From a virus (lineage: Duplodnaviria > Caudoviricetes): a stretch of 54,336 bases of DNA. Location of the stretch: positions 1-54,336 of the IMG/VR virus record IMGVR_UViG_3300017788_000031, one strand, 5' to 3'. Below, in pieces: positions 1 through 54,336 of the stretch. Both the position numbers and the translations under genes were made by a program. Positions within the stretch are counted from its first letter, which is position 1. Every line of letters begins with the position of its first letter. The notes under the pieces are model-generated. The model had not been told where the DNA came from. It saw only the letters and a program-made list of their open reading frames with translations, and ran no database searches.

Positions 1-3000
1 CTTTGGAACAAAACCAAGTTAGATTGCAGCGGACCCACAAAAGCGCCTAACTGATATCTGTACTCAGCGTGTATTGTTTTTGCTGCATCTGTGTTAGTAG
101 TCAACACTACCTCTATTACCGTCAGCTCCTCAGGTATTGGACACTCTGCTGTAACATTTAAAACAACATCATCAAGCACACTGATTGTTACGGTTGCTGT
201 ATTGATGGTGTTCGATGACTTAAAGAACGACAATGAGCCTGAAGTGGTAACTACTCCTGATGTATAGGTAACACTATCGTATGTAACCTCTATCTCAAAT
301 GAGCCAAGAGCACTAATGGAGCTAACGGTCCAAGACACTGTTGAATTGCCAACCGCCATACCAAGGTCTACGCAATACTCAGATACATTTTTTGCCAATG
401 GGTCAGGGTTCGATAACGTAAATGTCTGACTCACATTGCAGTCAAGGCATTGTGGTTCACCCGGAAGTTCTCTGTCTGTCACACACAGAACATATTCGTT
501 CATATACGGGTCAAAGGCTCCAAGCATTTGATTGTTTGGATGTGCAATGAAAGTATCCCTAAACCACGTCCTCATATTAGATTCAGACACTACAGTCAAT
601 TGCTCTGATGGAGAGTTTCCCCTGAGCATAATGACAGCTCCTCTCTTTACATCTGTAAAGTACTTATCATATCCCCATTGAATATAGCTTTCAGGATTAG
701 AACTGATTCCATACTTATCAATACGAGCAATCTGAGTTCCAAGGACTTCAGGTATAGAGGATATGACACCACCACCCGTAGAGTCAGACAGTAAGTTCTT
801 GCCTGCTAATACGTATGAGATTTTATCCTCTTGTAAAGTGAGAACATCCGTCTCGCGTCCATCCATTTTCTGAATAGGACCAAACGATGTCTCTAAGTTT
901 TTATAGTTCAGTAAGCCTAAATTAAACTCGTTGAGTTTGTTTACATTGTTCTCTTGATTGTATACACCGCTATAGGTGATGTCCGCAAATCTATGAGCTT
1001 CTTTATAATCTTGAGCCGATACAGTAGTGACACGGTTACCCAAGTTAAATGTTCTTCCAACTATTGAGTCTCTTATCTTATAACTCTCAGCCCCGTTACC
1101 AAAACAGAAACAGTTGTAAAAACCTGTTTGAAAATACCCCGGTATTCCAAGGGCAATGTTTTGGTCTATGTCTCCAACGGCTCCATTTGTCAAATGGTTT
1201 CCCGTAAGAGTATCTATAGGGAATGATAAGTCATTTTCAAAAAACACATCAGGCAATGTGTCGCTTGGTATCGTTTCAAATATTAATGTATTTACGGAGC
1301 GAATAGTTGTAATCTTTGCTGTTATAGAAGAAGCTCTGTTGTCAAATTGATTTTGACCCGCACATCTATTTGTCCCGGTGATTGATAGTTGAAGTTGATT
1401 TGATGTTGGCCTTCTTACAAACTGAAGATAGTTAGTGCATCCCGCAACGGTAAAGTCATAGTAGGTGGGAGTATCATTTAATATTATGGTCGGAATAAAT
1501 TGATTGTCAATAGCACAATTCCCCGAACCTCCTACTGTAGATGTTCCACTATTTAAAACGGCCTGAACATTATCACCAACAAACCATTCGTACATATTGT
1601 TATATGTCGCTGAAGAAACAAGTGTTACATCTAAATTGTAAACTCTTCGCTCACAATTATTATTTCCATCTCCTGTCCCTTTACGCTCCCATTTTATTTC
1701 TATCCGAATCCTACTTCCTGCGGGAACTGTATAGTCAATGAAATTACCCGGTGAAGAAGGGTCAGGAATATTCATATCATATAATAAAATAGGCGAAAAT
1801 CCGGGAGACCCCTCAGTCTCAGTAATTGAACCCGGAGCTATGATTGAATTTCCTTCTTGAAATACTTGAAAATTGTTTGGGTTTATTTTCATATAGACTC
1901 CCGCAGGCGGAGAGACTCCTGTAGACGGAGTAATAAATCCCGCGCTTTTTGCTCTTTTTTCAAGAACAGTCGTATACACGCAAGATGTTACAGGTCCATT
2001 CGTATCCGTTTTGACAATAAGTCTATCTCCTTCTTCAACCTTTCTTGCATTTTCTCCTTCAAGTAAAAAATATGCTGAGTTAGTTATTGGGTCAATAAAA
2101 AATAAATTAGTGTATACAGTCTCATATCCCGCTGTATCAGCCTTACAAACAAATTTGAATTTTGTAGCCCAAGCGGGAGCTACTTGAGATGTAGGTATAG
2201 ATACCGATATTGAGTTTTTAGTTGATGAGTTTCCACAAAAAATATGCTCTGTGTTATAAGGGCTAACTAATGCTGTGGTTGACCTATTAAAGTCATCCAT
2301 ATATACTATGCCTATCTCATAACCTCGATTACTATGAAGACTTTTAGGCGATGCTATTTTTTGATAGATAGCTTCAGTAAATGTGACCCTGTAGTACTCG
2401 TATAATGTTTGAGTAGTAATCAAAGGGTCATCTACATATTGCATAGCTATCATCTGAAAACCTATCACATCACTTCCGGGTGATGTTATAATTGATATTG
2501 GTTGACCAACGCCTGTTATACCGCTTGCAACTTTTATTACAAGACCTGTTGAATTTGCGGTAGTCAAAGAGTATGGCAATGCACAATTGACTTGGTCTGT
2601 TAATGTAGTACCATCACAAGATGTTTCAGCTCCAACGATAGGAGAATATACAGGGAGTATTGTTGATGCCGTCCCAACTATTCCTTGGAACTCAACACTC
2701 GTTGCCATATCATAAACAGATGAATATGAAACAGGTAATACAAATGAAAGAGTAAACTCAATTTCTTGTGTTTGTTGACTTGGGAATGGAGTCTGCCCAT
2801 CAAAATATTCGTGTTCAATTCTAAAATCTAAAGAGAACGAAGCTCCTGCAACAAGGTCAACACCTGCTAAATCTATAGTCGCTATAGAGTCTGATATTGT
2901 ACCCGGAATATTAATGGTATATGTGCCATCATCTGTTCCGCTGCCTATACTTTGAAAACCGACTAACTCAGTGACAAGAGATGTTTGATATTCAAGTCTT

Positions 3001-4106
3001 GTGGGATTTCCATTCGCATCAATTAAGTCATATCCCTCAATGTAGTTTCCATACATTAAACGATTACCCATAATAGTCTGAGCCTTTGCGAAGCGAGGCA
3101 CATTGTCATAAAGTCTAAGCAATTCACTCTCAGGAAGGACAGTAAATATTTTGCTGTTATCAAAAGTGAATGATTGAAAGCTAAAGTTTGGTATTCCTAA
3201 TTCTGACTTATCAAGCTTTTCAATAATCTTAATGATGTTCTTATCTGCTTCCTTAAACAAAAGGTCAATGCCAACTACAAGTGGGCCTCCTGAAAAATAC
3301 GTAACCGCAACAACATTGCAAGAATTAGTCATCCCATCATTTAGATAGCTTGTATTATCAAACTCAAACTGATTGGGGATAAATGCAGGTTCAGACCATT
3401 GAGAGGTTGCTGAGTACTCACCGTCAGCATAACGATACCGATAAGCAAAGCAAATAAATCTATCCTCAAGATAGTTGTTGTTACCGCCTACATTGAATGG
3501 AGCAATTGTAGGAGCTTCTGTAGGTGGCTTCTTTATAACAAGGAGGGACTCTTCTAATCTTGGAGGAACACCGCCAAAGTCAATAAATCCTGCGGTTGGA
3601 TTTGCGTATCCCCTTCGAATGTTTATGAAGCGTGGTGCATTGTAGTTGTCCGTAAAGAACAATAAGTCATTAACCAAGTCTATTCCCGTTATAAGATAGC
3701 TTGGATTAAAGTTAAGGGTAGTGTTTATACCATTACCATCATTAATGCTAATGACGTGATACGTCAGTATGTTCGTAAGAACATTAAAGGAAACAATCAA
3801 GTCAAGCTTGCCTGTTGGACCAACAGGGGAGTTAGGGTCGTGAACAAACCAATAAAGAGTTTCATTCGCGCTATCATCAATAGCACCTATGCATACGGCA
3901 TCAATACTCAGCGGAGTTCCATCAAGATAGGCAAGAGCGGTCAACGCTACATTGCCTTTAGTGTTTTCAATTACACCTATCTCAGAGTTTTCAGTAGAAC
4001 CCATTCTGATGTTTACAGCATCAATGTATTCTCCATCAGGAACAAGTCGTTCATCAACGACTTTGTTCATTCTGCCTCTTATGAAATTCCTTGTAAAGTT
4101 TGCCAT
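1..4106 (-). CDS. Large tail protein (stabilisation/nozzle-like), truncated by left window edge, >1368 aa; not in ORF track
   Basis: Starts MANFTRNFIRGRMNKVVDERLVPDGEYIDAVNIR at 4106. Same frame reads QMLGAFDPYMNEYVL near 530 and is still open at position 1 (spot-checked, not every codon). Follows the ring-protein genes. Confidence 0.8.
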   Translation of the reverse strand, partial: MANFTRNFIRGRMNKVVDERLVPDGEYIDAVNIRMGSTENSEIGVIENTKGNVALTALAYLDGTPLSIDAVCIGAIDDSANETLYWFVHDPNSPVGPTGKLDLIVSFNVLTNILTYHVISINDGNGINTTLNFNPSYLITGIDLVNDLLFFTDNYNAPRFINIRRGYANPTAGFIDFGGVPPRLEESLLVIKKPPTEAPTIAPFNVGGNNNYLEDRFICFAYRYRYADGEYSATSQWSEPAFIPNQFEFDNTSYLNDGMTNSCNVVAVTYFSGGPLVVGIDLLFKEADKNIIKIIEKLDKSELGIPNFSFQSFTFDNSKIFTVLPESELLRLYDNVPRFAKAQTIMGNRLMYGNYIEGYDLIDANGNPTRLEYQTSLVTELVGFQSIGSGTDDGTYTINIPGTISDSIATIDLAGVDLVAGASFSLDFRIEHEYFDGQTPFPSQQTQEIEFTLSFVLPVSYSSVYDMATSVEFQGIVGTASTILPVYSPIVGAETSCDGTTLTDQVNCALPYSLTTANSTGLVIKVASGITGVGQPISIITSPGSDVIGFQMIAMQYVDDPLITTQTLYEYYRVTFTEAIYQKIASPKSLHSNRGYEIGIVYMDDFNRSTTALVSPYNTEHIFCGNSSTKNSISVSIPTSQVAPAWATKFKFVCKADTAGYETVYTNLFFIDPITNSAYFLLEGENARKVEEGDRLIVKTDTNGPVTSCVYTTVLEKRAKSAGFITPSTGVSPPAGVYMKINPNNFQVFQEGNSIIAPGSITETEGSPGFSPILLYDMNIPDPSSPGNFIDYTVPAGSRIRIEIKWERKGTGDGNNNCERRVYNLDVTLVSSATYNNMYEWFVGDNVQAVLNSGTSTVGGSGNCAIDNQFIPTIILNDTPTYYDFTVAGCTNYLQFVRRPTSNQLQLSITGTNRCAGQNQFDNRASSITAKITTIRSVNTLIFETIPSDTLPDVFFENDLSFPIDTLTGNHLTNGAVGDIDQNIALGIPGYFQTGFYNCFCFGNGAESYKIRDSIVGRTFNLGNRVTTVSAQDYKEAHRFADITYSGVYNQENNVNKLNEFNLGLLNYKNLETSFGPIQKMDGRETDVLTLQEDKISYVLAGKNLLSDSTGGGVISSIPEVLGTQIARIDKYGISSNPESYIQWGYDKYFTDVKRGAVIMLRGNSPSEQLTVVSESNMRTWFRDTFIAHPNNQMLGAFDPYMNEYVLCVTDRELPGEPQCLDCNVSQTFTLSNPDPLAKNVSEYCVDLGMAVGNSTVSWTVSSISALGSFEIEVTYDSVTYTSGVVTTSGSLSFFKSSNTINTATVTISVLDDVVLNVTAECPIPEELTVIEVVLTTNTDAAKTIHAEYRYQLGAFVGPLQSNLVLFQ

Positions 4107-4107
4107 A

Positions 4108-5031
4108 TTATTTGATTGTCTTATCCATACCACGTAGGTTCATCAGCAGTCGTCCGGGGTGGATATTACTTATTCTGATTTTTGCGTTTCGGAGAAGTGC
4201 TGCCTTTTCTTTTCGAGCACGTGTTATCACATATTCCTGAACCCCAAACTTAGAGTTCAAAATCTCATACTTGATAGCCGCGTAGATATAATGCTCAAAC
4301 AACTTATTGACCGTAACCAATGAGTTGTCTCCGTTCTCCATACCATCAGACACGTACTCAAGGATGCATAACTCGTTGACCATACTTGAATCAAAGTTTA
4401 TTACGCCTGCCTTCTTGTCTATATTGAAGGTAGGGTTGAAGTTTGCTGTCTCAGTATTCAATCCAAATGCAGCGCCAATAGCATAGTCAAAGTACCAAGC
4501 ACCATCAACACACCAACCCATTTGTCCATTGAACTGATTACCTTGATTCAGATAAATGCTCTTCTTGAGATTATTCAATCTGTCGTAGTCAATGTTTGAG
4601 TCTTGCGGTTTTAGTATGTTGCCATTGATGTCAAATAGAATCTTACCTTGGTTGTCTTGAAGATATGCACTCGATGATAGCGTCTGTATATTCTCACTTA
4701 ATGGACGCAGATATCCGTCTTTGTAAAGGGATATACGAACCCAATTGACATAGTCAGACGGAAGGATGAACTTTAAGTTTTCAGCGACAGTCAACTCTAA
4801 CACTTTGATTTCTTTGAACGCATCGTAGTTGAGTTCTTGTATCGCTCTTTTAGCGTGAAAAAGAATTTTGTATCGCTCCTCATTGTTTACAAGAGAGTGA
4901 TTCCCTGAGTACATCAATATAAAATTGGTGACGATATCTTGGAGGCTAACATATTGATAGCTTCCCCAATTAGCGTCTTCAGGTATATTCCCGTTGTTTT
5001 CGTAGTATTGATATTGAGATATGTAAGCCAT
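4108..5031 (-). CDS. Virion structural protein, probable tail ring/tubular protein
   Basis: 307-aa ORF between capsid and tail genes; synteny. Confidence 0.6.
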   Translation of the reverse strand: MAYISQYQYYENNGNIPEDANWGSYQYVSLQDIVTNFILMYSGNHSLVNNEERYKILFHAKRAIQELNYDAFKEIKVLELTVAENLKFILPSDYVNWVRISLYKDGYLRPLSENIQTLSSSAYLQDNQGKILFDINGNILKPQDSNIDYDRLNNLKKSIYLNQGNQFNGQMGWCVDGAWYFDYAIGAAFGLNTETANFNPTFNIDKKAGVINFDSSMVNELCILEYVSDGMENGDNSLVTVNKLFEHYIYAAIKYEILNSKFGVQEYVITRARKEKAALLRNAKIRISNIHPGRLLMNLRGMDKTIK

Positions 5032-5033
5032 TA

Positions 5034-5041
5034 CAAAGTTA
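5034..5041 (-). promoter_or_regulatory. Bacteroidota-type -7 promoter element TAACTTTG
   Basis: Matches TAnnTTTG; lies 2 nt before the ATG at 5031. Confidence 0.5.
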
Positions 5042-5056
5042 TTTGTTCACGATTAA

Positions 5057-6010
5057 TTATGCGTTGTCCTTCTGCTCTTTAGCCATAGCATACTGAACAA
5101 CTTGAGTCTCACGTATAGATATCCCGCAGTACTGAAGAATTTTTGTAACGAGTTTGTACTCATCTTCAAGTGGCAACTCAAAGTCTTGATAGTCGGGTTG
5201 TGTTTGGTCAAAGGCAGGTTCGCCATTAACCAATGTAACAAATGTCCACTTTGGGTCTCGAGGATATCTAAAGTATGAAGCGCGAACTGACCCATACCCT
5301 GTAAGAACCGATGGATATGTGGCCATAAATTCGCTGTTTAATGTATAAGCAGGAAACATTTCAGACGGAGATGTCAATGGAGATATGCTTAACGCTGTTA
5401 TCTTACCATCAGTCACAGGCTCAGCCTCTGATATATTCGTAGAGGAGAATATGCTATAAGGCACAGGTGTTGATGTGAATATGTCCGTGTCTAATAACAA
5501 CTGAGTTTGACCTATAACTGCCAACACCGTAGCATTTAAAAAGGTTACGTTATTTGTGACGATGTCTCCCGCGACAATCCCATCATTGATGAATAATGCA
5601 GATGAATCCTCAAGCTGAAAAGGAACAACCAATGTGTTTGAGGCTTGAGCCTTTAATTGGTTGTAGTAAATGATTCTGCTCAACATATAAGACCTGTCAC
5701 CCGTAGTTATATCTGACGGCATAAAGAACCTATTGGTTAATGTACCCGCATTAGAAAAAACAGGATGCAAGAAATTAAAAGACAAAAAAAGCTCCAACAA
5801 TTCCGTGATAGGCTTCTTCATATCTGCATAGTCAGTCCCTGAAACTCTCTGATTTTCATATACAATATACTTGTTGTAATCACTGAAATAGTCCTCAAAC
5901 AATTCCATCTGCGCTTGCTTTGCGTATAGGTTAAAGTCTGAGGGAGAGATATATCCGTAATTGTTTTTGTTAAGCACGGATAGGACTGTGTTTCTGACTG
6001 AGTTTATCAT
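5057..6010 (-). CDS. Virion structural protein, probable head-tail adaptor/ring protein
   Basis: 317 aa; N-terminus LNKNNYGYISPSDFNLYAKQAQ and C-terminal YFRYPRDPKW...DFELP pattern typical of Bacteroidota phage ring proteins; synteny. Confidence 0.6.
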   Translation of the reverse strand: MINSVRNTVLSVLNKNNYGYISPSDFNLYAKQAQMELFEDYFSDYNKYIVYENQRVSGTDYADMKKPITELLELFLSFNFLHPVFSNAGTLTNRFFMPSDITTGDRSYMLSRIIYYNQLKAQASNTLVVPFQLEDSSALFINDGIVAGDIVTNNVTFLNATVLAVIGQTQLLLDTDIFTSTPVPYSIFSSTNISEAEPVTDGKITALSISPLTSPSEMFPAYTLNSEFMATYPSVLTGYGSVRASYFRYPRDPKWTFVTLVNGEPAFDQTQPDYQDFELPLEDEYKLVTKILQYCGISIRETQVVQYAMAKEQKDNA

Positions 6011-6023
6011 CCCTTCTTTTTTA

Positions 6024-6031
6024 CAAATATA
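6024..6031 (-). promoter_or_regulatory. -7 promoter element TATATTTG
   Basis: TAnnTTTG 13 nt upstream of the ATG at 6010, just after a terminator. Confidence 0.65.
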
Positions 6032-6033
6032 CT

Positions 6034-6063
6034 AAAAAAAGAGAGGGGCACTAAGCCCCTCTC
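6034..6063 (-). terminator. Intrinsic terminator
   Basis: GAGAGGGGC/GCCCCTCTC 9-bp stem followed by T7 on the minus strand. Confidence 0.85.
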
Positions 6064-6111
6064 CCTCATAAACTAATCATCTAATCACAATAACTATAAC
6101 ACACACAAACC

Positions 6112-6855
6112 TTATTTTTCAATCATTGCTTCCAACATTTTCAAAGCGTCAATTCCTTCATCACTTTGTAAAAATGCCTCCGCTGTATCGAAAGGCTCTT
6201 GTCCATATGGGACTGAGCACATCTTCTTTTTATTAGTAGAGGTATTGAACCATATCTCTTTTCCTCCATTCCTTAAAGTTAACAAACTATTCTCAAAGAA
6301 CAATCGAACTCTTGATTGGAATCGAAGCTCAGGGTCATTCAGCGTATCCAAAAATGATTGCGGGTATTGCTTAGCAAAAATCAAAAGGTCTCGCTTTAAT
6401 TCAGCGGTTGAAACTTTTGATGGGTCTTTACCAAAGAATACACGTGTAAGCATTTCAATTTGCTCAATCGTTAATTGACGAGCCTGAATCAATGCATCTA
6501 CTTCAGTGTTTAAGCCTTCTACTTCGGCCATAGCATCTTTTTCATTATCAACCTCTACAAAGACAATCCCATTGTGAGGGTGATAATGCAAGAACTCCTG
6601 TAAGACAGGATTGGTTCTTGGGACACTTAACATTCCATCTTCAAAAACTATTGGTTGCAGAATAGCGTTTCCATCCTGCTCATCCTCAAATGGAGACTTC
6701 TGATTAGAAGCATATCTAAGGACTCGATTAATATTCTTTTCCTCATCAAACCACATCAGTGGAAATCGAGGGTTATTACGTGATGCTAATGTGTATGAAA
6801 GCGGACTACCATTTAGCAATCGGTATACCTTATCGGTAGAGATTTTATTTTTCAT
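6112..6855 (-). CDS. Hypothetical protein downstream of major capsid gene (247 aa, start revised to MKNKIS)
   Basis: The ORF-track upstream extension overlaps a terminator; an A-rich leader precedes the ATG at 6855. Confidence 0.7.
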   Translation of the reverse strand: MKNKISTDKVYRLLNGSPLSYTLASRNNPRFPLMWFDEEKNINRVLRYASNQKSPFEDEQDGNAILQPIVFEDGMLSVPRTNPVLQEFLHYHPHNGIVFVEVDNEKDAMAEVEGLNTEVDALIQARQLTIEQIEMLTRVFFGKDPSKVSTAELKRDLLIFAKQYPQSFLDTLNDPELRFQSRVRLFFENSLLTLRNGGKEIWFNTSTNKKKMCSVPYGQEPFDTAEAFLQSDEGIDALKMLEAMIEK

Positions 6856-6883
6856 AATTGTATTTGATTTGATTTGATTAAGT

Positions 6884-6913
6884 AAAAAGGGGAGTGTCTT
6901 TGAAGACACTCCC
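6884..6913 (-). terminator. Terminator built on the 16-bp palindrome (copy at 6894-6909)
   Basis: Minus strand reads GGGAGTGTCTTCAAAGACACTCCC-CTTTTT just after the capsid stop. Confidence 0.75.
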
Positions 6914-6927
6914 ACTTTTCAAATTGA

Positions 6928-8346
6928 TTATCCGTAACGGAACAGAACAAAGTTGTTTGCACCCAAGGTACATACAGCACGTTCAGAAAGGAAGTTGACT
7001 TCCATTGCATCGAGGTCGCTTGTAGCAGCACCACCCGCAGAACCTGTAATCCAAGTTTTGTATCTGCGGTCTTCAGCCTCAGATGCACGGTAGCGCACGT
7101 GAAGGAATGGACGCTTAGCATTCTTACCCATAATTTGGTCATACACTGAAGTAGAACCCGCAGGGACAAGAATACCTGTTACAGTACCTGTTGCAGTTGC
7201 AGCGGCAGCACTCAATCCACCGCGCATTGTTGGGTCATTCAAATACTTCCAATCAGACTTATAGAAGTCATAACCTCTGCGGAATCCTGTGAATCCAAGG
7301 TTCAACGCCATATTGATGTCGTTGTCAAAGAGACCGAAGGAAGCAGATTGAGAAACACCTGAGCCGTTAAAGCCGTTAAGCGTAGCCAACATATTGTCAA
7401 TGTCGAAGCTAAGCTGACGGTTAACGAATACTACGTTCTCTTCAATTGCACCTTGACGGTCCAAACGCTGAACAATAGTATCCCACTCGGGAAGAGCGGT
7501 TGGTGTACCACCACCCCATACGTTACCACGAGAGTTTACTACGTAGAAGATACCTTCAGAACCTTTGAAACCTGCGGTTGCAGCACCTGAACCTGCGGCA
7601 GCAGGGATTGCTTCAATCATTGCGGTCTCAAGATAGTCCTCGAAACGAAGACGAGTTTCGTGCTCGCTCTTCAAATACCAAAGATATCCTGTAGCGCCAT
7701 TCTCGGTGGTTACTTCAACCCAACCAATCTGAGCCATATCCGAACCATTCACAGAATACTTATCCTTGATGATGATTGGAGAGTTTGAGAAGATTGAATC
7801 TTCGGCTTCCAATGAACCAACCATTCCGTTAGTTCCTTTACGGAACTCAGAACCATAGATAAATACGCTACAAACAGCAGCAGCAGCGAATGCTTGACCT
7901 GCGGCTTCGTAGTAGGCAACAGTGAATGTTGTTGCGGTTGGAACAGCTGTAACGATTGCTTTGTTGAAAACACCTGTGGTGTTGTCTTGAATCATTACGG
8001 TCTGACCTACGCGAACAGCAACATAAGTAACGCCTGCATCAGCAACAGTAACTGTAGCTGTAGCCGCTCCAAGAGCGCCTGCTGATGTACAGTTGATGTA
8101 CTTGATATGTAGACGGCCTTGTTCTGCCCAACGGATTTGGTCAGAGTTTGAAGGCATCTCTGCTCCTACCATACGGAGGAACGATGCGATTGTACGATTA
8201 CCATAACGCTCAAATTCCTTCTCATAAGTATCAGGAAGATACTGATTCAAGAAATCGAAGTTGGTAATATAGTTTGTGGATAAAGCCACTTGTTCTGCTG
8301 CGGGTTGCAGCGCGTACGTGGGGTTTGCTAAAAGACTACCTGCCAT
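6928..8346 (-). CDS. Major capsid protein
   Basis: 472 aa, after portal and scaffold, followed by a terminator; sequence resembles phi38:1-like capsid proteins (recall). Confidence 0.85.
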   Translation of the reverse strand: MAGSLLANPTYALQPAAEQVALSTNYITNFDFLNQYLPDTYEKEFERYGNRTIASFLRMVGAEMPSNSDQIRWAEQGRLHIKYINCTSAGALGAATATVTVADAGVTYVAVRVGQTVMIQDNTTGVFNKAIVTAVPTATTFTVAYYEAAGQAFAAAAVCSVFIYGSEFRKGTNGMVGSLEAEDSIFSNSPIIIKDKYSVNGSDMAQIGWVEVTTENGATGYLWYLKSEHETRLRFEDYLETAMIEAIPAAAGSGAATAGFKGSEGIFYVVNSRGNVWGGGTPTALPEWDTIVQRLDRQGAIEENVVFVNRQLSFDIDNMLATLNGFNGSGVSQSASFGLFDNDINMALNLGFTGFRRGYDFYKSDWKYLNDPTMRGGLSAAAATATGTVTGILVPAGSTSVYDQIMGKNAKRPFLHVRYRASEAEDRRYKTWITGSAGGAATSDLDAMEVNFLSERAVCTLGANNFVLFRYG

Positions 8347-8358
8347 TTTGTTTAATTT

Positions 8359-9474
8359 TTAAATTCGTTTTGCACTACGGATTTTTAGTTTCCTTCCGGA
8401 ATCAGGGTTGACCGCTTTCACCTGAAACCCACTATTCGTTGATGCAACCTCAGGAGCTTTCCGTTCAGACATATTTACATTCTTAATCTTACGGGCAACA
8501 TCGTCAGTTGCATCTGCCAATCCTTGCTCATAGAAGTACTTGGCAAACTTATCGGGGTTCATAGCAATAGCTAACGACCTATGGTAGCCTGCTGCATCTT
8601 TCATCAATCCATTTTCATCCAAGAACCTATTAATAAAGTTCGCAGGAGTTGATTGGATTTTCTTCAACTCAGCAGTGTCTCCGGGAGAATATTTGAACTT
8701 TCGGTCATTTACGTTGAACTCAAAACCTTTGAAATCTCCGCTAAACACCTCGTCCGTTTTTTGGTCAAACCATTGACGCTTACGGTTGTTCTCCTCCTCT
8801 ATGGTTTTCGCTTTGCCTATATACTGCTTGAATGCTTCATACTCTTCTTTATCCTCAGCAGGAATACCAACCGCACTTGACTCAAGGGGTATTTTGTACT
8901 TTTCCTTTTGAGCGTTAAAGAATTTCTTTGCCTCAGCAATAGTTTTCTTTCTATCAATTTTCACCTTTTTAACTCGCGACTCATCATCAAGGTCTTCATC
9001 GTATCTATAATCATCCATCAAAGCCTCAATATCTTCAGCGTCAAGTCCCTCCTGTGTGGAGACAAGGTATTCTTTTAAAAGGACATCTGAATCCATAGAC
9101 TCGTAATCTTTATTCAACTTGATAAAGTCATCGAATCCACGACCTGTTTCCTTTTTAAACTTCATATAAGCTGCCACGTCTTCAGGCATCTGTTCTGCCT
9201 GCTGACGCTCAGCCATCAACTCATCGAAAGAGTTGATTTGCTTATTGTATCTTTTTCCAATATATGAAAGAACGTCTTCTTCTTTCAGCTCGGGCATATC
9301 ATTCGTACCTACTACGGGCGGAGCCTCTGCCCCCTCATCAGCTTGTGCCGATGCTGCTGCTGCCGCATCTGCTGCCGCTTGTTCTGCTTCGTGCTTAGCA
9401 AGCAACTCAGCTTCTTTCTCTGCTACACCCTTGGTGTCTCCTGTGTCAATTACCCTTACCTCTTTAAATTGCAT
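8359..9474 (-). CDS. Capsid scaffolding protein
   Basis: Acidic and coiled-coil rich, 371 aa, between portal and capsid genes. Confidence 0.65.
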   Translation of the reverse strand: MQFKEVRVIDTGDTKGVAEKEAELLAKHEAEQAAADAAAAASAQADEGAEAPPVVGTNDMPELKEEDVLSYIGKRYNKQINSFDELMAERQQAEQMPEDVAAYMKFKKETGRGFDDFIKLNKDYESMDSDVLLKEYLVSTQEGLDAEDIEALMDDYRYDEDLDDESRVKKVKIDRKKTIAEAKKFFNAQKEKYKIPLESSAVGIPAEDKEEYEAFKQYIGKAKTIEEENNRKRQWFDQKTDEVFSGDFKGFEFNVNDRKFKYSPGDTAELKKIQSTPANFINRFLDENGLMKDAAGYHRSLAIAMNPDKFAKYFYEQGLADATDDVARKIKNVNMSERKAPEVASTNSGFQVKAVNPDSGRKLKIRSAKRI

Positions 9475-9495
9475 TAGATTAAATTTTATTGGTTA

Positions 9496-9503
9496 CAAAC
9501 TTA
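9496..9503 (-). promoter_or_regulatory. -7 promoter element TAAGTTTG
   Basis: TAnnTTTG in the portal-scaffold gap. Confidence 0.6.
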
Positions 9504-9522
9504 CAACAAATTTTTGAATGTT

Positions 9523-11958
9523 TTATCGAGGCGAAAACTCAGCGAAATCAAACCCATCCAAGCTATCCTCATTAGACTCAAAGTTCAATGGAGGAAGATT
9601 GTTCTTTCTTTGATTAATCAGTTTCGATTGCTGAGTGTTTTGAATACCAATGCGCTTTGCTTTAGCATCCTCTTTGTCTTTCTCACGCTGAGAAAGACTT
9701 GACGTTTCCATAGAGCCAAGCTTCACATTGTAGTCAAACTCCTGAGCCATCAGTTGAGATTTAAGCGCAGCCTCCTGCTTCATCTTTTCAATATCAAAAG
9801 CAATCTCTGCTTGTTTAATTTGCATCTTAGCCTGAGACTCAGCCTGTATCTTTTGCATTGCTACTTGAGCCGCTAACTCCTGAGACTTCAATTGCTGTTG
9901 AGCAATCATCGCCTGCTTCTGCATAGCCATCTTCTCTTCTCGCTGCTCTTTCTTAGTACGCTTTAACTTGAGAAGTTGATTGGCAAGCTTGATGTTCTTT
10001 ATCTCGCGGATGTCAATTGCATCCTCAAGGTTGATGTCACCCTTAGACAATGCCATCTGAATATTCTGCTCAAGCTGAGCCTTCTGCTCTTCATCAGGAG
10101 AAACCTCAATGAAGATTCCAAAGTCATATATGTATAGGTCTGATATGTCTCCAAGTATGGAAACATTGAATCGACCTATCTGATTGATAAACTCCTCTTT
10201 AAAGTCAGCATACTCCAAGATATCAGATATGCGATATGTAATCGCTTCTGCTAATGAGCGGTAGATATTCAATCCGCTCTCAAGGATATGTCGGGTAGCT
10301 GTGTTTGAATTTAACGCTGCCAACTTTTGCAAACCAACCAATGAGTGTGGGTCAGGAGTAGAACCATCACGAGCCTCGTTGAGTCCCGTCACTGTTCTAA
10401 TCATATCCATATAGTGATTGTAGTTGGCAATCAGCATCTGCGTCTTTGCAGCTCCTGAGTTAGACGTGAGTTGGGTAATCGGAACACGAGCGTTATTAAA
10501 GTCGCCATCTTGCGTAAAGCTTCGACCTATAACACTACCTGTTTGGAAATACAATCGAAGTGCATCCTCAGGGTTATATGCGTTACCTGTACCAAGGTCA
10601 ACTTCATTGAGTCCATCGGCATCAATGAATACGCCATCAGGTACAACCCGTGCTATCACCTGCTGTAGTTTAAGGTGAGTAATCTGAATGAGGTCGGCAA
10701 ATGGAATCATTCTACGAACCAATGACTCGATAACCCCCTTATACATACGAGGTGCGCAAGCAAAGTAATTAGGAAGCGCGTGCTGAGATGCAGATTTAGG
10801 TCGAACCATATTCTGAGACAACTCCCATTTTAAAAGGATGTTTGTCCCCATAACCATAATTCCCTCGTACCACACGTCAATTACTTTCTCAATCTTCTCG
10901 AAGTTGCCCTCCTCCATCATCTCAGTTGGAGGATTAAATGTATCGTCCTTCTCTATTATACGTGAGCCACCATTATCAAGTCTCTTCTTTTTATATACAA
11001 TCTTCTTAGTAGTCTTGTAGTTGAAGTACATCAGCGTGCAAGTATCCCTAAAGAACACACTGTTCTCATAAAATCGAGCTACGTTGTAGTAGTCATACCA
11101 TCCTTGACTGTATTGAGAAATCTCCTTTAAGTCTTCAGCGGTTAGAGATTGGTCAATCTTGTACAGCTCGGTAAGAGGCACAGTCTTAATCTCTCCCCAA
11201 TAAAAACAATCCTTGAAGTATGGGTCTTCAGTATAACTGTAGACTATGTTGGCCGGGTCAACATATGAAATCTTAACACCTGCGCCCTGCAAGAACTCGT
11301 GCTTGCAAACAGCTATACCTAATACAGTGCTATCATAGTCAAGTCGCTTGCGCGTATCTTGATAGTGGTTCTCATCAAAGATTGTATTGATTGCCTCTTC
11401 CTCTGCTATCTCAATAGCAGGTTTATAATTAAGCTGCATAAACAATGACAACTCATCATCACTCTCAGGTAACTCATCAGGCTCAACCATAAATGGATTT
11501 GCCCCCGTCAACTCTTGAACTTTCTGAAGCACAGGCTTACCCGCCATTTGAGTCTCGACCATCTCTTGATACTTACTCCTCTTGGATTGAGACATAGCAT
11601 CTTGAGCGTATGCCTTTACCTTAAAGAGTCGGTCAGACATACCATTTACTACGATGTCTACAAATTTTGGTATAACAGGAACAGGTGTCCAATCTAAATT
11701 GAGGTAAGAAAGGTCACCGTCAATAGCTAATTCATTTTTATATTTAGCTGTGCCTTGTTCGCCACGAGCATAAAGACGCAGTCTGTGGAAATCACGCCAT
11801 TGACTATAGTACCTACAAGATGTTCCGTCCTTTCTGAACCACTCATATTGAATGGCCTGTCCGACCTGAAGCCCAAATGCATCTGATTCTTTTTCTGCAT
11901 CAGTAGCAAACTGACTTGGGAAGCTTGTAGATAGTATGTTGATTTCTATATCTTTCAT
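9523..11958 (-). CDS. Portal protein
   Basis: 811 aa, follows terminase; IPKFVDIVVNG motif and a long Q/K/E-rich C-terminal coiled coil (P22-like barrel). Confidence 0.85.
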   Translation of the reverse strand: MKDIEINILSTSFPSQFATDAEKESDAFGLQVGQAIQYEWFRKDGTSCRYYSQWRDFHRLRLYARGEQGTAKYKNELAIDGDLSYLNLDWTPVPVIPKFVDIVVNGMSDRLFKVKAYAQDAMSQSKRSKYQEMVETQMAGKPVLQKVQELTGANPFMVEPDELPESDDELSLFMQLNYKPAIEIAEEEAINTIFDENHYQDTRKRLDYDSTVLGIAVCKHEFLQGAGVKISYVDPANIVYSYTEDPYFKDCFYWGEIKTVPLTELYKIDQSLTAEDLKEISQYSQGWYDYYNVARFYENSVFFRDTCTLMYFNYKTTKKIVYKKKRLDNGGSRIIEKDDTFNPPTEMMEEGNFEKIEKVIDVWYEGIMVMGTNILLKWELSQNMVRPKSASQHALPNYFACAPRMYKGVIESLVRRMIPFADLIQITHLKLQQVIARVVPDGVFIDADGLNEVDLGTGNAYNPEDALRLYFQTGSVIGRSFTQDGDFNNARVPITQLTSNSGAAKTQMLIANYNHYMDMIRTVTGLNEARDGSTPDPHSLVGLQKLAALNSNTATRHILESGLNIYRSLAEAITYRISDILEYADFKEEFINQIGRFNVSILGDISDLYIYDFGIFIEVSPDEEQKAQLEQNIQMALSKGDINLEDAIDIREIKNIKLANQLLKLKRTKKEQREEKMAMQKQAMIAQQQLKSQELAAQVAMQKIQAESQAKMQIKQAEIAFDIEKMKQEAALKSQLMAQEFDYNVKLGSMETSSLSQREKDKEDAKAKRIGIQNTQQSKLINQRKNNLPPLNFESNEDSLDGFDFAEFSPR

Positions 11959-14204
11959 CGAATCAATTGGCTTGTGTTTCCGTCATTCTTGTACCTTGCG
12001 AAGTTAATACTTATTTTGGATTCTTTTTTCTCGGGCATATAAAGATGTTTTTGGTTAGCCATTATAGCTAATCCTGAGCTGATAGATGCGTCAAACTTTG
12101 TTCGGTCATTAATATCAAACTTTGCCCAATCCTCAAGGGTTCTTGTAAATAGCATTGACCCCATTTCTTCGGGGTCTCTATAGCTACCCGTCAAATCCAT
12201 TCCAATGAACTTCTCAATGTATGATTCTATCGCGGCAGCGTGAGCCTGCTTCACGTCCTCAGATGAGTTCGGTATTCCTCCAAGTTCGCGCTCAGTCTTA
12301 GATAGTTTAGCATACTGCTTGTCGGGCCTGTTCATACAGAACCCACGGTATCCTCTATTCTTAAAGTGGTATAATAGGCGAGGCTTGTTGTTTTCTGCCA
12401 AGATAGGCATCCCATAAAACACGCAGGCCATAAGCACCTCCTCAAAAAATATCTCAGCCGTTTGTGGTCGTGCGACATACTCTAAAAAAAATTCATTTGC
12501 CGGGGCTTCATCCATATGGAACTTGGTCATTCCGTGAAGAGAACCGTTTGACCCGCGACCATCTACGACCGCAGAGATATCGTATGAGTCACATCCGAAA
12601 GAACCCATATGCTCATTGCCCGGGTACTTGATTCCATTTCGCAGGTGCACATTGTTTTGCATTTGCTTAGGAGGAACCCAACTGATTGCAAAACGCCCAC
12701 GCTTATCAGGCATAAATATGACCTGCGTATCCTTGATGCCATCCTTCCACATAAAGCTACCGCGAGTTACGTGTTGGTCAATTATCAAGGAGTCATTGTA
12801 GTCAATCTGCTGATAAATCTTAGTTAGGTTAAATAGGGCTTGCTTGCTCTCATCACGGAATGCGTGAGACTCGGTACGTGGGAACTGACGGTAAAATTCA
12901 TTGAGTGCATCTGAGTCGTGCTTTAGTGAATCAACCTCAGCCTCCCAATAATCTATAGCTCCATTAAAAATCCAATTGCCGTCAACTCCTCTGACTTTCT
13001 CTTGAGGCTTTCTAAACACAGGCATACCGTGTATATCAATGAAGCCCTCCATATTCCACTCCATCGGAATGAACAGAGAATACATCCCACTCTTGGTCTG
13101 TCCGTTAGCGTTACGCACACCTATGCGTGAATCCTCATATAGTTTTTTAAAGTTTTCTCCTCCCTTGCTCAAGGCATTTGAGGTAGACCCCATCATACAC
13201 TTCCCAATTATTTTGCTACCCAAACGTAAACACGTCTTGGTTACGCGCCAATTGTTTAGGATGTTGTTTGGCTTTACCCATTTACCCGACTCATCGTGAG
13301 CCAAGAACGCTAACTTCTCACCGTCATAGGAGTTCTCCTCAGTGTTCTTCCAATCTATGGTGGTGTCCAATCCTTCTATCTCTTCAGCTGAGGACTCGTA
13401 CATATTCTTCTTTGTAATCTTGGAAGCAGGAACACGAAACGCCAACTCAGTCTTTGGCTTGTCCATCCCATCCATAATTGGCCTAAAGAAAAACGGCAGT
13501 CTGCTATTAATAGGAACAACCTTATCTGTAAACATCTTCTTGGCATCAGCTCCCGTCTTTGACAGTATACCGACACGTGAGTCACGCGCAAGTGTGCCAA
13601 TATTGACGCACTCAGACGAGGCCATAAAAGAAAATCCCGAGCGCCTAATCTTTAGATATATCATACCGAATGCTCTTGGGTCTGCCTTGCACGCTTCCCA
13701 AAACAAAAAGAAGATTCTGTTAGCCTCACGAAAGTCAGGATATCCCACGTCAATACTTGACCATTGCAGATACATATAGTGAGCACCCGTGATATAGCAG
13801 GGCTTGCCATTATTCATAAACCAAAAGCCATCTTCTCTATGGTCAAACTCTTTTTCAATGTAGTCAACCCATCGGTCTTTAAACTCTTTGGGCTTCTCGT
13901 TCCATTGAAAGATAGACTGAATCTTTGCAAGCTCTTTAGGTAGCTCTCGCCTCTCCCAATATTGTTCCGATGGTTTGAAGTGTCTTTGAAGACACTCTTT
14001 AGGTGTAGCGGGTAAAGCGATATTGAGGCCCGATATATTTATTATCTCACCTATATCTCCCGTCTTAGAGATTACTACAATGTCGTGCTTTTCGTCATAA
14101 CCGTACGCCCAACTCTTTGCCTTGTTCTTTTTTGAAAGAGTGGCTGTTGGTATAAGGTCACGTACTAAAAAGTACAACGAGTTATTTAGACCTTCGTTCT
14201 GCAA
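11955..14204 (-). CDS. terL: Terminase large subunit
   Basis: Walker A-like KIRRSGFS, Walker B LAHDESGK, coupling motif GSTS, nuclease-domain FGCDSYD. Confidence 0.9.
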   Translation of the reverse strand: MQNEGLNNSLYFLVRDLIPTATLSKKNKAKSWAYGYDEKHDIVVISKTGDIGEIINISGLNIALPATPKECLQRHFKPSEQYWERRELPKELAKIQSIFQWNEKPKEFKDRWVDYIEKEFDHREDGFWFMNNGKPCYITGAHYMYLQWSSIDVGYPDFREANRIFFLFWEACKADPRAFGMIYLKIRRSGFSFMASSECVNIGTLARDSRVGILSKTGADAKKMFTDKVVPINSRLPFFFRPIMDGMDKPKTELAFRVPASKITKKNMYESSAEEIEGLDTTIDWKNTEENSYDGEKLAFLAHDESGKWVKPNNILNNWRVTKTCLRLGSKIIGKCMMGSTSNALSKGGENFKKLYEDSRIGVRNANGQTKSGMYSLFIPMEWNMEGFIDIHGMPVFRKPQEKVRGVDGNWIFNGAIDYWEAEVDSLKHDSDALNEFYRQFPRTESHAFRDESKQALFNLTKIYQQIDYNDSLIIDQHVTRGSFMWKDGIKDTQVIFMPDKRGRFAISWVPPKQMQNNVHLRNGIKYPGNEHMGSFGCDSYDISAVVDGRGSNGSLHGMTKFHMDEAPANEFFLEYVARPQTAEIFFEEVLMACVFYGMPILAENNKPRLLYHFKNRGYRGFCMNRPDKQYAKLSKTERELGGIPNSSEDVKQAHAAAIESYIEKFIGMDLTGSYRDPEEMGSMLFTRTLEDWAKFDINDRTKFDASISSGLAIMANQKHLYMPEKKESKISINFARYKNDGNTSQLIR
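13980..13995. repeat. 16-bp palindrome copy inside terL
   Basis: GTGTCTTTGAAGACAC. Confidence 0.95.
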
Positions 14205-14463
14205 ATCCCTGCTTGGTATCAGTTTTACTTATGCCTTTATCCACTGCGTTGAGACTTTCTCTCTCGGCCTCTATCCTATTTAATATCTCAAGCGCATCAA
14301 AGATTGCCAACTTCTTTGTCGCTGCTGCATTCTTTAATGCAGCAGCGGCCAACTCATCATCACCATTTGGTTTTAGAATCTCTTCTTGCGCAACCTTTAT
14401 GAGTTGCTCAACTGCTTTCTCAGCAGCGGCAATGATTTTGAACTTAACCTCTCTGCTATCCAT
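14182..14463 (-). CDS. Probable terminase small subunit
   Basis: 93 aa, helical, overlaps the terL start. Confidence 0.55.
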   Translation of the reverse strand: MDSREVKFKIIAAAEKAVEQLIKVAQEEILKPNGDDELAAAALKNAAATKKLAIFDALEILNRIEAERESLNAVDKGISKTDTKQGFAERRSK

Positions 14464-14464
14464 A

Positions 14465-14935
14465 TTACTTCTCCTCTAAAAAGATTACTTGAATAAGTCG
14501 AGCCTCATTGCCCTCTCCAAAGTTCTCATAAATATTACGCGAGTGTGGAGCGTCTGAGTTAAACGCAATCATTCGATTGAACTTTGAGTACACAGTGCAT
14601 AAAGGCTTATTGTTTACATCATATATAGTAGTACCATCATTCTCAGGATGGGTCTCATTAAGATACAAGATAACAGTAAGGTCGCCCATCATCTCATCAG
14701 AATGAATATAGTTTGGTTCTTCCTGATTAAGGGGAGACTTACGGATAAAGTTCCACTTTATGTTGTGGTTAGGGAATATGATTGAAACAACGCGAGAGAA
14801 CTCATCGTCCTCTCTTGGTTGTATATTTTTAAATGTACGTTCCCCATCATATATATCTTGAAAATCGTATTTGAAAATGTCTTCAACGTATGCTTTAGGG
14901 TCTCTAATTATACTGTCGAGTGATAGTAAGTTCAT
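14465..14935 (-). CDS. 2OG-Fe(II) oxygenase superfamily protein
   Basis: HxD in YIHSD, TVILYLN strand, FNRMIAFNSDAPHSR with distal His, RLIQVIF. Confidence 0.8.
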   Translation of the reverse strand: MNLLSLDSIIRDPKAYVEDIFKYDFQDIYDGERTFKNIQPREDDEFSRVVSIIFPNHNIKWNFIRKSPLNQEEPNYIHSDEMMGDLTVILYLNETHPENDGTTIYDVNNKPLCTVYSKFNRMIAFNSDAPHSRNIYENFGEGNEARLIQVIFLEEK

Positions 14936-15498
14936 AGTTTAATTGTTATTTGGTGGTCGTAGATTCGATATAACTTTTCGTCATCCACGATAAATTCATA
15001 TTCAGTTTCAGGGGCAAAACATACAGCATCTCCTGCCTTTACTCCTTGACTACAAAGATAGGCGTTAGGATATTTCATTATTCCCATTAGCGGCTCCTCT
15101 GAAAATGGCTTCTTGATATATGACTCAGTAGCTGCAATAGGCTTTACAAAACAATATCTGTCATACGCATACCACGTATCGCCTTTCTTGTACATAAAGA
15201 ATTGCTCCGAGTCAATAAGGAATATGTCTTCCCTAAAAAAACTACGACCGCTTTTGCGATTGCCTTTTATGTCATTATAAAACTTAAATGCATTATGATG
15301 CACTATCAGGATATCTCCGGGTTCAATTGGTCCCGAATATCCCAAGGGGGTCTCAACAACCTCAGCATACCTATTGGAGAACTTGTGGTCCTCCTCTGAG
15401 GTGCTCACGATAAACTCTACTCCGCCTATGTCCTTTGTGTTGTCGTAACGCTTCCCCTTTAATGGCCTTGCCATAAAGTAGAATGGTGACTTCATCAA
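14932..15498 (-). CDS. GroES-like co-chaperonin, tandem two-domain form
   Basis: Two GroES-like repeats (IEPGDILIV; VKAGDAVCF...EFIVDDEKLYRI). Confidence 0.6.
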   Translation of the reverse strand: MMKSPFYFMARPLKGKRYDNTKDIGGVEFIVSTSEEDHKFSNRYAEVVETPLGYSGPIEPGDILIVHHNAFKFYNDIKGNRKSGRSFFREDIFLIDSEQFFMYKKGDTWYAYDRYCFVKPIAATESYIKKPFSEEPLMGIMKYPNAYLCSQGVKAGDAVCFAPETEYEFIVDDEKLYRIYDHQITIKL

Positions 15499-15728
15499 AA
15501 ATCTATATTAAATTCGATTGAAATTGGAATGGTTGAGGTGAACTCTTTCCAAAGCACCACCTCTTGTTTTTCATTTATGATGTAAATCTGTATTGAATCT
15601 CGCTCTTGATTGTATTTGATATGGCGTATCTCGTTGCTGTTACCAAGAATTTTTTGCCCCACAATGTAATGCATTGCCCCTCCTTTGTAATCAGGCCCAA
15701 TTGATATCTTCCTTATATCTAACATCAA
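15495..15728 (-). CDS. Hypothetical protein
   Basis: 77 aa, coupled overlaps on both sides. Confidence 0.7.
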   Translation of the reverse strand: MMLDIRKISIGPDYKGGAMHYIVGQKILGNSNEIRHIKYNQERDSIQIYIINEKQEVVLWKEFTSTIPISIEFNIDF

Positions 15729-16966
15729 CTTATTTTTGTAACGGTAACAATTACAGAAGGAGTTGCAGGATGAAGAAGTGTAGGAGCAGAAGCCTGTAAA
15801 CCTGCGGCGTTATCGTGCATCCAATATATTTGAAATGCATCACCGATAGTTAGTCGCGCAATGTAATTCCAAGAAGCTACTGCATATGTATTTGAAGATA
15901 GAGTAACCGATGTGTTTGAGTTAGGAATATTTGTTCCATTAAAAGCAAACCATATATCAACTTCAACAGCTCCACTTGTATTTCTTATCTGAGCGGAAAA
16001 CTGTATATTGTAGTAAGCATCTTGAGTAACCTGAATTTCATTTGTATTAACTACACTTACACCTCCAAAAGCAAAATCAACCGAGTTAAACTCCATAGGA
16101 GTTGGCGTATTAGGAGCAGCATTTTGAGAATTAGTCTCATAAAACTGAGCAAAAGCAGGAGACACCCATTGAGTCATAGTTCCCGTTGATTGTAAGTATT
16201 CACCGAAAAGTCCCGGAGAATTTGTACCATCATAAAACTTGTCAGACAGATAAAAACTACCCGTAAGGTTTATGTCATTAGTAGCAGTGTTGCCTGCCGC
16301 AAGAACCTCTTCAAGCCCATAAGTAGTCCAAGCAGTATTAGTAACATTAGTAATTAATACTTGACCCGCAGTACCCGCAACTCCCGCCCCATCAAGAAGA
16401 GCATCATCAAGATAAACAGGTCCAAAAAAATCAGAATTGCCTGTTATAGATAATGTGCCCGTAAGATTGATATCTTGAGTAGCTGTATTTCCTGCATCAA
16501 GAGTATCCTGAAGATTGCTTGCAAATGAACCTAAGCTTACCCATTGAGTTAAAGCACCTGTAGAAGATAACACCTGCCCCGGTGTCCCCGGTAAATTAAA
16601 TCCATCTCTTAACTCTTGTTCAAGAACAACAACGTCTGCAAATACGGAAGCGCTACCCGGAGCAGCATAAAGATTACCACTGTAAGTAATACTATTAGAT
16701 GTCGTAAGACCCGTTACAGTTATATTGTTTCCAAAAAAACCATCTCCTGTAAGAGTTAGGTCTTGGGCATCAAGATTAAATGCCCCCAAGTTAACATTTG
16801 CCGTAGCACCCGTATATGGCACGTACAATCCCAATGAACCAATCAATCCGAGTATGTCAGATATCATAAAGTTCTTTGTAGCGTTGTTATCCGTTACCTC
16901 TGTTCCAATAAGCATATCGGAAAGAGTAGGCGTGCCTACATTAGGGTATGTACTAATTTTTGCCAT
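15725..16966 (-). CDS. Tail fibre/spike-like structural protein
   Basis: YVPYTGATANVNLG motif, repeated GTxGQVL and LxAGNTATxDINLTG units, beta-sandwich-like C-terminus. Confidence 0.65.
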   Translation of the reverse strand: MAKISTYPNVGTPTLSDMLIGTEVTDNNATKNFMISDILGLIGSLGLYVPYTGATANVNLGAFNLDAQDLTLTGDGFFGNNITVTGLTTSNSITYSGNLYAAPGSASVFADVVVLEQELRDGFNLPGTPGQVLSSTGALTQWVSLGSFASNLQDTLDAGNTATQDINLTGTLSITGNSDFFGPVYLDDALLDGAGVAGTAGQVLITNVTNTAWTTYGLEEVLAAGNTATNDINLTGSFYLSDKFYDGTNSPGLFGEYLQSTGTMTQWVSPAFAQFYETNSQNAAPNTPTPMEFNSVDFAFGGVSVVNTNEIQVTQDAYYNIQFSAQIRNTSGAVEVDIWFAFNGTNIPNSNTSVTLSSNTYAVASWNYIARLTIGDAFQIYWMHDNAAGLQASAPTLLHPATPSVIVTVTKIS

Positions 16967-16973
16967 TGTATTG

Positions 16974-17210
16974 TTATTCTTGTTTTTGAGTTACCTCTCC
17001 TGTTTGGAGATTGATTACGGAATCCTTACCGTATTTCTTAATTAGTTCTTTTTCGTGATTTGAAAACATAGACTTCATAGCGTCAATGTGACGTATCAAC
17101 CCTTCTTTCTGAAGTTCGATTTCGCCAATAGCCATCTTGGCCTTGTTGAAGTCTGAGTTCATTTCCTGAATCTTAGTCAATTCTTCCTTTGTGATAAAAA
17201 CTTGTTCCAT
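16974..17210 (-). CDS. Small coiled-coil protein (78 aa, start MEQVF)
   Basis: Start revised to follow the -7 element TATCTTTG at 17238-17245. Confidence 0.65.
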   Translation of the reverse strand: MEQVFITKEELTKIQEMNSDFNKAKMAIGEIELQKEGLIRHIDAMKSMFSNHEKELIKKYGKDSVINLQTGEVTQKQE

Positions 17211-17256
17211 TTTATTTGATTTGATTTTGTTATTGGACAAAGATAAGCGTTTTTTC

Positions 17257-17718
17257 TTACTGAACATTTCGCTTTATGGCACTACCGAAGTAATAACCAA
17301 AAATAGATATCACTAAACCCTCTGTGATACCGATGAGATGAATCCAAATCTCTTTGTTTGCCTCAGGTATAGCGAGAAATGCTATTGCATACACGATAAA
17401 GCAGAACGCAGATAGGCCAATCAGCCCCGTGATATAAAAAAGAAAGTCAAACTTGCTATGAGATGAAATCTCAATCTCTCGTTTACGTGCGGAATCTCTG
17501 TCTGCCACCTCCAACTCCATCATTCTTACAAGCTCATCATTGAGCATTTCTTTTTCTTCCTGAGATAAGTCCTCAGAAAGGTTGATAAGGTTTTTGGCTA
17601 CGCCCAAAACACCACTGCTTGGCAGCAAATCACCTACAACCTCTAATACTCTTGGGGATTTTGTTTTTAGAAACTTACCTACACGTGTATCTCTAAACTT
17701 TTTTTTCTCAGGCATCAC
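17257..17718 (-). CDS. Holin-like membrane protein
   Basis: Two C-terminal transmembrane segments ending GYYFGS, preceded by DRDSARKRE; adjacent to the endolysin. Confidence 0.7.
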   Translation of the reverse strand: MMPEKKKFRDTRVGKFLKTKSPRVLEVVGDLLPSSGVLGVAKNLINLSEDLSQEEKEMLNDELVRMMELEVADRDSARKREIEISSHSKFDFLFYITGLIGLSAFCFIVYAIAFLAIPEANKEIWIHLIGITEGLVISIFGYYFGSAIKRNVQ

Positions 17719-18179
17719 TGTTTTATTTCAAAGTGCATCCAATCAAAGTTCTTTTCACGCCCCAATGAAATGAATCCGTGCTTATAGAAGATGTCAATCA
17801 TTGGCTTATACTCAGGTTTTGCAAATCGCGCAGTCGCTTTTGTTTCACTAAGCGTGTTACGGGCAGGGTCCAAGTCAATGGCTATACCCCAAGAGTGAAG
17901 CGACCACGCAGCGCCTGTTCTCATCTTACGATAATTGAAACAACCTCCAAACAAGTCAATGCCAAGTTCTTTTATACGCTCATATCCGTAGTGAAAAAGC
18001 AAATCATTGAAGACAGCGTTAAAGTTTTCAGCCACTAACTTATGACAACGCATTTTTGTGATGATAGTTTCTTTGTCCCAAGCAAGACGCATTGGGTAGG
18101 GAAGCTTTATCGTAACTAAATACCCATCTCCCGTTACGTTAGGAGCGCCATATCTTTTTACGATTTGTCCTGTTGTCAT
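17715..18179 (-). CDS. Endolysin, peptidase M15 family
   Basis: SLHSWGIAIDL (SxH...D) and DWMHFE zinc-ligand motifs. Confidence 0.9.
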   Translation of the reverse strand: MTTGQIVKRYGAPNVTGDGYLVTIKLPYPMRLAWDKETIITKMRCHKLVAENFNAVFNDLLFHYGYERIKELGIDLFGGCFNYRKMRTGAAWSLHSWGIAIDLDPARNTLSETKATARFAKPEYKPMIDIFYKHGFISLGREKNFDWMHFEIKQ

Positions 18180-18310
18180 CGTCCTTGCCCTTTATATTTT
18201 TTCTTGTATAGCTTACTTGACTTCAAGCTACTTGATTGAGTCTTTGCGTGAATACCTTTTCTTCTAACCTTAAAGTTAGTTCGAGTCGTTGTTGATATTT
18301 GCTTTGCCAT
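18176..18310 (-). CDS. Small basic protein (44 aa) ending YKKKYKGQGR; not in ORF track
   Basis: Translated by hand as MAKQISTTTRTNFKVRRKGIHAKT...; ATGA overlap with the endolysin start. Confidence 0.7.
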   Translation of the reverse strand: MAKQISTTTRTNFKVRRKGIHAKTQSSSLKSSKLYKKKYKGQGR

Positions 18311-18473
18311 CTGCCTTAAATTTCTTTACTTCATTAACAGTTCTTACTACAGTATAAAGTATTGTAGCAAAAAACAAAATGGACTGTAAGGTATCGTTCA
18401 TATCGTTTATCTTTAGTAAAACCATACAGATGACATTTGCACCCAATACCTTTATATCGTCTAAGTGTACCAT
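18276..18473 (-). CDS. Small membrane protein, holin-like
   Basis: 65 aa with hydrophobic segments, in the lysis cluster. Confidence 0.55.
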   Translation of the reverse strand: MVHLDDIKVLGANVICMVLLKINDMNDTLQSILFFATILYTVVRTVNEVKKFKADGKANINNDSN

Positions 18474-18504
18474 CTTGTTTTTGTTTTTCTCAATAAGATA
18501 TTTA

Positions 18505-19245
18505 CTATATCCCTATGCTGTTTGATATTGACAATACTCTAAAAAAGTCCCCTGTAGAAGGAGGAGGCGGATTTGTTGATGTCCCCGCTAAAGCATATTG
18601 AGCTGTACCACAGTCAGTATCACAGAATATCTTGTACACACTTAAATCGTAATCACTCGTTGGAGTCCAATATGCCGTCTCATAATAAGCGCTCCTTGCA
18701 AAAAGAGTTGTGCCCCCCGCGGCAAAAGATATCTCAGCGTTATCACTGTACCAACTATAACTATATCTAATGCAAGTCTCATTGTTTATAGCAAAAGGGG
18801 GGGGATTAACAGTGTTACCAACCTCTACAGTTCCAAAGTCAATAGGCAATGTATTATTTGCTATTGTGATACTATCCTGAATATCCAACTCAGTTATGCT
18901 ATACTCAAAAGTATAAAGGCCACCACCTGATATATCAAATAAAAACTTAATGATATCGGTGTTTCCTACAGTACCTGACGGAATAATCTCAAATCCAAAC
19001 ACAGCATTTGTTCCAAAATTTACAGTATAAGGAAAAGTTGCAGGTGCCCCATCAATAGTTATGTTGGCTGCGGTAATAGTATTCTCATCAACAGTCAAAG
19101 CATCTATTGTAAGTCCACCTACATCATCAGTACTAAGAAGACCTGCAATAAAAGAAACACAATTTGAGTACACTCCATTTGAATTTGGAGATAACTGCAA
19201 GTCATTTGAACCTACATCAAAGTTTAACAATAACGCCATTACCAA
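18505..19245 (-). CDS. Hypothetical acidic beta-rich protein, possibly virion-associated
   Basis: 246-aa ORF, Ig-like composition. Confidence 0.6.
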   Translation of the reverse strand: MVMALLLNFDVGSNDLQLSPNSNGVYSNCVSFIAGLLSTDDVGGLTIDALTVDENTITAANITIDGAPATFPYTVNFGTNAVFGFEIIPSGTVGNTDIIKFLFDISGGGLYTFEYSITELDIQDSITIANNTLPIDFGTVEVGNTVNPPPFAINNETCIRYSYSWYSDNAEISFAAGGTTLFARSAYYETAYWTPTSDYDLSVYKIFCDTDCGTAQYALAGTSTNPPPPSTGDFFRVLSISNSIGI

Positions 19246-19511
19246 AGACCAATTATATTAGGTACAGTAGTACCTGTTGCATATACACGCAATACCTGCA
19301 CAGGAAAGAATCCCGGCTCAACAGAAACAAAGGTTACAATGTCATCTCCCGTAGTGAGCACTCTCAAATTACCTCTTCCTCCAAGATACAATAAGCATCC
19401 TGTATTTTCTCCAAAATCATTATCTGTAGCAACCCAAGGTGGCACAATGTTTTTTGTGTCACTTGGAGCTATTGCTGCCGCTCTATTCGCTTGTGGTTTC
19501 TGTACGCTCAT
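19239..19511 (-). CDS. Small virion-associated protein
   Basis: LYLGGRGNLRV...FFPVQVLRVYATGTT pattern of small phage head-spike base proteins (recall). Confidence 0.55.
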   Translation of the reverse strand: MSVQKPQANRAAAIAPSDTKNIVPPWVATDNDFGENTGCLLYLGGRGNLRVLTTGDDIVTFVSVEPGFFPVQVLRVYATGTTVPNIIGLW

Positions 19512-19689
19512 TTTCTTTATTGTTATATGGAAACATTTCGTTTAACTTTTCCTGCCTTTTAGCACAACCGCAGTCAACACCCATCGCATCAGATACGGTG
19601 TCAACTAATTTCTTAATTCCTGTAGCCTCAGTTATCTTGGCAACCGTGTCGCCAAGACCTAAGCTTTTACCAACGTATGTAATCTTCAT
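19483..19689 (-). CDS. Hypothetical protein with GLGD and DCGC motifs
   Basis: 68 aa; GLGDTVAKITEATGIK...DCGCAKRQEKLN. Confidence 0.7.
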   Translation of the reverse strand: MKITYVGKSLGLGDTVAKITEATGIKKLVDTVSDAMGVDCGCAKRQEKLNEMFPYNNKENERTETTSE

Positions 19690-19692
19690 ATC

Positions 19693-19848
19693 TTACTTAG
19701 ATTTTTTACGTCCCGCAGCAGCCATCTCTTGAAACTTCTGCTTGCCATACTTATTGCGGCCAATGACCGCTGTGATAGCATCAGCACTTTTCTTACTGAT
19801 TCCCTGCTTCTTTTGAATCTTGCTGCTTAATTCACTGAACTTGCTCAT
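19693..19848 (-). CDS. Small basic protein (51 aa); not in ORF track
   Basis: MSKFSELSSKIQKKQGISKKSADAITAVIGRNKYGKQKFQEMAAAGRKKSK; -7 element TACCTTTG at 19853-19860. Confidence 0.7.
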   Translation of the reverse strand: MSKFSELSSKIQKKQGISKKSADAITAVIGRNKYGKQKFQEMAAAGRKKSK

Positions 19849-19860
19849 AGTGCAAAGGTA

Positions 19861-20199
19861 TTAATTTATTTTGGAAACTTTTCTACCCATACCTACGCGC
19901 ATCTTCTCAGCTTTCTTCGATGCTAATTGAGATGGAGATATCTCAGACTTTGTCTTTGGTGTCTTTGAAGACACTCTTGTTGTAGGTCTGCAATATTCAT
20001 TCTTGCCACCCGCGCCACAAGCTTTACCTGTACGTGTGTCAACCCATTTCTCCTTCTCCCATCTCTTCAAAGATGTGCCCTCCGAACTCTTACGTACCGT
20101 ACCCGATTCCTTCCTACACTTTGCAATAGCCTGTGATGCTCTTGCCGATGGGAAGACATCATACTGCGCTTTTACTTTTTTGTAGCAAGCATCTTTCAT
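19861..20199 (-). CDS. Basic hypothetical protein
   Basis: 112 aa, K/R-rich; SLKRWEKEKWVD...YCRP. Confidence 0.75.
   Translation of the reverse strand: MKDACYKKVKAQYDVFPSARASQAIAKCRKESGTVRKSSEGTSLKRWEKEKWVDTRTGKACGAGGKNEYCRPTTRVSSKTPKTKSEISPSQLASKKAEKMRVGMGRKVSKIN
19959..19974. repeat. 16-bp palindrome copy inside CDS
   Basis: GTGTCTTTGAAGACAC. Confidence 0.95.
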
Positions 20200-20489
20200 C
20201 AGTACTTACCTTTTCGATTTGAAGGATTAGAAGTGGTCGCTCCACCCGAACCTGCCCACAAATGTTTGCAGGCCCAATAACGCGGAGTCAACTTATCATT
20301 GGCTGTGTCACAACTGTGTCTTGCCTTAAAACTTTTTCGTGCTGCGGCTGAGTAATTATTGCCATAGCCCTTTGCCCCAAAGTGGAGGAGCTTTTCCTCC
20401 CCATTGGAACAAGCTTTCACCATCATCTTCTTCCCCGGTCTATCCGAGGAAACAGGACGGTTACATTTCATCTTTGACTTATTAGCCAT
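20199..20489 (-). CDS. Basic hypothetical protein (start MANKSK)
   Basis: HFGAKGY...RKSFKARHSC...RYWACKHLW motif. Confidence 0.75.
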   Translation of the reverse strand: MANKSKMKCNRPVSSDRPGKKMMVKACSNGEEKLLHFGAKGYGNNYSAAARKSFKARHSCDTANDKLTPRYWACKHLWAGSGGATTSNPSNRKGKY

Positions 20490-20631
20490 TAAGAGGATGT
20501 TTAAAATCACGACTTGGATATCCGCCCGGACCTACTGTAGGCTCAGGCTTCAAACCATTTTGAGAAGGAGCACCAACAGGAGCTACAACTTCTTCCACAA
20601 CTTCTTCAACGAGACTTGGTTTCTTTGCCAT
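20482..20631 (-). CDS. Small protein (49 aa); not in ORF track
   Basis: MAKKPSLVEEVVEEVVAPVGAPSQ...; tiles between neighbours. Confidence 0.6.
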   Translation of the reverse strand: MAKKPSLVEEVVEEVVAPVGAPSQNGLKPEPTVGPGGYPSRDFKHPLNG

Positions 20632-20632
20632 T

Positions 20633-20806
20633 TTACTTTTTCTTTTTTGATTTCAACATTGCCATAAAGCCTTTCTTCTCGGCTTTCTCCATAGACTTAG
20701 ACTCGCCTTTCTCGTGAGCCATCATCGCTTTCTTTGATGAATACTTTTCCATCCCGCCATACTCAGATACCTTTCCTTTCTTAGCGGCTTTCTTAGGTGC
20801 TGCCAT
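20633..20806 (-). CDS. Small Lys-rich protein (57 aa); not in ORF track
   Basis: MAAPKKAAKKGKVSEYGGMEKYSSKKAMMAHEKGESK... Confidence 0.7.
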   Translation of the reverse strand: MAAPKKAAKKGKVSEYGGMEKYSSKKAMMAHEKGESKSMEKAEKKGFMAMLKSKKKK

Positions 20807-20810
20807 TGGA

Positions 20811-20987
20811 TTATTTCTTTTTCATTCCTTTCGCTTTCGATGTAGCCTTGAGTAGGCCACCTGATACACCTGCGGCTTTTACAGCAGCAGAGGCTGCACC
20901 TTTTTTAGCAGGAGCTTTAACCGAACCACCACCACTTGGCATCTGCATACGTGATGATGCAGGAAGACACGGAGTTGCTTTTTTCAT
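20811..20987 (-). CDS. Small Lys/Ala-rich protein (58 aa); not in ORF track
   Basis: MKKATPCLPASSRMQMPSGGGSVKAPAKKGAASAAVK... Confidence 0.65.
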   Translation of the reverse strand: MKKATPCLPASSRMQMPSGGGSVKAPAKKGAASAAVKAAGVSGGLLKATSKAKGMKKK

Positions 20988-21160
20988 CGCTTTGTTTTTT
21001 TCTTTGGTTTTAAATATTGATTTACGTCTTGGTTACCCAAGATTGCTGTTAGTCCTTTCAAGCCTTTAATCTTTGTGTTTGACTTGACCATACCTGTCTT
21101 TCTCCCGAACACACTGTCGAGAGAGTAGTTTAGATTTATGTCAGTAGATTTGCTTGGCAT
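20984..21160 (-). CDS. Small basic protein (58 aa); not in ORF track
   Basis: MPSKSTDINLNYSLDSVFGRKTG...KPKKKTKR; ATGA overlap with the next gene. Confidence 0.6.
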   Translation of the reverse strand: MPSKSTDINLNYSLDSVFGRKTGMVKSNTKIKGLKGLTAILGNQDVNQYLKPKKKTKR

Positions 21161-21165
21161 TGGAT

Positions 21166-21450
21166 TTATTTTTTCTTTCTGTCTTCTTGAGCCTGTACAG
21201 CATATGACTTCCCTTGAGGAGAGAATCCTTCTAATGTCATACCACCCTTGCCATCGCTTTTGTACATAGGAACGTACCCGCGCTCACGCATCATCTCAAT
21301 CTTTTGTTTTTGCTTCTCCTCAAAACGCATTGGAATGTTAGCCATTCTCTCACGCATTGGAGTCTTAGGAAGATTCATATCTACTCGTGTAGCATCAGCG
21401 GAAGATGTTTCTTTAGCTACTCTTTTTAATGGGTCAGTTGTCTTTTTCAT
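21166..21450 (-). CDS. Basic hypothetical protein (start MKKTTD)
   Basis: Start revised to follow TACATTTG at 21468-21475. Confidence 0.65.
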   Translation of the reverse strand: MKKTTDPLKRVAKETSSADATRVDMNLPKTPMRERMANIPMRFEEKQKQKIEMMRERGYVPMYKSDGKGGMTLEGFSPQGKSYAVQAQEDRKKK

Positions 21451-21482
21451 TTCAATTTTGTTTGATACAAATGTAGTCAAAA

Positions 21483-21752
21483 TTATTTCTTTAACGTAGG
21501 CATTTTCATAGGAGTAGAGGACGTATCCATTGCGGCCTTATAGCCTTGCTTTACATCAGCAGGCATCTCCATCTTTGGCTTGTACGCATCAGGATACTTG
21601 CTTCGATGTTTTTTCTTGGCTGTCATACTATCCATTGACGTAGTATATCCCGTCTTATCAGAGCCATACTTAAATGTACCCGATGCGTCCTGAGTTAGTT
21701 TACAGTCAGGGCAAGGGGTTGATGTTTTGTTTCGATTGGTGAGTAAAGACAT
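21483..21752 (-). CDS. Basic hypothetical protein (start MSLLTN)
   Basis: Start revised to follow TACATTTG at 21772-21779. Confidence 0.65.
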   Translation of the reverse strand: MSLLTNRNKTSTPCPDCKLTQDASGTFKYGSDKTGYTTSMDSMTAKKKHRSKYPDAYKPKMEMPADVKQGYKAAMDTSSTPMKMPTLKK

Positions 21753-21794
21753 ATGATTTAGCTTTGCTCTACAAATGTAATCAAATTTTATCAA

Positions 21795-22241
21795 ATGCGA
21801 AAAAGAACAAATGACTACCTCAAGTATTGGAGAGTAGTAAGACGCTACGTCAAAATCAAATACGGACTCAGCCAAGAAGACCTCGAGCTAATCCTGTTCC
21901 TCTACTCAGAAAGATATTTCACTAAGGCCAAGTTTGATGAGTTTGATGAACTGCTCAGTTGGGACAAAAAAAGATTTGGCCGCCTCGTAAAAGAAGGATG
22001 GATTGACTCGTTCAGAAAAAAGATAGGAACAAAGAGAGCCGTATATCAACTCTCGTTCAAAGCCTCACGTGTGGTCAATATGGTCTACAAGAAACTAAAC
22101 CGCGAAGAGGAGATGTCAATGAACCCAACCGTCAATCCTATGTTCAAGAAAAAAGTCTCGTTCAATGACGGGGTCTACAAAACTATGATTGTCGAAATGA
22201 ATAAGTTTATTCGACAAGAACAACGTCCCTTTCCTGAATGA
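21795..22241 (+). CDS. Putative winged-helix DNA-binding protein
   Basis: LSQEDLELILFLY...RFGRLVKEGWI...AVYQLSFKA is a MarR-like wHTH pattern. Confidence 0.6.
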   Translation: MRKRTNDYLKYWRVVRRYVKIKYGLSQEDLELILFLYSERYFTKAKFDEFDELLSWDKKRFGRLVKEGWIDSFRKKIGTKRAVYQLSFKASRVVNMVYKKLNREEEMSMNPTVNPMFKKKVSFNDGVYKTMIVEMNKFIRQEQRPFPE

Positions 22242-22464
22242 TGGTGTACTGACCGTCATTGATTATCATCGCGAAGCTGTGACCCTTGTCAAAGTAAATC
22301 TTATCGCCCTTATTGATATGAGTCACCTCAGTGCCCGGCTCAACAACAACACCCCGCTTATAGCGGAACTGATTCACGTCCTCACCCGAGAGGATTAACC
22401 CCGAGTCAGTCTTCACCTCTTCCTCTGTCGTCACAACGACAATGTATTTCCCTATTGGTTTCAT
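22207..22464 (-). CDS. groES: Co-chaperonin GroES (85 aa, start MKPIG)
   Basis: MKPIGKYIVV...KTDSGLIL...GDKIYF...IIQERDV. Confidence 0.9.
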   Translation of the reverse strand: MKPIGKYIVVVTTEEEVKTDSGLILSGEDVNQFRYKRGVVVEPGTEVTHINKGDKIYFDKGHSFAMIINDGQYTIIQERDVVLVE

Positions 22465-22468
22465 TGTA

Positions 22469-22708
22469 TCAAAATATATCAGCACACCATATCGGAGTCT
22501 TCTCTCCAACATATGCACCCTTCACGTTAAACTCAAAATGCTCAATCGCTTCCTCAAGGTCCATATCCTCATTCAAGATGTCAATACACTTTGACTCAGA
22601 ATACACAAGTCGCATAGTCGCCTCATCAACGCCAATGATGGCATCGTCAAATCCATCCGCCTTCAAGAAGGTCTCGTCAGGATAAGCCTCTACTATTTTG
22701 TCAATCAT
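22469..22708 (-). CDS. Small acidic hypothetical protein between groEL and groES
   Basis: ADGFDDAIIG...EEAIEHFEFNVKGAYVGEKTP. Confidence 0.75.
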   Translation of the reverse strand: MIDKIVEAYPDETFLKADGFDDAIIGVDEATMRLVYSESKCIDILNEDMDLEEAIEHFEFNVKGAYVGEKTPIWCADIF

Positions 22709-24333
22709 AGCGCCTCCTCCTTTGCAACCGCCTCATAACTACGAGCCATTGTGATAATTGCGTTTGTGCTCAGAATCGTAGTAGCCACACTCACCGCATT
22801 TTGCAGCGCACTACGAGTCACCTTCATCGGGTCAACTACACCCATCTCAATGAGGTCACCCATCTCACCCGTCTTTAGGTTATACCCCTCTCCATCCTTT
22901 ACGCCACCATTGTAGATGTTAGTCACACACAATCCCGCGTTCTCAAGAATCTGAGTAAGCGGAGCTTGAAGAGCTGACTGCATAATCTTCATAGCGGCCC
23001 GATATTCATCGCTTGAGTCGTCAGACAGCATATCAGTCAGGTTAATCTCAGAAAGTGCCTTCCCGGCCCCCGAAACGATTCCTTCCTCAAGCGCAGAACG
23101 TACCGCACACACCGCATCATCCACTCGGTCATATAACTCCTTCTGCTCAATGTCAGTGTTGCCACCCACAAAGATGACCCCAATGCCCCCCGTCAATGAC
23201 GCAATACGCTCCAAGATGAAATCTTTGTCAGCCTTCTTCTTAGCCACAGCGTGAGCAGACCATAACTCACTCACCCGCTCAGCAATCACCTCAGGCTTAA
23301 CCCGAGCGTCAGACTTTAGTATCACCGTCTTGTCCCTCGACACAATCACCTTAGCCGCGTGACCAAGGCTACCATAGTTGATTAGACTCAAGTCATCACC
23401 CGTCTTCTCACTAAAGTACGTAGCACCAACACTCAATGCAATATCCTGCATCAACTCGTGCTGCTTGTAACCAAAGTTAGGTGGAGCCACAGCACACACC
23501 TTCACATTCCCCTTCATCACATTCGCAGCAAGCGTGTTCACCACGTTCACATTACACGGTGAAATGATTAAAAGCTTCTTCCCCTCACTGATGATTGGCT
23601 TGAGCACATTCTCAATCTGCAAGATGTTCGATATCTCCATATCAGCAACCAACACCATCACATCCTCAAAGATGCACTCGTCCTTCTTCTGATTGTTGAT
23701 GAACAGCGGTGACAAATACCCACGGTCAAACTTCAACCCCATCGTTGTCTCCGAATACGTCTCAGAGGTCTGCGACTTCTCAACGGTAACTATGCCCGTC
23801 TTGCCAACCTCCTTGTAAACCTTCGCGATGATTGAACCTATCTCCTTGTCATTGTTCGATGAGATAGTAGCTACATCAAGAAGCATTGAACTCGAAAGCT
23901 TCTTGCTCTTCTTCTTCAACTTGTCCACCACCTTGTCCGTTATCTCCACCATATGACGCAAGACCTGCGTCCGATTATGCTTCTCAGTAATATGCTCAAG
24001 ACCCCCAAGAACCAAAGCCTCCGTCAACACAATGGCCGTTGTCGTGCCATCACCCGCTGCCGTTGCCGTCCTGTCTGCCGCCTCCCGCATCATCCGAACC
24101 GCAAGGTTCTCTGTCGGGTCGAAAAGCTCAACAGCCTTCGCAACCGTTACACCATCCTTGGTCACAGTAATCCCGTGCGTATGGTGAGGCGACTCAATCA
24201 ATACAGTATTCCCGTTCGGTCCCAACGTGCTCTTTACAGCACGAGCCATCTTCGTAATACCCTTTATCAACTTCTCTCTGCCATTAGCCCCAAAGTGTAA
24301 ATCCTTCGGAGAGTAACCTTGATTGTCTATCAT
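22705..24333 (-). CDS. groEL: Chaperonin GroEL (542 aa, start MIDNQG)
   Basis: TLGPNG, TKDGVTVAK, GDGTTT, GVVDPMKV; -7 element TATATTTG at 24356-24363. Confidence 0.97.
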   Translation of the reverse strand: MIDNQGYSPKDLHFGANGREKLIKGITKMARAVKSTLGPNGNTVLIESPHHTHGITVTKDGVTVAKAVELFDPTENLAVRMMREAADRTATAAGDGTTTAIVLTEALVLGGLEHITEKHNRTQVLRHMVEITDKVVDKLKKKSKKLSSSMLLDVATISSNNDKEIGSIIAKVYKEVGKTGIVTVEKSQTSETYSETTMGLKFDRGYLSPLFINNQKKDECIFEDVMVLVADMEISNILQIENVLKPIISEGKKLLIISPCNVNVVNTLAANVMKGNVKVCAVAPPNFGYKQHELMQDIALSVGATYFSEKTGDDLSLINYGSLGHAAKVIVSRDKTVILKSDARVKPEVIAERVSELWSAHAVAKKKADKDFILERIASLTGGIGVIFVGGNTDIEQKELYDRVDDAVCAVRSALEEGIVSGAGKALSEINLTDMLSDDSSDEYRAAMKIMQSALQAPLTQILENAGLCVTNIYNGGVKDGEGYNLKTGEMGDLIEMGVVDPMKVTRSALQNAVSVATTILSTNAIITMARSYEAVAKEEAL

Positions 24334-24385
24334 TTGATTGGATTTAATTATGGAGCAAATATAAACCAACTTCACAAAATAGCAA

Positions 24386-24556
24386 GATGTCGGAATGTCA
24401 AAGTTTATCCCTCCCTACTCTCTCTCTATTTCCCCTCCTTTTATTATTTATTTATATAGTAGAAACTTCTCTTAAAATCGACATAATCGACATAAATAAT
24501 AATAATCAATAAGTTAGCTAAAAAAAATCTCTCATAAAAATGACATAGTAATGTCG
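24386..24556. other. Origin-like AT-rich element, copy A
   Basis: CT-rich tract, GACAT repeats, IHF-consensus AATCAATAAGTTA at 24504-24516; similar to 36431-36590. Confidence 0.5.
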
Positions 24557-24568
24557 ATTATCTATCAT

Positions 24569-24600
24569 AAAAAAGGGAGACTCGTTAGTCTCCCTCTTTT
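24569..24600. terminator. Intrinsic terminator, probably bidirectional
   Basis: AGGGAGACT-CGTT-AGTCTCCCT flanked by an A run and a T run. Confidence 0.85.
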
Positions 24601-24622
24601 AAACAAACCGAGCATAACCACT

Positions 24623-24784
24623 TTACTTCACAATCAAAGACCATATAATCCCAATCAAAGCCATACAAGCACCAATGATGTCTGCTGACATTGCATCAGT
24701 TAAAATACCATTAGCCACCAAACAACCACCAACAAAAGTCAGAGCGTGACGGACTAATCCCATTACCTGTTCCTTGTTTACCAT
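24623..24784 (-). CDS. Small two-TM holin-like protein (53 aa); not in ORF track
   Basis: MVNKEQVMGLVRHALTFVGGCLVANG...IIWSLIVK. Confidence 0.75.
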   Translation of the reverse strand: MVNKEQVMGLVRHALTFVGGCLVANGILTDAMSADIIGACMALIGIIWSLIVK

Positions 24785-24806
24785 CGTATTAAAAGTTTAG
24801 AATTTA

Positions 24807-25034
24807 CTAATCACAACACCCACCCATCATCTCACGCATCTCCTTAATGTCATCAGCACGAAGAATAGCCTCAGCCTGCATCTCAATCTTCTGCTGACGC
24901 TTCACCTCCCTACGAGCATTCGATATCTGAGCAATACCAATCTGCCCATCTACCGCATTATTAATTAAACGACCATTCTGAACAGATAGGCCACTGCCAT
25001 AAACACTGTTCCCCGAGGTTAACTTGATTTTCAT
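24807..25034 (-). CDS. Hypothetical protein (75 aa, start MKIKLT)
   Basis: Start revised to follow TACCTTTG at 25060-25067; the longer ORF-track version runs into non-coding GC-rich DNA. Confidence 0.7.
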   Translation of the reverse strand: MKIKLTSGNSVYGSGLSVQNGRLINNAVDGQIGIAQISNARREVKRQQKIEMQAEAILRADDIKEMREMMGGCCD

Positions 25035-25084
25035 ATCGTAAATTTTTATTAGTTCACAACAAAGGTAATCATTTTTTTGAGATA

Positions 25085-25390
25085 CGTAGGGGTTCGGGGT
25101 AACCCCCCACGGCACGCTCGCCACCCCCCTCGCGGAAGTGCCCCTCGAGCAAGGGGGTGGGGGTCGGTTTTGGTCGCCCCCTGTGGACGTTTTTGGCTTT
25201 TTGCCCTGCGCCACCTGCACCCCCATAGCCCCCTGCCCGACAGGCAGTGCACCGATATAGGTGCACCGCCCTGCACCCGTCACCGCGTCCCCCTGTCACC
25301 CCCTCCGCCCCCCTCCGTCCCCCTGTGGAGTGTCTTCAAAGACACGGCAGGAGCGGTGAGAGATGGGGCTACACCCCTGCACCCCCCGTC
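25085..25390. other. GC-rich non-coding divergence region with G/C tracts; candidate genome end or packaging site
   Basis: Many C4-C6 runs; transcription diverges from here. Confidence 0.5.
25330..25345. repeat. 16-bp palindrome copy
   Basis: GTGTCTTCAAAGACAC. Confidence 0.95.
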
Positions 25391-25408
25391 AGTACTCACT
25401 CACAGCAT

Positions 25409-25488
25409 TGTTAATAACTTTGTTGATATCGAAATGCATTTTTATGCATAAACATATTTCGTAACCGACTGCGAATACACTATATTTG
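25409..25488 (+). promoter_or_regulatory. First early promoter with upstream TGTTAATAACTT box
   Basis: TATATTTG at 25481-25488, box at 25409-25420, hairpin CAGTCCG/CGGGCTG just downstream. Confidence 0.65.
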
Positions 25489-25548
25489 CACCGCAGTCCG
25501 ACGGACGGGCTGTATGAAATAACATAACACATTCAAAATCAACACATT

Positions 25549-26202
25549 ATGAGTAACTTATTAGCAATCGAGGAGGCTTTCCTCAACAACCCACAGGTAA
25601 AAGCAGGTATGAACCTACAGGAACTGACGGCACTGCAACGTGCAATGGGCAAGACTGAAAAGAAGTCGTTTGAGCAGTCGTTACAGCTCTCAACCATAGC
25701 CGCCAAGGCTTGGCAGTGGGTTAACAGCGAAGAGGGCAAAGCCCTGTGCGAAGAAGAGGGCGTGACGTTCACCAAAGAGGCATTGGGAGAGAAAGTGTTC
25801 AACCGCAAAAAGTCGTTTTTCTGCAAGTTGGTAAAGGCAGGTGAGCTGAGCACAGAGGTGGTTGATACGTTCAACGCCAAGTGCGATGAGGCTGAGAGAG
25901 CAGGTGAGAAGCCTGTGCGCAGTATTGAAAGCCTTTTGAAGTTTGCCAAGGCGGTGGAAAGTGGAACAGAGAGCGGTGGACAAGGCGAAGAGGGTGAGGG
26001 TGAGGGTGGCGAAGAGGCCGCAATTGAGGTACGTACAGAGACCCTGTTCACATTCACTTTCAAAAACCCCGAAGGGGCAAACGTAGCAGTGCGCATCGAC
26101 TCTGAGGGCAACGTGAAGAGCACCAACAGCCGCGAAGAGGTGTTGGAGGCCGTACGCCTGTTCACTACCAAGTACAAGTACGCAAACAACGCAAACGCAT
26201 AA
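25549..26202 (+). CDS. Early hypothetical protein
   Basis: 217 aa with an A-rich leader and an acidic Gly/Glu linker. Confidence 0.8.
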   Translation: MSNLLAIEEAFLNNPQVKAGMNLQELTALQRAMGKTEKKSFEQSLQLSTIAAKAWQWVNSEEGKALCEEEGVTFTKEALGEKVFNRKKSFFCKLVKAGELSTEVVDTFNAKCDEAERAGEKPVRSIESLLKFAKAVESGTESGGQGEEGEGEGGEEAAIEVRTETLFTFTFKNPEGANVAVRIDSEGNVKSTNSREEVLEAVRLFTTKYKYANNANA

Positions 26203-26213
26203 ACATAAACCAC

Positions 26214-26239
26214 GGGTGGTGTCTTCAAAGACACTGCCC
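26214..26239 (+). repeat. Palindrome hairpin (core 26219-26234) without a ribozyme
   Basis: GGGTG-GTGTCTTCAAAGACAC-TGCCC; the extension uses G-U pairs on the plus strand. Confidence 0.9.
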
Positions 26240-26259
26240 ACTTAAAACACACACACCAA

Positions 26260-27177
26260 ATGAGCACAGGGATTATCTACAGCCTTACAGGCGAACTGAA
26301 CAGGGGTCGCGTACACGGATACCACCACAAGCCCGACCCGTTGAAACTGAACAAGACCCCTCACAAGTATGACGTGAGCGGACTCAAGTCAAAGGACGTG
26401 CGCAACATTCTGAACTATCAAGTAAGCGCACACGCTATGGGCTACGAAAGCCGATTTACCATAGGCTTTGAGGTTGAAAAGACAAGCCTACACCGCAACA
26501 GCGTGCGCGAATATGAGTTATTCTGCGGCTTTGAAACTGACGCTTCGTGCGGTTATGAGGCTGTAAGTCACATACTGCCCTTACTTCCTGCGGGTACGTG
26601 GCGCACAAAGGTGTACGATATGATACACAAGGCCGCACCCGTCATCGAAGACAGCTACAGCCCGTCAAACGCGAGCTGTGGGGGTCACATAACTATCGGT
26701 GTTGACGGGATGACAGGGGATGAGATTTTGGAGGCTGTACGACCTTACAGCGGCATAGTGTTGGCCTTGTTTCGCTACAGGCTCAAAAATAGGTATTGCG
26801 GAAACAACACGAATATGCGCACAGAGTCAGAGGGTCGCGACACGTGGTTTAATGCCAATGACTCGCTCCTGTACGCAAGTAGCCGCTATCAGTTGGCATT
26901 GACTAAGGGCAAATTGCTCGAGTTTCGAGTGGTGAGCCGTGTCGAGAGTGTCAAACAACTGATGAGACGCTACGAGCTGTTCTATGAACTTGTTGACTTT
27001 GCAGTGAACACGAAGGGCAGTGCGGCAAGTTTCAACAAGAAAATTCGCTCGATAGTGTTGGCAATGTATGGCGGCAATGCGAGGGAGGCCGAAAAAATAT
27101 TCGACTACGCTAAGCACTTTCAGAAATTTCTGAACACGGGTATCATACACGACTCAATCAAAAAGTTTCTTTTCTAA
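26260..27177 (+). CDS. Putative amidoligase (COOH-NH2 ligase, glutamine synthetase-like fold)
   Basis: IGFEVE, DASCGYEAVSHIL, SCGGHIT and LEFR motifs. Confidence 0.8.
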   Translation: MSTGIIYSLTGELNRGRVHGYHHKPDPLKLNKTPHKYDVSGLKSKDVRNILNYQVSAHAMGYESRFTIGFEVEKTSLHRNSVREYELFCGFETDASCGYEAVSHILPLLPAGTWRTKVYDMIHKAAPVIEDSYSPSNASCGGHITIGVDGMTGDEILEAVRPYSGIVLALFRYRLKNRYCGNNTNMRTESEGRDTWFNANDSLLYASSRYQLALTKGKLLEFRVVSRVESVKQLMRRYELFYELVDFAVNTKGSAASFNKKIRSIVLAMYGGNAREAEKIFDYAKHFQKFLNTGIIHDSIKKFLF

Positions 27178-27192
27178 GGTTGACAGGGGCGA

Positions 27193-27208
27193 GTGTCTTC
27201 AAAGACAC
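27193..27208. repeat. 16-bp palindrome ahead of hammerhead 1
   Basis: GTGTCTTCAAAGACAC. Confidence 0.95.
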
Positions 27209-27213
27209 CGCCC

Positions 27214-27267
27214 TCCTGTCCACAGGTAGTTGCCTGTGCTGATGAGTCCACGAAGGACGAAACAGGA
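27214..27267 (+). ncRNA. Type III hammerhead ribozyme 1; predicted cut after GUC at 27220
   Basis: TCCTGT-C, stem I CACAGG/CCTGTG, CTGATGA, stem II GTCC-ACGAA-GGAC, GAAA, CAGGA. Confidence 0.95.
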
Positions 27268-27285
27268 ACACAAATACAATTTAAT

Positions 27286-27498
27286 ATGACAACAACAACA
27301 AACAATTTTGGTGAAAAGGTTACAAAGTGGGAAAGCACTAAGCACCCTACTAACCCTAATTTTATGCAGCGCGTTTTTTGGACAGTATGGGAAAAGCCTG
27401 ATGGGAAAGTTAGTGTTGGTTACAAGTTGGACGGCAATGGCAAAACTTGGTTTTTATACAACCTAACTAAAGATGAAGCAATTGAAAGATATAGTTAA
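27286..27498 (+). CDS. Hypothetical protein (70 aa, start MTTTTN)
   Basis: Start revised to the ATG after the ribozyme. Confidence 0.7.
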   Translation: MTTTTNNFGEKVTKWESTKHPTNPNFMQRVFWTVWEKPDGKVSVGYKLDGNGKTWFLYNLTKDEAIERYS

Positions 27499-27646
27499 GC
27501 AAGGCGGCAAACGAAAAGGGGCAGGTCGAAAACCTGCTCCTTACCAAACCAAAACTATTGCCTTTCGTGTCCGTGCCGAATGGGTTCAAGTGATAAAGTC
27601 AACGGTAAAAGCTAAAGTTGCGGAGTTGTCGCAAAATAGCAGCTAA
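27473..27646 (+). CDS. Small DNA-binding-like protein (57 aa); not in ORF track
   Basis: GGKRKGAGRKP followed by a TIAFRV strand and a helix (ribbon-helix-helix-like). Confidence 0.65.
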   Translation: MKQLKDIVKQGGKRKGAGRKPAPYQTKTIAFRVRAEWVQVIKSTVKAKVAELSQNSS

Positions 27647-27828
27647 CGACACAGCACTTGCAGTGCTTTTACTTGACTACGCGCTGTGGTTGTCGGGTGC
27701 TCAGAATGATATGAGCATAAACCCACAGGCGAACGGGTCAATGTACCACGCAACGCCACCGCCCACACCTGTGCAGTGGTAGTGCACAGCCCTGTGCAAT
27801 GAGCACCCCGAAGCTAACAACAACGGGG

Positions 27829-27875
27829 TGTTCATAACTTTTACTTGACATTGTTCATTCAATGTCGTACCTTTG
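27829..27875 (+). promoter_or_regulatory. Early promoter with box and internal inverted repeat
   Basis: TGTTCATAACTT, then TTG-N20-TACCTTTG, with GACATTG/CAATGTC in the spacer. Confidence 0.8.
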
Positions 27876-27907
27876 TCAAAAATTAGTTCATTTAATACTC
27901 ATAACAT

Positions 27908-28090
27908 ATGTCACACACGTCAAAACAAATCGTTCTTCTATGCGCCCTTATGGTGGTGCTATCAACAACCCTCATTTCAATTGGACACCTATACGGCATT
28001 GCTGTGTCGGTGGTAATCGGCTACCTGTGCAGTGTATTTGCACTGCTGTCAATGGTGGCTGTCGCATACGAGTCAAACCCTAAACACTAA
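27908..28090 (+). CDS. Small two-TM membrane protein
   Basis: 60 aa, hydrophobic. Confidence 0.6.
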   Translation: MSHTSKQIVLLCALMVVLSTTLISIGHLYGIAVSVVIGYLCSVFALLSMVAVAYESNPKH

Positions 28091-28095
28091 TCGCT

Positions 28096-28338
28096 ATGAG
28101 CGCACAAAAGAAAAAAGAAATCTACAGCCAACACTTAGTCGGACGCGGCTTTTATATGTGCCCGTCTTGCAAGGAAGTCCACTTAGGCGGCTTGACAATT
28201 GAGAACCTTGACGATGACAGCGATGAGCTTCCGCAGGTCTATTGCAGGTACGGCTGTGGCTATATCTTCCTACCGAATTTACTTTTAAACAACACCCCAC
28301 CACGTAACGAGTGGTGGAAAAAACACCTATCAAAATGA
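28096..28338 (+). CDS. Zinc-ribbon protein
   Basis: CPSC...CRYGC. Confidence 0.65.
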   Translation: MSAQKKKEIYSQHLVGRGFYMCPSCKEVHLGGLTIENLDDDSDELPQVYCRYGCGYIFLPNLLLNNTPPRNEWWKKHLSK

Positions 28339-28676
28339 GCGCAATGCAAAACTACATTTTGGTTTCACGCACGTATGCGGAGACCACCCCTGAGAGTGCT
28401 GAGCAGGGTAGCTTCTCAGCCATCGGCTTCATCACTGACTGCGAGGTGCTGTCATTCAGAGAGCTTGTGTACCTGCTACGTGACCACGTGCACCCGTCTG
28501 AGTCGGGTGAGCCATCTGTGCACACGTGGTTCACAGGTGATGAATACGTGACTGACTACAGGACGTGCACCAACAGGCAAGAGAGCGTCCACTTTCACTC
28601 AGACAACAACGTGCACGCGGGCAGGTATTGGGTGCTTGCGTGCAAGATAGCGCACGCAAAGCGTAACCTGCTGTGA
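28335..28676 (+). CDS. Hypothetical protein (start MSAMQN)
   Basis: ATGA overlap with the upstream gene. Confidence 0.7.
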   Translation: MSAMQNYILVSRTYAETTPESAEQGSFSAIGFITDCEVLSFRELVYLLRDHVHPSESGEPSVHTWFTGDEYVTDYRTCTNRQESVHFHSDNNVHAGRYWVLACKIAHAKRNLL

Positions 28677-28687
28677 GCAGGGCGTGA

Positions 28688-28703
28688 GTGTCTTTAAAGA
28701 CAC
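28688..28703. repeat. 16-bp perfect palindrome ahead of hammerhead 2
   Basis: GTGTCTTTAAAGACAC. Confidence 0.95.
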
Positions 28704-28705
28704 TC

Positions 28706-28754
28706 CCGTAGTAGGATGAGTGTCCTACCTGATGAGACCAAAAGGTCGAAACGG
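28706..28754 (+). ncRNA. Type III hammerhead ribozyme 2; predicted cut after GUA at 28710
   Basis: CCGT-A, GTAGGA-TGAGTG-TCCTAC, CTGATGA, GACC-AAAA-GGTC, GAAA, CGG. Confidence 0.95.
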
Positions 28755-28776
28755 AAATCAAATTAAATCTAATCAA

Positions 28777-29112
28777 ATGAAAGCACTATTTCTTTCAGCG
28801 GTAATGTTTATCGCACTGCAATCAAGAGCGCAATCAGCGCAAACCAAGCGCCCCGAAGGTTTCGTGAGCGTTGAAACCATCAACAACAACGCGGCACGCG
28901 CCCTGTTCCTTGAGCTACAGGACGAGGGCACAATCGTGTACGAGGGACAGGATGAGGACACAGGTATGGCAATGTACACCCTGTTCTTCGATGAGTGCAC
29001 TATTCAGTACGCCTACGAGCCTGAGATACTTGAGTTCATCAAGACGGGCAAGTTTGAGTACAATGACTTTCTAATCGAGAACTATCAAGTAATTAAAACC
29101 CCACAACAATGA
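28777..29112 (+). CDS. Exported protein with signal peptide (111 aa, start MKALFL)
   Basis: MKALFLSAVMFIALQSRA-Q resembles a Bacteroidota signal peptide with Gln at +1. Confidence 0.65.
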   Translation: MKALFLSAVMFIALQSRAQSAQTKRPEGFVSVETINNNAARALFLELQDEGTIVYEGQDEDTGMAMYTLFFDECTIQYAYEPEILEFIKTGKFEYNDFLIENYQVIKTPQQ

Positions 29113-29282
29113 GACAAGAGTATATGGGAATCAGCGGCAAGGTTAGCCATGACCCCGAATTAACCAAGCAATACAATGCCCTGCTTCAACAGCTAGGCTC
29201 AGAAGGTATGCTCGTCCTTATCGAACGATGGATGGATGATGAAGACCTCAATTCAATAATTCAATACAACGACAACTACTAA
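29109..29282 (+). CDS. Hypothetical protein (57 aa); not in ORF track
   Basis: MRQEYMGISGKVSHDPELTKQY...; ATGA overlap. Confidence 0.6.
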   Translation: MRQEYMGISGKVSHDPELTKQYNALLQQLGSEGMLVLIERWMDDEDLNSIIQYNDNY

Positions 29283-29295
29283 ACACAACACGCAA

Positions 29296-29436
29296 ATGAA
29301 AATCAATCACACAACGTGGTATAGAACGTACCACACCCCGCACATTTCAGTTATCAATTCTACCGACTATGTGCAAATCTCACTCATAATTCTGAACCAC
29401 CATTGGTGGGTAATCGTAGAAAAAAAACGCAAATAA
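29296..29436 (+). CDS. Hypothetical protein (46 aa) between 23-bp direct repeats
   Basis: MKINHTTWYRTYHTPHISVINS... Confidence 0.5.
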   Translation: MKINHTTWYRTYHTPHISVINSTDYVQISLIILNHHWWVIVEKKRK

Positions 29437-29449
29437 ACACAACACGCAA

Positions 29450-29614
29450 ATGAAAAGAGTAATTGCCACAGCGGTGTTCGCCCTTGGAATATGGGCGGCA
29501 TCAGAGATTGACAAGCAAATGCTACTGAAGGAATGCGTGAAGCGCACCGAAGGCACGGACACAGATTGTGAAGAGTGCTACAAAAAAGTGTACGGCACGT
29601 ATCCTACTGACTAA
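29450..29614 (+). CDS. Small protein with hydrophobic N-terminus and three Cys (54 aa)
   Basis: MKRVIATAVFALGIWAASEID...ECVKRTEGTDTDCEECY. Confidence 0.6.
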   Translation: MKRVIATAVFALGIWAASEIDKQMLLKECVKRTEGTDTDCEECYKKVYGTYPTD

Positions 29615-29618
29615 CAGG

Positions 29619-29664
29619 TGTTGATAACTTTATTTGACATCGTTCATTACTTGTCGTATCTTTG
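29619..29664 (+). promoter_or_regulatory. Early promoter with box
   Basis: TGTTGATAACTT, then TTGACA...TGTCG-TATCTTTG. Confidence 0.8.
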
Positions 29665-29697
29665 CGCAAAATTAGTTCAAACATTTAACATTACACA

Positions 29698-30342
29698 ATG
29701 ACCAACACAACACCAACGTGGGCACTCATCATAGATGGAGTACCCCACACAACAGGACTTACAAAGGCAGAGGCTCAGTCTCTGTTTGTCAAGCACACAG
29801 CCCGTGACCCACACAGCGAGGTTGAGATGTACATTAAAGAAGAAACCCACGTTATGCGGTACGCAGTGAGCGGAGCAAACGAGGACGAGGTGAATGTCTA
29901 CCTTGAAGACGGGGGCGTAGTCGGCCTGTACATAAACGAGGATGGCGGCCACGTCACGAGCGTGTACTATCATAGCAGGCCGAACCTGTTCGACAAGTAT
30001 ATGTGGCACGAACTTGCCGAGGGCGACAGCCACTACAAAGATTGGGAGGGTGAGAAAGTTATCACGGAAAAGATTGTGCACGATGCACTACATTGGCTGT
30101 GCCCTATGGCTGATGGGTTCAGGCAGGTTGACAGGGAGCTGTTGTTTGACGGCTACAACAAGGGCAGGAAGCAGGAGCTTGACAAGTCAGCCCTGCTGAA
30201 TGCCGCACGTATATTGATTGAGGCACGCAGTGGGCGCAAGGTTGAGCTGATTGAGTTTGAGGACGGCTCACTACTGCGGTACAACGTAGTGTTTGAAGGG
30301 ATGGAAGCTAAGCTCTTCTTCGAGCTGAAGCAAGGATGTTAG
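29698..30342 (+). CDS. Hypothetical protein
   Basis: 214-aa ORF after the promoter. Confidence 0.75.
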   Translation: MTNTTPTWALIIDGVPHTTGLTKAEAQSLFVKHTARDPHSEVEMYIKEETHVMRYAVSGANEDEVNVYLEDGGVVGLYINEDGGHVTSVYYHSRPNLFDKYMWHELAEGDSHYKDWEGEKVITEKIVHDALHWLCPMADGFRQVDRELLFDGYNKGRKQELDKSALLNAARILIEARSGRKVELIEFEDGSLLRYNVVFEGMEAKLFFELKQGC

Positions 30343-30359
30343 TGTGTGTGTTAGGGGTG

Positions 30360-30375
30360 GTGTCTTCAAAGACAC
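30360..30375. repeat. 16-bp palindrome ahead of hammerhead 3
   Basis: GTGTCTTCAAAGACAC with GGGGTG/TGCCCC extension. Confidence 0.95.
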
Positions 30376-30379
30376 TGCC

Positions 30380-30428
30380 CCGTATCGAGATGAGTGTCTC
30401 GACTGATGATTCCAAAAGGATGAAACGG
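30380..30428 (+). ncRNA. Type III hammerhead ribozyme 3; predicted cut after GUA at 30384
   Basis: CCGT-A, TCGAGA-TGAGTG-TCTCGA, CTGATGA, T-TCC-AAAA-GGA-T, GAAA, CGG. Confidence 0.9.
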
Positions 30429-30450
30429 AAACTCTAACACATTTAATTTT

Positions 30451-30867
30451 ATGTCACACCCAATTAAAGTAACAAGCGATGGCTACGTATGGTGCATCGT
30501 AACCTACGCGGCAAAGGAGCTGTTCAGCTCAGGCTCACTATCAATCTACGCCCTGCACGATGACGAGAGCGAGACCCTTATTGAAACGCACGAGCAGTTG
30601 CAAGACGCGCTCGATGGCGGCACGCCAATCGGCATTGACGTTGGTCACCTGTACACGCTTGAGAATATCAAGGAGCAACTCAAAGCTAAGGGCTATCACG
30701 CTGAGGCTCTATGGCACACGTGCGATGTCACTAATAAGTACGAGTGCACCGATGACGAGGCATATGAACTACTTGACAAAGCAATAGACGTGACAATCGA
30801 GGACGTGAACAACGAGATTGACTACAGAGCTGAAGGAAAATATAAATATAAAACCAACGAACAATGA
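30451..30867 (+). CDS. Acidic hypothetical protein
   Basis: 138-aa ORF after the ribozyme. Confidence 0.75.
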   Translation: MSHPIKVTSDGYVWCIVTYAAKELFSSGSLSIYALHDDESETLIETHEQLQDALDGGTPIGIDVGHLYTLENIKEQLKAKGYHAEALWHTCDVTNKYECTDDEAYELLDKAIDVTIEDVNNEIDYRAEGKYKYKTNEQ

Positions 30868-31244
30868 AGATGACACTAACACCACAGGAATCAGAGGACT
30901 TTTTCTACAACTCTTTGTGTAACGGACTTGGATACATTGAGAGTGGATATGAACTCGAGCTAACCTTTGACGAGGACGAATACAAACAGGCACAGAGCAA
31001 ACTTGAGTCGCCCTGTTATGAGGACGTGCTGATGCAAATTCTCAGAGACGGCAAAGCCCTGACCCTCGTTGACATTGGGTGCGAGGGTGAGTACACCTCA
31101 GTAATTGTGATGAGTGACGTACACGAGCGCGTACAGGACACACCGATACGTCACCTGATGGATGCCATCAATGAGAATGATGACGCTGTCACCGCTGACG
31201 TGATATTGCAACAGGTATTTTTTAAAGAAACTATATTTGGATAA
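30864..31244 (+). CDS. Acidic hypothetical protein
   Basis: 126 aa ending DAVTADVILQQVFFKETIFG. Confidence 0.75.
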   Translation: MKMTLTPQESEDFFYNSLCNGLGYIESGYELELTFDEDEYKQAQSKLESPCYEDVLMQILRDGKALTLVDIGCEGEYTSVIVMSDVHERVQDTPIRHLMDAINENDDAVTADVILQQVFFKETIFG

Positions 31245-31246
31245 CT

Positions 31247-31537
31247 ATGGCACTAAGTAAACTCATAAAAGACTACGACTTCAACTCAGCGGATGAATAC
31301 TACGAGTACATCCTTGAGACCATTGGCAACGGACAACGAACGCAAGCACGCCACCTTTATCAATCAATGGAGAGAGGAGAGAGGAACGAGTTCTTCGATT
31401 GGTTAGAGACCACCTACTTCTACGAGGACGATAAGGTTGACGAGCAGATACACAACCTGCGCTTGTTCTTCGATGAGCCAACCGCTTGGGATATGTACTT
31501 GGATGAGGACGGGGAACAATTTCCAAACTATAACTAA
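31247..31537 (+). CDS. Acidic hypothetical protein
   Basis: 96 aa, in operon. Confidence 0.7.
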   Translation: MALSKLIKDYDFNSADEYYEYILETIGNGQRTQARHLYQSMERGERNEFFDWLETTYFYEDDKVDEQIHNLRLFFDEPTAWDMYLDEDGEQFPNYN

Positions 31538-31546
31538 CATAAAACT

Positions 31547-31786
31547 ATGGCAACTTCACAGCTTATCTTCAAAGTAAAAGAGTACAAGGACATCAACTCT
31601 AACAACACCTGCGAAATGTTCAGTGTCTACGCGGTTGAGTCGGATGGAATCCTGTCGGTAAAGACCAAGGTCTTTGAACGTGACTACGGCAGTCAGACTG
31701 AGTCAATCGAGGTATACATCTATGACTTCCTGCAAGGGAGGAAAGAAAAACGGGAGGGTATATGGGTATCCACCGCCACGCACTGA
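31547..31786 (+). CDS. Hypothetical protein
   Basis: 79 aa, in operon. Confidence 0.65.
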   Translation: MATSQLIFKVKEYKDINSNNTCEMFSVYAVESDGILSVKTKVFERDYGSQTESIEVYIYDFLQGRKEKREGIWVSTATH

Positions 31787-31791
31787 GCAGG

Positions 31792-31953
31792 ATGAGGACG
31801 ATGCAGGATATCATTGACGATATGAAGGAAGCGTCAAAGCAGTTCGAAGATGGTGTCGCTGACTATGAACAGACGATGCCGAGAGTGCTCAAACTGAAGC
31901 AGGAACTGCAAGACAGACTCAACCTATTGTCAATAGCCCGTAGCCCGTCTTGA
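31792..31953 (+). CDS. Small coiled-coil protein
   Basis: MRTMQDIIDDMKEASKQFEDG...; start uncertain. Confidence 0.5.
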   Translation: MRTMQDIIDDMKEASKQFEDGVADYEQTMPRVLKLKQELQDRLNLLSIARSPS

Positions 31954-31962
31954 AAATTTAAC

Positions 31963-31993
31963 TTGACATTGTCTATTGAATGTCGTACCTTTG
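31963..31993 (+). promoter_or_regulatory. Early promoter with internal inverted repeat
   Basis: TTGACATT...AATGTCG-TACCTTTG, same spacing as the promoters at 27845 and 29634. Confidence 0.8.
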
Positions 31994-32052
31994 TGCAAAT
32001 TATGTTCAACAGGGTTCTGTGTTTAGTACACTGCCCACAAATCTAATCATCT

Positions 32053-33117
32053 ATGTGTGTAATCATCATCAAACAAAAGGGTATGCGACTGCCTGTAAGT
32101 GTCGCCAAATCATCAGCACGAATCAATCCTCACGGGCTTGGAGTCATATGGCTCGACACCTTTGAGGTTACCTATCACGAGTCCAAGGACTACAGGACTC
32201 TCGACACTAAGCGTCCGTTCATTGCCCACTTCCGCTACGCTACCATTGGTGCAATCAACAAGGAGAACACGCACCCGTTTCAGTGCGGTAGCAACAAGCA
32301 CGAGTGGCTTATGATGAACGGCACTATCCACGGGCTTGGCACTGCTGAGATATCAGACACCCGTGCGCTTGCAATGTCGCTTGGCGAGATACCCCGTCAC
32401 ACGTGGAAGAAGGAGCTTGAGTCCTACCCGTGCAGGTTCGTCACCATCAACACACGCAACCGCACCTATCAGATTTACAACAAGGAGCTGTGGACACAGC
32501 GCGATGGCATATGGTATTCCAAGGACAACGTACTTGAGGAACACTTGGTTGCTGTGTACGGCACACTCAAGAAGGGCAACTCAAACTACTTCAACTACCT
32601 GCGCTCATCAGGATACCTTGGCAGTGGCGAGACCAAAGACAGATACCCACTGATTGTTGACGGCCTGCCCTACCTCATCGAGAAGAAGGGCATCGGGTAC
32701 AACGTAGACGTTGACGTGTTCAAGGTCAGTGGCGATACACTTGCTGAGCTTGACAGACTCGAGGGTCACCCACGTTGGTACGTACGCAAGCAGGTACAGA
32801 TACAGATGAAGAAGCGCGTGCTCACCTGTTGGATATACTTCAACGGCACTGACGTGAAGGACGGGGCTAAGTTTCACAAGAGCTATGTGCCTGTAAAGTA
32901 CAAGGTCAAGCCTGCCCCTGTGTGGGAAAAGCAGGTCGCAATGTGGGAGGATGACGAGCCGACAGAGATGTTTGACATTGCACCGCCTGCAAACAAGGAG
33001 CACATACCAATCTGTATCAACTGCTACAATGACCTTGAGTTCGATGGGTTCAGCCACTACCACTGCCACGCCTGCAATGGGTGGTTCACGGGTAGCGAGG
33101 TGATTAACTTCGGCTAA
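32053..33117 (+). CDS. Class II glutamine amidotransferase fused to gamma-glutamylcyclotransferase (AIG2-like) and a C-terminal zinc ribbon
   Basis: N-terminal MC, NPHGLG, HFRYATIG, NTHPF, SDT; then VAVYGTLKKG and LDRLEG; then CINC...CHAC. Confidence 0.88.
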   Translation: MCVIIIKQKGMRLPVSVAKSSARINPHGLGVIWLDTFEVTYHESKDYRTLDTKRPFIAHFRYATIGAINKENTHPFQCGSNKHEWLMMNGTIHGLGTAEISDTRALAMSLGEIPRHTWKKELESYPCRFVTINTRNRTYQIYNKELWTQRDGIWYSKDNVLEEHLVAVYGTLKKGNSNYFNYLRSSGYLGSGETKDRYPLIVDGLPYLIEKKGIGYNVDVDVFKVSGDTLAELDRLEGHPRWYVRKQVQIQMKKRVLTCWIYFNGTDVKDGAKFHKSYVPVKYKVKPAPVWEKQVAMWEDDEPTEMFDIAPPANKEHIPICINCYNDLEFDGFSHYHCHACNGWFTGSEVINFG

Positions 33118-33126
33118 GACAAGGGG

Positions 33127-33142
33127 GTGTCTTCAAAGACAC
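33127..33142. repeat. 16-bp palindrome ahead of hammerhead 4
   Basis: GTGTCTTCAAAGACAC with GGGG/TCCC extension. Confidence 0.95.
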
Positions 33143-33146
33143 TCCC

Positions 33147-33195
33147 CCGTATTGGGGTGTGTGCCCCAACTGATGATTCCGAAAGGATGAAACGG
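33147..33195 (+). ncRNA. Type III hammerhead ribozyme 4; predicted cut after GUA at 33151
   Basis: CCGT-A, TTGGGG-TGTGTG-CCCCAA, CTGATGA, T-TCC-GAAA-GGA-T, GAAA, CGG. Confidence 0.9.
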
Positions 33196-33219
33196 AAATC
33201 TAATTAAATCTAATTCACA

Positions 33220-33645
33220 ATGGACAGAACAAGTAAGTCAGCAGAAAAAAGATGGACTGCGTACGTCAAGAAATGCGCAGAGCTAAAAACCTTTGACCAC
33301 CAAGTACTGCGCAAGGAGTACAGCATAGACGCACGGGTAATCAAGACCCTTGTCGATATGGGTTGGGCGATATCATCCAAGAAGGGTAAGTACAATTGGA
33401 TATGCCCTCACCCTCTAAGCGACAGCGACATCAGCGTATTTGTCAAGGCTCACAGGGAGTACATCAAAAAGTTTATGCCGACCACAACTAAGTATGACAA
33501 GCTAAAGTTTGAGACCGCACCGCTCAGAGCTAAGTACGAGATACTCGATAGCAAGGTTGACATCACTGAGGAGCAGGCGATTGAGAGACTTCGCATCGCG
33601 GGTGGATATGAGATATACAAGGTGGAAAAAAAATCAATCCTATGA
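33220..33645 (+). CDS. Hypothetical protein
   Basis: 141-aa ORF after the ribozyme. Confidence 0.7.
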   Translation: MDRTSKSAEKRWTAYVKKCAELKTFDHQVLRKEYSIDARVIKTLVDMGWAISSKKGKYNWICPHPLSDSDISVFVKAHREYIKKFMPTTTKYDKLKFETAPLRAKYEILDSKVDITEEQAIERLRIAGGYEIYKVEKKSIL

Positions 33646-33866
33646 ACGATAAACTTAAACCCTACGAGGCTGTGTTCCTCGGAATCATTTACCTCATCAT
33701 AGTTCTCTACTCAGTCAAGGCTATGGCCTCTCTGATAATGGAGACCGATGACGCATCAAGCCTGCTGAAGGTAATCATTATGGATACATTTTGGTTGACC
33801 CTCATCGTGGTGTTGGGCGCACTACTAACCTCAGTAATATTTACCCATAAAAGAAGAAGAAGATGA
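33642..33866 (+). CDS. Small two-TM membrane protein
   Basis: Two hydrophobic segments and a basic tail. Confidence 0.65.
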   Translation: MNDKLKPYEAVFLGIIYLIIVLYSVKAMASLIMETDDASSLLKVIIMDTFWLTLIVVLGALLTSVIFTHKRRRR

Positions 33867-34123
33867 CAGACTACGAAGCATTCGTAAAGACAGGCAGGTT
33901 CACTCCCGTTGGAGTCTACCTGTCTGCACACCCTAAGGCAAAGGTACATCCCGACTGCACAGACGTTATTGTGTACAACTACGGCTACGTCATACAAGCA
34001 CTCAAGACTAATGAGTTCTACTTCAAGCGCGGCAAGCGCGATGTGAGACACAGAACCCTTGACAGCACTGAGTCTGCGCTATGGTATCTGTTCGTAGAAA
34101 AAGTTATTAACACGTTAAAATAA
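33863..34123 (+). CDS. Hypothetical protein
   Basis: 86 aa, ATGA overlap. Confidence 0.65.
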   Translation: MTDYEAFVKTGRFTPVGVYLSAHPKAKVHPDCTDVIVYNYGYVIQALKTNEFYFKRGKRDVRHRTLDSTESALWYLFVEKVINTLK

Positions 34124-34157
34124 TTGTACAATTTATAGACATATTAACCTATATTTG
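34101..34157 (+). promoter_or_regulatory. Promoter of the recombination operon, with inverted box
   Basis: AAGTTATTAACA at 34101-34112; TATATTTG at 34150-34157. Confidence 0.65.
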
Positions 34158-34176
34158 TACCCTAAATCTAATCATT

Positions 34177-34479
34177 ATGAAGCAAGAGGTATTCAATCAG
34201 TTCGTTGACAGAGTTTCAGAGAAGGCACGGATAAGCAGGGAGGATTTGTTCTCTCGTTCAAAGCGCAGGGAATTAACTGACGCACGACACCTGCTCTACT
34301 TCCTATGCTCGAGTCGTCATATGCAAATCAGTTACATCCAAAAGTATATGGAGGAGAGTGGATACAAGGTTCAGCACTCGTCCGTCATCCACGGGATTAA
34401 CTCAGTAGAGAACAAGGTAACCAAGGACGCAGACTACAGAGCCATCGTCAAGGAACTAAACAAATCAGTATCACTTTAA
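34177..34479 (+). CDS. DnaA C-terminal (domain IV) HTH-like protein
   Basis: DLFSRSKRRELTDARHLLYFLC...HSSVIHG. Confidence 0.8.
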   Translation: MKQEVFNQFVDRVSEKARISREDLFSRSKRRELTDARHLLYFLCSSRHMQISYIQKYMEESGYKVQHSSVIHGINSVENKVTKDADYRAIVKELNKSVSL

Positions 34480-34490
34480 AAATTAATCAT

Positions 34491-35096
34491 ATGTCACAGA
34501 ATCAATCAGTATTCAACACGCTATCAGCAATCAATGTCAAGGAGAAGATAGAGCGTAAGGGAAACCTTGACTACCTGTCGTGGGCTAACGCTTGGTCTAT
34601 GCTCAAGGCCATCTACCCTGACGCACAGCGCAAGGTCTATGAGCACGACCACACAGGGTTCAACTACTTCACCGATGGCAAGACGGCATACGTGAAGGTG
34701 GGCATCATCGTGAACGGACTCGAGCACATCGACTACCTGCCCGTGATGGACTACCGCAACAACGCAATCCCACTCGAGAAGATTAGCGCAATGGACGTGA
34801 ACAAAACCATTCAGCGTTCAACAGCCAAGGCTATCGCAATGCACGGGCTTGGTCTGTCTCTGTGGACGGGTGAGGATATGCCTGAGATGGTGACCGAGTC
34901 AGCCAAGACTGCCGCACCTGCATCAGCACCCAAGCTCGTTGACCTCAAGCTCGACTCTGAGAATTGGGCGAAGGTATCTCAGTACATCATCGCTAATAAA
35001 CAGATGGGTGTTAACAAGATTGGTCAACAGCTTGGAAGAAAGTACAAGTTGTCGGCTGAGGTAAAGAAAGAAATCACTAACTTAATCAACTCTTAA
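34491..35096 (+). CDS. Sak-type (DUF1071-like) single-strand annealing protein
   Basis: LDYLSWANAW, LPVMDYRN, NKTIQRSTAKAIAMHGLGLSLWTGED. Confidence 0.85.
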   Translation: MSQNQSVFNTLSAINVKEKIERKGNLDYLSWANAWSMLKAIYPDAQRKVYEHDHTGFNYFTDGKTAYVKVGIIVNGLEHIDYLPVMDYRNNAIPLEKISAMDVNKTIQRSTAKAIAMHGLGLSLWTGEDMPEMVTESAKTAAPASAPKLVDLKLDSENWAKVSQYIIANKQMGVNKIGQQLGRKYKLSAEVKKEITNLINS

Positions 35097-35100
35097 TTCA

Positions 35101-35844
35101 ATGAGCACAGCACAAGACATCATCGAGATACTCAAGGATGACCTTGAGTATTACAACGGGGTGGGTAAGAACTACCTGTCCAACTCAGACATCGGCACAC
35201 TGCTTACCAACCCTCAGGACTTTGGTAAACCACGCGAGGACAACAAGTCCTTTATGGAGGGCAGGTACTTCCATCAGCTAATGATTGAGCCTGAGAAGGC
35301 AGTCGATACTCCGTTCGTTGACGTGAGTACACGCAACACCAAGGAGTACAAGGCGTACTGCGAGAGCATCAACCTCCCGTTCTGTATGCTCAAGAAAGAG
35401 ATGGATGAGGTGAAGCGGCTCGTGTCCCTGATGAAGGGGAACATCAGCTTCTACGATGAGATATACAAGGAGGGTAATGAGTACGAGGTTCCAATGGTAG
35501 GTGAGATACAGGGGATGATGTGGAAGGGGAAAGCCGACATTGTCACCGATGAAATCATCATCGACCTGAAGACCACCTCAGACATCAACAAGTTCAAGTG
35601 GTCAGCCAAGGCGTACAACTACGACTCTCAGTGCTACATTTATCAGAGCTTGTTCGGTAAGCCGCTCGTGTTTTACGTGGTTGACAAGGAGACGGGTCAG
35701 CTTGGAATCTTCAGACCAACGGAGAACTTCATCAAGGGCGGTGAGTTGAAGGTGACTAAGGCCATACAGGTCTATGAGAAATACTTCAGCGAGAATCCAA
35801 CTGATGACATCGTCAACTATTACATTGACGAAACGCTTGACTGA
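35101..35844 (+). CDS. PD-(D/E)XK exonuclease, RecE/exonuclease VIII-like
   Basis: LSNSDI, KGKADI, IIDLKTT, YDSQCYIY. Confidence 0.85.
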   Translation: MSTAQDIIEILKDDLEYYNGVGKNYLSNSDIGTLLTNPQDFGKPREDNKSFMEGRYFHQLMIEPEKAVDTPFVDVSTRNTKEYKAYCESINLPFCMLKKEMDEVKRLVSLMKGNISFYDEIYKEGNEYEVPMVGEIQGMMWKGKADIVTDEIIIDLKTTSDINKFKWSAKAYNYDSQCYIYQSLFGKPLVFYVVDKETGQLGIFRPTENFIKGGELKVTKAIQVYEKYFSENPTDDIVNYYIDETLD

Positions 35845-35919
35845 GTAGCTATCAGTCGCCCTATGCCTGCAATACTCAGCGTAACCTCGAGCATCCGGTG
35901 TGAGCAGGCATAGGTTCAA

Positions 35920-35973
35920 GGTGGGGTGCGCGTAACAGGGTTGCCTTGAGAGGTTCGAGTCCTCACCCCACCG
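35920..35973 (+). ncRNA. tRNA-like element lacking an anticodon arm
   Basis: Acceptor GGTGGGG/CCCCACC and T-arm GAGG-TTCGAGT-CCTC; only 22 nt between the acceptor 5' strand and the T-arm. Confidence 0.6.
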
Positions 35974-35977
35974 CAAA

Positions 35978-35993
35978 GTGTCTTCAAAGACAT
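35978..35993. repeat. Palindrome copy with one change
   Basis: GTGTCTTCAAAGACAT. Confidence 0.9.
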
Positions 35994-35995
35994 CC

Positions 35996-36053
35996 ACTGA
36001 GTAGTGAGTTCAGCCCCAAGGATTCACTGCTCAGTTAATAAATAGATTGGGGC
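35996..36053 (+). promoter_or_regulatory. H-type RNA pseudoknot in the SSB leader
   Basis: 16-bp stem 35996-36011/36020-36035; loop GCCCCAA pairs with TTGGGGC at 36047-36053. Confidence 0.7.
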
Positions 36054-36071
36054 AAACAAAAATCAATTCAA

Positions 36072-36374
36072 ATGGCAGAAGAAAAAATCTTTGCTGACGG
36101 ATTCTCATTCAAGCGTAATGAGAATGCACCCGACTTTGTTGTCGGTAGACTATCAATGAAAGTGGATGAGGCTATCGCCTTTCTCAGAAAGCACGAGAAG
36201 GGAGGGTGGACAAACCTCAATGTCAAACAAGCGCGTAGTGGAAACTACTACCTTGAGTTGGACACTTACGAACCTAAGGGCGGTGCGAAGCCTGAACCCA
36301 AACAGGAGTCAGCACCCAAGGCAAAGCCTAAGGCTGAGCCTGCGAAGGAGGAAGAGGAAGAGTTACCTTTCTAA
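36072..36374 (+). CDS. Probable single-stranded DNA-binding protein
   Basis: Small beta-rich domain, flexible linker and acidic tail EEEEELPF; follows annealase and exonuclease. Confidence 0.7.
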   Translation: MAEEKIFADGFSFKRNENAPDFVVGRLSMKVDEAIAFLRKHEKGGWTNLNVKQARSGNYYLELDTYEPKGGAKPEPKQESAPKAKPKAEPAKEEEEELPF

Positions 36375-36394
36375 TCAACAAGTTAACCCAAGAC

Positions 36395-36419
36395 AGGGGG
36401 AGAATATCCCCCTTTTTTT
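36395..36419 (+). terminator. Intrinsic terminator
   Basis: GGGGGA-GAATA-TCCCCC followed by T7. Confidence 0.85.
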
Positions 36420-36430
36420 GGCTCCGAGCT

Positions 36431-36590
36431 GTGTCAATTATGCCATATGGAGACCCCCTACTATCTCTATATATACTTCTCTCTCTCTCTTTTTTTTATT
36501 ATTATTATTTTAATTTAAAAATTGACATAAAAGACATAGACACTATGAGCCAATCACTTAGCTAAAAAAAATCTATCACAAAATCGGCAT
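36431..36590. other. Origin-like AT-rich element, copy B, directly upstream of the primase-helicase
   Basis: CT repeat, TTA repeat, GACAT repeats; shares TTAGCTAAAAAAAATCT with copy A. Confidence 0.55.
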
Positions 36591-39017
36591 ATGAATAACA
36601 CAATAACCATCTTTCAGAACATCCGCGACACGGACACCCCGTTCTTCAGGGAGGTACACAAGATACTTGAGCGTATCAAGGAGGGAGCAAGCAAGGACTT
36701 GGTCAAGAGGATACGGGCGGAGAAGCGCAAGCCCGAGCGCAACGAGATGAAGAAGCAACTGCCTGCCATCTGCTTCAGCGGCAAGTTCAACAAGCGGTCG
36801 GACACCGCCATCATCGAGCACTCAGGTCTTATCTGTTTGGACTTCGATGGATACACCAAGCAAAAGGAATTACTACAAGACAAGGAGAACCTCAGCAAGA
36901 ACAAGTATGTGTTCAGCGTATTCATCTCCCCTTCGGGCAATGGTCTCAAGGCACTCGTCAAGATACCGACTGACCCCGACAACCACACCAACTACTTCAA
37001 CTCGCTTGAGAAATATTTCAACTCCCCGTACTTCGACAAGACAAGTAAGAACCTCAGCCGTGTATGCTACGAGTCATACGACCCACTCATCCACATCAAC
37101 GAGAACTCATCGGTATGGGATACGATTGAGGAGGCTGAGTACAATGAGGTGAACAAGGTCAAAGACCAACCCACCATCCCAATCACTGACGAGAATAAGA
37201 TTGTGGACATACTCATCAAGTGGTGGACAAAGAAATACCCGATGTATGAGGGGCAGAGAAATCAGAACGCATACGTCCTTGCGATGGCGTTCAATGACTT
37301 TGGAATCAACAAAGGTCTTGCAGGGTACGTGTTGAATCAGTATTCCACTGAGGACTTCACGGCACGCGAGATTGCAACAACTATCGACTCAGCGTATAAG
37401 AACACTGCCAACTTCGGAACTAAGTACTACGAGGACGAGGAGAGGGTAAACCAAATCAAAGCCAAGTTGAGGAGAGGCGTATCAAAAAAAGAGATACGCT
37501 ACCAACTCCAAGACTCTAACTTGGATAGCGAGGTAATTGAATCAGTCCTGAACAAGGTTGAGGAGGAGAACGCCAAGCAAACCTTTTGGACTAAGAACGA
37601 CAAGGGAGTCATCAAGATAATACACATTCTGTTCAAGCAGTTCCTTGAGGACAATGGGTTCTACAAGTACTGCCCTGAGGGTGGGAAGAACTACGTGTTC
37701 GTGAAGGTAACCAACAACCTCATCGACCACACATCAGAGAAAGAGATAAAGGACTTCGTGCTTGCGCACCTGCTTGAGTTGGATGACATCTCCGTCTACA
37801 ACTACTTCGCTGACAACACAAGGTTCTTCAAGGAGGAGTTCCTCTCGATGCTCTCAACGATTGACATCTACTTCATTGCCGACAACAAAGACTGCTCATA
37901 CCTTTACTACCGCAACTGCGCGGTGAAGATTACAAAGGATGAGGTGACACCCATCGACTACCTCGACCTTGGTGGTTACGTGTGGAAAGACCACGTCATT
38001 GACAGGGTGTTCAACATCTGTGACGTGACGGGCAGGTGTGACTTCAGGCAGTTCGTTAGCAACATCAATGGTGGTGACGAGAGCAGGGTCAGGTCAATGG
38101 AGAGCACCATCGGATTCCTGATGCACGGGTACAAGAACCTATCGTACTGCCCTGCCATCATCCTCAACGATGAGGTGATTAGCGACAACCCTGAGGGAGG
38201 AACAGGGAAGGGTCTCCTGATGAGTGCGCTGAGCAACCTGAAGAAACTTGTGGTGATAGATGGTAAGTCATTCACCTTTGAGCGGTCGTTCGCATACCAA
38301 CTTGTGTCTGCTGACACGCAGATACTATGCTTTGATGACGTGAAGAAACACTTTGACTTCGAGCGTCTCTTCAGCGTAGTCACGGAAGGGTTGACTCTTG
38401 AGAAGAAGAACAAGGATGCTATCAAGATTCCGTTCAGCAAGTCACCCAAGATTGCCATCACTACGAACTACGCAATCAAGGGGGCAGGCAACTCATTTGC
38501 AAGACGCAAGTGGGAACTTGAACTGCATCAGTATTACAGGAAAGACTTCACCCCACTCGATGAGTTTGGCAAGTTAATGTTTGGTGATTGGAACGATGAC
38601 GATTGGTGTGAGTTCGACAACTATATGATAGGATGTCTCAAGTCATACCTACGCACAGGATTAATCAAGTCTAAGTTTGTCAACCTCAAGATTCGTCAGC
38701 TATCAGCCGAGACCTGCCACGAGTTCATTGAATGGTGCGGCCTTGTCGATACACAACAGCGCAACGTATCCCTTGACTCAGGCATCAGGCTGTACAAAAA
38801 CGACCTGTACTACAACTTCATTGATGAGTATCCTGACTACGGGCCGAAGGCAAAGATGACCATCAGCAGGACTCGCTTCTACAAGTGGTTAGTATCTTAC
38901 GCCATCTTCAAGGAAGGCACGATGCCCGAGGAGGGACGAGACCAAACAGGCAGGTGGATTATCATTCGAAAGAAACAAGACGCAGAGTATCAGAACCAAT
39001 TAAACGCAGACCTATGA
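36591..39017 (+). CDS. Primase-helicase (BT4734-like primase domain, PriCT-like domain, P-loop helicase)
   Basis: HSGLICLDFD, FISPSGNGLK, RVCYESYDP; EGQRN; Walker A GGTGKG, Walker B LCFDD, ITTN. Confidence 0.88.
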   Translation: MNNTITIFQNIRDTDTPFFREVHKILERIKEGASKDLVKRIRAEKRKPERNEMKKQLPAICFSGKFNKRSDTAIIEHSGLICLDFDGYTKQKELLQDKENLSKNKYVFSVFISPSGNGLKALVKIPTDPDNHTNYFNSLEKYFNSPYFDKTSKNLSRVCYESYDPLIHINENSSVWDTIEEAEYNEVNKVKDQPTIPITDENKIVDILIKWWTKKYPMYEGQRNQNAYVLAMAFNDFGINKGLAGYVLNQYSTEDFTAREIATTIDSAYKNTANFGTKYYEDEERVNQIKAKLRRGVSKKEIRYQLQDSNLDSEVIESVLNKVEEENAKQTFWTKNDKGVIKIIHILFKQFLEDNGFYKYCPEGGKNYVFVKVTNNLIDHTSEKEIKDFVLAHLLELDDISVYNYFADNTRFFKEEFLSMLSTIDIYFIADNKDCSYLYYRNCAVKITKDEVTPIDYLDLGGYVWKDHVIDRVFNICDVTGRCDFRQFVSNINGGDESRVRSMESTIGFLMHGYKNLSYCPAIILNDEVISDNPEGGTGKGLLMSALSNLKKLVVIDGKSFTFERSFAYQLVSADTQILCFDDVKKHFDFERLFSVVTEGLTLEKKNKDAIKIPFSKSPKIAITTNYAIKGAGNSFARRKWELELHQYYRKDFTPLDEFGKLMFGDWNDDDWCEFDNYMIGCLKSYLRTGLIKSKFVNLKIRQLSAETCHEFIEWCGLVDTQQRNVSLDSGIRLYKNDLYYNFIDEYPDYGPKAKMTISRTRFYKWLVSYAIFKEGTMPEEGRDQTGRWIIIRKKQDAEYQNQLNADL

Positions 39018-39349
39018 CAGAGCAACAGAAAATTCACATAGCAATGTTGAATAGCTACAACGTAATCACAGACACGTTCACGATTGATGAGATAATGGAT
39101 TCGGGAGTACCGCTGTTCTCTCACATCCCCGATGAGGAGATAAGTATTGAGGTACTCAACTTCATCCTGTACTACTTCCAACAGCAGGAGATGTATGAGC
39201 ACTGCCTTGCACTCACCGAATATATGGCCGAGAACTTTAACTCCGATGGCTCATCCAAGATTGAGACGTGTGACTGTGAGTACCCTGAGATATTGGAGTA
39301 CACTAAAAAAATGAAATGTTCTAAATGCAATAAAAGATTAATCAAATGA
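39014..39349 (+). CDS. Hypothetical protein with C-terminal Cys cluster (start MTEQQK)
   Basis: ATGA overlap; CDC...CSKC. Confidence 0.7.
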   Translation: MTEQQKIHIAMLNSYNVITDTFTIDEIMDSGVPLFSHIPDEEISIEVLNFILYYFQQQEMYEHCLALTEYMAENFNSDGSSKIETCDCEYPEILEYTKKMKCSKCNKRLIK

Positions 39350-40830
39350 AAGAGGATATCATTGAGCGCGTATCAGGAACAAGCAACCTGTATATGTGGA
39401 AAGAGTGTGAACTTATGAAGAAGGTGGTGTTAGCAACTAAGCAGGTGAAGGAAGGCAGAGGCAAGCAGGTAAAGATTGTTGAGCTTCCTAAATACAAGAC
39501 GGACAAAGCAATCATAGAGCGAATTATCAGGAGCTGTGAGTACTACAAGAATCTACACGAGCAGGACTTAGCATCGGGCAGTGCGTTTAACTTCAGGTCT
39601 TATCAGAAAGAGATAATCTTAAAGGGGAATGTTATCCTATCCAAGCATAGGTTTCTTTATCTTGCAATGGAGGTGCGCACGGGCAAGACACTAACAAGCC
39701 TTGGCATAGCTCAGAAGATGAATGCTAACAACGTGCTGTTTATAACAAAGAAGAAAGCCATAGCCTCCATACAGGATGACTATGCGTCTCTTAGTCCAAG
39801 GTACAACTTGCACGTCATCAACTATGAGAGCCTGCACACAATTGACAAGTTGATTAAATGGGACTTGATTATCTGTGACGAGGCTCATAGTATGGGTGCA
39901 TTCCCAAAGCCAAGCCAACGTGCGCTGATGGTGAAAGACCTGATTAAAAAGAACAAGTCAATGGTGATACTTCTATCGGGCACACCGACTCCTGAGTCAT
40001 ACTCTCAGATGTATCATCAGGTGTATGGCATACCGGGGAATCCGTTCGCTGAGTTTACAAACTTCTACAGGTTCTGCGACAAGTATGTAAAGGTTCGTGA
40101 GAAGCGCATCAATGGATTGGTGATAAAGGATTACTCAAAAGGTAGCGAGTCAATCATTGAGGCAATGAAGCCATACACCATCAACTACACGCAAGCTGAG
40201 GCAGGGTTTATTACCACAACAACTGAGGAGATACTTGAGGTTGAGATGAGGCAGTCAACATACTCATTGGCTAACAGACTTAAAAAGCAGTTGGTCGTTG
40301 AGGGTAGGGACGAGGTGATATTGGCTGACACTCCTGTAAAGCTGATGATGAAACTGCATCAGATATATTCAGGCACGGTCAAGTTTGAGAGTGGCAACTC
40401 AATGGTGATTGATACGAGCAAGGCTGAGTTCATTAAGAAAAAGTTCAAGGGTAATAAGATTGGAATCTTCTACAAGTTCAAGGAAGAACTCAATGCGCTC
40501 AAGCAAGTATTCGGTGATGACTTGACTACGGAGCTGAGTGTCTTTGAAGACACAGATAAAAGCATCGCGCTTCAGATTGTGTCGGGGCGTGAGGGCATCT
40601 CGTTGAAGCAAGCAAAGTATTTGGTGTATTACAACATTGACTTCAGCGCAACAAGTTATTGGCAGAGCAAGGATAGAATGACCACGAAGGACAGACCTGA
40701 GAACAATGTCTTTTGGGTGTTCACCAAGGGCGGCATTGAGCACGACATTTACAAGGCGGTTACTAAAAAGAAAGATTATACAGTTACACATTTTAAAAAA
40801 ACAATTGCAAATGAAACTACCGATGTTTGA
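39346..40830 (+). CDS. Superfamily 2 (SNF2-like) helicase
   Basis: MEVRTGKT, IICDEAH, LSGTP, GREGISL, QSKDR. Confidence 0.9.
   Translation: MKEDIIERVSGTSNLYMWKECELMKKVVLATKQVKEGRGKQVKIVELPKYKTDKAIIERIIRSCEYYKNLHEQDLASGSAFNFRSYQKEIILKGNVILSKHRFLYLAMEVRTGKTLTSLGIAQKMNANNVLFITKKKAIASIQDDYASLSPRYNLHVINYESLHTIDKLIKWDLIICDEAHSMGAFPKPSQRALMVKDLIKKNKSMVILLSGTPTPESYSQMYHQVYGIPGNPFAEFTNFYRFCDKYVKVREKRINGLVIKDYSKGSESIIEAMKPYTINYTQAEAGFITTTTEEILEVEMRQSTYSLANRLKKQLVVEGRDEVILADTPVKLMMKLHQIYSGTVKFESGNSMVIDTSKAEFIKKKFKGNKIGIFYKFKEELNALKQVFGDDLTTELSVFEDTDKSIALQIVSGREGISLKQAKYLVYYNIDFSATSYWQSKDRMTTKDRPENNVFWVFTKGGIEHDIYKAVTKKKDYTVTHFKKTIANETTDV
40538..40553. repeat. 16-bp palindrome copy inside the helicase gene
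   Basis: GTGTCTTTGAAGACAC. Confidence 0.95.
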
Positions 40831-41044
40831 AAAAGACAAGGCCAACCACGTCATCTATGGCGTGATAATCTATGGCCTTCATTCACTGATAATAACTCCG
40901 ATATTCTCGTTGATTGCAGTGTATGTTATAGCCCTTGCTAAAGAGTTCTACGACAAAAAGAAGACGGGTAAGTTCAGCTACTCAGATATAATGGCTACAT
41001 TACTCGGAGGGGTGATTGGACTTTTAATATCAATAATAAACTAA
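40811..41044 (+). CDS. Small membrane protein (start MKLPMF)
   Basis: DKANH...AKEFYD...DIMATLLGG, hydrophobic. Confidence 0.7.
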   Translation: MKLPMFEKDKANHVIYGVIIYGLHSLIITPIFSLIAVYVIALAKEFYDKKKTGKFSYSDIMATLLGGVIGLLISIIN

Positions 41045-41047
41045 GCA

Positions 41048-41188
41048 ATGAGTGAAGCGTGGACAACATCATTTGTTGAGTGCAACATATGCACCCACGG
41101 ATGGGTAGCTGTTAGACCTATTGAAACAACAGAACTTGAATGCCCTAACTGTCATAGCATGACAACTATTGAAGGAGGGGAGCGATGA
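41048..41188 (+). CDS. Zinc-ribbon protein (46 aa); not in ORF track
   Basis: ECNICTHGWVAV...LECPNCH. Confidence 0.7.
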   Translation: MSEAWTTSFVECNICTHGWVAVRPIETTELECPNCHSMTTIEGGER

Positions 41189-41394
41189 AGACAATACGCA
41201 GATGGTACTATAGATTGTTCCACAAAGAACGATGCTTTAAGTGTACGCTTGAACAAAGAGTTGGTAAATACGACCCCGTAAGCTATTGGCATCACAGCTA
41301 TTTAGGTGCAGATTGGTGGTTGATAAGCAAAGAATATCACGATAGAAACAAGCAAGTTATTAAAATCAGTAGATACAAAGGAGGTGAACTATGA
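41185..41394 (+). CDS. Hypothetical protein
   Basis: 69 aa, ATGA overlaps on both sides. Confidence 0.6.
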   Translation: MKTIRRWYYRLFHKERCFKCTLEQRVGKYDPVSYWHHSYLGADWWLISKEYHDRNKQVIKISRYKGGEL

Positions 41395-41708
41395 TTAAAT
41401 GCATATGCGTCAATGACAAGGACAGACCATCTAAGATACCACCACATAAGTGGGTGGAGAAAGGAAAGGAGTACACGATTATGTTCGCTCAGTTCGTCAA
41501 GCCGCAACGACAACTCGCAGTTCAACTCGTTGAGATAAACTTGGATGAGTCGTGCGCTCCGTTTGAATACTTCTTAGCAAAGAGATTTGCCATACGCAAG
41601 AGTGACTTAGACAACCTGCATCAACTCATCTATGAATCATACCATATACGTGAATCGATTGAAGAGCTGTCAAAGCAAATAGAAATAACCTCAAACAATA
41701 CAATCTAA
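41391..41708 (+). CDS. Hypothetical protein
   Basis: 105 aa, MIKCICVND...GKEYT. Confidence 0.7.
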   Translation: MIKCICVNDKDRPSKIPPHKWVEKGKEYTIMFAQFVKPQRQLAVQLVEINLDESCAPFEYFLAKRFAIRKSDLDNLHQLIYESYHIRESIEELSKQIEITSNNTI

Positions 41709-41789
41709 TGTGGTGGATAATATTACTCATCGCCTCAGTGGCGATACCCGCACTCTCAAACTTACTATACCAAGTAAACAAATACAAAA

Positions 41790-42038
41790 ATGATAGAGCA
41801 ACAGATACAGAGCAAGAAGATAAAACAACTTGAGTCGGAAGGATACTACGTCATCAAGTTGATTAACACCAACAAGAATGGAATCCCTGACCTGATAGCT
41901 ATACCCAAGAACGCGGACGTGTTGTTCGTTGAGGTGAAGAGACCAAACGGAAAGCTATCAAAGCTACAGGAGTTCAGGCTAAAAGAACTAACAGCACACG
42001 GACTAAGAACGGAAGTCTATAAAGGAGAAGAAGAATGA
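41790..42038 (+). CDS. VRR-NUC family nuclease (resolvase-like)
   Basis: GIPDLI...FVEVKRPNGKLSKLQ. Confidence 0.9.
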   Translation: MIEQQIQSKKIKQLESEGYYVIKLINTNKNGIPDLIAIPKNADVLFVEVKRPNGKLSKLQEFRLKELTAHGLRTEVYKGEEE

Positions 42039-42562
42039 AACAGATAGAACCCGAGATGCTACAACTCAAGAGCATCGTAAGTAAAAAGTTTGGAGTTGAC
42101 ATCAACAAGCATACGCGCAAAAGAGATTACGTCAATGCACGACTTGTGTACGCAAAGATTCTACGAGAGCGTGGATACACGCACGAATCAATAGCAAGGT
42201 CTCTCAATAAAGACCACGCGACAATCATCTATTACATTCGATGCGCAATGCATATCTTTATGCAAGACAAGTTCTTGGAAAAGAAATACATCGAGTGCAA
42301 GTCTCTTTTCTTTGGAGAGATAGACCCATCTATGAATCCAACAAGTGAAGAGATGCTATCGGAAAGGGTTAAGACATTGACCAATCAGGTAGACAAGTTG
42401 ACCGCAGACAACGAGATGCTCAGCTATGAACTTGATGAGAAGGTGAAGAGACTAAGAAGACTAAATAAAATTATAAATCTAATCGAAGAAAGAACTCACT
42501 ATGGAAAAGAAGAACTTATTGAAAAAAAAATACGCGAGATGTTTAACGGATTCGCCCAATAA
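42035..42562 (+). CDS. Second DnaA domain IV-like HTH protein, with coiled coil
   Basis: TRKRDYVNAR...SIARSLNKDHATIIY. Confidence 0.75.
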   Translation: MKQIEPEMLQLKSIVSKKFGVDINKHTRKRDYVNARLVYAKILRERGYTHESIARSLNKDHATIIYYIRCAMHIFMQDKFLEKKYIECKSLFFGEIDPSMNPTSEEMLSERVKTLTNQVDKLTADNEMLSYELDEKVKRLRRLNKIINLIEERTHYGKEELIEKKIREMFNGFAQ

Positions 42563-42574
42563 AAACTATATGAA

Positions 42575-42763
42575 ATGGCGTTTGACGAAGAAAACAAAAG
42601 AGCGGAGCGGATAGCGTTCCGTATGATGGAGTATCACTCAGTGATGAACAACGTATACGACAACTTGGTGGACAGGAACTTCAAGACTGTGGAAACAGAT
42701 ATCAAGTTCCTCATAATGGAAATGAAACTGATACTAAAATCAATACCCGATGACGACTTTTGA
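42575..42763 (+). CDS. Hypothetical protein
   Basis: 62 aa, in operon. Confidence 0.6.
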   Translation: MAFDEENKRAERIAFRMMEYHSVMNNVYDNLVDRNFKTVETDIKFLIMEMKLILKSIPDDDF

Positions 42764-43136
42764 AACAGAAGAAGAACTCCGAAAGCAAAAGAAATCCATA
42801 GAGGTTTTCGTAAATACTTTCGGTGGCTCATATAAAAAACTTGACACGTCCGATGTGGACTACAAGGTCTTTGACAAAGACGGCAAACTCATAGCATATG
42901 CCGAGGTAAGCAGTAGACCACGCACACTAAGGGATGCGTACCCGCTACCAATACCCGCAAAGAAAATCATCAAGCTAATAGACAAGCGAATCACGCCTGT
43001 TGTTATATGGCACTGCGATGATGGCATCATCTACGGCACAGCGGATAAACTTGTTGGCCTTGCAATGGTTGACAAGGATGAGATGCAACTCATCTATGAG
43101 AAGCAGAGCAAGCTCAAGTACATCCGCTTTGTCTGA
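42750..43136 (+). CDS. PD-(D/E)XK-fold-like protein, possibly degenerate
   Basis: VDY...YAEVSSR resembles D...ExK with the Lys missing. Confidence 0.45.
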   Translation: MTTFETEEELRKQKKSIEVFVNTFGGSYKKLDTSDVDYKVFDKDGKLIAYAEVSSRPRTLRDAYPLPIPAKKIIKLIDKRITPVVIWHCDDGIIYGTADKLVGLAMVDKDEMQLIYEKQSKLKYIRFV

Positions 43137-46100
43137 TTACTCACCAAACTTTTTGCTTCCGAATCCTCCTGATTGTTTCTTAGTCTCGCCTCCAAGCTTC
43201 TTGCTACCAAAACCACCTGACTTCTCTTGTGTTTTCTTTGGAGTGTAGTTATAGAACTCATCCTTACGTCTGCGCTCCAAGTCCTCCTTCTCTTTCTCAA
43301 TCTTCTTCTTGGCCTGCTCAGCATCATATCCGGGAGACTTTTCACCAAAGACCTGTTCATAAAGCTCAGGGTTGTAACGCTTCATATCGGTCTTGTTCTC
43401 GTAGCCGTGTAGCATTTCCTTCTCAGCCTGCTTCTTGTCCGCAGCCTTCTTGTCTGCGTTCTCAAGGTCTTTATACATTTGGTCCATCACAACTTTGCGT
43501 ACATCCTTGTAGAGTGGAATGTATCCCAAATGACCCAACACCTCAAGTGGTATTCTTATCTGAGTCTCTTGCTTGCCTCTCTCAATAGCGTCCTCTTTTT
43601 TCTTTGGGGCCTCAAACATCTTACGTGCAATGAGGTCAGCGGTTTTGAGTGAGGGGCCAAACGAGCCACCCATCTGAGTGATAAAGTCAGTGAGGTTTGT
43701 CTTGTGTCCCTTGCGTTCTTTCGGAATGATAGAGTATGAGATGGCATCTTTGTATGGGTCGTAGTCTCCCTCACGCAGTGCGGTCAGGAACTCTTTATTC
43801 ATTTCCTCAACACCATAGTTAATCAAGCTCTTTGTCGCATTGCCAAAGTTTCTACCAAGAATAAGACCCGTTCCTGTTGAGGCGAGAGACTGCCCAAACT
43901 TTTGCATAAATGTCTTCTCATCATCCTTGTCATCATCAGCAAACAGACTGAGCATAGCATTACCCAACATCTGAGATAGTAATGTATATACTGTCATCCT
44001 TGTTGCAACACCTGCAAGCAGTGCATAACCTTGCCTCTTTGTAATCATACCATTTCCCATCGCTGCGTATATACCCTCGCGTGCGGTGGTATATTCATAG
44101 ATGGCAAAGCGAGTCATAAAGTTGTTGAAGTTATTGAACGCCCTTGTGAACCCGCTTTGATTTGGCTTGACCGTACCTTTGAGCATACCCATAAATGGAT
44201 TGTCGGTAGCACCAACTCTTACGGACATTCTATCAGCTTCATCAGTAGCTTTAGTAATTGCATCCTTGTGCTCGTTCATATACGCCTCATCATTGGCGGC
44301 TACTTTATCCAAGTCAATGTCTTGACCTGTTTCCTTTTTGAAAGCATTGGCGTATACACCCATCCAAAATGGACGCATCACTAATTTATCGGGAGTAGAT
44401 ATCAGCGTGTCGGCAGTCAACTCGACAAAGTTTTTGTACTTCTTGAGTGAGTTGTTATATATTTTGTTTACAACATTAGCGACATCTCCTTTTGCTGTTG
44501 CTGATTTTATACCTGTTGTTTGACCAAGTACAGATGTGTCTATAAACTTACCTGACAAAGCCTGACCTCCATACAACCTATTTGTCTGAACACTTTTTGA
44601 GTTCTTCATAATGTTCTCAGCGTCCACTCCATTCATTTTCTTGAACAGCTTTACACCATCAGCAAATGACTTAGGGTCAAAGATTATAGTTCCAAAATTG
44701 GACGTAAGTTCAGATATAAACCTTGGCACGCTCGCAAGGATTGCTCGGTATCCTGTCTTGGAGATAAAGTTTATAATCTCTTCAGCACGCGAGTCGGTTA
44801 TCATATTATTGGTAAGCACGTTTGCTACCACTTCATCGAATGCTGACTCAATAGAATTGAACACTTCTCTTTCTGACTTTGGAATGCGACCATCCTTTTC
44901 CAACTCAATCCGGGTCTGACTGAGAGTCTTGCGACCTGTGCGTATTGGTTGAGTCATTGTGTAATCCAACAACACGAACTTAGCTCCACGCTGAGCAGAA
45001 GCAAACACGTCAAAGTTCATAGGAGATACTTTGTTTGTTCTCTCTATGAGTGATTGAGCGCGAGTGGATGGACGCATTGAGCTGTTGTATGCGTCAGCCG
45101 TCTGTACTCCTGTTGCCCTCTCATCAGGGTTGAACTCGTGCATCACATAGTGGTGAACGTAATTGTTGAGCGGATTGATTCTGTCTCCTCGTATAACAGC
45201 GGCAGTATATACCGCCTTGTCACGCAGAGACTCATTGATTTCCTGAATGGTTTTTATTGCGGCTTTTTCTGCGGGATTAAATGAGTTATACAATCTCTCA
45301 TTATCAATCTCTCCATCAGTAGAATACTCTGTAAGTATTTTCTGAAGCATATCAGCTTCTTTGTCTCCATACTTTGATTTACCTTTATCAATGTGTTTGA
45401 TAGTAGCCTTCAATACTTTTGACTCAGGATGTACTTCCTTATTTCCGGGATTGCTTTCGTACTCAAGCTGCAACATATAGGTCATCATCTTGAACGAAGA
45501 AAACAGCGTAGCATTTGATTCGTTTCCATATGACTTCGCAACCGCATCGTGAGCCTTATCCAATAGCTTATTTACCTTATTGATTTCAGAATCAAATAAA
45601 GCCTGAGCCTTTGCCATTCCTTCAAACAAAGACTTGTATATGTTCTTTGTTTTAAAGTCGCCAAAGATTTGGTCCATATTGTAAAGAGGATTGCGCCTAA
45701 TCATTTCTGAAATAGCCCCCTTCTTAGTGATTGCACTTTTGATTCGAGAGTACGCTTTCTCAAACATTAAAGGAACAGATGTCTTAACTGACTCCATTAA
45801 AGATGATGCGTTCTTAAATGAGTCAAGTCTCTCTACTGTCAACTGAGCATAGTGAGGAAGGTATCCGTTGTCGATGTTGTCAATCAACTTGATTACGTTC
45901 TTCAGCTGAGGTATGGTCAACTGCTTGAGTAGCTCAGGCTTGAGCAGCGCCTTCAGTTCTTTCGCTAAGTTTCTCTCGTCTCTTGATGGCAGTCTTCCGT
46001 CATTTACATCCAATGAATTTATCACTGAGATAAGAACGTTTTTTTCCTGCTCAATCTCAGCCTCAGTCATCTCAGGCTTCTCAACCTTAGGCAGGATGAG

Positions 46101-49100
46101 CCGCTTGTACTTCTGCATCAACTTGGCATCATCCTCGGTGATAACATCCTCCTCCTGCATCTGAGCAAGTGTGGCTGCATAGTCCAACTTGCCATCATCA
46201 TCAAATACCTTGTCGGCATAATTCTCAAATCGGATAGCCAACTCCTCAGCCAATGACACCTCCTCATCCACAGCGGTCAGTATCTCATCAGCGGTAGCGA
46301 TGACGTTTGTTACCTCATCAAGTTTCAACACCGTTGCTTTCTCGCCAAACATCTCAACGAGTGACAGGTACTTATCCAACACCGCATCAGGGATGAGGTT
46401 TGGGTTGATGGCAAACAACTGCTCAAGCAGAGGAGCCGCTGCCTCGGAGATACCAATCTTAGTGCGGATGTTTTTCTTAGCAGTTGAAAGGAGTCTGCGT
46501 GCGCGTTCAATCTTTTCAGCGTAGTTGGCATCCTCAAATACCTTGGTCATATAGTCAACGAACTTGTCTATTGACTCTTCGTTGAACATATTCACGTTGG
46601 CAAATCTTCTCAGGATAGAAGCCACTTGCTTGGTGTTTACCTTCCCTGACAATCGCTGTTCTGCAATCTCAGCCGTGAGTTCTCTGTTGGCTGCTCTCCA
46701 AGCGGCAACCGCTGTGCGTGCGCCTCTTGCCAAGCTCTTTATCTGTTGCTTGAGCAGTTCCTTCTCGCTGAGTGTAATGTTCTTGATGTCCTTGATAGTT
46801 CCAAGCAAGCGACCAACTGATGGTGCTGACTTGATTCTCTTACCGAACTCAGTCTGTACATTACGAACCAACTGCTCGCGCTGCGTGTCATTGGCTCTCT
46901 CGTAAACCGCTGAGGTTTGCAAGTAGTCCATCACGCCTTTCATAATGCGCTCGTTGGATGCGCCACGTCTCTTGGTTCTCTCGATGATAGCGTTCACCTC
47001 CTCAAGCATACGGTCATATCCGGGGATGGTGTTGACATTCTCTTCGAGTCTGCCTGCCCCCAAGTTTATACGCTGAGACTTTACAATTCTTTCTTTTGGA
47101 ACTACGTATTCATAATGATACTGCCACGTGGCTTTAGAATTTTCCCTATCTCCTACTACTTTTGCTAATCCTTTTCTCTCTAAAGACCTCCACAAAGCCT
47201 CAGCAGCATCTGAACGAGTGGTATCTGAAATTAATTTTTTTCCATATTTGTTCTGTAGTTCTTCAGCCAATAAGCCATATGCTCTTGTGCCTATTCCCTT
47301 CCCTTGGTTTTTGTCTTGAGATAAAATGACATTGCCTTTAAATTTATTAGGAAATATTTTCTCTAAAACTTTTAACACAAGTTCAATCAGAGAGTCTAAT
47401 TCAGTTTTGTTTTTAACTCCCGGGAACAAACCTGATATGGCTATTTTTAAATCATCTCCTCTTGAATCTAATTGTATATATCCAAGCGTCTTTCCTTCAA
47501 ACAATATATCATAATGTTTCCAAGGTGCACTTCTGCTTTCATTTTGTTTTACCTCTATACGGTTTAAGTCTACTGTCAACTTTTTACCATTGCGATAAAA
47601 AGTTATTTTATTCTCAAGACCTGTCTTACCTGATATTTGAGGTTTTACTCTGAACGGATTCACGAAGCGGCCATTGCCATCAACGATGAATACGCCACCG
47701 CCTCTACCTTGCTCGTCCACTCTTGCTCGTCTTGTTGAGTAGCCGAGCGGCTCAAGTTCCTTTCTCATTGCTGAGTCATTCACCTGCTTGGGAGCAAAGC
47801 CTTGGTTGTTGACGTTATAACGCTGAGCAACCTTCTTCACCTGCTCAAATCCTGTGTTGCCTGACTTCTGAAACTTGACGTAGATGTCAGTGTCACCAAA
47901 CTCTTTCTTGGCTTTCTTGCTCTTCTCGTATATCTCTCTGAACTCAGGGTCAGTAAGACTCTTGCTTGAGCGTGAGGTAAGCATATCAACACCACCGAAT
48001 GTACCACCGTCAGTGTGCAATGGCATACCATCTTTGTATCCCCAATTCGCAATTCTTATAAAGTCAGGCCATAGCACATCATAGTTTATGATGTCTTGTA
48101 GTCCATACTTCATAAGTACGTCCTGCAACTGTGAGCGATGGTTATCAAAATCTCTCTGACTAAATCCTTGCAGGTCGCTAATCATATCAGCTGCACGTGC
48201 CTCACCGATTTGGTCACCATCTTCATTGTAGGTTGGAACCATATCATTGGCACGTAGCGGGTTTGCTTTTTCAGTTACGACATAGTTGAGGCCACGCTCA
48301 AATACTTTCGGGATTACATTGTTGTATGCATCACCTTCATAGATGTTCTGCTCAAGGCCACGCGCAGTCTTGGCAACCTTTAGAACCTTGCCGTCACCCA
48401 AGTCAAAGACAACGCGGTCACTGCCTGAGCCTATCTTTTTTAATCTGTAGATGTTGAAACGCTCACGTGCTACCTTGTCGGTATCGTATTGGAATCCGAT
48501 GTTTGCATCCTCCTCCGTTCTGAACAGCGATGTCCCTTCAGATGCGACCTGACTCTTTACTCTTGGCTTTCCCTGCTTTGGTTTTTCGATTGTTTCGGTG
48601 ACTCTTTTAAGCGCTTCTTTATTAGTCCCGCTAACTGACTCCCCAACTGTGGTATCTGTTTCTCCGACACTTCGTTGAGCACGTTCTCTTCCTCTTGATA
48701 AGGCTTGATTGATTGCTGTTTCATTTACTCCAAGTTTTGTGGCAAGTTTTTTTGCCGCGTTAAAATAATCAGGTGCTGACTCTGAGGTGTATCCTTCAGA
48801 TGCTTCCTCAAAAGTTTGACCTCCCTTAAATGATTCGTATAATATCTTCTCAGGATACCAAAGCACGGCCTGTAAGTCAGCCATTGTGATGTCTATGTTG
48901 TTCTCTTTTTTTAATCTGCGAGCAACATCAGTAAACACATCACGGATAAACTTTCTTTCGTTACCATTAGCAGGCGCTTCTTTCTCCCCTGATATATTTT
49001 TTGATAAAGAGTTGCCTGCCTTTCTTAATTCATCGGTATTAGGGTTAGAGGCAAGCACTTCTCTTTTTTTGGTATCCATACTTACCTTCTCAATAGTTTT

Positions 49101-52100
49101 GGCAAGGTCAGCAGGGGATACTCCACTTAGTTTTGGAACCACTGACTTCAGTATTGCAAGAGCTTCGGGGTCAGACTTGATAGCATCTAACGCATTAGAC
49201 ACTCTCTTTTTACCTTCATTAATTGCGGCCTTGTCTGTTTTTAAAAGAGTACCCGTAAGTCTACCCCACGTGCGCATAAACCATCTATCCATTGTCAGTT
49301 GGTCAAACTGCCCCCACAGATTCATATAAAATCCATTTCCGATTTTTGGTCCGAGTATAACCGCTCCGTAAACCATCTCATCGGCCAACTCTCCTGACGC
49401 AAGATTCTTTACCTTGCCGTCAATCTTTACCTTCAAATCACCTGCTCGGTATTTTGATGTAAGGAATGTATTTATATCGGACATTGTTAGTCCATTATCC
49501 AACAAAGAGTTTATGAGCAGTATAGATTTCTTTATCCCCGACTGCTGTAATCCAAAGCCCCCGTTAGGATTAAACCTTCCGTTCTTTTTGAAATAGTCAT
49601 ATTGTTTTTCAGCAAGGTCAAAGTTGAAATCAACCAAGTTGCCATTTGACATTACAGCCAATGGCAAGATGAAAGAACCTCTCGCTTCTTTATCAGTTGC
49701 TATCTCAGGATGGATTGCAGAGATGACATCTAAAGCTGAGCGAGTCTTCTCATCGTACCAACCAATAGCTTCGGGATGTTCTTCAATTGCTTTTACCGCT
49801 TCAGCTGTTATGATGTCTGATAGATACTTCTTAGTTAACGCATCATTCTTTGAAGGGTTAAATGCTTTGCCATACTTCTTCTTTAGTTCAGGGATATAAG
49901 AGGTAAACAAATCCTGTACAGCTTTTTTGAACTGTATCTTGTTATCAAAAGATGACTTGCTTGCAAATCCTTTTACATTATCAAAGTATACAGGATTATT
50001 TTCAAACCCCGTCTTGCCTGCTTGTTGAAATTTTATACTTGGATTAGCGTTATCAAAGGTCGTGTTACTGCCATCGGCAAGTTTGATTTGTTTTGAATCA
50101 AATACTACAATTTCATTTAACTGTTTTCCGGGAAGATAAGATATTAAACCATCAATTTTATTTTTGACAAGTAGATTGTAGTTTTCTTCTGTTAGTCTAT
50201 TTGAAAAAATTATCTTGCCGTCAACACTAAAGTCAACTCCATTGTCGTTCACTAAGGGGTTTAACGATTTTAAGAAAACTTCATAGACTTCTCCGTTTGC
50301 GTCAGCGTATTCTTTTGCTGCTTGATATCCTCCAAAATAAAATCCCTTTTTTGTATGAGAAAATCTCTTTATTGATTCGTCAAATCGGTCAAACCTTTTG
50401 TTTTCAAACTCGGTCCATTTTTTATTTTCATCAAATCTATATGTATACTTTGGACTTCCGTGATACACAACCAATGGCTCGCCATTCTCGTCAACAACCT
50501 TACTTGCATTTTTGGGGTCGTTTTCCCAATCTCCAAACCACGCCTTAAATTCGGGTGTCCGAACTAATTTATATTGCTCGGCAGTCAAATTGCTTGGCTT
50601 TCCATTAGGAGCAAACCCCGTCTTGCCTGCTACCTGCGGCTTAACCCTCGGTCCTCCCTCGCCTTGACGCTGCTCTTCATTTCTGAAAAAGTCAGCGATG
50701 CTCTCACCGCGTGACATACGGTCGGAGATGGCTACCATAAAGTCAAGCACATCCTCAGGGGTAGCATCCTCCAAGAATATAGGCTGACCCGTAATGCGCT
50801 TAGCAAACTCGTTGAACAAGTCCTTCAGTTGCTGAAGTAGTGTTCGGTTGTTAATACTACGAGGGTCAAGACCTGAAGCCGTGAGATAAGCACCGAGCTG
50901 AACCATCCACTCCTCAGCTTGTGTATCTGATTGTTTATATCCTTCGCTATCTACAAAGTCATCTAACTGACGAACCACATCGTCATATCCATTGTCAAGG
51001 AGAATCTGACGCACACGTCCTTGAAACTCTTTGAACAATTGAGGGTTGTCACCAAATGCCTTGAAGAATATTCCGTGCCACGCCTCGTGTGGAAGTGTGG
51101 TCGCGTCTGCTGACCCATCATTTACAAGAATAGCAACAGGCTTATTTGATTGGTCATATATAATTACACCTGCATCTCCGCTGCCAAAAACTTTAGACAC
51201 TTCATTGCCAAACTCGCGCTCAGCATATGCTTTCATCTCTGCGAGGTTCTTATGGTTGGTCACCTTTATCTCAGGCATAACCGACATAAGAGACTGAATG
51301 GTGTTTTTGAATATGCCTGCCTTGGTGGTTGCCCTCTCGGGTCGTGCCTGTTGCTCAGCCTCCTGCTCAAGCTGTGTCTTTAAAGACACTTGAACAGCGT
51401 CAACCGCACTAAGCTGTGCAGGTGTACGCTCAGCCTCAGGTGTAGCCATCGCCTGATGATACAGGTCAGATAGCATCTGCTCATTCCCCATCACAGGTGT
51501 CTCCGTCCCATCCTCCTGCATAAAGGTGATGTTTGTCTTCTCCTCAGATGGCAGTTCGTTGAGCGCAGTGGTTGTTGTCTCAGGTGTTGATAGGATAGTT
51601 GCCTGCTGAGTTGGAGCCGGGGCAACAGCGGGAGTGGCGAGAGTTGTTATCTCATTAAGAATCTCTGCCTGCCTCTTTGCTAAATCTGTTTGCTCCCATC
51701 TTTTTTGTAGCTCATCATTTAACTCTTGCTCAGTATTAAAAAACTCTACAGTATTAGTTACTTCATCAAGAATACCATCAGTGCCTACCTTGCTTCTTTC
51801 TTCAAAATTACTTCTCTCTTGAGTGAGTTGATTATACTCAGACATCAAGGTCTCTATCTCAGTAGCTTTATCAGGGTCAACCTGTATCTCATTGCCTGTT
51901 GGGAGAGTGACGGTACGTGTGCGAGTGGCTGCCTTATCAGATAGCGCTTCCAACTCTGTGTTGATGTCATTGATTCGGTTACGCTGTCTGCGTGTAAGCG
52001 CCTCATCCTTGCCGCTAATCTGTTGCTCCAAGTCACGCTTCTCCTTGAGCAGGTTCATCGCTTCCTTCTTCTCATTGGTGTCAAGGTTCTCAGGCAATGA

Positions 52101-54290
52101 GTTGAACAAGCCAACAGAGTTTCTGTAGTCATTCAATGTTTTCTTTGCCTGCTCTAAGGTTATCTCGCCACGAGCTACACGTGTCTTCAAGTCAACGACA
52201 AAAGCCTTTTGAATCTCAGGGTCTTTTGCTGATGCCTCGAATACATCGAACAATTGATTGTTCATAGCGTTGTATCCCTTCTTGCTATATGCGGTAGATA
52301 CTGCTGATGGAACACCCAATACTAAACCTCCGATAGCCTCTGCGGCTGCCGCCTTTCCTACTTCAGCAAAGTACTCAGCTGAAAACATTTCAGGAGTAGT
52401 GAACATCTCCTTCCCCTTCAAGGCATTGTATATATCCTTAAATGCATACTCAGATATTTGTTGCGCTCCCCCTGTCTCTGCCTCAGCCAATGCTGCTCCC
52501 GCAAGAGTAAGTCCGCCCTTTAGTGCGACTGAGTTTATTTCATTTCGAACAAGTTCGCCAAATGTTTTAGCAGTTGTAGTAGCACCCGATTTGCCTATGG
52601 CTTTAAGGATGACCTTGTTCATCAATCCCTTATTGGCTATGACGTTTCTTAAACCTATCGCCTCTAATGACGCTTCAGCTACACCAATAGGCGCAGCAAT
52701 CAAACGCTTTTCATCTTCCGATATATCTTTAAAGTTTGGGTTATTAGCCATCTCTTCATATATGGCATCAGTAGCTTGAGCATACATCTGAGCACCTCGT
52801 TGAACCCAACCAATTGCACCCGGGCCGCCAATCATAGCAGGTAAACTTTCGGCTACACCTCCTAATGCCATAGCAAGGAAAGAATCTTTCTCAAGTTTTT
52901 GACCGTACTCCTCAGTAGCCCTTCCACCAAACACATCTTTATATGCGGTCTTTGCGGCAGTAAAAGCACCTACCTCTCCTGTCTTTCCATACTTAGCTTC
53001 TTTGGCGATGTTGTCGCGCATCTTATCTTCAATCTCGTCTCTCTGCTCTTGACTCAAAGAGTTATACCAATTGTTGAACTTGCCGACTTCATCATCTTTT
53101 ATATAGGTATCCTTTCCTCCTTGAGCAAAACCTACATAGGTCTCAAAGGATGGAGTTTTATATCCTAATTTTCTTGCAGCCTCAACAGCGCCAAACTTAT
53201 CGCCACCTACCTTCATAGGGTTAGTATCAGTAAGAGCTGCACCTATATCTGCTCCAACATTTACAACACTTGGAGCCATCATTGTTAAACCCCTCAAAAG
53301 TTTATTGAAGAGCATTTCTCCCGGAGTTCCCTGTTGCTCAGCCATCATAACATATCTGCCGACTGCTGATTGAAGGGTAGTATTGTTTGCATTAAGAGAG
53401 TTCTGTCTTTTAACTAACTCCTCCTCTTTGGCTTTTAACTGCTCAAGACCTTTGTTATAACTGCTCTGCCTAACGATATAATCCATAGAGGATTTATCAG
53501 AGGCGTTGTTATCAAGAAATTCTTTTTCTTTTTCAAGCGATGCTTTCTGTATGAGAAAGTTGTTTACGTCTGACTTGAAATACTCAGCGTCTTCATTTAC
53601 TTTTTTCAGCTCATTGTTTATCTCTTCCTGACTTGCAAACTTTCTATTTACACCCTTGTACTGATTCTCAATAGACGCTAAACCTGCTACATCGGTATTT
53701 TCTGAGATAAACTTTTTAATCTTTTCCGATTCTTCCTTTGCGCTGCTATCAAAGTACGGGTCCAACGAGAACTCCATTTGCTTACCATTTGGAGCAGTGG
53801 CTATCATATAGTCTCCTGTAATACCTGACTCTTCAAACTTAAATCCCATTGGCCCAAACTGATAGTTCATTTTAGGCACAACAACTTCTTCCACCTCATT
53901 AATTAAATCAGGAGTAATTATGTCAAGTGAAGACTGAAAGAACTGAGGAACAGTAGCCTGTGGTGTGGCTACAGGCTGAGGCTTAGTTGGCTCTTGCTGC
54001 GATGGCAACCCCGATAAAGAACCTGCCACAGCTAATTCCATAGTATCTGACTCCCCTTTTTTTTTTACCTCTTCGGGTTGAGGGGCAGCCTGTGGTTGAG
54101 CAATAACACCTGACCAAGCGGATTGGAAAGTCGGTAGGTCTGTGGTTTGGAATAAATTCTTTTGCTTACCTAATTCATACAAAGAGTTCTGCTGCTGTTC
54201 ATTGGCTGCGCGAAACATATCCAATGAGGTAGCTGATGTGATGATTCCGTTCTGTATGTATAGGTTGTATAGTTGTTCTATTTTATCCAT
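43137..54290 (-). CDS. Giant polyvalent internal virion/ejection protein (3717 aa)
   Basis: HEAWH metallopeptidase motif; ART-like VRTPEFKAWFGDW...VYHGS; glycosylase-like TMDRW...ADLQAVLW; kinase-like IGSGSDRVV...VLKVAK; GNAT-like QGKGIG; helical N- and C-terminal regions. Confidence 0.8.
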   Translation of the reverse strand: MDKIEQLYNLYIQNGIITSATSLDMFRAANEQQQNSLYELGKQKNLFQTTDLPTFQSAWSGVIAQPQAAPQPEEVKKKGESDTMELAVAGSLSGLPSQQEPTKPQPVATPQATVPQFFQSSLDIITPDLINEVEEVVVPKMNYQFGPMGFKFEESGITGDYMIATAPNGKQMEFSLDPYFDSSAKEESEKIKKFISENTDVAGLASIENQYKGVNRKFASQEEINNELKKVNEDAEYFKSDVNNFLIQKASLEKEKEFLDNNASDKSSMDYIVRQSSYNKGLEQLKAKEEELVKRQNSLNANNTTLQSAVGRYVMMAEQQGTPGEMLFNKLLRGLTMMAPSVVNVGADIGAALTDTNPMKVGGDKFGAVEAARKLGYKTPSFETYVGFAQGGKDTYIKDDEVGKFNNWYNSLSQEQRDEIEDKMRDNIAKEAKYGKTGEVGAFTAAKTAYKDVFGGRATEEYGQKLEKDSFLAMALGGVAESLPAMIGGPGAIGWVQRGAQMYAQATDAIYEEMANNPNFKDISEDEKRLIAAPIGVAEASLEAIGLRNVIANKGLMNKVILKAIGKSGATTTAKTFGELVRNEINSVALKGGLTLAGAALAEAETGGAQQISEYAFKDIYNALKGKEMFTTPEMFSAEYFAEVGKAAAAEAIGGLVLGVPSAVSTAYSKKGYNAMNNQLFDVFEASAKDPEIQKAFVVDLKTRVARGEITLEQAKKTLNDYRNSVGLFNSLPENLDTNEKKEAMNLLKEKRDLEQQISGKDEALTRRQRNRINDINTELEALSDKAATRTRTVTLPTGNEIQVDPDKATEIETLMSEYNQLTQERSNFEERSKVGTDGILDEVTNTVEFFNTEQELNDELQKRWEQTDLAKRQAEILNEITTLATPAVAPAPTQQATILSTPETTTTALNELPSEEKTNITFMQEDGTETPVMGNEQMLSDLYHQAMATPEAERTPAQLSAVDAVQVSLKTQLEQEAEQQARPERATTKAGIFKNTIQSLMSVMPEIKVTNHKNLAEMKAYAEREFGNEVSKVFGSGDAGVIIYDQSNKPVAILVNDGSADATTLPHEAWHGIFFKAFGDNPQLFKEFQGRVRQILLDNGYDDVVRQLDDFVDSEGYKQSDTQAEEWMVQLGAYLTASGLDPRSINNRTLLQQLKDLFNEFAKRITGQPIFLEDATPEDVLDFMVAISDRMSRGESIADFFRNEEQRQGEGGPRVKPQVAGKTGFAPNGKPSNLTAEQYKLVRTPEFKAWFGDWENDPKNASKVVDENGEPLVVYHGSPKYTYRFDENKKWTEFENKRFDRFDESIKRFSHTKKGFYFGGYQAAKEYADANGEVYEVFLKSLNPLVNDNGVDFSVDGKIIFSNRLTEENYNLLVKNKIDGLISYLPGKQLNEIVVFDSKQIKLADGSNTTFDNANPSIKFQQAGKTGFENNPVYFDNVKGFASKSSFDNKIQFKKAVQDLFTSYIPELKKKYGKAFNPSKNDALTKKYLSDIITAEAVKAIEEHPEAIGWYDEKTRSALDVISAIHPEIATDKEARGSFILPLAVMSNGNLVDFNFDLAEKQYDYFKKNGRFNPNGGFGLQQSGIKKSILLINSLLDNGLTMSDINTFLTSKYRAGDLKVKIDGKVKNLASGELADEMVYGAVILGPKIGNGFYMNLWGQFDQLTMDRWFMRTWGRLTGTLLKTDKAAINEGKKRVSNALDAIKSDPEALAILKSVVPKLSGVSPADLAKTIEKVSMDTKKREVLASNPNTDELRKAGNSLSKNISGEKEAPANGNERKFIRDVFTDVARRLKKENNIDITMADLQAVLWYPEKILYESFKGGQTFEEASEGYTSESAPDYFNAAKKLATKLGVNETAINQALSRGRERAQRSVGETDTTVGESVSGTNKEALKRVTETIEKPKQGKPRVKSQVASEGTSLFRTEEDANIGFQYDTDKVARERFNIYRLKKIGSGSDRVVFDLGDGKVLKVAKTARGLEQNIYEGDAYNNVIPKVFERGLNYVVTEKANPLRANDMVPTYNEDGDQIGEARAADMISDLQGFSQRDFDNHRSQLQDVLMKYGLQDIINYDVLWPDFIRIANWGYKDGMPLHTDGGTFGGVDMLTSRSSKSLTDPEFREIYEKSKKAKKEFGDTDIYVKFQKSGNTGFEQVKKVAQRYNVNNQGFAPKQVNDSAMRKELEPLGYSTRRARVDEQGRGGGVFIVDGNGRFVNPFRVKPQISGKTGLENKITFYRNGKKLTVDLNRIEVKQNESRSAPWKHYDILFEGKTLGYIQLDSRGDDLKIAISGLFPGVKNKTELDSLIELVLKVLEKIFPNKFKGNVILSQDKNQGKGIGTRAYGLLAEELQNKYGKKLISDTTRSDAAEALWRSLERKGLAKVVGDRENSKATWQYHYEYVVPKERIVKSQRINLGAGRLEENVNTIPGYDRMLEEVNAIIERTKRRGASNERIMKGVMDYLQTSAVYERANDTQREQLVRNVQTEFGKRIKSAPSVGRLLGTIKDIKNITLSEKELLKQQIKSLARGARTAVAAWRAANRELTAEIAEQRLSGKVNTKQVASILRRFANVNMFNEESIDKFVDYMTKVFEDANYAEKIERARRLLSTAKKNIRTKIGISEAAAPLLEQLFAINPNLIPDAVLDKYLSLVEMFGEKATVLKLDEVTNVIATADEILTAVDEEVSLAEELAIRFENYADKVFDDDGKLDYAATLAQMQEEDVITEDDAKLMQKYKRLILPKVEKPEMTEAEIEQEKNVLISVINSLDVNDGRLPSRDERNLAKELKALLKPELLKQLTIPQLKNVIKLIDNIDNGYLPHYAQLTVERLDSFKNASSLMESVKTSVPLMFEKAYSRIKSAITKKGAISEMIRRNPLYNMDQIFGDFKTKNIYKSLFEGMAKAQALFDSEINKVNKLLDKAHDAVAKSYGNESNATLFSSFKMMTYMLQLEYESNPGNKEVHPESKVLKATIKHIDKGKSKYGDKEADMLQKILTEYSTDGEIDNERLYNSFNPAEKAAIKTIQEINESLRDKAVYTAAVIRGDRINPLNNYVHHYVMHEFNPDERATGVQTADAYNSSMRPSTRAQSLIERTNKVSPMNFDVFASAQRGAKFVLLDYTMTQPIRTGRKTLSQTRIELEKDGRIPKSEREVFNSIESAFDEVVANVLTNNMITDSRAEEIINFISKTGYRAILASVPRFISELTSNFGTIIFDPKSFADGVKLFKKMNGVDAENIMKNSKSVQTNRLYGGQALSGKFIDTSVLGQTTGIKSATAKGDVANVVNKIYNNSLKKYKNFVELTADTLISTPDKLVMRPFWMGVYANAFKKETGQDIDLDKVAANDEAYMNEHKDAITKATDEADRMSVRVGATDNPFMGMLKGTVKPNQSGFTRAFNNFNNFMTRFAIYEYTTAREGIYAAMGNGMITKRQGYALLAGVATRMTVYTLLSQMLGNAMLSLFADDDKDDEKTFMQKFGQSLASTGTGLILGRNFGNATKSLINYGVEEMNKEFLTALREGDYDPYKDAISYSIIPKERKGHKTNLTDFITQMGGSFGPSLKTADLIARKMFEAPKKKEDAIERGKQETQIRIPLEVLGHLGYIPLYKDVRKVVMDQMYKDLENADKKAADKKQAEKEMLHGYENKTDMKRYNPELYEQVFGEKSPGYDAEQAKKKIEKEKEDLERRRKDEFYNYTPKKTQEKSGGFGSKKLGGETKKQSGGFGSKKFGE
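51374..51389. repeat. 16-bp perfect palindrome copy inside the giant gene
   Basis: GTGTCTTTAAAGACAC. Confidence 0.95.
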
Positions 54291-54306
54291 TTATCGGAAA
54301 GTCTTT

Positions 54307-54336
54307 TTATTGTCCACCAAATATAGCATCACCTGC
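54307..54336 (-). CDS. 3' end of an upstream gene, truncated by right window edge
   Basis: Reads AGDAIFGGQ-stop, 16 nt before the giant gene start. Confidence 0.4.
   Translation of the reverse strand, partial: AGDAIFGGQ

Follow-up and report, generated by a model that had tools for sequence, protein, structure and literature searches.

What reads a 16-bp palindrome that recurs about a dozen times in one phage genome, between genes as well as inside them? We addressed this question in IMG/VR record IMGVR_UViG_3300017788_000031, a Bacteroidota-type Caudoviricetes phage whose 54,336 nt are henceforth referred to as the window.

A selected palindrome dispersed over the phage genome

A motif scan for GTGTCTTNNAAGACAC (GTGTCTT-NN-AAGACAC) gave 11 exact matches in the window (Table 1) and none in 100 dinucleotide-preserving shuffles (mean 0.00). 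Allowing up to two mismatches added the copy at 35978, whose last base is T, and brought the total to 12 (shuffles: mean 0.29, maximum 2). The 12 copies and coordinates of the original prediction were therefore recovered as 11 exact matches and one with a single mismatch, with about zero expected. As it had also claimed, four copies lie within long ORFs in the frames given, the centre is limited to CA, TG or TA in this genome, and copies are densest at 25.3-36 kb, the beginning of the plus-strand early region. The palindrome is a real, selected signal and not a product of chance.

Across relatives, the centres of 168 copies (72 CA, 65 TG, 17 TA, 8 CG, 6 other) were nearly always a pyrimidine-purine step, and the self-complementary centres TA and CG fell below the frequency expected from independent half-sites. 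The conserved core is GTGTC-N6-GACAC, which takes the form GTGTCTT-YR-AAGACAC in this genome. The copies fall into two structural classes, extended hairpins and bare 16-mers without stem extension, the latter being the majority. The mean stem extension was 0.48 bp in 107 early copies not linked to a hammerhead ribozyme versus 4.28 bp in 43 hammerhead-linked copies, and bare copies fold weakly (-5 to -9 kcal/mol). Most copies are thus not strong hairpins.

Table 1. Palindrome copies and associated features in the window
Feature	Coordinates	Strand	Details
Intrinsic terminator after capsid-like gene 6928-8346	6882..6921	-	Palindrome 6894-6909 is the tip; GGGA/TCCC flanks, then T-run
Bare copy in terL (gene 11955-14204, minus)	13980..13995	.	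Codons 70-75, ECLQRH
Bare copy in ORF 19861-20199 (minus)	19959..19974	.	Phase 0, VSSKT; frame from coordinates
Copy in GC-rich divergent junction	25330..25345	.	About 200 nt upstream of first early gene
Candidate reader, first early gene	25549..26202	+	217 aa
Intergenic copy with stem extension GGGTG/TGCCC	26219..26234	+	25 nt ahead of next start codon; -18.0 kcal/mol, z -5.6
Palindrome 27193-27208 in extended hairpin, then type III hammerhead	27193..27270	+	Predicted cut after 27220
Palindrome 28688-28703, then type III hammerhead	28688..28757	+	Predicted cut after 28710; 37.1 bits (Rfam)
Palindrome 30360-30375, then type III hammerhead	30360..30431	+	Predicted cut after 30384; 29.6 bits (Rfam)
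Palindrome 33127-33142, then type III hammerhead	33127..33198	+	Predicted cut after 33151; 29.8 bits (Rfam)
One-mismatch copy immediately after tRNA-like element	35978..35993	+	Last base T
Bare copy in SNF2-type helicase gene (39346-40830)	40538..40553	.	Codons 398-403, SVFEDT
Bare copy in 3717-aa polyvalent-protein gene (43137-54290, minus)	51374..51389	.	Phase 0, VSLKT; frame from coordinates

The motif is all-or-none among related phages

In IMG/VR, the motif characterises a large group of podophages of ~60 kb, with 11-15 copies of GTGTC-N6-GACAC in each complete genome; of 118 IMG/VR stretches retrieved through the motif, 105 align to the window. Four whole relatives had 11-15 copies each versus none of a reversed control, and no copy occurred anywhere in the genome in five records without the motif, of which four are complete or about 100% complete. 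Presence of the motif per genome is all-or-none, distant late genes included, and its state is mosaic relative to a primase tree, on which it requires 9 changes; well-supported branches force at least 7 of these.

Some genomes carry a form of their own. MW202828.1 has no canonical copy, yet holds 14 copies of its own perfect palindrome, with all 16 positions identical in 14 of 14 and with flanks that are partly shared. The variant of locus L226 is GTCTCTT..AAGAGAC. Overall, the two outer half-sites of 5 bp stay constant; variation lies in the 6-bp spacer, between genomes and, in locus L240, between copies. As judged from these alignments, variants switch genome-wide.

We also searched bacterial chromosomes. 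The motif occurred as a single copy in 4 of 401 Flavobacteriaceae genomes, all with non-YR centres (reversed control, 5), which is no enrichment. Among the matches listed from a scan of 185,579 species genomes, we found single copies in unrelated phyla, compatible with chance, and no arrays; the sole exception was one MAG whose 8 copies all lie on the same contig, which at 56 kb has the size of a phage genome. A host protein, one of the binders originally put forward, is unlikely given the Flavobacteriaceae result and this contig.

Copies inside terL and the helicase gene are held at synonymous sites

The original prediction had proposed synonymous-site conservation as a check on the coding copies, and those in terL and the helicase gene show it. 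The terL copy is present in 27 of 76 distinct relatives. Among the 27 sequences with the peptide CLQRH, the codons were TGT (27), CTT (26), CAA (27), AGA (27) and CAC (27); Gln73 was CAA in all 27, compared with 17 CAG and 10 CAA at Gln81. The peptide around the site is highly variable, with 31 different pentapeptides among motif-free sequences.

The helicase copy is exact in 35 of 75 relatives, and 8 more retain GTGTC-N6-GACAC. The site is kept in 23 of the 25 genomes that have both the system and the VFED peptide, with GTC in 24, TTT in 23 and GAA in 22 of these 25; the two motif-free genomes with VFED use GTA/GTG and TTC instead. L226 has its own variant at this position, and two amino acids are altered along with the site.

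The copy at 19959 was found at the same position in 14 loci, a set biased by having been chosen by the motif. None of the 168 copies from motif-selected loci mapped to the position of the copy at 51374, which lies in a giant protein that matches ART-PolyVal and PHROGs of unknown function.

Codons at the terL and helicase sites align without gaps across relatives; on this comparison, substitutions rather than insertions created the coding copies, which were then held at synonymous sites. The palindrome is under sequence-specific selection that includes synonymous sites in terL and the helicase gene and leaves neighbouring codons free.

Extended copies form tips of a terminator and of hairpins before hammerheads

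The post-capsid copy is part of a strongly folding terminator (-23.3 kcal/mol, z -9.1). A hairpin and T-run were present in every readable relative, with the exact palindrome as the tip in 14 of 30 and unrelated hairpins in another 14. Only this copy combines a GC-rich stem with a following U-run. Of 150 early-region copies in relatives, no more than 5 have a run of four or more T within 20 nt; taken as a class, the motif is therefore not a terminator.

Four further copies precede type III hammerheads (Table 1) with the CUGANGA and GAAA core, a cleavage triplet, three stems and an open stem III. Their Rfam scores (37.1, 29.8 and 29.6 bits, with the hammerhead at 27193 unlisted) lie below the RF00008 gathering score of 48.5. 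A pattern scan found 66 hammerheads on the sense strand and 0 on the other; compensatory changes occurred in 12 of 14 pairs, although the scan demanded minimal stems and pairing is therefore partly built in. A hairpin stood ahead of 62 of 62 hammerheads found, and 46 of these hairpins carried the family palindrome; in relatives, unrelated hairpins also stand in front of hammerheads at the same places. The proposal that intergenic copies are reused as RNA hairpins thus holds for the terminator and for the hairpins preceding hammerheads.

A candidate reader encoded by the first early gene

Motif sites bracket gene 25549-26202 in every genome examined. In the window, promoter-like -7 boxes lie at 25415 and 25481 in the divergent junction, and relatives have their junction copy placed likewise upstream of the first early gene. 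A profile of the encoded protein matched all five whole records that bear the motif (E 1e-32 to 6e-93) and none of ten motif-free relatives. Part of the link between gene and motif may come from their being physically linked in an exchangeable block of the early region; two further early genes, 26260-27177 and 32053-33117, likewise lean to motif-bearing genomes.

The protein consists of a helical N-domain, in which lysines are invariant, followed by an acidic linker and a small C-domain. It had no match in Pfam, PHROGs or PDB sequences, and Foldseek against the PDB (best E 0.31 for the whole protein, 1.1 for the N-domain) returned no recognisable DNA-binding family or fold. Its homodimer model scored 0.44 versus 0.00 for the best control. 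This level was attained by 20 of 30 proteins whose solved structure is a pair of one chain and by 1 of 23 whose structure is a single chain, counts that are rough because our own alignment was used. At least 79% of contacts agreed between runs, with partner pLDDT of at least 74. This predicted homodimer is the best candidate reader. Together with the dyad symmetry of the motif, it takes the dimeric binder of the original prediction as far as plausible.

The specific binders suggested earlier did not follow the motif. ORF 21795, which had been called a wHTH protein, is a core gene: all five motif-bearing and all five motif-free whole relatives have it, so it does not track the motif. ORF 27473, called RHH-like, had no relative among 80 primase-anchored loci at the thresholds used and cannot serve a family-wide motif. 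A ParB-type Pfam family, expected for the parS-like site also suggested, was absent from the 72 ORFs scanned.

What reads the palindrome

We tentatively favour, with a confidence a little short of an even chance, a site recognised for its sequence and not merely as a hairpin, with a phage factor acting probably on duplex DNA to control transcription. A phage-encoded protein would read the palindrome at about a dozen places per genome. This reader may be the homodimer of the first early protein, its own gene flanked by sites, and binding would most likely take place on duplex DNA, with genome-wide control of transcription as the presumed effect. The architecture of half-sites and spacer, as seen in the alignments, fits a dimer on DNA. 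Because the site is self-complementary, it fits at no cost at the tips of RNA hairpins that are needed in any case; these would be the post-capsid terminator and the hairpins left at the end of the upstream RNA by hammerhead cleavage. In places that lack such a hairpin, the site would be written into coding sequence.

A fuller version of this account is possible but doubtful as a whole. In it, a fast-evolving, first-made homodimer of unassigned fold in lytic-type Bacteroidota phages would bind 11-15 dyad sites in hairpin tips and coding sequence, the same 16 bases would be both a DNA site and the tip of RNA-processing hairpins beside hammerheads, and the whole system (protein and all sites) would be repeatedly gained, lost or swapped among close relatives.

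The strongest alternative, unlikely but a serious contender, is an RNA hairpin (6-bp stem GUGUCU/AGACAC, 4-nt loop) recognised by an RNA-binding protein or a nuclease of the phage that would regulate early mRNAs globally, comparable to T4 RegA or to lambda N with boxB. Such a protein would govern translation, stability or read-through of adjacent cistrons. Copies do stand behind stop codons and 15-40 nt ahead of start codons, the site is the tip of a true terminator and of most hairpins before hammerheads, and co-occurrence with gene 25549-26202 applies equally here. The sense strand prefers CA on both genome arms, some genomes have GNRA loops (GUAA and GUGA in L240), and the copy at 35978 retains a G.U pair in sense RNA; the CA preference and the GNRA loops are strand-specific traits, which are not expected of a symmetric DNA site. 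The scarcity of self-complementary centres also counts against the favoured account. However, the orientation bias is pronounced only in the hammerhead class (30 CA, 4 TA, 0 TG on the sense strand) and modest in the bare class (27 CA vs 13 TG flank clusters), whose folding is weak. Changes at positions 6 and 11 ignore RNA wobble pairing, giving C.A in 9 copies and U.G in 7 in sense RNA. The stem sequence is conserved and the loop variable, which is unusual for hairpin-binding proteins, and a role at terL codon 70 or helicase codon 398 is hard to see.

We consider it improbable that there is no trans-acting reader and that the copies are cis hairpins in mobile regulatory cassettes, spread and homogenised by intergenic recombination like the PeSL cassettes reported for T4-type phages. 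The palindrome-plus-hammerhead units at 28682, 30356 and 33123 are indeed paralogous modules, 62-81% alike over 93 nt. Cassette copying is also compatible with the identical copies and shared flanks of MW202828.1, two of which have 21 nt of flank in common. A Sak annealing protein and an exonuclease are among the products of the phage, and the mosaic state of the motif on the primase tree fits as well. Against this stand the gap-free coding copies, made by substitution and held at synonymous sites, the helicase copy that changes with the variant of its genome, the bare copies without hairpin extension and the all-or-none distribution that reaches distant late genes.

There is only a slight chance that the palindrome acts as a hairpin in single-stranded DNA, as a lagging-strand priming or initiation signal or as an N4-type promoter. 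Should replication begin near 25 kb, in the divergent junction, the lagging-strand template of either arm would be the sense strand, which would fit the orientation bias, and the phage has its own primase-helicase. However, the ten largest ORFs include no RNA polymerase family, host-type -7 boxes occur in the early region at places other than the palindrome copies, and the link to terminators and hammerheads is left unexplained.

It is scarcely credible that the palindrome serves a host protein, in the manner of parS, matS or Noc sites, or imitates a host CRISPR repeat: it resembles parS and matS in size and symmetry, but the matches listed from bacterial genomes are at chance level outside the phage-sized contig, and its variants are genome-specific. 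Repeat mimicry by RNA anti-CRISPRs has precedent (PMC10651486); the listed genome matches included no arrays.

If the favoured account of a phage protein reading a DNA site is true, an entire phage genome is controlled or organised through a single short site and a single small protein, and an abundant, uncultured group of freshwater and marine phages offers a testable site-protein pair. The synonymous constraint in terL and the helicase gene is a ready-made assay, and the all-or-none motif among near-identical relatives provides natural knock-outs for comparison. The palindrome shows a nucleic-acid signal layered on coding sequence and RNA structure at once, and the hairpin paired with every hammerhead gives a concrete model for trimming of phage early transcripts.

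Comparison with known systems

Palindromes of 13-16 bp in about ten or more dispersed copies, tolerated in coding sequence, are known from parS/ParB and matS/MatP. Our palindrome is alike in size, dispersed copy number and presence within coding sequence, whereas its sites are phage-specific and densest between early genes, and the Pfam scans showed no ParB-like family. The PeSL of T4-type phages are repeated promoter/stem-loop cassettes between small early genes in a variable region. Repeated stem-loop cassettes between small early genes are found here too, but no promoter is attached to the palindrome and it is not confined to intergenic junctions, given the copies within ORFs and their synonymous constraint. 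In the early genes of T7, intercistronic RNase III processing hairpins leave a 3' stem-loop on the upstream mRNA. Hairpins between cistrons that leave such a stem-loop upstream are a shared trait, but bare copies have only 6-7 bp and any cutting here would be done by hammerheads.

Several hammerheads between genes of one phage were described by Perreault et al. 2011 and proposed to cut long transcripts into gene-length mRNAs (PMC3088659). The arrangement here is similar in number and placement but adds a hairpin before each hammerhead, often with the palindrome, a pairing not mentioned in the parts of that paper we drew on.

In cluster A mycobacteriophages (L5 gp71; the TipsytheTRex repressor), which are temperate, one protein has more than 20 sites genome-wide in promoter regions and short intergenic spaces; these stoperators are asymmetric 13-mers, bound by a monomer and strictly oriented with transcription, and their specificities are lineage-specific (PMC9283540). 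By analogy, the network proposed here would be akin to this operator/stoperator system, except that its site is symmetric and its reader would be dimeric. Both have a short site repeated many times over the genome (12 copies here, 11-15 in four relatives). The site here differs in being a 16-bp dyad with some intragenic copies, in a phage for which Pfam scans found no integrase-like family, and its binder is a candidate. Stoperator-like asymmetry is confined to the 2-nt centre, with a weak bias in bare copies (27 CA vs 13 TG clusters). The putative counterpart of the stoperator repressor, which acts against initiation or elongation from its sites, is the co-occurring first early gene with its predicted homodimer.

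Palindrome copies and genome layout

The palindrome GTGTCTTNNAAGACAC occurs in 11 exact copies in the window, at positions 6894, 13980, 19959, 25330, 26219, 27193, 28688, 30360, 33127, 40538 and 51374. A further copy at 35978 was found when mismatches were allowed (its last base is T). The original prediction of a 16-bp palindrome scattered across the genome is thus borne out: the total of 12 copies compares with 0.29 expected, and 100 dinucleotide-preserving shuffles of the window contained no exact match. The IMG/VR virus record of the window has an estimated completeness of ~90%. Its closest named relative is MW202828.1 (terL 82% identical); Flavobacterium and Cellulophaga podophages are further off. 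Most of the length of the polyvalent protein is matched solely by PHROGs of unknown function.

Features of the window discussed in the text
Feature	Position	Strand	Remarks
Late genes	1-24375	-	Include capsid-like protein, portal, terL and GroEL
Capsid-like protein	6928-8346	-	
terL	11955-14204	-	
Stretch related to 36458-36596 (about 140-180 nt)	24415-24552		Divergent junction
Early genes	about 25000-43136	+	Include primase and SNF2-type helicase
Candidate reader gene	25549-26202	+	First early gene, 217 aa
Type III hammerheads	27209-27270, 28703-28757, 30377-30431, 33144-33198	+	Between early genes, each directly behind a palindrome hairpin
Promoter-like 55-nt cassette, 3 copies	27836-27890, 29625-29679, 31954-32008	+	
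Glutamine-amidotransferase-like region fused to gamma-glutamyl cyclotransferase (GGACT) domain	32053-33117	+	
ORFs matching the DnaA C-terminal HTH family	34177-34479, 42035-42562	+	Placed only via homology to MW202828.1 genes annotated dnaA-like
tRNA-like element	about 35920-35972	+	Acceptor-like stem, GGTTCGAGTCC T-arm
Stretch related to 24415-24552 (about 140-180 nt)	36458-36596		Just upstream of primase
Primase	36591-39017	+	
SNF2-type helicase	39346-40830	+	
Polyvalent protein, 3717 aa	43137-54290	-	ART-PolyVal ADP-ribosyltransferase domain at residues 1267-1412

Distribution in relatives and hosts

A motif scan of IMG/VR returned at least 118 stretches, and 105 of those listed align to the window at ~65-83% identity. 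The listed stretches hold 168 motif copies, 113 of them inside alignable sequence, at a handful of window positions. Among the matches listed, these are the post-capsid site (38), terL (38), 19959 (14), the helicase (6) and early intergenic sites (17); none of the matches listed from these motif-selected stretches mapped to 51374. Because stretches picked by the motif itself are a biased set, we assembled two further sets that avoid this bias, each of 80 loci, with terL as the anchor of one and the primase as that of the other. The conserved core of the motif, GTGTC-N6-GACAC, is present in 11-15 copies in each of four whole relatives, and the reversed control in none. No equivalent repeat was detected when motif-free relatives were searched for one.

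Four of 401 Flavobacteriaceae genomes contain the motif, in one copy each and all with non-YR centres; the control gave 5. The species-genome scan, for which about 2,200 chance matches were calculated in 596 Gb, returned single matches in unrelated phyla among the matches listed. The exception among these was a Cytophagales MAG, with all 8 copies on one 56-kb contig of phage-genome size. Judged by these scans, the motif is not in use on host chromosomes. None of the papers listed by our literature search on palindromes and hammerheads in Cellulophaga and Flavobacterium phages concerns this phage group.

Selection on coding copies

The terL copy, which runs from the third base of codon 70 through codon 75, is present in 27 of 76 distinct relatives. 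In these 27 sequences, CLQRH is encoded by TGT (27), CTT (26), CAA (27), AGA (27) and CAC (27), and the preceding codon ends in G in all of them, though the residue is K, E or Q. Nearby codons in the same sequences are mixed: Gln81 is CAG in 17 and CAA in 10, Glu80 is GAG in 14 and GAA in 12, and Pro65 uses four codons. The TerL protein is weakly constrained at this position, since 31 distinct pentapeptides occur there in sequences without the motif.

The helicase copy is exact in 35 of 75 relatives, with the 5-N6-5 core kept in 8 more. Among the 25 genomes with both the motif system in the early region and the VFED peptide, 23 keep the helicase site; the VFED codons in these 25 genes are GTC (24), TTT (23), GAA (22) and GAC (25), and Leu, Thr, Ile and Ala codons next to the motif vary freely. 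Only two motif-free genomes encode VFED in the helicase, both with GTA or GTG and with TTC. The original prediction had made its case depend on conservation of coding copies in relatives, and in terL and the helicase the codon choice was indeed held. By these sequence comparisons, the palindrome is real, family-wide and selected directly at the nucleotide level.

Hairpins, hammerheads and neighboring elements

A purpose-written structural scan, run over both strands of the window and of the 80 loci anchored on the primase, detected 66 type III hammerheads, every one on the sense strand; 62 are non-redundant. All 62 have a hairpin upstream that ends a few bases short of the cleavage triplet: the exact palindrome in 35, a GTGTC..GACAC variant in 11 and, in 16, an unrelated GC-rich hairpin that in some cases has a UUCG loop. 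Stems I-III were recovered by RNAalifold with compensatory changes in 12 of 14 pairs, a pairing support that is partly built in because the scan required minimal stems. Rfam listed three of the four window hammerheads, all below the gathering threshold (37.1, 29.8 and 29.6 bits vs 48.5). That several hammerheads can flank phage genes is already known (PMC3088659).

The post-capsid site has a hairpin and a T-run in every relative with readable sequence (30), and the tip is the exact palindrome in 14, a variant in 2 and an unrelated hairpin in 14. Because relatives carry unrelated hairpins at such places, any hairpin suffices where one is needed, with the palindrome as one option for its tip. 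Hammerhead-linked copies have a mean stem extension of 4.28 extra pairs (n = 43); for the remaining 107 early-region copies it is 0.48, not above chance. The majority of copies are bare 16-mers, and their folding is weak (-5 to -9 kcal/mol).

Host-type -7 boxes (the Bacteroidetes-type consensus is TAnnTTTG) lie at 25415, 25481, 27868, 29657, 31986 and 34150. The palindrome-plus-hammerhead units are placed between these boxes, and because further genes follow downstream before the next box, we argue for RNA processing rather than termination. The tRNA-like element was called by neither ARAGORN nor Rfam. T-arm minihelices like its own adjoin palindromes in relatives, hinting at a further RNA-processing signal. 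Each 55-nt cassette combines TTGACA with a TAnnTTTG box and with a second inverted repeat of the GACATTG..CAATGTC type, and the three look like a separate operator system. The two related stretches both contain a CT-rich run and repeated GACAT words and may be origins or regulated promoters.

Motif variants

MW202828.1 has no canonical copies, even when one mismatch is allowed. It carries 14 identical copies of another perfect palindrome with the outer half-sites unchanged, all in the early region, mostly 3-6 nt past a stop codon and 17-35 nt ahead of the next start, and all without stem extensions or T-runs. Among other relatives, locus L226 has GTCTCTT..AAGAGAC between genes and also at the corresponding place in the helicase gene, where Leu-Glu replaces Val-Asp, and loci L268 and L192 have GTGTCCT..AGGACAC forms. 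Across genomes, the inner six bases vary and the outer GTGTC/GACAC is constant; in locus L240, the inner six differ from copy to copy and include GTAA and GTGA. Palindrome centers include known 6-bp restriction sites.

DNA site or RNA hairpin

The explanation that best fits the palindrome is a site for a phage-encoded, sequence-specific, probably dimeric factor, and we rate a DNA site above an RNA hairpin, though not by much. Functional RNA hairpins carry the motif at their tips, GNRA loops occur in one lineage, and the sense strand favors CA (83 CA, 16 TG, 15 TA and 1 CG in 115 exact early copies), a trend also seen on the opposite genome arm at the capsid site; all of this would suit recognition as RNA. 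However, the bias of bare copies shrinks to 27 CA, 13 TG and 5 TA clusters after flank grouping, strong CA bias is confined to one paralogous hammerhead family, and the supporting stem is absent from bare and coding copies. Substitutions at positions 6 and 11 yield C.A in the sense RNA no less often than U.G (9 and 7 copies). The conserved part consists of two 5-bp half-sites separated by one helical turn; the spacer between them is AT-rich and its center is a pyrimidine-purine step, an arrangement that is the usual shape of a dimer's operator.

Two promoter readings were rejected. The TG-centered strand agrees in 7 of 8 positions with the -7 box of Bacteroidetes, but we dropped this idea because that strand is antisense in most copies and better -7 boxes lie elsewhere. 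The flank of one relative's palindrome resembles an SP6-type promoter, a likeness absent from the other copies, and no phage RNA polymerase was found among the ten largest ORFs.

A candidate reader of the palindrome

Gene-presence comparison in the primase-anchored loci singled out the first early genes; the terL-anchored loci were too thin to use, with just 14 long enough. A profile of the first early gene product, our candidate reader, matched all 5 motif-bearing whole records (MW202828.1 among them) and 0 of 10 motif-free relatives. GTGTC-N6-GACAC is absent genome-wide from five motif-free records (four complete or about 100% complete), and a sixth carries a single copy. Sites bracket the gene in all genomes examined: the first lies upstream, in the promoter region, and the second immediately 3' of the gene. 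The ORF at 21795-22241, which the original prediction called a wHTH and named among its candidate binders, does not track the motif: it occurs in all 5 motif-bearing and all 5 motif-free whole relatives. The DnaA C-terminal HTH family matched 2 of 52 small ORFs scanned, and relatives of both occur in motif-bearing and motif-free loci. Two further early genes co-occur with the motif, 26260-27177 and the GGACT fusion gene; the fusion gene is found in all 19 motif-rich loci and in 4 of the 10 without the motif (two of these four only 27-28% identical).

On a primase tree of 45 rows, whose 12 "negative" rows include two loci with GTCTC-type-stem repeats (L226 and L263), explaining the motif state takes 9 changes, and well-supported branches force at least 7 of these. 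Motif-free locus L252, for example, stands beside L249 (7 copies upstream of the primase) and L256 (5). Because motif state changes repeatedly, the gene-motif association is not simple shared ancestry. Exchange of early-region blocks could transport the gene and its sites jointly. Primases are near-identical between L249/L256 and L252, and between L215/L216 and L229, where the motif system is completely different and the helicase alleles differ too; these contrasts show strong mosaicism in the phage group.

The candidate reader had no match in Pfam, PHROGs or PDB sequences (phmmer against PDB), and a protein atlas yielded no more than unnamed viral clusters plus weak leads to DUF3102/DUF6192. 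It is fast-evolving (42-56% identity where primases are at least 80% identical) and has a helical N-domain with invariant lysines. AlphaFold models were confident, with pLDDT 82.5 for the whole protein and 89.3 for the N-domain, and Foldseek of the models against PDB returned nothing at E ≤ 0.001. The homodimer model scored 0.44, compared with 0.00 for the best control, with at least 79% contact agreement between runs and a partner pLDDT of at least 74. Of proteins solved as one-chain pairs, 20 of 30 reached that score, as did 1 of 23 solved as single chains; these counts are only rough because our own alignment was used. We infer protein binding, the identity of the reader and the choice of DNA over RNA from these patterns.

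Comparison with known systems

Among known systems, the operator/stoperator network of cluster A mycobacteriophages comes closest (PMC9283540). Asymmetry is a defining trait of the sites in that family; the palindrome differs from them in being symmetric, in having coding copies and in doubling at the tips of RNA hairpins.

What the first reader, a model, noticed from the sequence alone, without database searches (positions are those of the whole stretch)
27182..33220. Repeated palindrome-hairpin + hammerhead ribozyme + translation-start cassette punctuating the early region
Seen: four units share one layout: stop codon, hairpin containing GTGTCTT(C/T)AAAGACAC, type III hammerhead starting 2-5 nt after the palindrome, 18-24 nt A-rich leader, ATG. 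The hammerheads are at 27214-27267, 28706-28754, 30380-30428 and 33147-33195. All keep CUGAUGA, GAAA and a GUH cut site. Stem I has four different sequences that all pair fully (CACAGG, GTAGGA, TCGAGA, TTGGGG), which is covariation within one genome. Loop I always starts with U and loop II ends with A, matching the tertiary contact known from fast natural hammerheads. Inference: the phage cuts its own early transcripts without host RNases. The upstream mRNA would keep a protective 3' hairpin, and the downstream mRNA would get a structured 5'-OH end, analogous to RNase III processing of T7 early RNA. The shared cassette could also act as a recombination point for swapping early genes; 26214-26239 looks like a hairpin-only version. 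Phage hammerheads are known, but I do not know of this fixed coupling to a genome-wide palindrome.
Basis: partly seen in the sequence, partly recalled or inferred. Interest (0 to 1): 0.93.

Follow-up and report, generated by a model that had tools for sequence, protein, structure and literature searches.

The report
Hairpin-plus-hammerhead units between phage early genes
Four genuine self-cutting hammerhead RNAs, each joined to a conserved hairpin and a short A-rich leader, lie between early genes of an uncultured freshwater phage and probably cut its long messages into separately protected pieces, a populous variant of an arrangement known in phages since 2011.

Summary
A covariance model finds exactly four type III hammerheads in the window (27215-27267, 28705-28756, 30379-30430, 33146-33197; 62.8-75.1 bits, next best 9.8). 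All keep the catalytic core and covary strongly. Rfam's model scores them below its gathering threshold.

Each hammerhead abuts a GC-clamped hairpin built on GTGTCTTYAAAGACAC, which occurs at 12 sites in the window (0.1 expected). An 18-24 nt A-rich leader and an ATG follow.

The coupling holds in relatives:
- In six roughly 60-kb genomes, 15 of 17 hammerheads follow the palindrome and 2 follow other hairpins.
- Among 135 distinct hammerheads from IMG/VR, 128 abut a stable hairpin.

The coupling is not obligatory. About 80% of palindromes have no ribozyme. MW202828.1 has 14 copies of a sister palindrome, GTGTCGTTAACGACAC, and no hammerhead. An Elemovirus has a hammerhead without a hairpin.

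The most likely role is self-processing of host-transcribed early polycistronic mRNA, leaving a 3' hairpin upstream and a defined 5'-OH leader downstream. This is inferred; no RNA data were available.

What recognises the invariant GTGTC/GACAC arms is unresolved.

It is a new variant of the clustered phage hammerheads of Perreault et al. 2011. This scan found the same design earlier on other DNA (e1-6258751, e1-6285829, e1-6245968).

The parts
27182..27220 (+). Hairpin 1. Palindrome core 27193-27208, GC extension with one bulged A. Its outermost arm (27182-27187) can also pair with the stem III strand 27215-27220.
   Evidence: Sequence. MFE fold -42.1 kcal/mol, z -4.97. Repeat family D2.
27215..27267 (+). 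Hammerhead 1, type III. GUC cut site, predicted cleavage after 27220. Stem I CACAGG/CCUGUG, stem II GUCC/GGAC.
   Evidence: R1 62.8 bits. RF00008 23.8 bits, from a partial alignment that skips stem I. Alignment A1.
27268..27288 (+). 18-nt A-rich leader and the ATG (27286) of a 70-aa ORF.
   Evidence: The ORF translates without stops.
28682..28709 (+). Hairpin 2. Palindrome core 28688-28703, with the TTTAAA centre.
28705..28756 (+). Hammerhead 2, type III. GUA cut site, predicted cleavage after 28710. G10.1-C11.1.
   Evidence: R1 74.9 bits. RF00008 37.1 bits, E 2.7e-5.
28757..28779 (+). A-rich leader and the ATG (28777) of a 111-aa ORF.
30354..30381 (+). Hairpin 3. Palindrome core 30360-30375. 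The extension GGGGUG/UGCCCC contains two G-U pairs that pair only on the + strand.
30379..30430 (+). Hammerhead 3, type III. GUA cut site, predicted cleavage after 30384. U10.1-U11.1 variant. 91.5% identical over 47 nt to the Bruynoghevirus (PaP3-group) hammerhead.
   Evidence: R1 75.1 bits. RF00008 29.6 bits. blastn. L008 sequence.
30431..30453 (+). A-rich leader and the ATG (30451) of a 138-aa ORF.
33123..33146 (+). Hairpin 4. Palindrome core 33127-33142.
33146..33197 (+). Hammerhead 4, type III. GUA cut site, predicted cleavage after 33151. U10.1-U11.1 variant.
   Evidence: R1 74.9 bits. RF00008 29.8 bits.
33198..33222 (+). A-rich leader and the ATG (33220) of a 141-aa ORF.
26214..26239 (+). 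Hairpin-only unit: stop codon, hairpin, 20-nt A/C-rich leader, ATG at 26260. No ribozyme.
   Evidence: Fold -18.0 kcal/mol, z -3.9. No R1 hit.
27836..27890 (+). 55-nt promoter-like repeat, copy 1 (TTGACA ... TAccTTTG). With copies 2 and 3 it places each of cassettes 2-4 about 0.7-1.2 kb downstream of a likely host-type promoter.
   Evidence: Repeat family D3. The Bacteroidota -7 consensus TAnnTTTG is recalled, not tested.
29625..29679 (+). Promoter-like repeat, copy 2.
   Evidence: The sigma-70-type scan also lists 29634-29662.
31954..32008 (+). Promoter-like repeat, copy 3.
6894..6909 (-). Same palindrome used as a terminator-like hairpin: GGGA extension followed by CUUUUU, after the 472-aa virion protein gene.
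   Evidence: Fold -23.5 kcal/mol, z -6.0.
13980..13995 (-). Palindrome inside the large terminase gene (codes ECLQRH). It is kept at the same place in five relatives; MW202828.1 codes DCYARS there.
35978..35993 (+). One-mismatch copy of the palindrome without a GC extension, between the exonuclease gene and the next gene.

Best explanation
The four elements are cis-acting type III hammerhead ribozymes of the sTRSV tertiary-contact class. Each is the middle part of a three-part intercistronic RNA module.

(1) A stable hairpin follows directly after the upstream stop codon. Its core is this clade's GUGUC-N6-GACAC palindrome, clamped by a variable GC-rich extension.

(2) The hammerhead comes next. 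Its open stem III starts 0-1 nt from the base of the hairpin.

(3) An unstructured, A-rich, G-poor leader of about 20 nt runs into the next ATG.

The region is probably transcribed by the host polymerase, from the three repeated TTGACA...TAnnTTTG promoter-like elements and one further upstream.

As the polymerase passes a module, the ribozyme folds and cuts after its GUH triplet. The upstream message is left ending in the hairpin plus 5-6 nt with a 2',3'-cyclic phosphate. The downstream message starts with a 5'-OH inside stem I and always has the same leader. Each downstream gene block is thereby uncoupled in stability and translation from what lies upstream.

The hairpin may also stack on the short stem III (4-6 bp). 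That could help folding and still allow quick product release.

The hammerhead is an optional insert into an older and commoner unit of hairpin, leader and ATG. That simpler unit punctuates early genes across this phage group.

Shown here: ribozyme identity, linkage, architecture and conservation. Inferred: cleavage in vivo, the consequences for the RNA ends, and the promoter assignment.
For: Identity:
- The core C3-A9, G12-A14, A15.1-U16.1 and H17 are intact in 4 of 4.
- In 15 sequences, 95.1% of 225 cells pair and 13 of 15 pairs show changes on both sides. 0 of 500 shuffles reach the observed % paired or covariation score. Slid controls pair at 34.7-49.7%.
- In 120 distinct sequences, 96.1% of 1799 cells pair; stem I pairs at 99.9%.
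- Among 138 distinct copies, the core is CUGAUGA in 114, CUGACGA in 19 and CUGAAGA in 3 (position 7 is free in the consensus). The remaining 2 are listed as CTGATGAT. H17 is C in 85, A in 45 and U in 8. Every loop I variant among the 12 commonest listed starts with U, and every listed loop II variant ends in A.
- The U10.1-U11.1 form of units 3 and 4 is a documented natural variant. The PaP3 phage hammerhead is listed among active variants (PMC3088659, passages and the Fig S6 legend). The Bruynoghevirus copy I read has the same U-U.

Linkage:
- Window: 4 of 4 hammerheads follow the palindrome.
- Whole records G001-G005: 11 of 13 follow it. The other 2 follow other hairpins with z -3.45 and -3.26.
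- Of 135 distinct hammerheads with enough flank, 109 follow the exact palindrome (one of them rescued by eye), 3 follow a variant with 1-2 mismatches, and 16 follow another abutting stable hairpin. 7 have none.

Architecture:
- The hairpin base is 0 nt (44) or -1 nt (33) from stem III in 77 of 108 cassettes.
- The commonest distance from hammerhead to the first ATG is 17-23 nt. Leader composition is A 50% and G 4%.

RNA-level hairpin:
- The GC extension varies in sequence but stays paired.
- G-U outnumbers A-C by 34 to 13 on the strand that reads TTCAAA.
- Intergenic copies are oriented with transcription 26 to 2.

Optional insert:
- After the conserved GGCT-domain gene, the site is palindrome plus hammerhead in 4 of 6 genomes, palindrome only in 1, and neither in 1.
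- In MW202828.1 that site is palindrome, leader and ATG with no ribozyme.

No terminator-type T-run follows the four hairpins.

The published idea that clustered phage hammerheads process long transcripts into gene-length mRNAs comes with in vitro and E. coli cleavage of other examples (PMC3088659, passages).
Against: - There is no RNA evidence of any kind for this phage.
- Rfam's curated model scores all four copies below its gathering threshold.
- Nearest-neighbour folding puts the stem III 5' strand inside the extended upstream hairpin in units 1-3. Only unit 4 shows stem III in the MFE, so cleavage could be slow or conditional.
- Units 3 and 4 have a mismatch at the most conserved stem II pair.
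- The invariance of the GTGTC/GACAC arms is not explained by a plain stabiliser hairpin. Neither are the copies inside coding DNA without an extension and without strand bias (16 sense, 13 antisense, from crude ORF calls).
- A relative as close as MW202828.1 manages without any hammerhead, so the ribozyme is dispensable for the basic design.
- The loci used for the large counts were collected through the palindrome or the linked pattern. That inflates the linked fraction. The whole-record counts (15 of 17) share the bias, because those records were also chosen through the palindrome. The two TerL-selected records that bear on the question go the other way.
Confidence: 0.7

Rival explanations
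1. The palindrome is first of all a binding site for a sequence-specific dimeric protein, acting on DNA or on the RNA stem. Possible roles are operator, roadblock, early shut-off factor or a hairpin-specific nuclease. The hammerhead sits beside it because cleavage is controlled by that protein or cooperates with it. This can coexist with the best explanation.
For: - The five-base arms GTGTC/GACAC are invariant while the 6-nt centre differs between lineages: TTCAAA or TTTAAA here, GTTAAC in all 14 copies of MW202828.1.
- 31 other centres were found in front of the hammerhead pattern in IMG/VR contigs, including four different centres in one contig, L246. Fixed half-sites with a free spacer are typical of dimer-bound sites.
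- Copies lie inside genes without a GC extension (13980, 19959, 40538, 51374).
- The terminase copy is kept in 5 of 5 relatives, although MW202828.1 encodes different residues there.
- Intragenic copies show no strand bias (16 to 13).
Against: - No binding protein was identified.
- The one conserved ORF that MW202828.1's record labels 'repressor' has no Pfam or PDB sequence match (window 21795-22241).
- 16 of 135 hammerheads use unrelated GC hairpins in the same position, so the ribozyme does not need these arms.
- The innermost pair of the centre mostly covaries (U-A, C-G, G-C), with U-G 10 against A-C 4.
- The outer extension has G-U pairs on the sense strand only. This points to a folded RNA rather than duplex DNA.
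Confidence: 0.25
2. The upstream hairpin is a built-in switch. Its extension competes with stem III for the cleavage-site strand, so cutting is delayed or made conditional, for instance on a ribosome terminating at the stop codon 5 nt upstream.
For: - In unit 1, GACAGG (27182-27187) pairs with CCUGUC (27215-27220) in the MFE and the centroid.
- Units 2 and 3 also bury 2-3 stem III bases.
- The hairpin is transcribed about 45 nt before the stem III 3' strand.
Against: - Among 108 cassettes the hairpin overlaps stem III by 2 nt or more in only 13. 77 are flush or overlap by 1 nt. The count ignores bulged stems, so unit 1 itself is missed.
- Energy models predict the hammerhead junction poorly.
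- Unit 4 folds with stem III free.
Confidence: 0.1
3. The cassette is mainly a portable recombination or mobility module. Early genes are exchanged at it, and ribozyme activity is secondary.
For: - In six genomes the conserved genes F2 and F3 are followed, across the cassette, by different and mostly unique ORFs.
- The ribozyme is present or absent at the same site in different genomes.
- Hammerhead 3 is 91.5% identical over 47 nt to that of Pseudomonas Bruynogheviruses, which are otherwise unrelated. 65 of the 66 matching records are Pseudomonas phages.
Against: - Gene-content breakpoints fall in intergenic DNA in any phage, so the coincidence is expected.
- Stems covary and the core is intact in 120 distinct copies. 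That shows selection on the folded ribozyme, not merely on a DNA homology patch.
- The shared DNA is only about 90 nt, of which the stems differ.
Confidence: 0.15
4. The palindrome is a hairpin promoter for a phage-borne RNA polymerase, as in N4. Transcripts would start just 3' of it, and the hammerhead would trim off the triphosphate end.
For: - In MW202828.1 most of the 14 copies lie 15-40 nt upstream of early-gene ATGs.
- The hammerhead starts 0-9 nt after the palindrome in 109 of 111 cassettes.
- The phage encodes a 3717-aa virion-type protein.
Against: - No polymerase domain was found. The giant protein hits only ART-PolyVal in Pfam and unnamed PHROGs. This was a sequence-profile test only.
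- Host-type promoter repeats are present.
- One copy is followed by a U-run at a late gene end.
- Unrelated hairpins substitute for the palindrome.
- G-U pairs lie on the sense strand, which would be A-C mismatches on the template strand.
Confidence: 0.04

Closest known systems
Clustered cis-acting hammerheads flanking single genes or short gene blocks in prophages and phages (Perreault et al. 2011, PMC3088659; passages read, supplements not seen)
   Same: - Several hammerheads lie within a few kb in the sense orientation between phage genes whose identities vary.
- The proposed role is the same: processing long phage transcripts into gene-length mRNAs.
- The paper notes a halovirus hammerhead 13 nt before a start codon, which parallels the short distance from ribozyme to ATG here.
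   Different: - In the passages I read, those arrays are not described as fused to a conserved hairpin, and no repeated palindrome or fixed leader is mentioned.
- Here the ribozyme is one part of a fixed module of hairpin, ribozyme and leader. The module recurs at least 128 times in IMG/VR contigs and is tied to a clade-wide GTGTC-N6-GACAC motif.
- The paper's Dataset S1 alignments could contain metagenomic members of this subfamily. I could not open them.
PaP3 / Bruynoghevirus type III hammerhead upstream of the first early gene (PMC3088659, methods and Fig S6 legend; sequence read in KF856712.1)
   Same: - 91.5% identity over 47 nt to unit 3.
- Same U10.1-U11.1 stem II opening, a similar UGNGUG-type loop I (UGCGUG there, UGAGUG in unit 3), the same AAAA loop II, and a GUA cut site.
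- It lies directly before an ATG.
   Different: - There is a single copy per genome, in a Pseudomonas phage.
- There is no palindrome, and the upstream structure is not significant (z -1.10).
- There is no leader: stem III runs straight into the ATG.
RNase III processing sites between phage T7 early genes, and intercistronic stabiliser hairpins such as REP elements
   Same: A polycistronic early message is cut between cistrons and the upstream product is left ending in a stem-loop. Hairpins at 3' ends protect against exonucleases.
   Different: The cut here would be made by the RNA itself, next to the hairpin rather than within it. It gives 5'-OH and 2',3'-cyclic phosphate ends instead of 5'-phosphate and 3'-OH.
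Synthetic ribozyme insulators of the RiboJ type
   Same: A hammerhead placed before a coding sequence removes variable upstream RNA, so the gene always has the same 5' leader.
   Different: - This one is natural, sits between cistrons rather than after a promoter, and has its accessory hairpin on the 5' side of the ribozyme.
- It is followed by an A-rich leader that lacks a Shine-Dalgarno sequence.
Hairpin-plus-hammerhead arrays noted earlier in this scan on other phage DNA (e1-6258751, e1-6285829, e1-6245968)
   Same: As summarised in those notes, the design is the same: a hairpin or palindrome, then a type III hammerhead, then about 20 nt, then the next early gene. The phages are Bacteroidota-type and about 60 kb.
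   Different: Those are other genomes, and I did not re-examine them. New here:
- the sister palindrome without ribozymes in MW202828.1;
- the variable-centre series in front of hammerheads;
- the flush hairpin/stem III geometry;
- the gain or loss of the ribozyme at the same site in different genomes.

Membership tests
Hammerhead ribozyme, type III | Catalytic core C3 U4 G5 A6 N7 G8 A9 ... G12 A13 A14 | tested here: met
   CUGAUGA and GAA are present in 4 of 4 window copies. In 138 distinct relatives the core is CUGAUGA in 114, CUGACGA in 19 and CUGAAGA in 3; the other 2 are listed as CTGATGAT. The consensus definition is taken from PMC3088659 methods.
Hammerhead ribozyme, type III | A15.1-U16.1 pair followed by the cleavage-site nucleotide H17 (not G) | tested here: met
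   The U-A pair is invariant in 15 of 15 and 120 of 120 sequences. H17 is C, A, A, A in the window, and C 85, A 45, U 8 in relatives.
Hammerhead ribozyme, type III | Three helices around the core, supported by covariation; stems I and II closed by loops, stem III open | tested here: met
   95.1% and 96.1% of cells pair, 13 of 15 pairs change on both sides, and slid controls pair at 34-50%. Caveats: A2 is fitted to the model, and 'pairs with a change on both sides' was also reached by 51 of 500 shuffles on A2.
Hammerhead ribozyme, type III | Watson-Crick pair at 10.1-11.1 next to the core | tested here: inconclusive
   G-C in units 1 and 2; U-U in units 3 and 4. Relatives: GC 100, UU 26, AA 11, GU 1. 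PMC3088659 reports U-U as a natural variant that supports more cleavage than other mispairs (passage).
Hammerhead ribozyme, type III | Score at or above the Rfam RF00008 gathering threshold (48.5 bits) | tested here: not met
   37.1, 29.8, 29.6 and 23.8 bits; nothing is listed at gathering. The losses come from the 6-nt loop I insertion, the short loop II, the short stem III and the U-U mismatch. The core columns are not the cause.
Hammerhead ribozyme, type III | Loop I / loop II tertiary contact (U next to position 1.6, final A of the stem II tetraloop) | tested here: met
   This is a sequence-level test only. Stem I is 6 bp, loop I starts with U and loop II ends with A in 4 of 4. T13 and the loop II adenines are invariant in A1. 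The feature is described in PMC2553840 (passage). The three-dimensional contact was not modelled.
Hammerhead ribozyme, type III | Mg2+-assisted self-cleavage giving 2',3'-cyclic phosphate and 5'-OH ends | not testable with these tools
   This needs transcription assays or end-specific RNA-seq.
Clustered phage hammerhead arrays (Perreault et al. 2011) | Several hammerheads close together, in the sense orientation, flanking genes or short gene blocks of a phage | tested here: met
   Four copies lie within 6 kb on the coding strand, separated by 5, 5 and 6 ORFs in my crude ORF map. Five relatives have 1-4 copies each.
Intrinsic (Rho-independent) terminator | GC-rich hairpin followed directly by a U-run | tested here: not met
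   None of the four cassette hairpins, nor the one at 26214, is followed by a T-run or listed by the scan. The copy at 6894 does meet the definition (GGGA...UCCC then CUUUUU).
N4-type hairpin promoter for a virion RNA polymerase | A phage-encoded (virion) RNA polymerase is present | tested here: not met
   There is no polymerase family in PHROGs or Pfam for the 3717-aa protein or the other large ORFs tested. Only sequence profiles were used, so a very divergent enzyme is not excluded.

The most novel reading that the evidence does not exclude
The GUGUC-N6-GACAC hairpin is the docking site of a dedicated phage or host protein. Because it stacks flush on stem III, that protein decides whether and when the hammerhead folds. 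This would make it a protein-gated natural hammerhead that times the splitting, or the shut-off, of early messages. The ribozyme-free hairpins would be the same control points served by a protein nuclease or repressor.
Probability: 0.1. Interest if true: 0.8.

Novelty: new variant of a known kind. Interest (0 to 1): 0.45.

Why it matters
The biological purpose of bacterial and phage hammerheads is still called an open question in the 2019 review I read in passages (PMC6765202).

This phage group offers an unusually clean natural system for testing it.
- It has a fixed, repeated module of hairpin, ribozyme and leader.
- There are more than a hundred natural sequence variants.
- Sister genomes carry the same site with and without the ribozyme.
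- There is a cultured distant relative (Elemovirus on Flavobacterium) with a single copy.

Together these make it possible to test what self-cleavage adds to an intercistronic hairpin: RNA stability, translation of messages that lack a Shine-Dalgarno sequence, or timing.

There is also a practical point. These ribozymes fall below Rfam's threshold, so routine annotation misses them.

The module could serve as a ready-made insulator part for Bacteroidota.

Tried and rejected
- RNA evidence: no RNA holder was listed for window:26100-33400. The four runs listed are DNA contigs from freshwater metagenomes.
- Rfam at gathering gave nothing. Other weak Rfam hits in the region (sn1502, Atu_C9, MIR5286, ClpQY_promoter, CC0196; E 0.18-8.4) were dismissed as chance.
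- ARAGORN finds no tRNA or tmRNA in the window.
- Cultured relatives chosen by terminase similarity were searched for the palindrome with up to 1 mismatch, for the GTGTC-N6-GACAC frame, and with R1. These were Cellulophaga phages phi13:2 and phi38:1, Tenacibaculum phage Gundel_1 and Elemovirus elemoF. Result: no palindrome in any of them, and one hammerhead, in the Elemovirus only.
- For MW202828.1, the full-model search with filters off covered only 38000-60850. The rest was covered by the looser first-look search.
- The MW-type palindrome linked to a hammerhead pattern occurs in 0 IMG/VR stretches.
- I looked for a candidate binding protein by asking which window ORFs are kept in all five palindrome-bearing relatives but are absent from MW202828.1. 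Only the 97-aa ORF 16974-17267 qualifies, and it has no Pfam match. Once MW202828.1 turned out to have its own palindrome the test lost its logic, and I dropped it.
- The ORF 21795-22241, whose homologue in MW202828.1 is labelled 'repressor' in that record, has no Pfam or PDB sequence match. No structure was predicted.
- Host identity: the linked pattern in genome contigs gave 3 stretches on 2 MAG contigs. One is binned as Cytophagales (56 kb) and one as Alphaproteobacteria (44 kb). Both look like binned phage contigs, so this is only a weak host hint.
- Literature: 0 papers contain the 16-mer. In the 15 top-ranked rows I looked at, no paper combined 'hammerhead' with Flavobacterium or Cellulophaga phage. 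Only PMC3088659 combined 'hammerhead' with PaP3, LUZ24 or Bruynoghevirus. The searches gave no description of a hairpin-coupled phage hammerhead in their listings. The library lacks most subscription journals, and supplements were closed. Fig S6 and Dataset S1 of PMC3088659 may bear on novelty.
- Not used: structure prediction, fold search, complex prediction, the search of protein representatives, the search for homologous proteins, the protein-atlas search.

Full report
WHAT THE WINDOW IS

The window is a whole IMG/VR virus record of 54,336 bases, estimated about 90% complete.
- Its large terminase is 81.6% identical to that of the uncultured podovirus MW202828.1.
- It is 46% identical to those of Flavobacterium Elemoviruses and 31-38% to those of Cellulophaga and Tenacibaculum phages.
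- Genes run leftward from about 25.3 kb (portal, terminase, virion proteins, a GroEL-like chaperonin).
- They run rightward from 25.5 to 43.1 kb. This stretch holds many small ORFs without family, a GGCT-domain protein, a Sak annealing protein, an exonuclease, a primase/helicase and a helicase.
- A 3717-aa leftward ORF with an ART-PolyVal domain follows.
- The finding lies in the rightward block, which I take to be early. That is an inference from gene content.

THE OBSERVATION

- The 16-mer GTGTCTTYAAAGACAC, allowing up to 2 mismatches, occurs at 12 sites where 0.1 is expected.
- The hammerhead core pattern occurs 6 times where 0.24 is expected.
- A covariance model (R1) was built from the four copies, ten copies from relatives and one Bruynoghevirus copy. 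Run with filters off over both strands, it finds only the four units at 62.8-75.1 bits; the next best hit is 9.8 bits.
- Rfam reports nothing at gathering. In E-value mode RF00008 hits the same four places with 37.1, 29.8, 29.6 and 23.8 bits against a threshold of 48.5. A routine annotation would therefore miss them.

ARE THEY HAMMERHEADS?

- The core, the A15.1-U16.1 pair and a non-G cleavage nucleotide are intact in all four.
- In the 15-sequence alignment, 95.1% of 225 cells pair and 13 of 15 pairs change on both sides. No shuffle of 500 reaches the observed pairing or covariation score, and slid partners pair at only 34.7-49.7%. One measure, further pair types, was reached by 181 of 500 shuffles.
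- In 150 model hits (120 distinct), 96.1% of 1799 cells pair and stem I pairs at 99.9%. This alignment is fitted to the model, which favours it.
- Units 3 and 4 open stem II with U-U. Perreault et al. describe this as a natural variant that cleaves better than other mispairs, and they list the PaP3 phage ribozyme among active variants (PMC3088659, passages and a figure legend; the figure itself was not seen).
- Unit 3 is 91.5% identical over 47 nt to the copy in PaP3-group Pseudomonas phages. 65 of the 66 matching records are Pseudomonas phages. The copy I read has the same U-U and runs straight into the ATG of orf01.
- Stem I is 6 bp, loop I starts with U, and the stem II tetraloop ends with A. 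These are the sequence features of the conserved Hoogsteen pair of sTRSV-class hammerheads (PMC2553840, passage).

LINKAGE TO THE HAIRPIN

In the window, 4 of 4 hammerheads follow a palindrome and 4 of 12 palindromes are followed by a hammerhead.

Five complete or nearly complete IMG/VR relatives have terminases 78-81% identical.
- They carry 13, 12, 15, 13 and 9 palindromes, allowing up to 1 mismatch.
- They carry 4, 3, 2, 1 and 3 hammerheads.
- 11 of these 13 hammerheads directly follow a palindrome. The other two follow different stable hairpins with z -3.45 and -3.26.
- With the window, that makes 15 of 17 hammerheads linked, and 15 of 74 palindromes carrying a ribozyme.

A scan of IMG/VR for the linked pattern found 70 stretches. 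R1 over 71 sources gave 150 hits, of which 138 are distinct and 135 have enough flank.
- 109 follow the exact palindrome. The script counted 108; one more was rescued by eye.
- 3 follow a variant with 1-2 mismatches.
- 16 follow an unrelated hairpin that abuts the ribozyme.
- 7 follow no convincing hairpin. Five of these share another upstream motif.

These loci were collected through the palindrome, so the linked share is biased upward.

GEOMETRY

- In 108 cassettes the hairpin base is flush with stem III in 44 and overlaps it by one base in 33.
- The first ATG comes most often 17-23 nt after the ribozyme. The leader is 50% A and 4% G.

THE COUPLING IS NOT OBLIGATORY

- MW202828.1 is as close by terminase as the five relatives. 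It has no GTGTCTTYAAAGACAC.
- It has no hammerhead, judged by the first-look search of the whole record and the full-model search of 38000-60850.
- It does have 14 copies of GTGTCGTTAACGACAC, all between 43.7 and 55.2 kb. Most are laid out as stop codon, palindrome, A-rich leader and ATG.
- This is the layout of the window's hairpin-only unit at 26214-26239.
- After the GGCT-domain gene, the site is palindrome plus hammerhead in four of six genomes, palindrome only in one, and empty in one. In MW202828.1 it is palindrome only.
- The ribozyme therefore looks like an optional insert between hairpin and leader.
- An Elemovirus has one hammerhead (44 bits) before an ATG, with no palindrome and no significant upstream structure.

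WHAT IS THE PALINDROME?

Other IMG/VR contigs carry hammerheads behind GTGTC-N6-GACAC hairpins with other centres.
- Of 163 distinct pattern matches, TTCAAA accounts for 85, TTTAAA for 19, and 31 other centres for 59.
- A few of those 59 are chance matches without a ribozyme.
- One contig, L246, uses four different centres.

Evidence for a folded RNA:
- The innermost pair of the centre mostly covaries (U-A, C-G, G-C).
- The outer GC extension varies but stays paired, with G-U 34 against A-C 13 on the TTCAAA strand.
- Intergenic copies point with transcription 26 to 2 (crude ORF calls).
- One late-region copy is a textbook terminator with a U-run.

Evidence that something reads the sequence:
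- The arms are invariant.
- Copies lie inside genes without an extension and without strand bias (16 to 13).
- One copy inside the terminase gene is kept in all five relatives. The window codes ECLQRH at that spot, where MW202828.1 codes DCYARS.

I could not identify a reader protein.

LIKELY MECHANISM

Three 55-nt repeats with TTGACA and TAnnTTTG lie 0.7-1.2 kb upstream of cassettes 2-4. The Bacteroidota promoter consensus is recalled, not tested. None of the four cassette hairpins has a U-run.

I therefore read the region as host-transcribed polycistronic units that are split by the ribozymes.
- The upstream piece keeps a 3' hairpin plus a few bases with a cyclic phosphate.
- The downstream piece gets a 5'-OH within stem I and a constant, unstructured leader. 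That would suit translation start in hosts without Shine-Dalgarno pairing.

This is what Perreault et al. proposed in general for phage arrays. The hairpin, the flush stacking and the fixed leader are the additions here.

Against a simple picture, energy folding buries part of the stem III strand in the extended hairpin in units 1-3. However, overlap of 2 nt or more is seen in only 13 of 108 cassettes.

GENE SWAPPING

Across six genomes the conserved genes before the cassettes are followed by different, mostly unique ORFs. This is compatible with exchange at the cassettes but does not show it.

NOVELTY

- Phage hammerhead arrays and their proposed role in processing are in print.
- I found no paper with this palindrome or with hammerheads in this phage group. 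The library has gaps and supplements were closed.
- Earlier agents of this scan reported the same design on three other genomes.
- I class it as a new, well-populated variant of a known kind. The open and more interesting point is what recognises the GTGTC/GACAC arms.

Noticed in passing
L237/L146 (MW202828.1 43745-55169): The closest GenBank relative carries 14 exact copies of a sister palindrome, GTGTCGTTAACGACAC, all in its early region. Most sit between a stop codon and an A-rich leader plus ATG. No hammerhead was found in the record. The outer arms match the window's palindrome; the centre differs.
   Followed up: yes
window 13980-13995 (-), inside the terminase gene 11955-14204: The palindrome is embedded in the coding sequence (ECLQRH). 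It is kept at the same spot in five relatives, one of them with a single mismatch. MW202828.1 encodes DCYARS there. This suggests selection on the nucleic-acid motif itself.
   Followed up: partly
L145 1500-1556 (-) = NC_055853.1 17866-17919: The cultured Flavobacterium phage vB_FspP_elemoF_6-3D has one hammerhead (R1 44 bits; CUGAAGA core, UGUGUU loop I) 14 nt before an ATG. It has no palindrome. This would be a tractable system for testing cleavage in vivo.
   Followed up: partly
L163:669, L190:9653, L176:5672, L161:7786, L179:5048: Five of the hammerheads that lack an upstream hairpin share a different conserved upstream motif, roughly CCTAAGCA-N-AAACTGCT. This may be an alternative partner element.
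   Followed up: no
window 43137-54290 (-): A 3717-aa ORF with an ART-PolyVal ADP-ribosyltransferase domain (residues 1267-1412) and matches to unnamed PHROGs. It is a polyvalent, probably ejected, virion protein. No RNA polymerase family was detected.
   Followed up: partly
window 24474-24552 and 36518-36596: Two 79-nt direct repeats, 76% alike and 12 kb apart, flank the whole early block. They are AT-rich and contain TCGACATAA-like words.
   Followed up: no
window 29280-29302 and 29434-29456: An exact 23-nt repeat, TAAACACAACACGCAAATGAAAA, spans a stop codon, a leader and a start codon of two neighbouring small ORFs. It looks like a duplicated leader without hairpin or ribozyme.
   Followed up: no
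window 35920-35975: A GGTTCGAGTCC T-arm-like sequence lies just before the palindrome copy at 35978. ARAGORN calls no tRNA there.
   Followed up: partly
window 25285-25330: A C-rich tract (repeated CCCCCT/CCGCCCC words) lies directly upstream of the palindrome copy at 25330, in the divergent gap between the leftward and rightward gene blocks.
   Followed up: no
window 22705-24375 (-): A phage-encoded GroEL-like chaperonin (phrog_5725, E 2.2e-131). MW202828.1's record annotates a chaperonin 10 kDa subunit gene next to its groEL; no co-chaperonin ORF was checked in the window.
   Followed up: no
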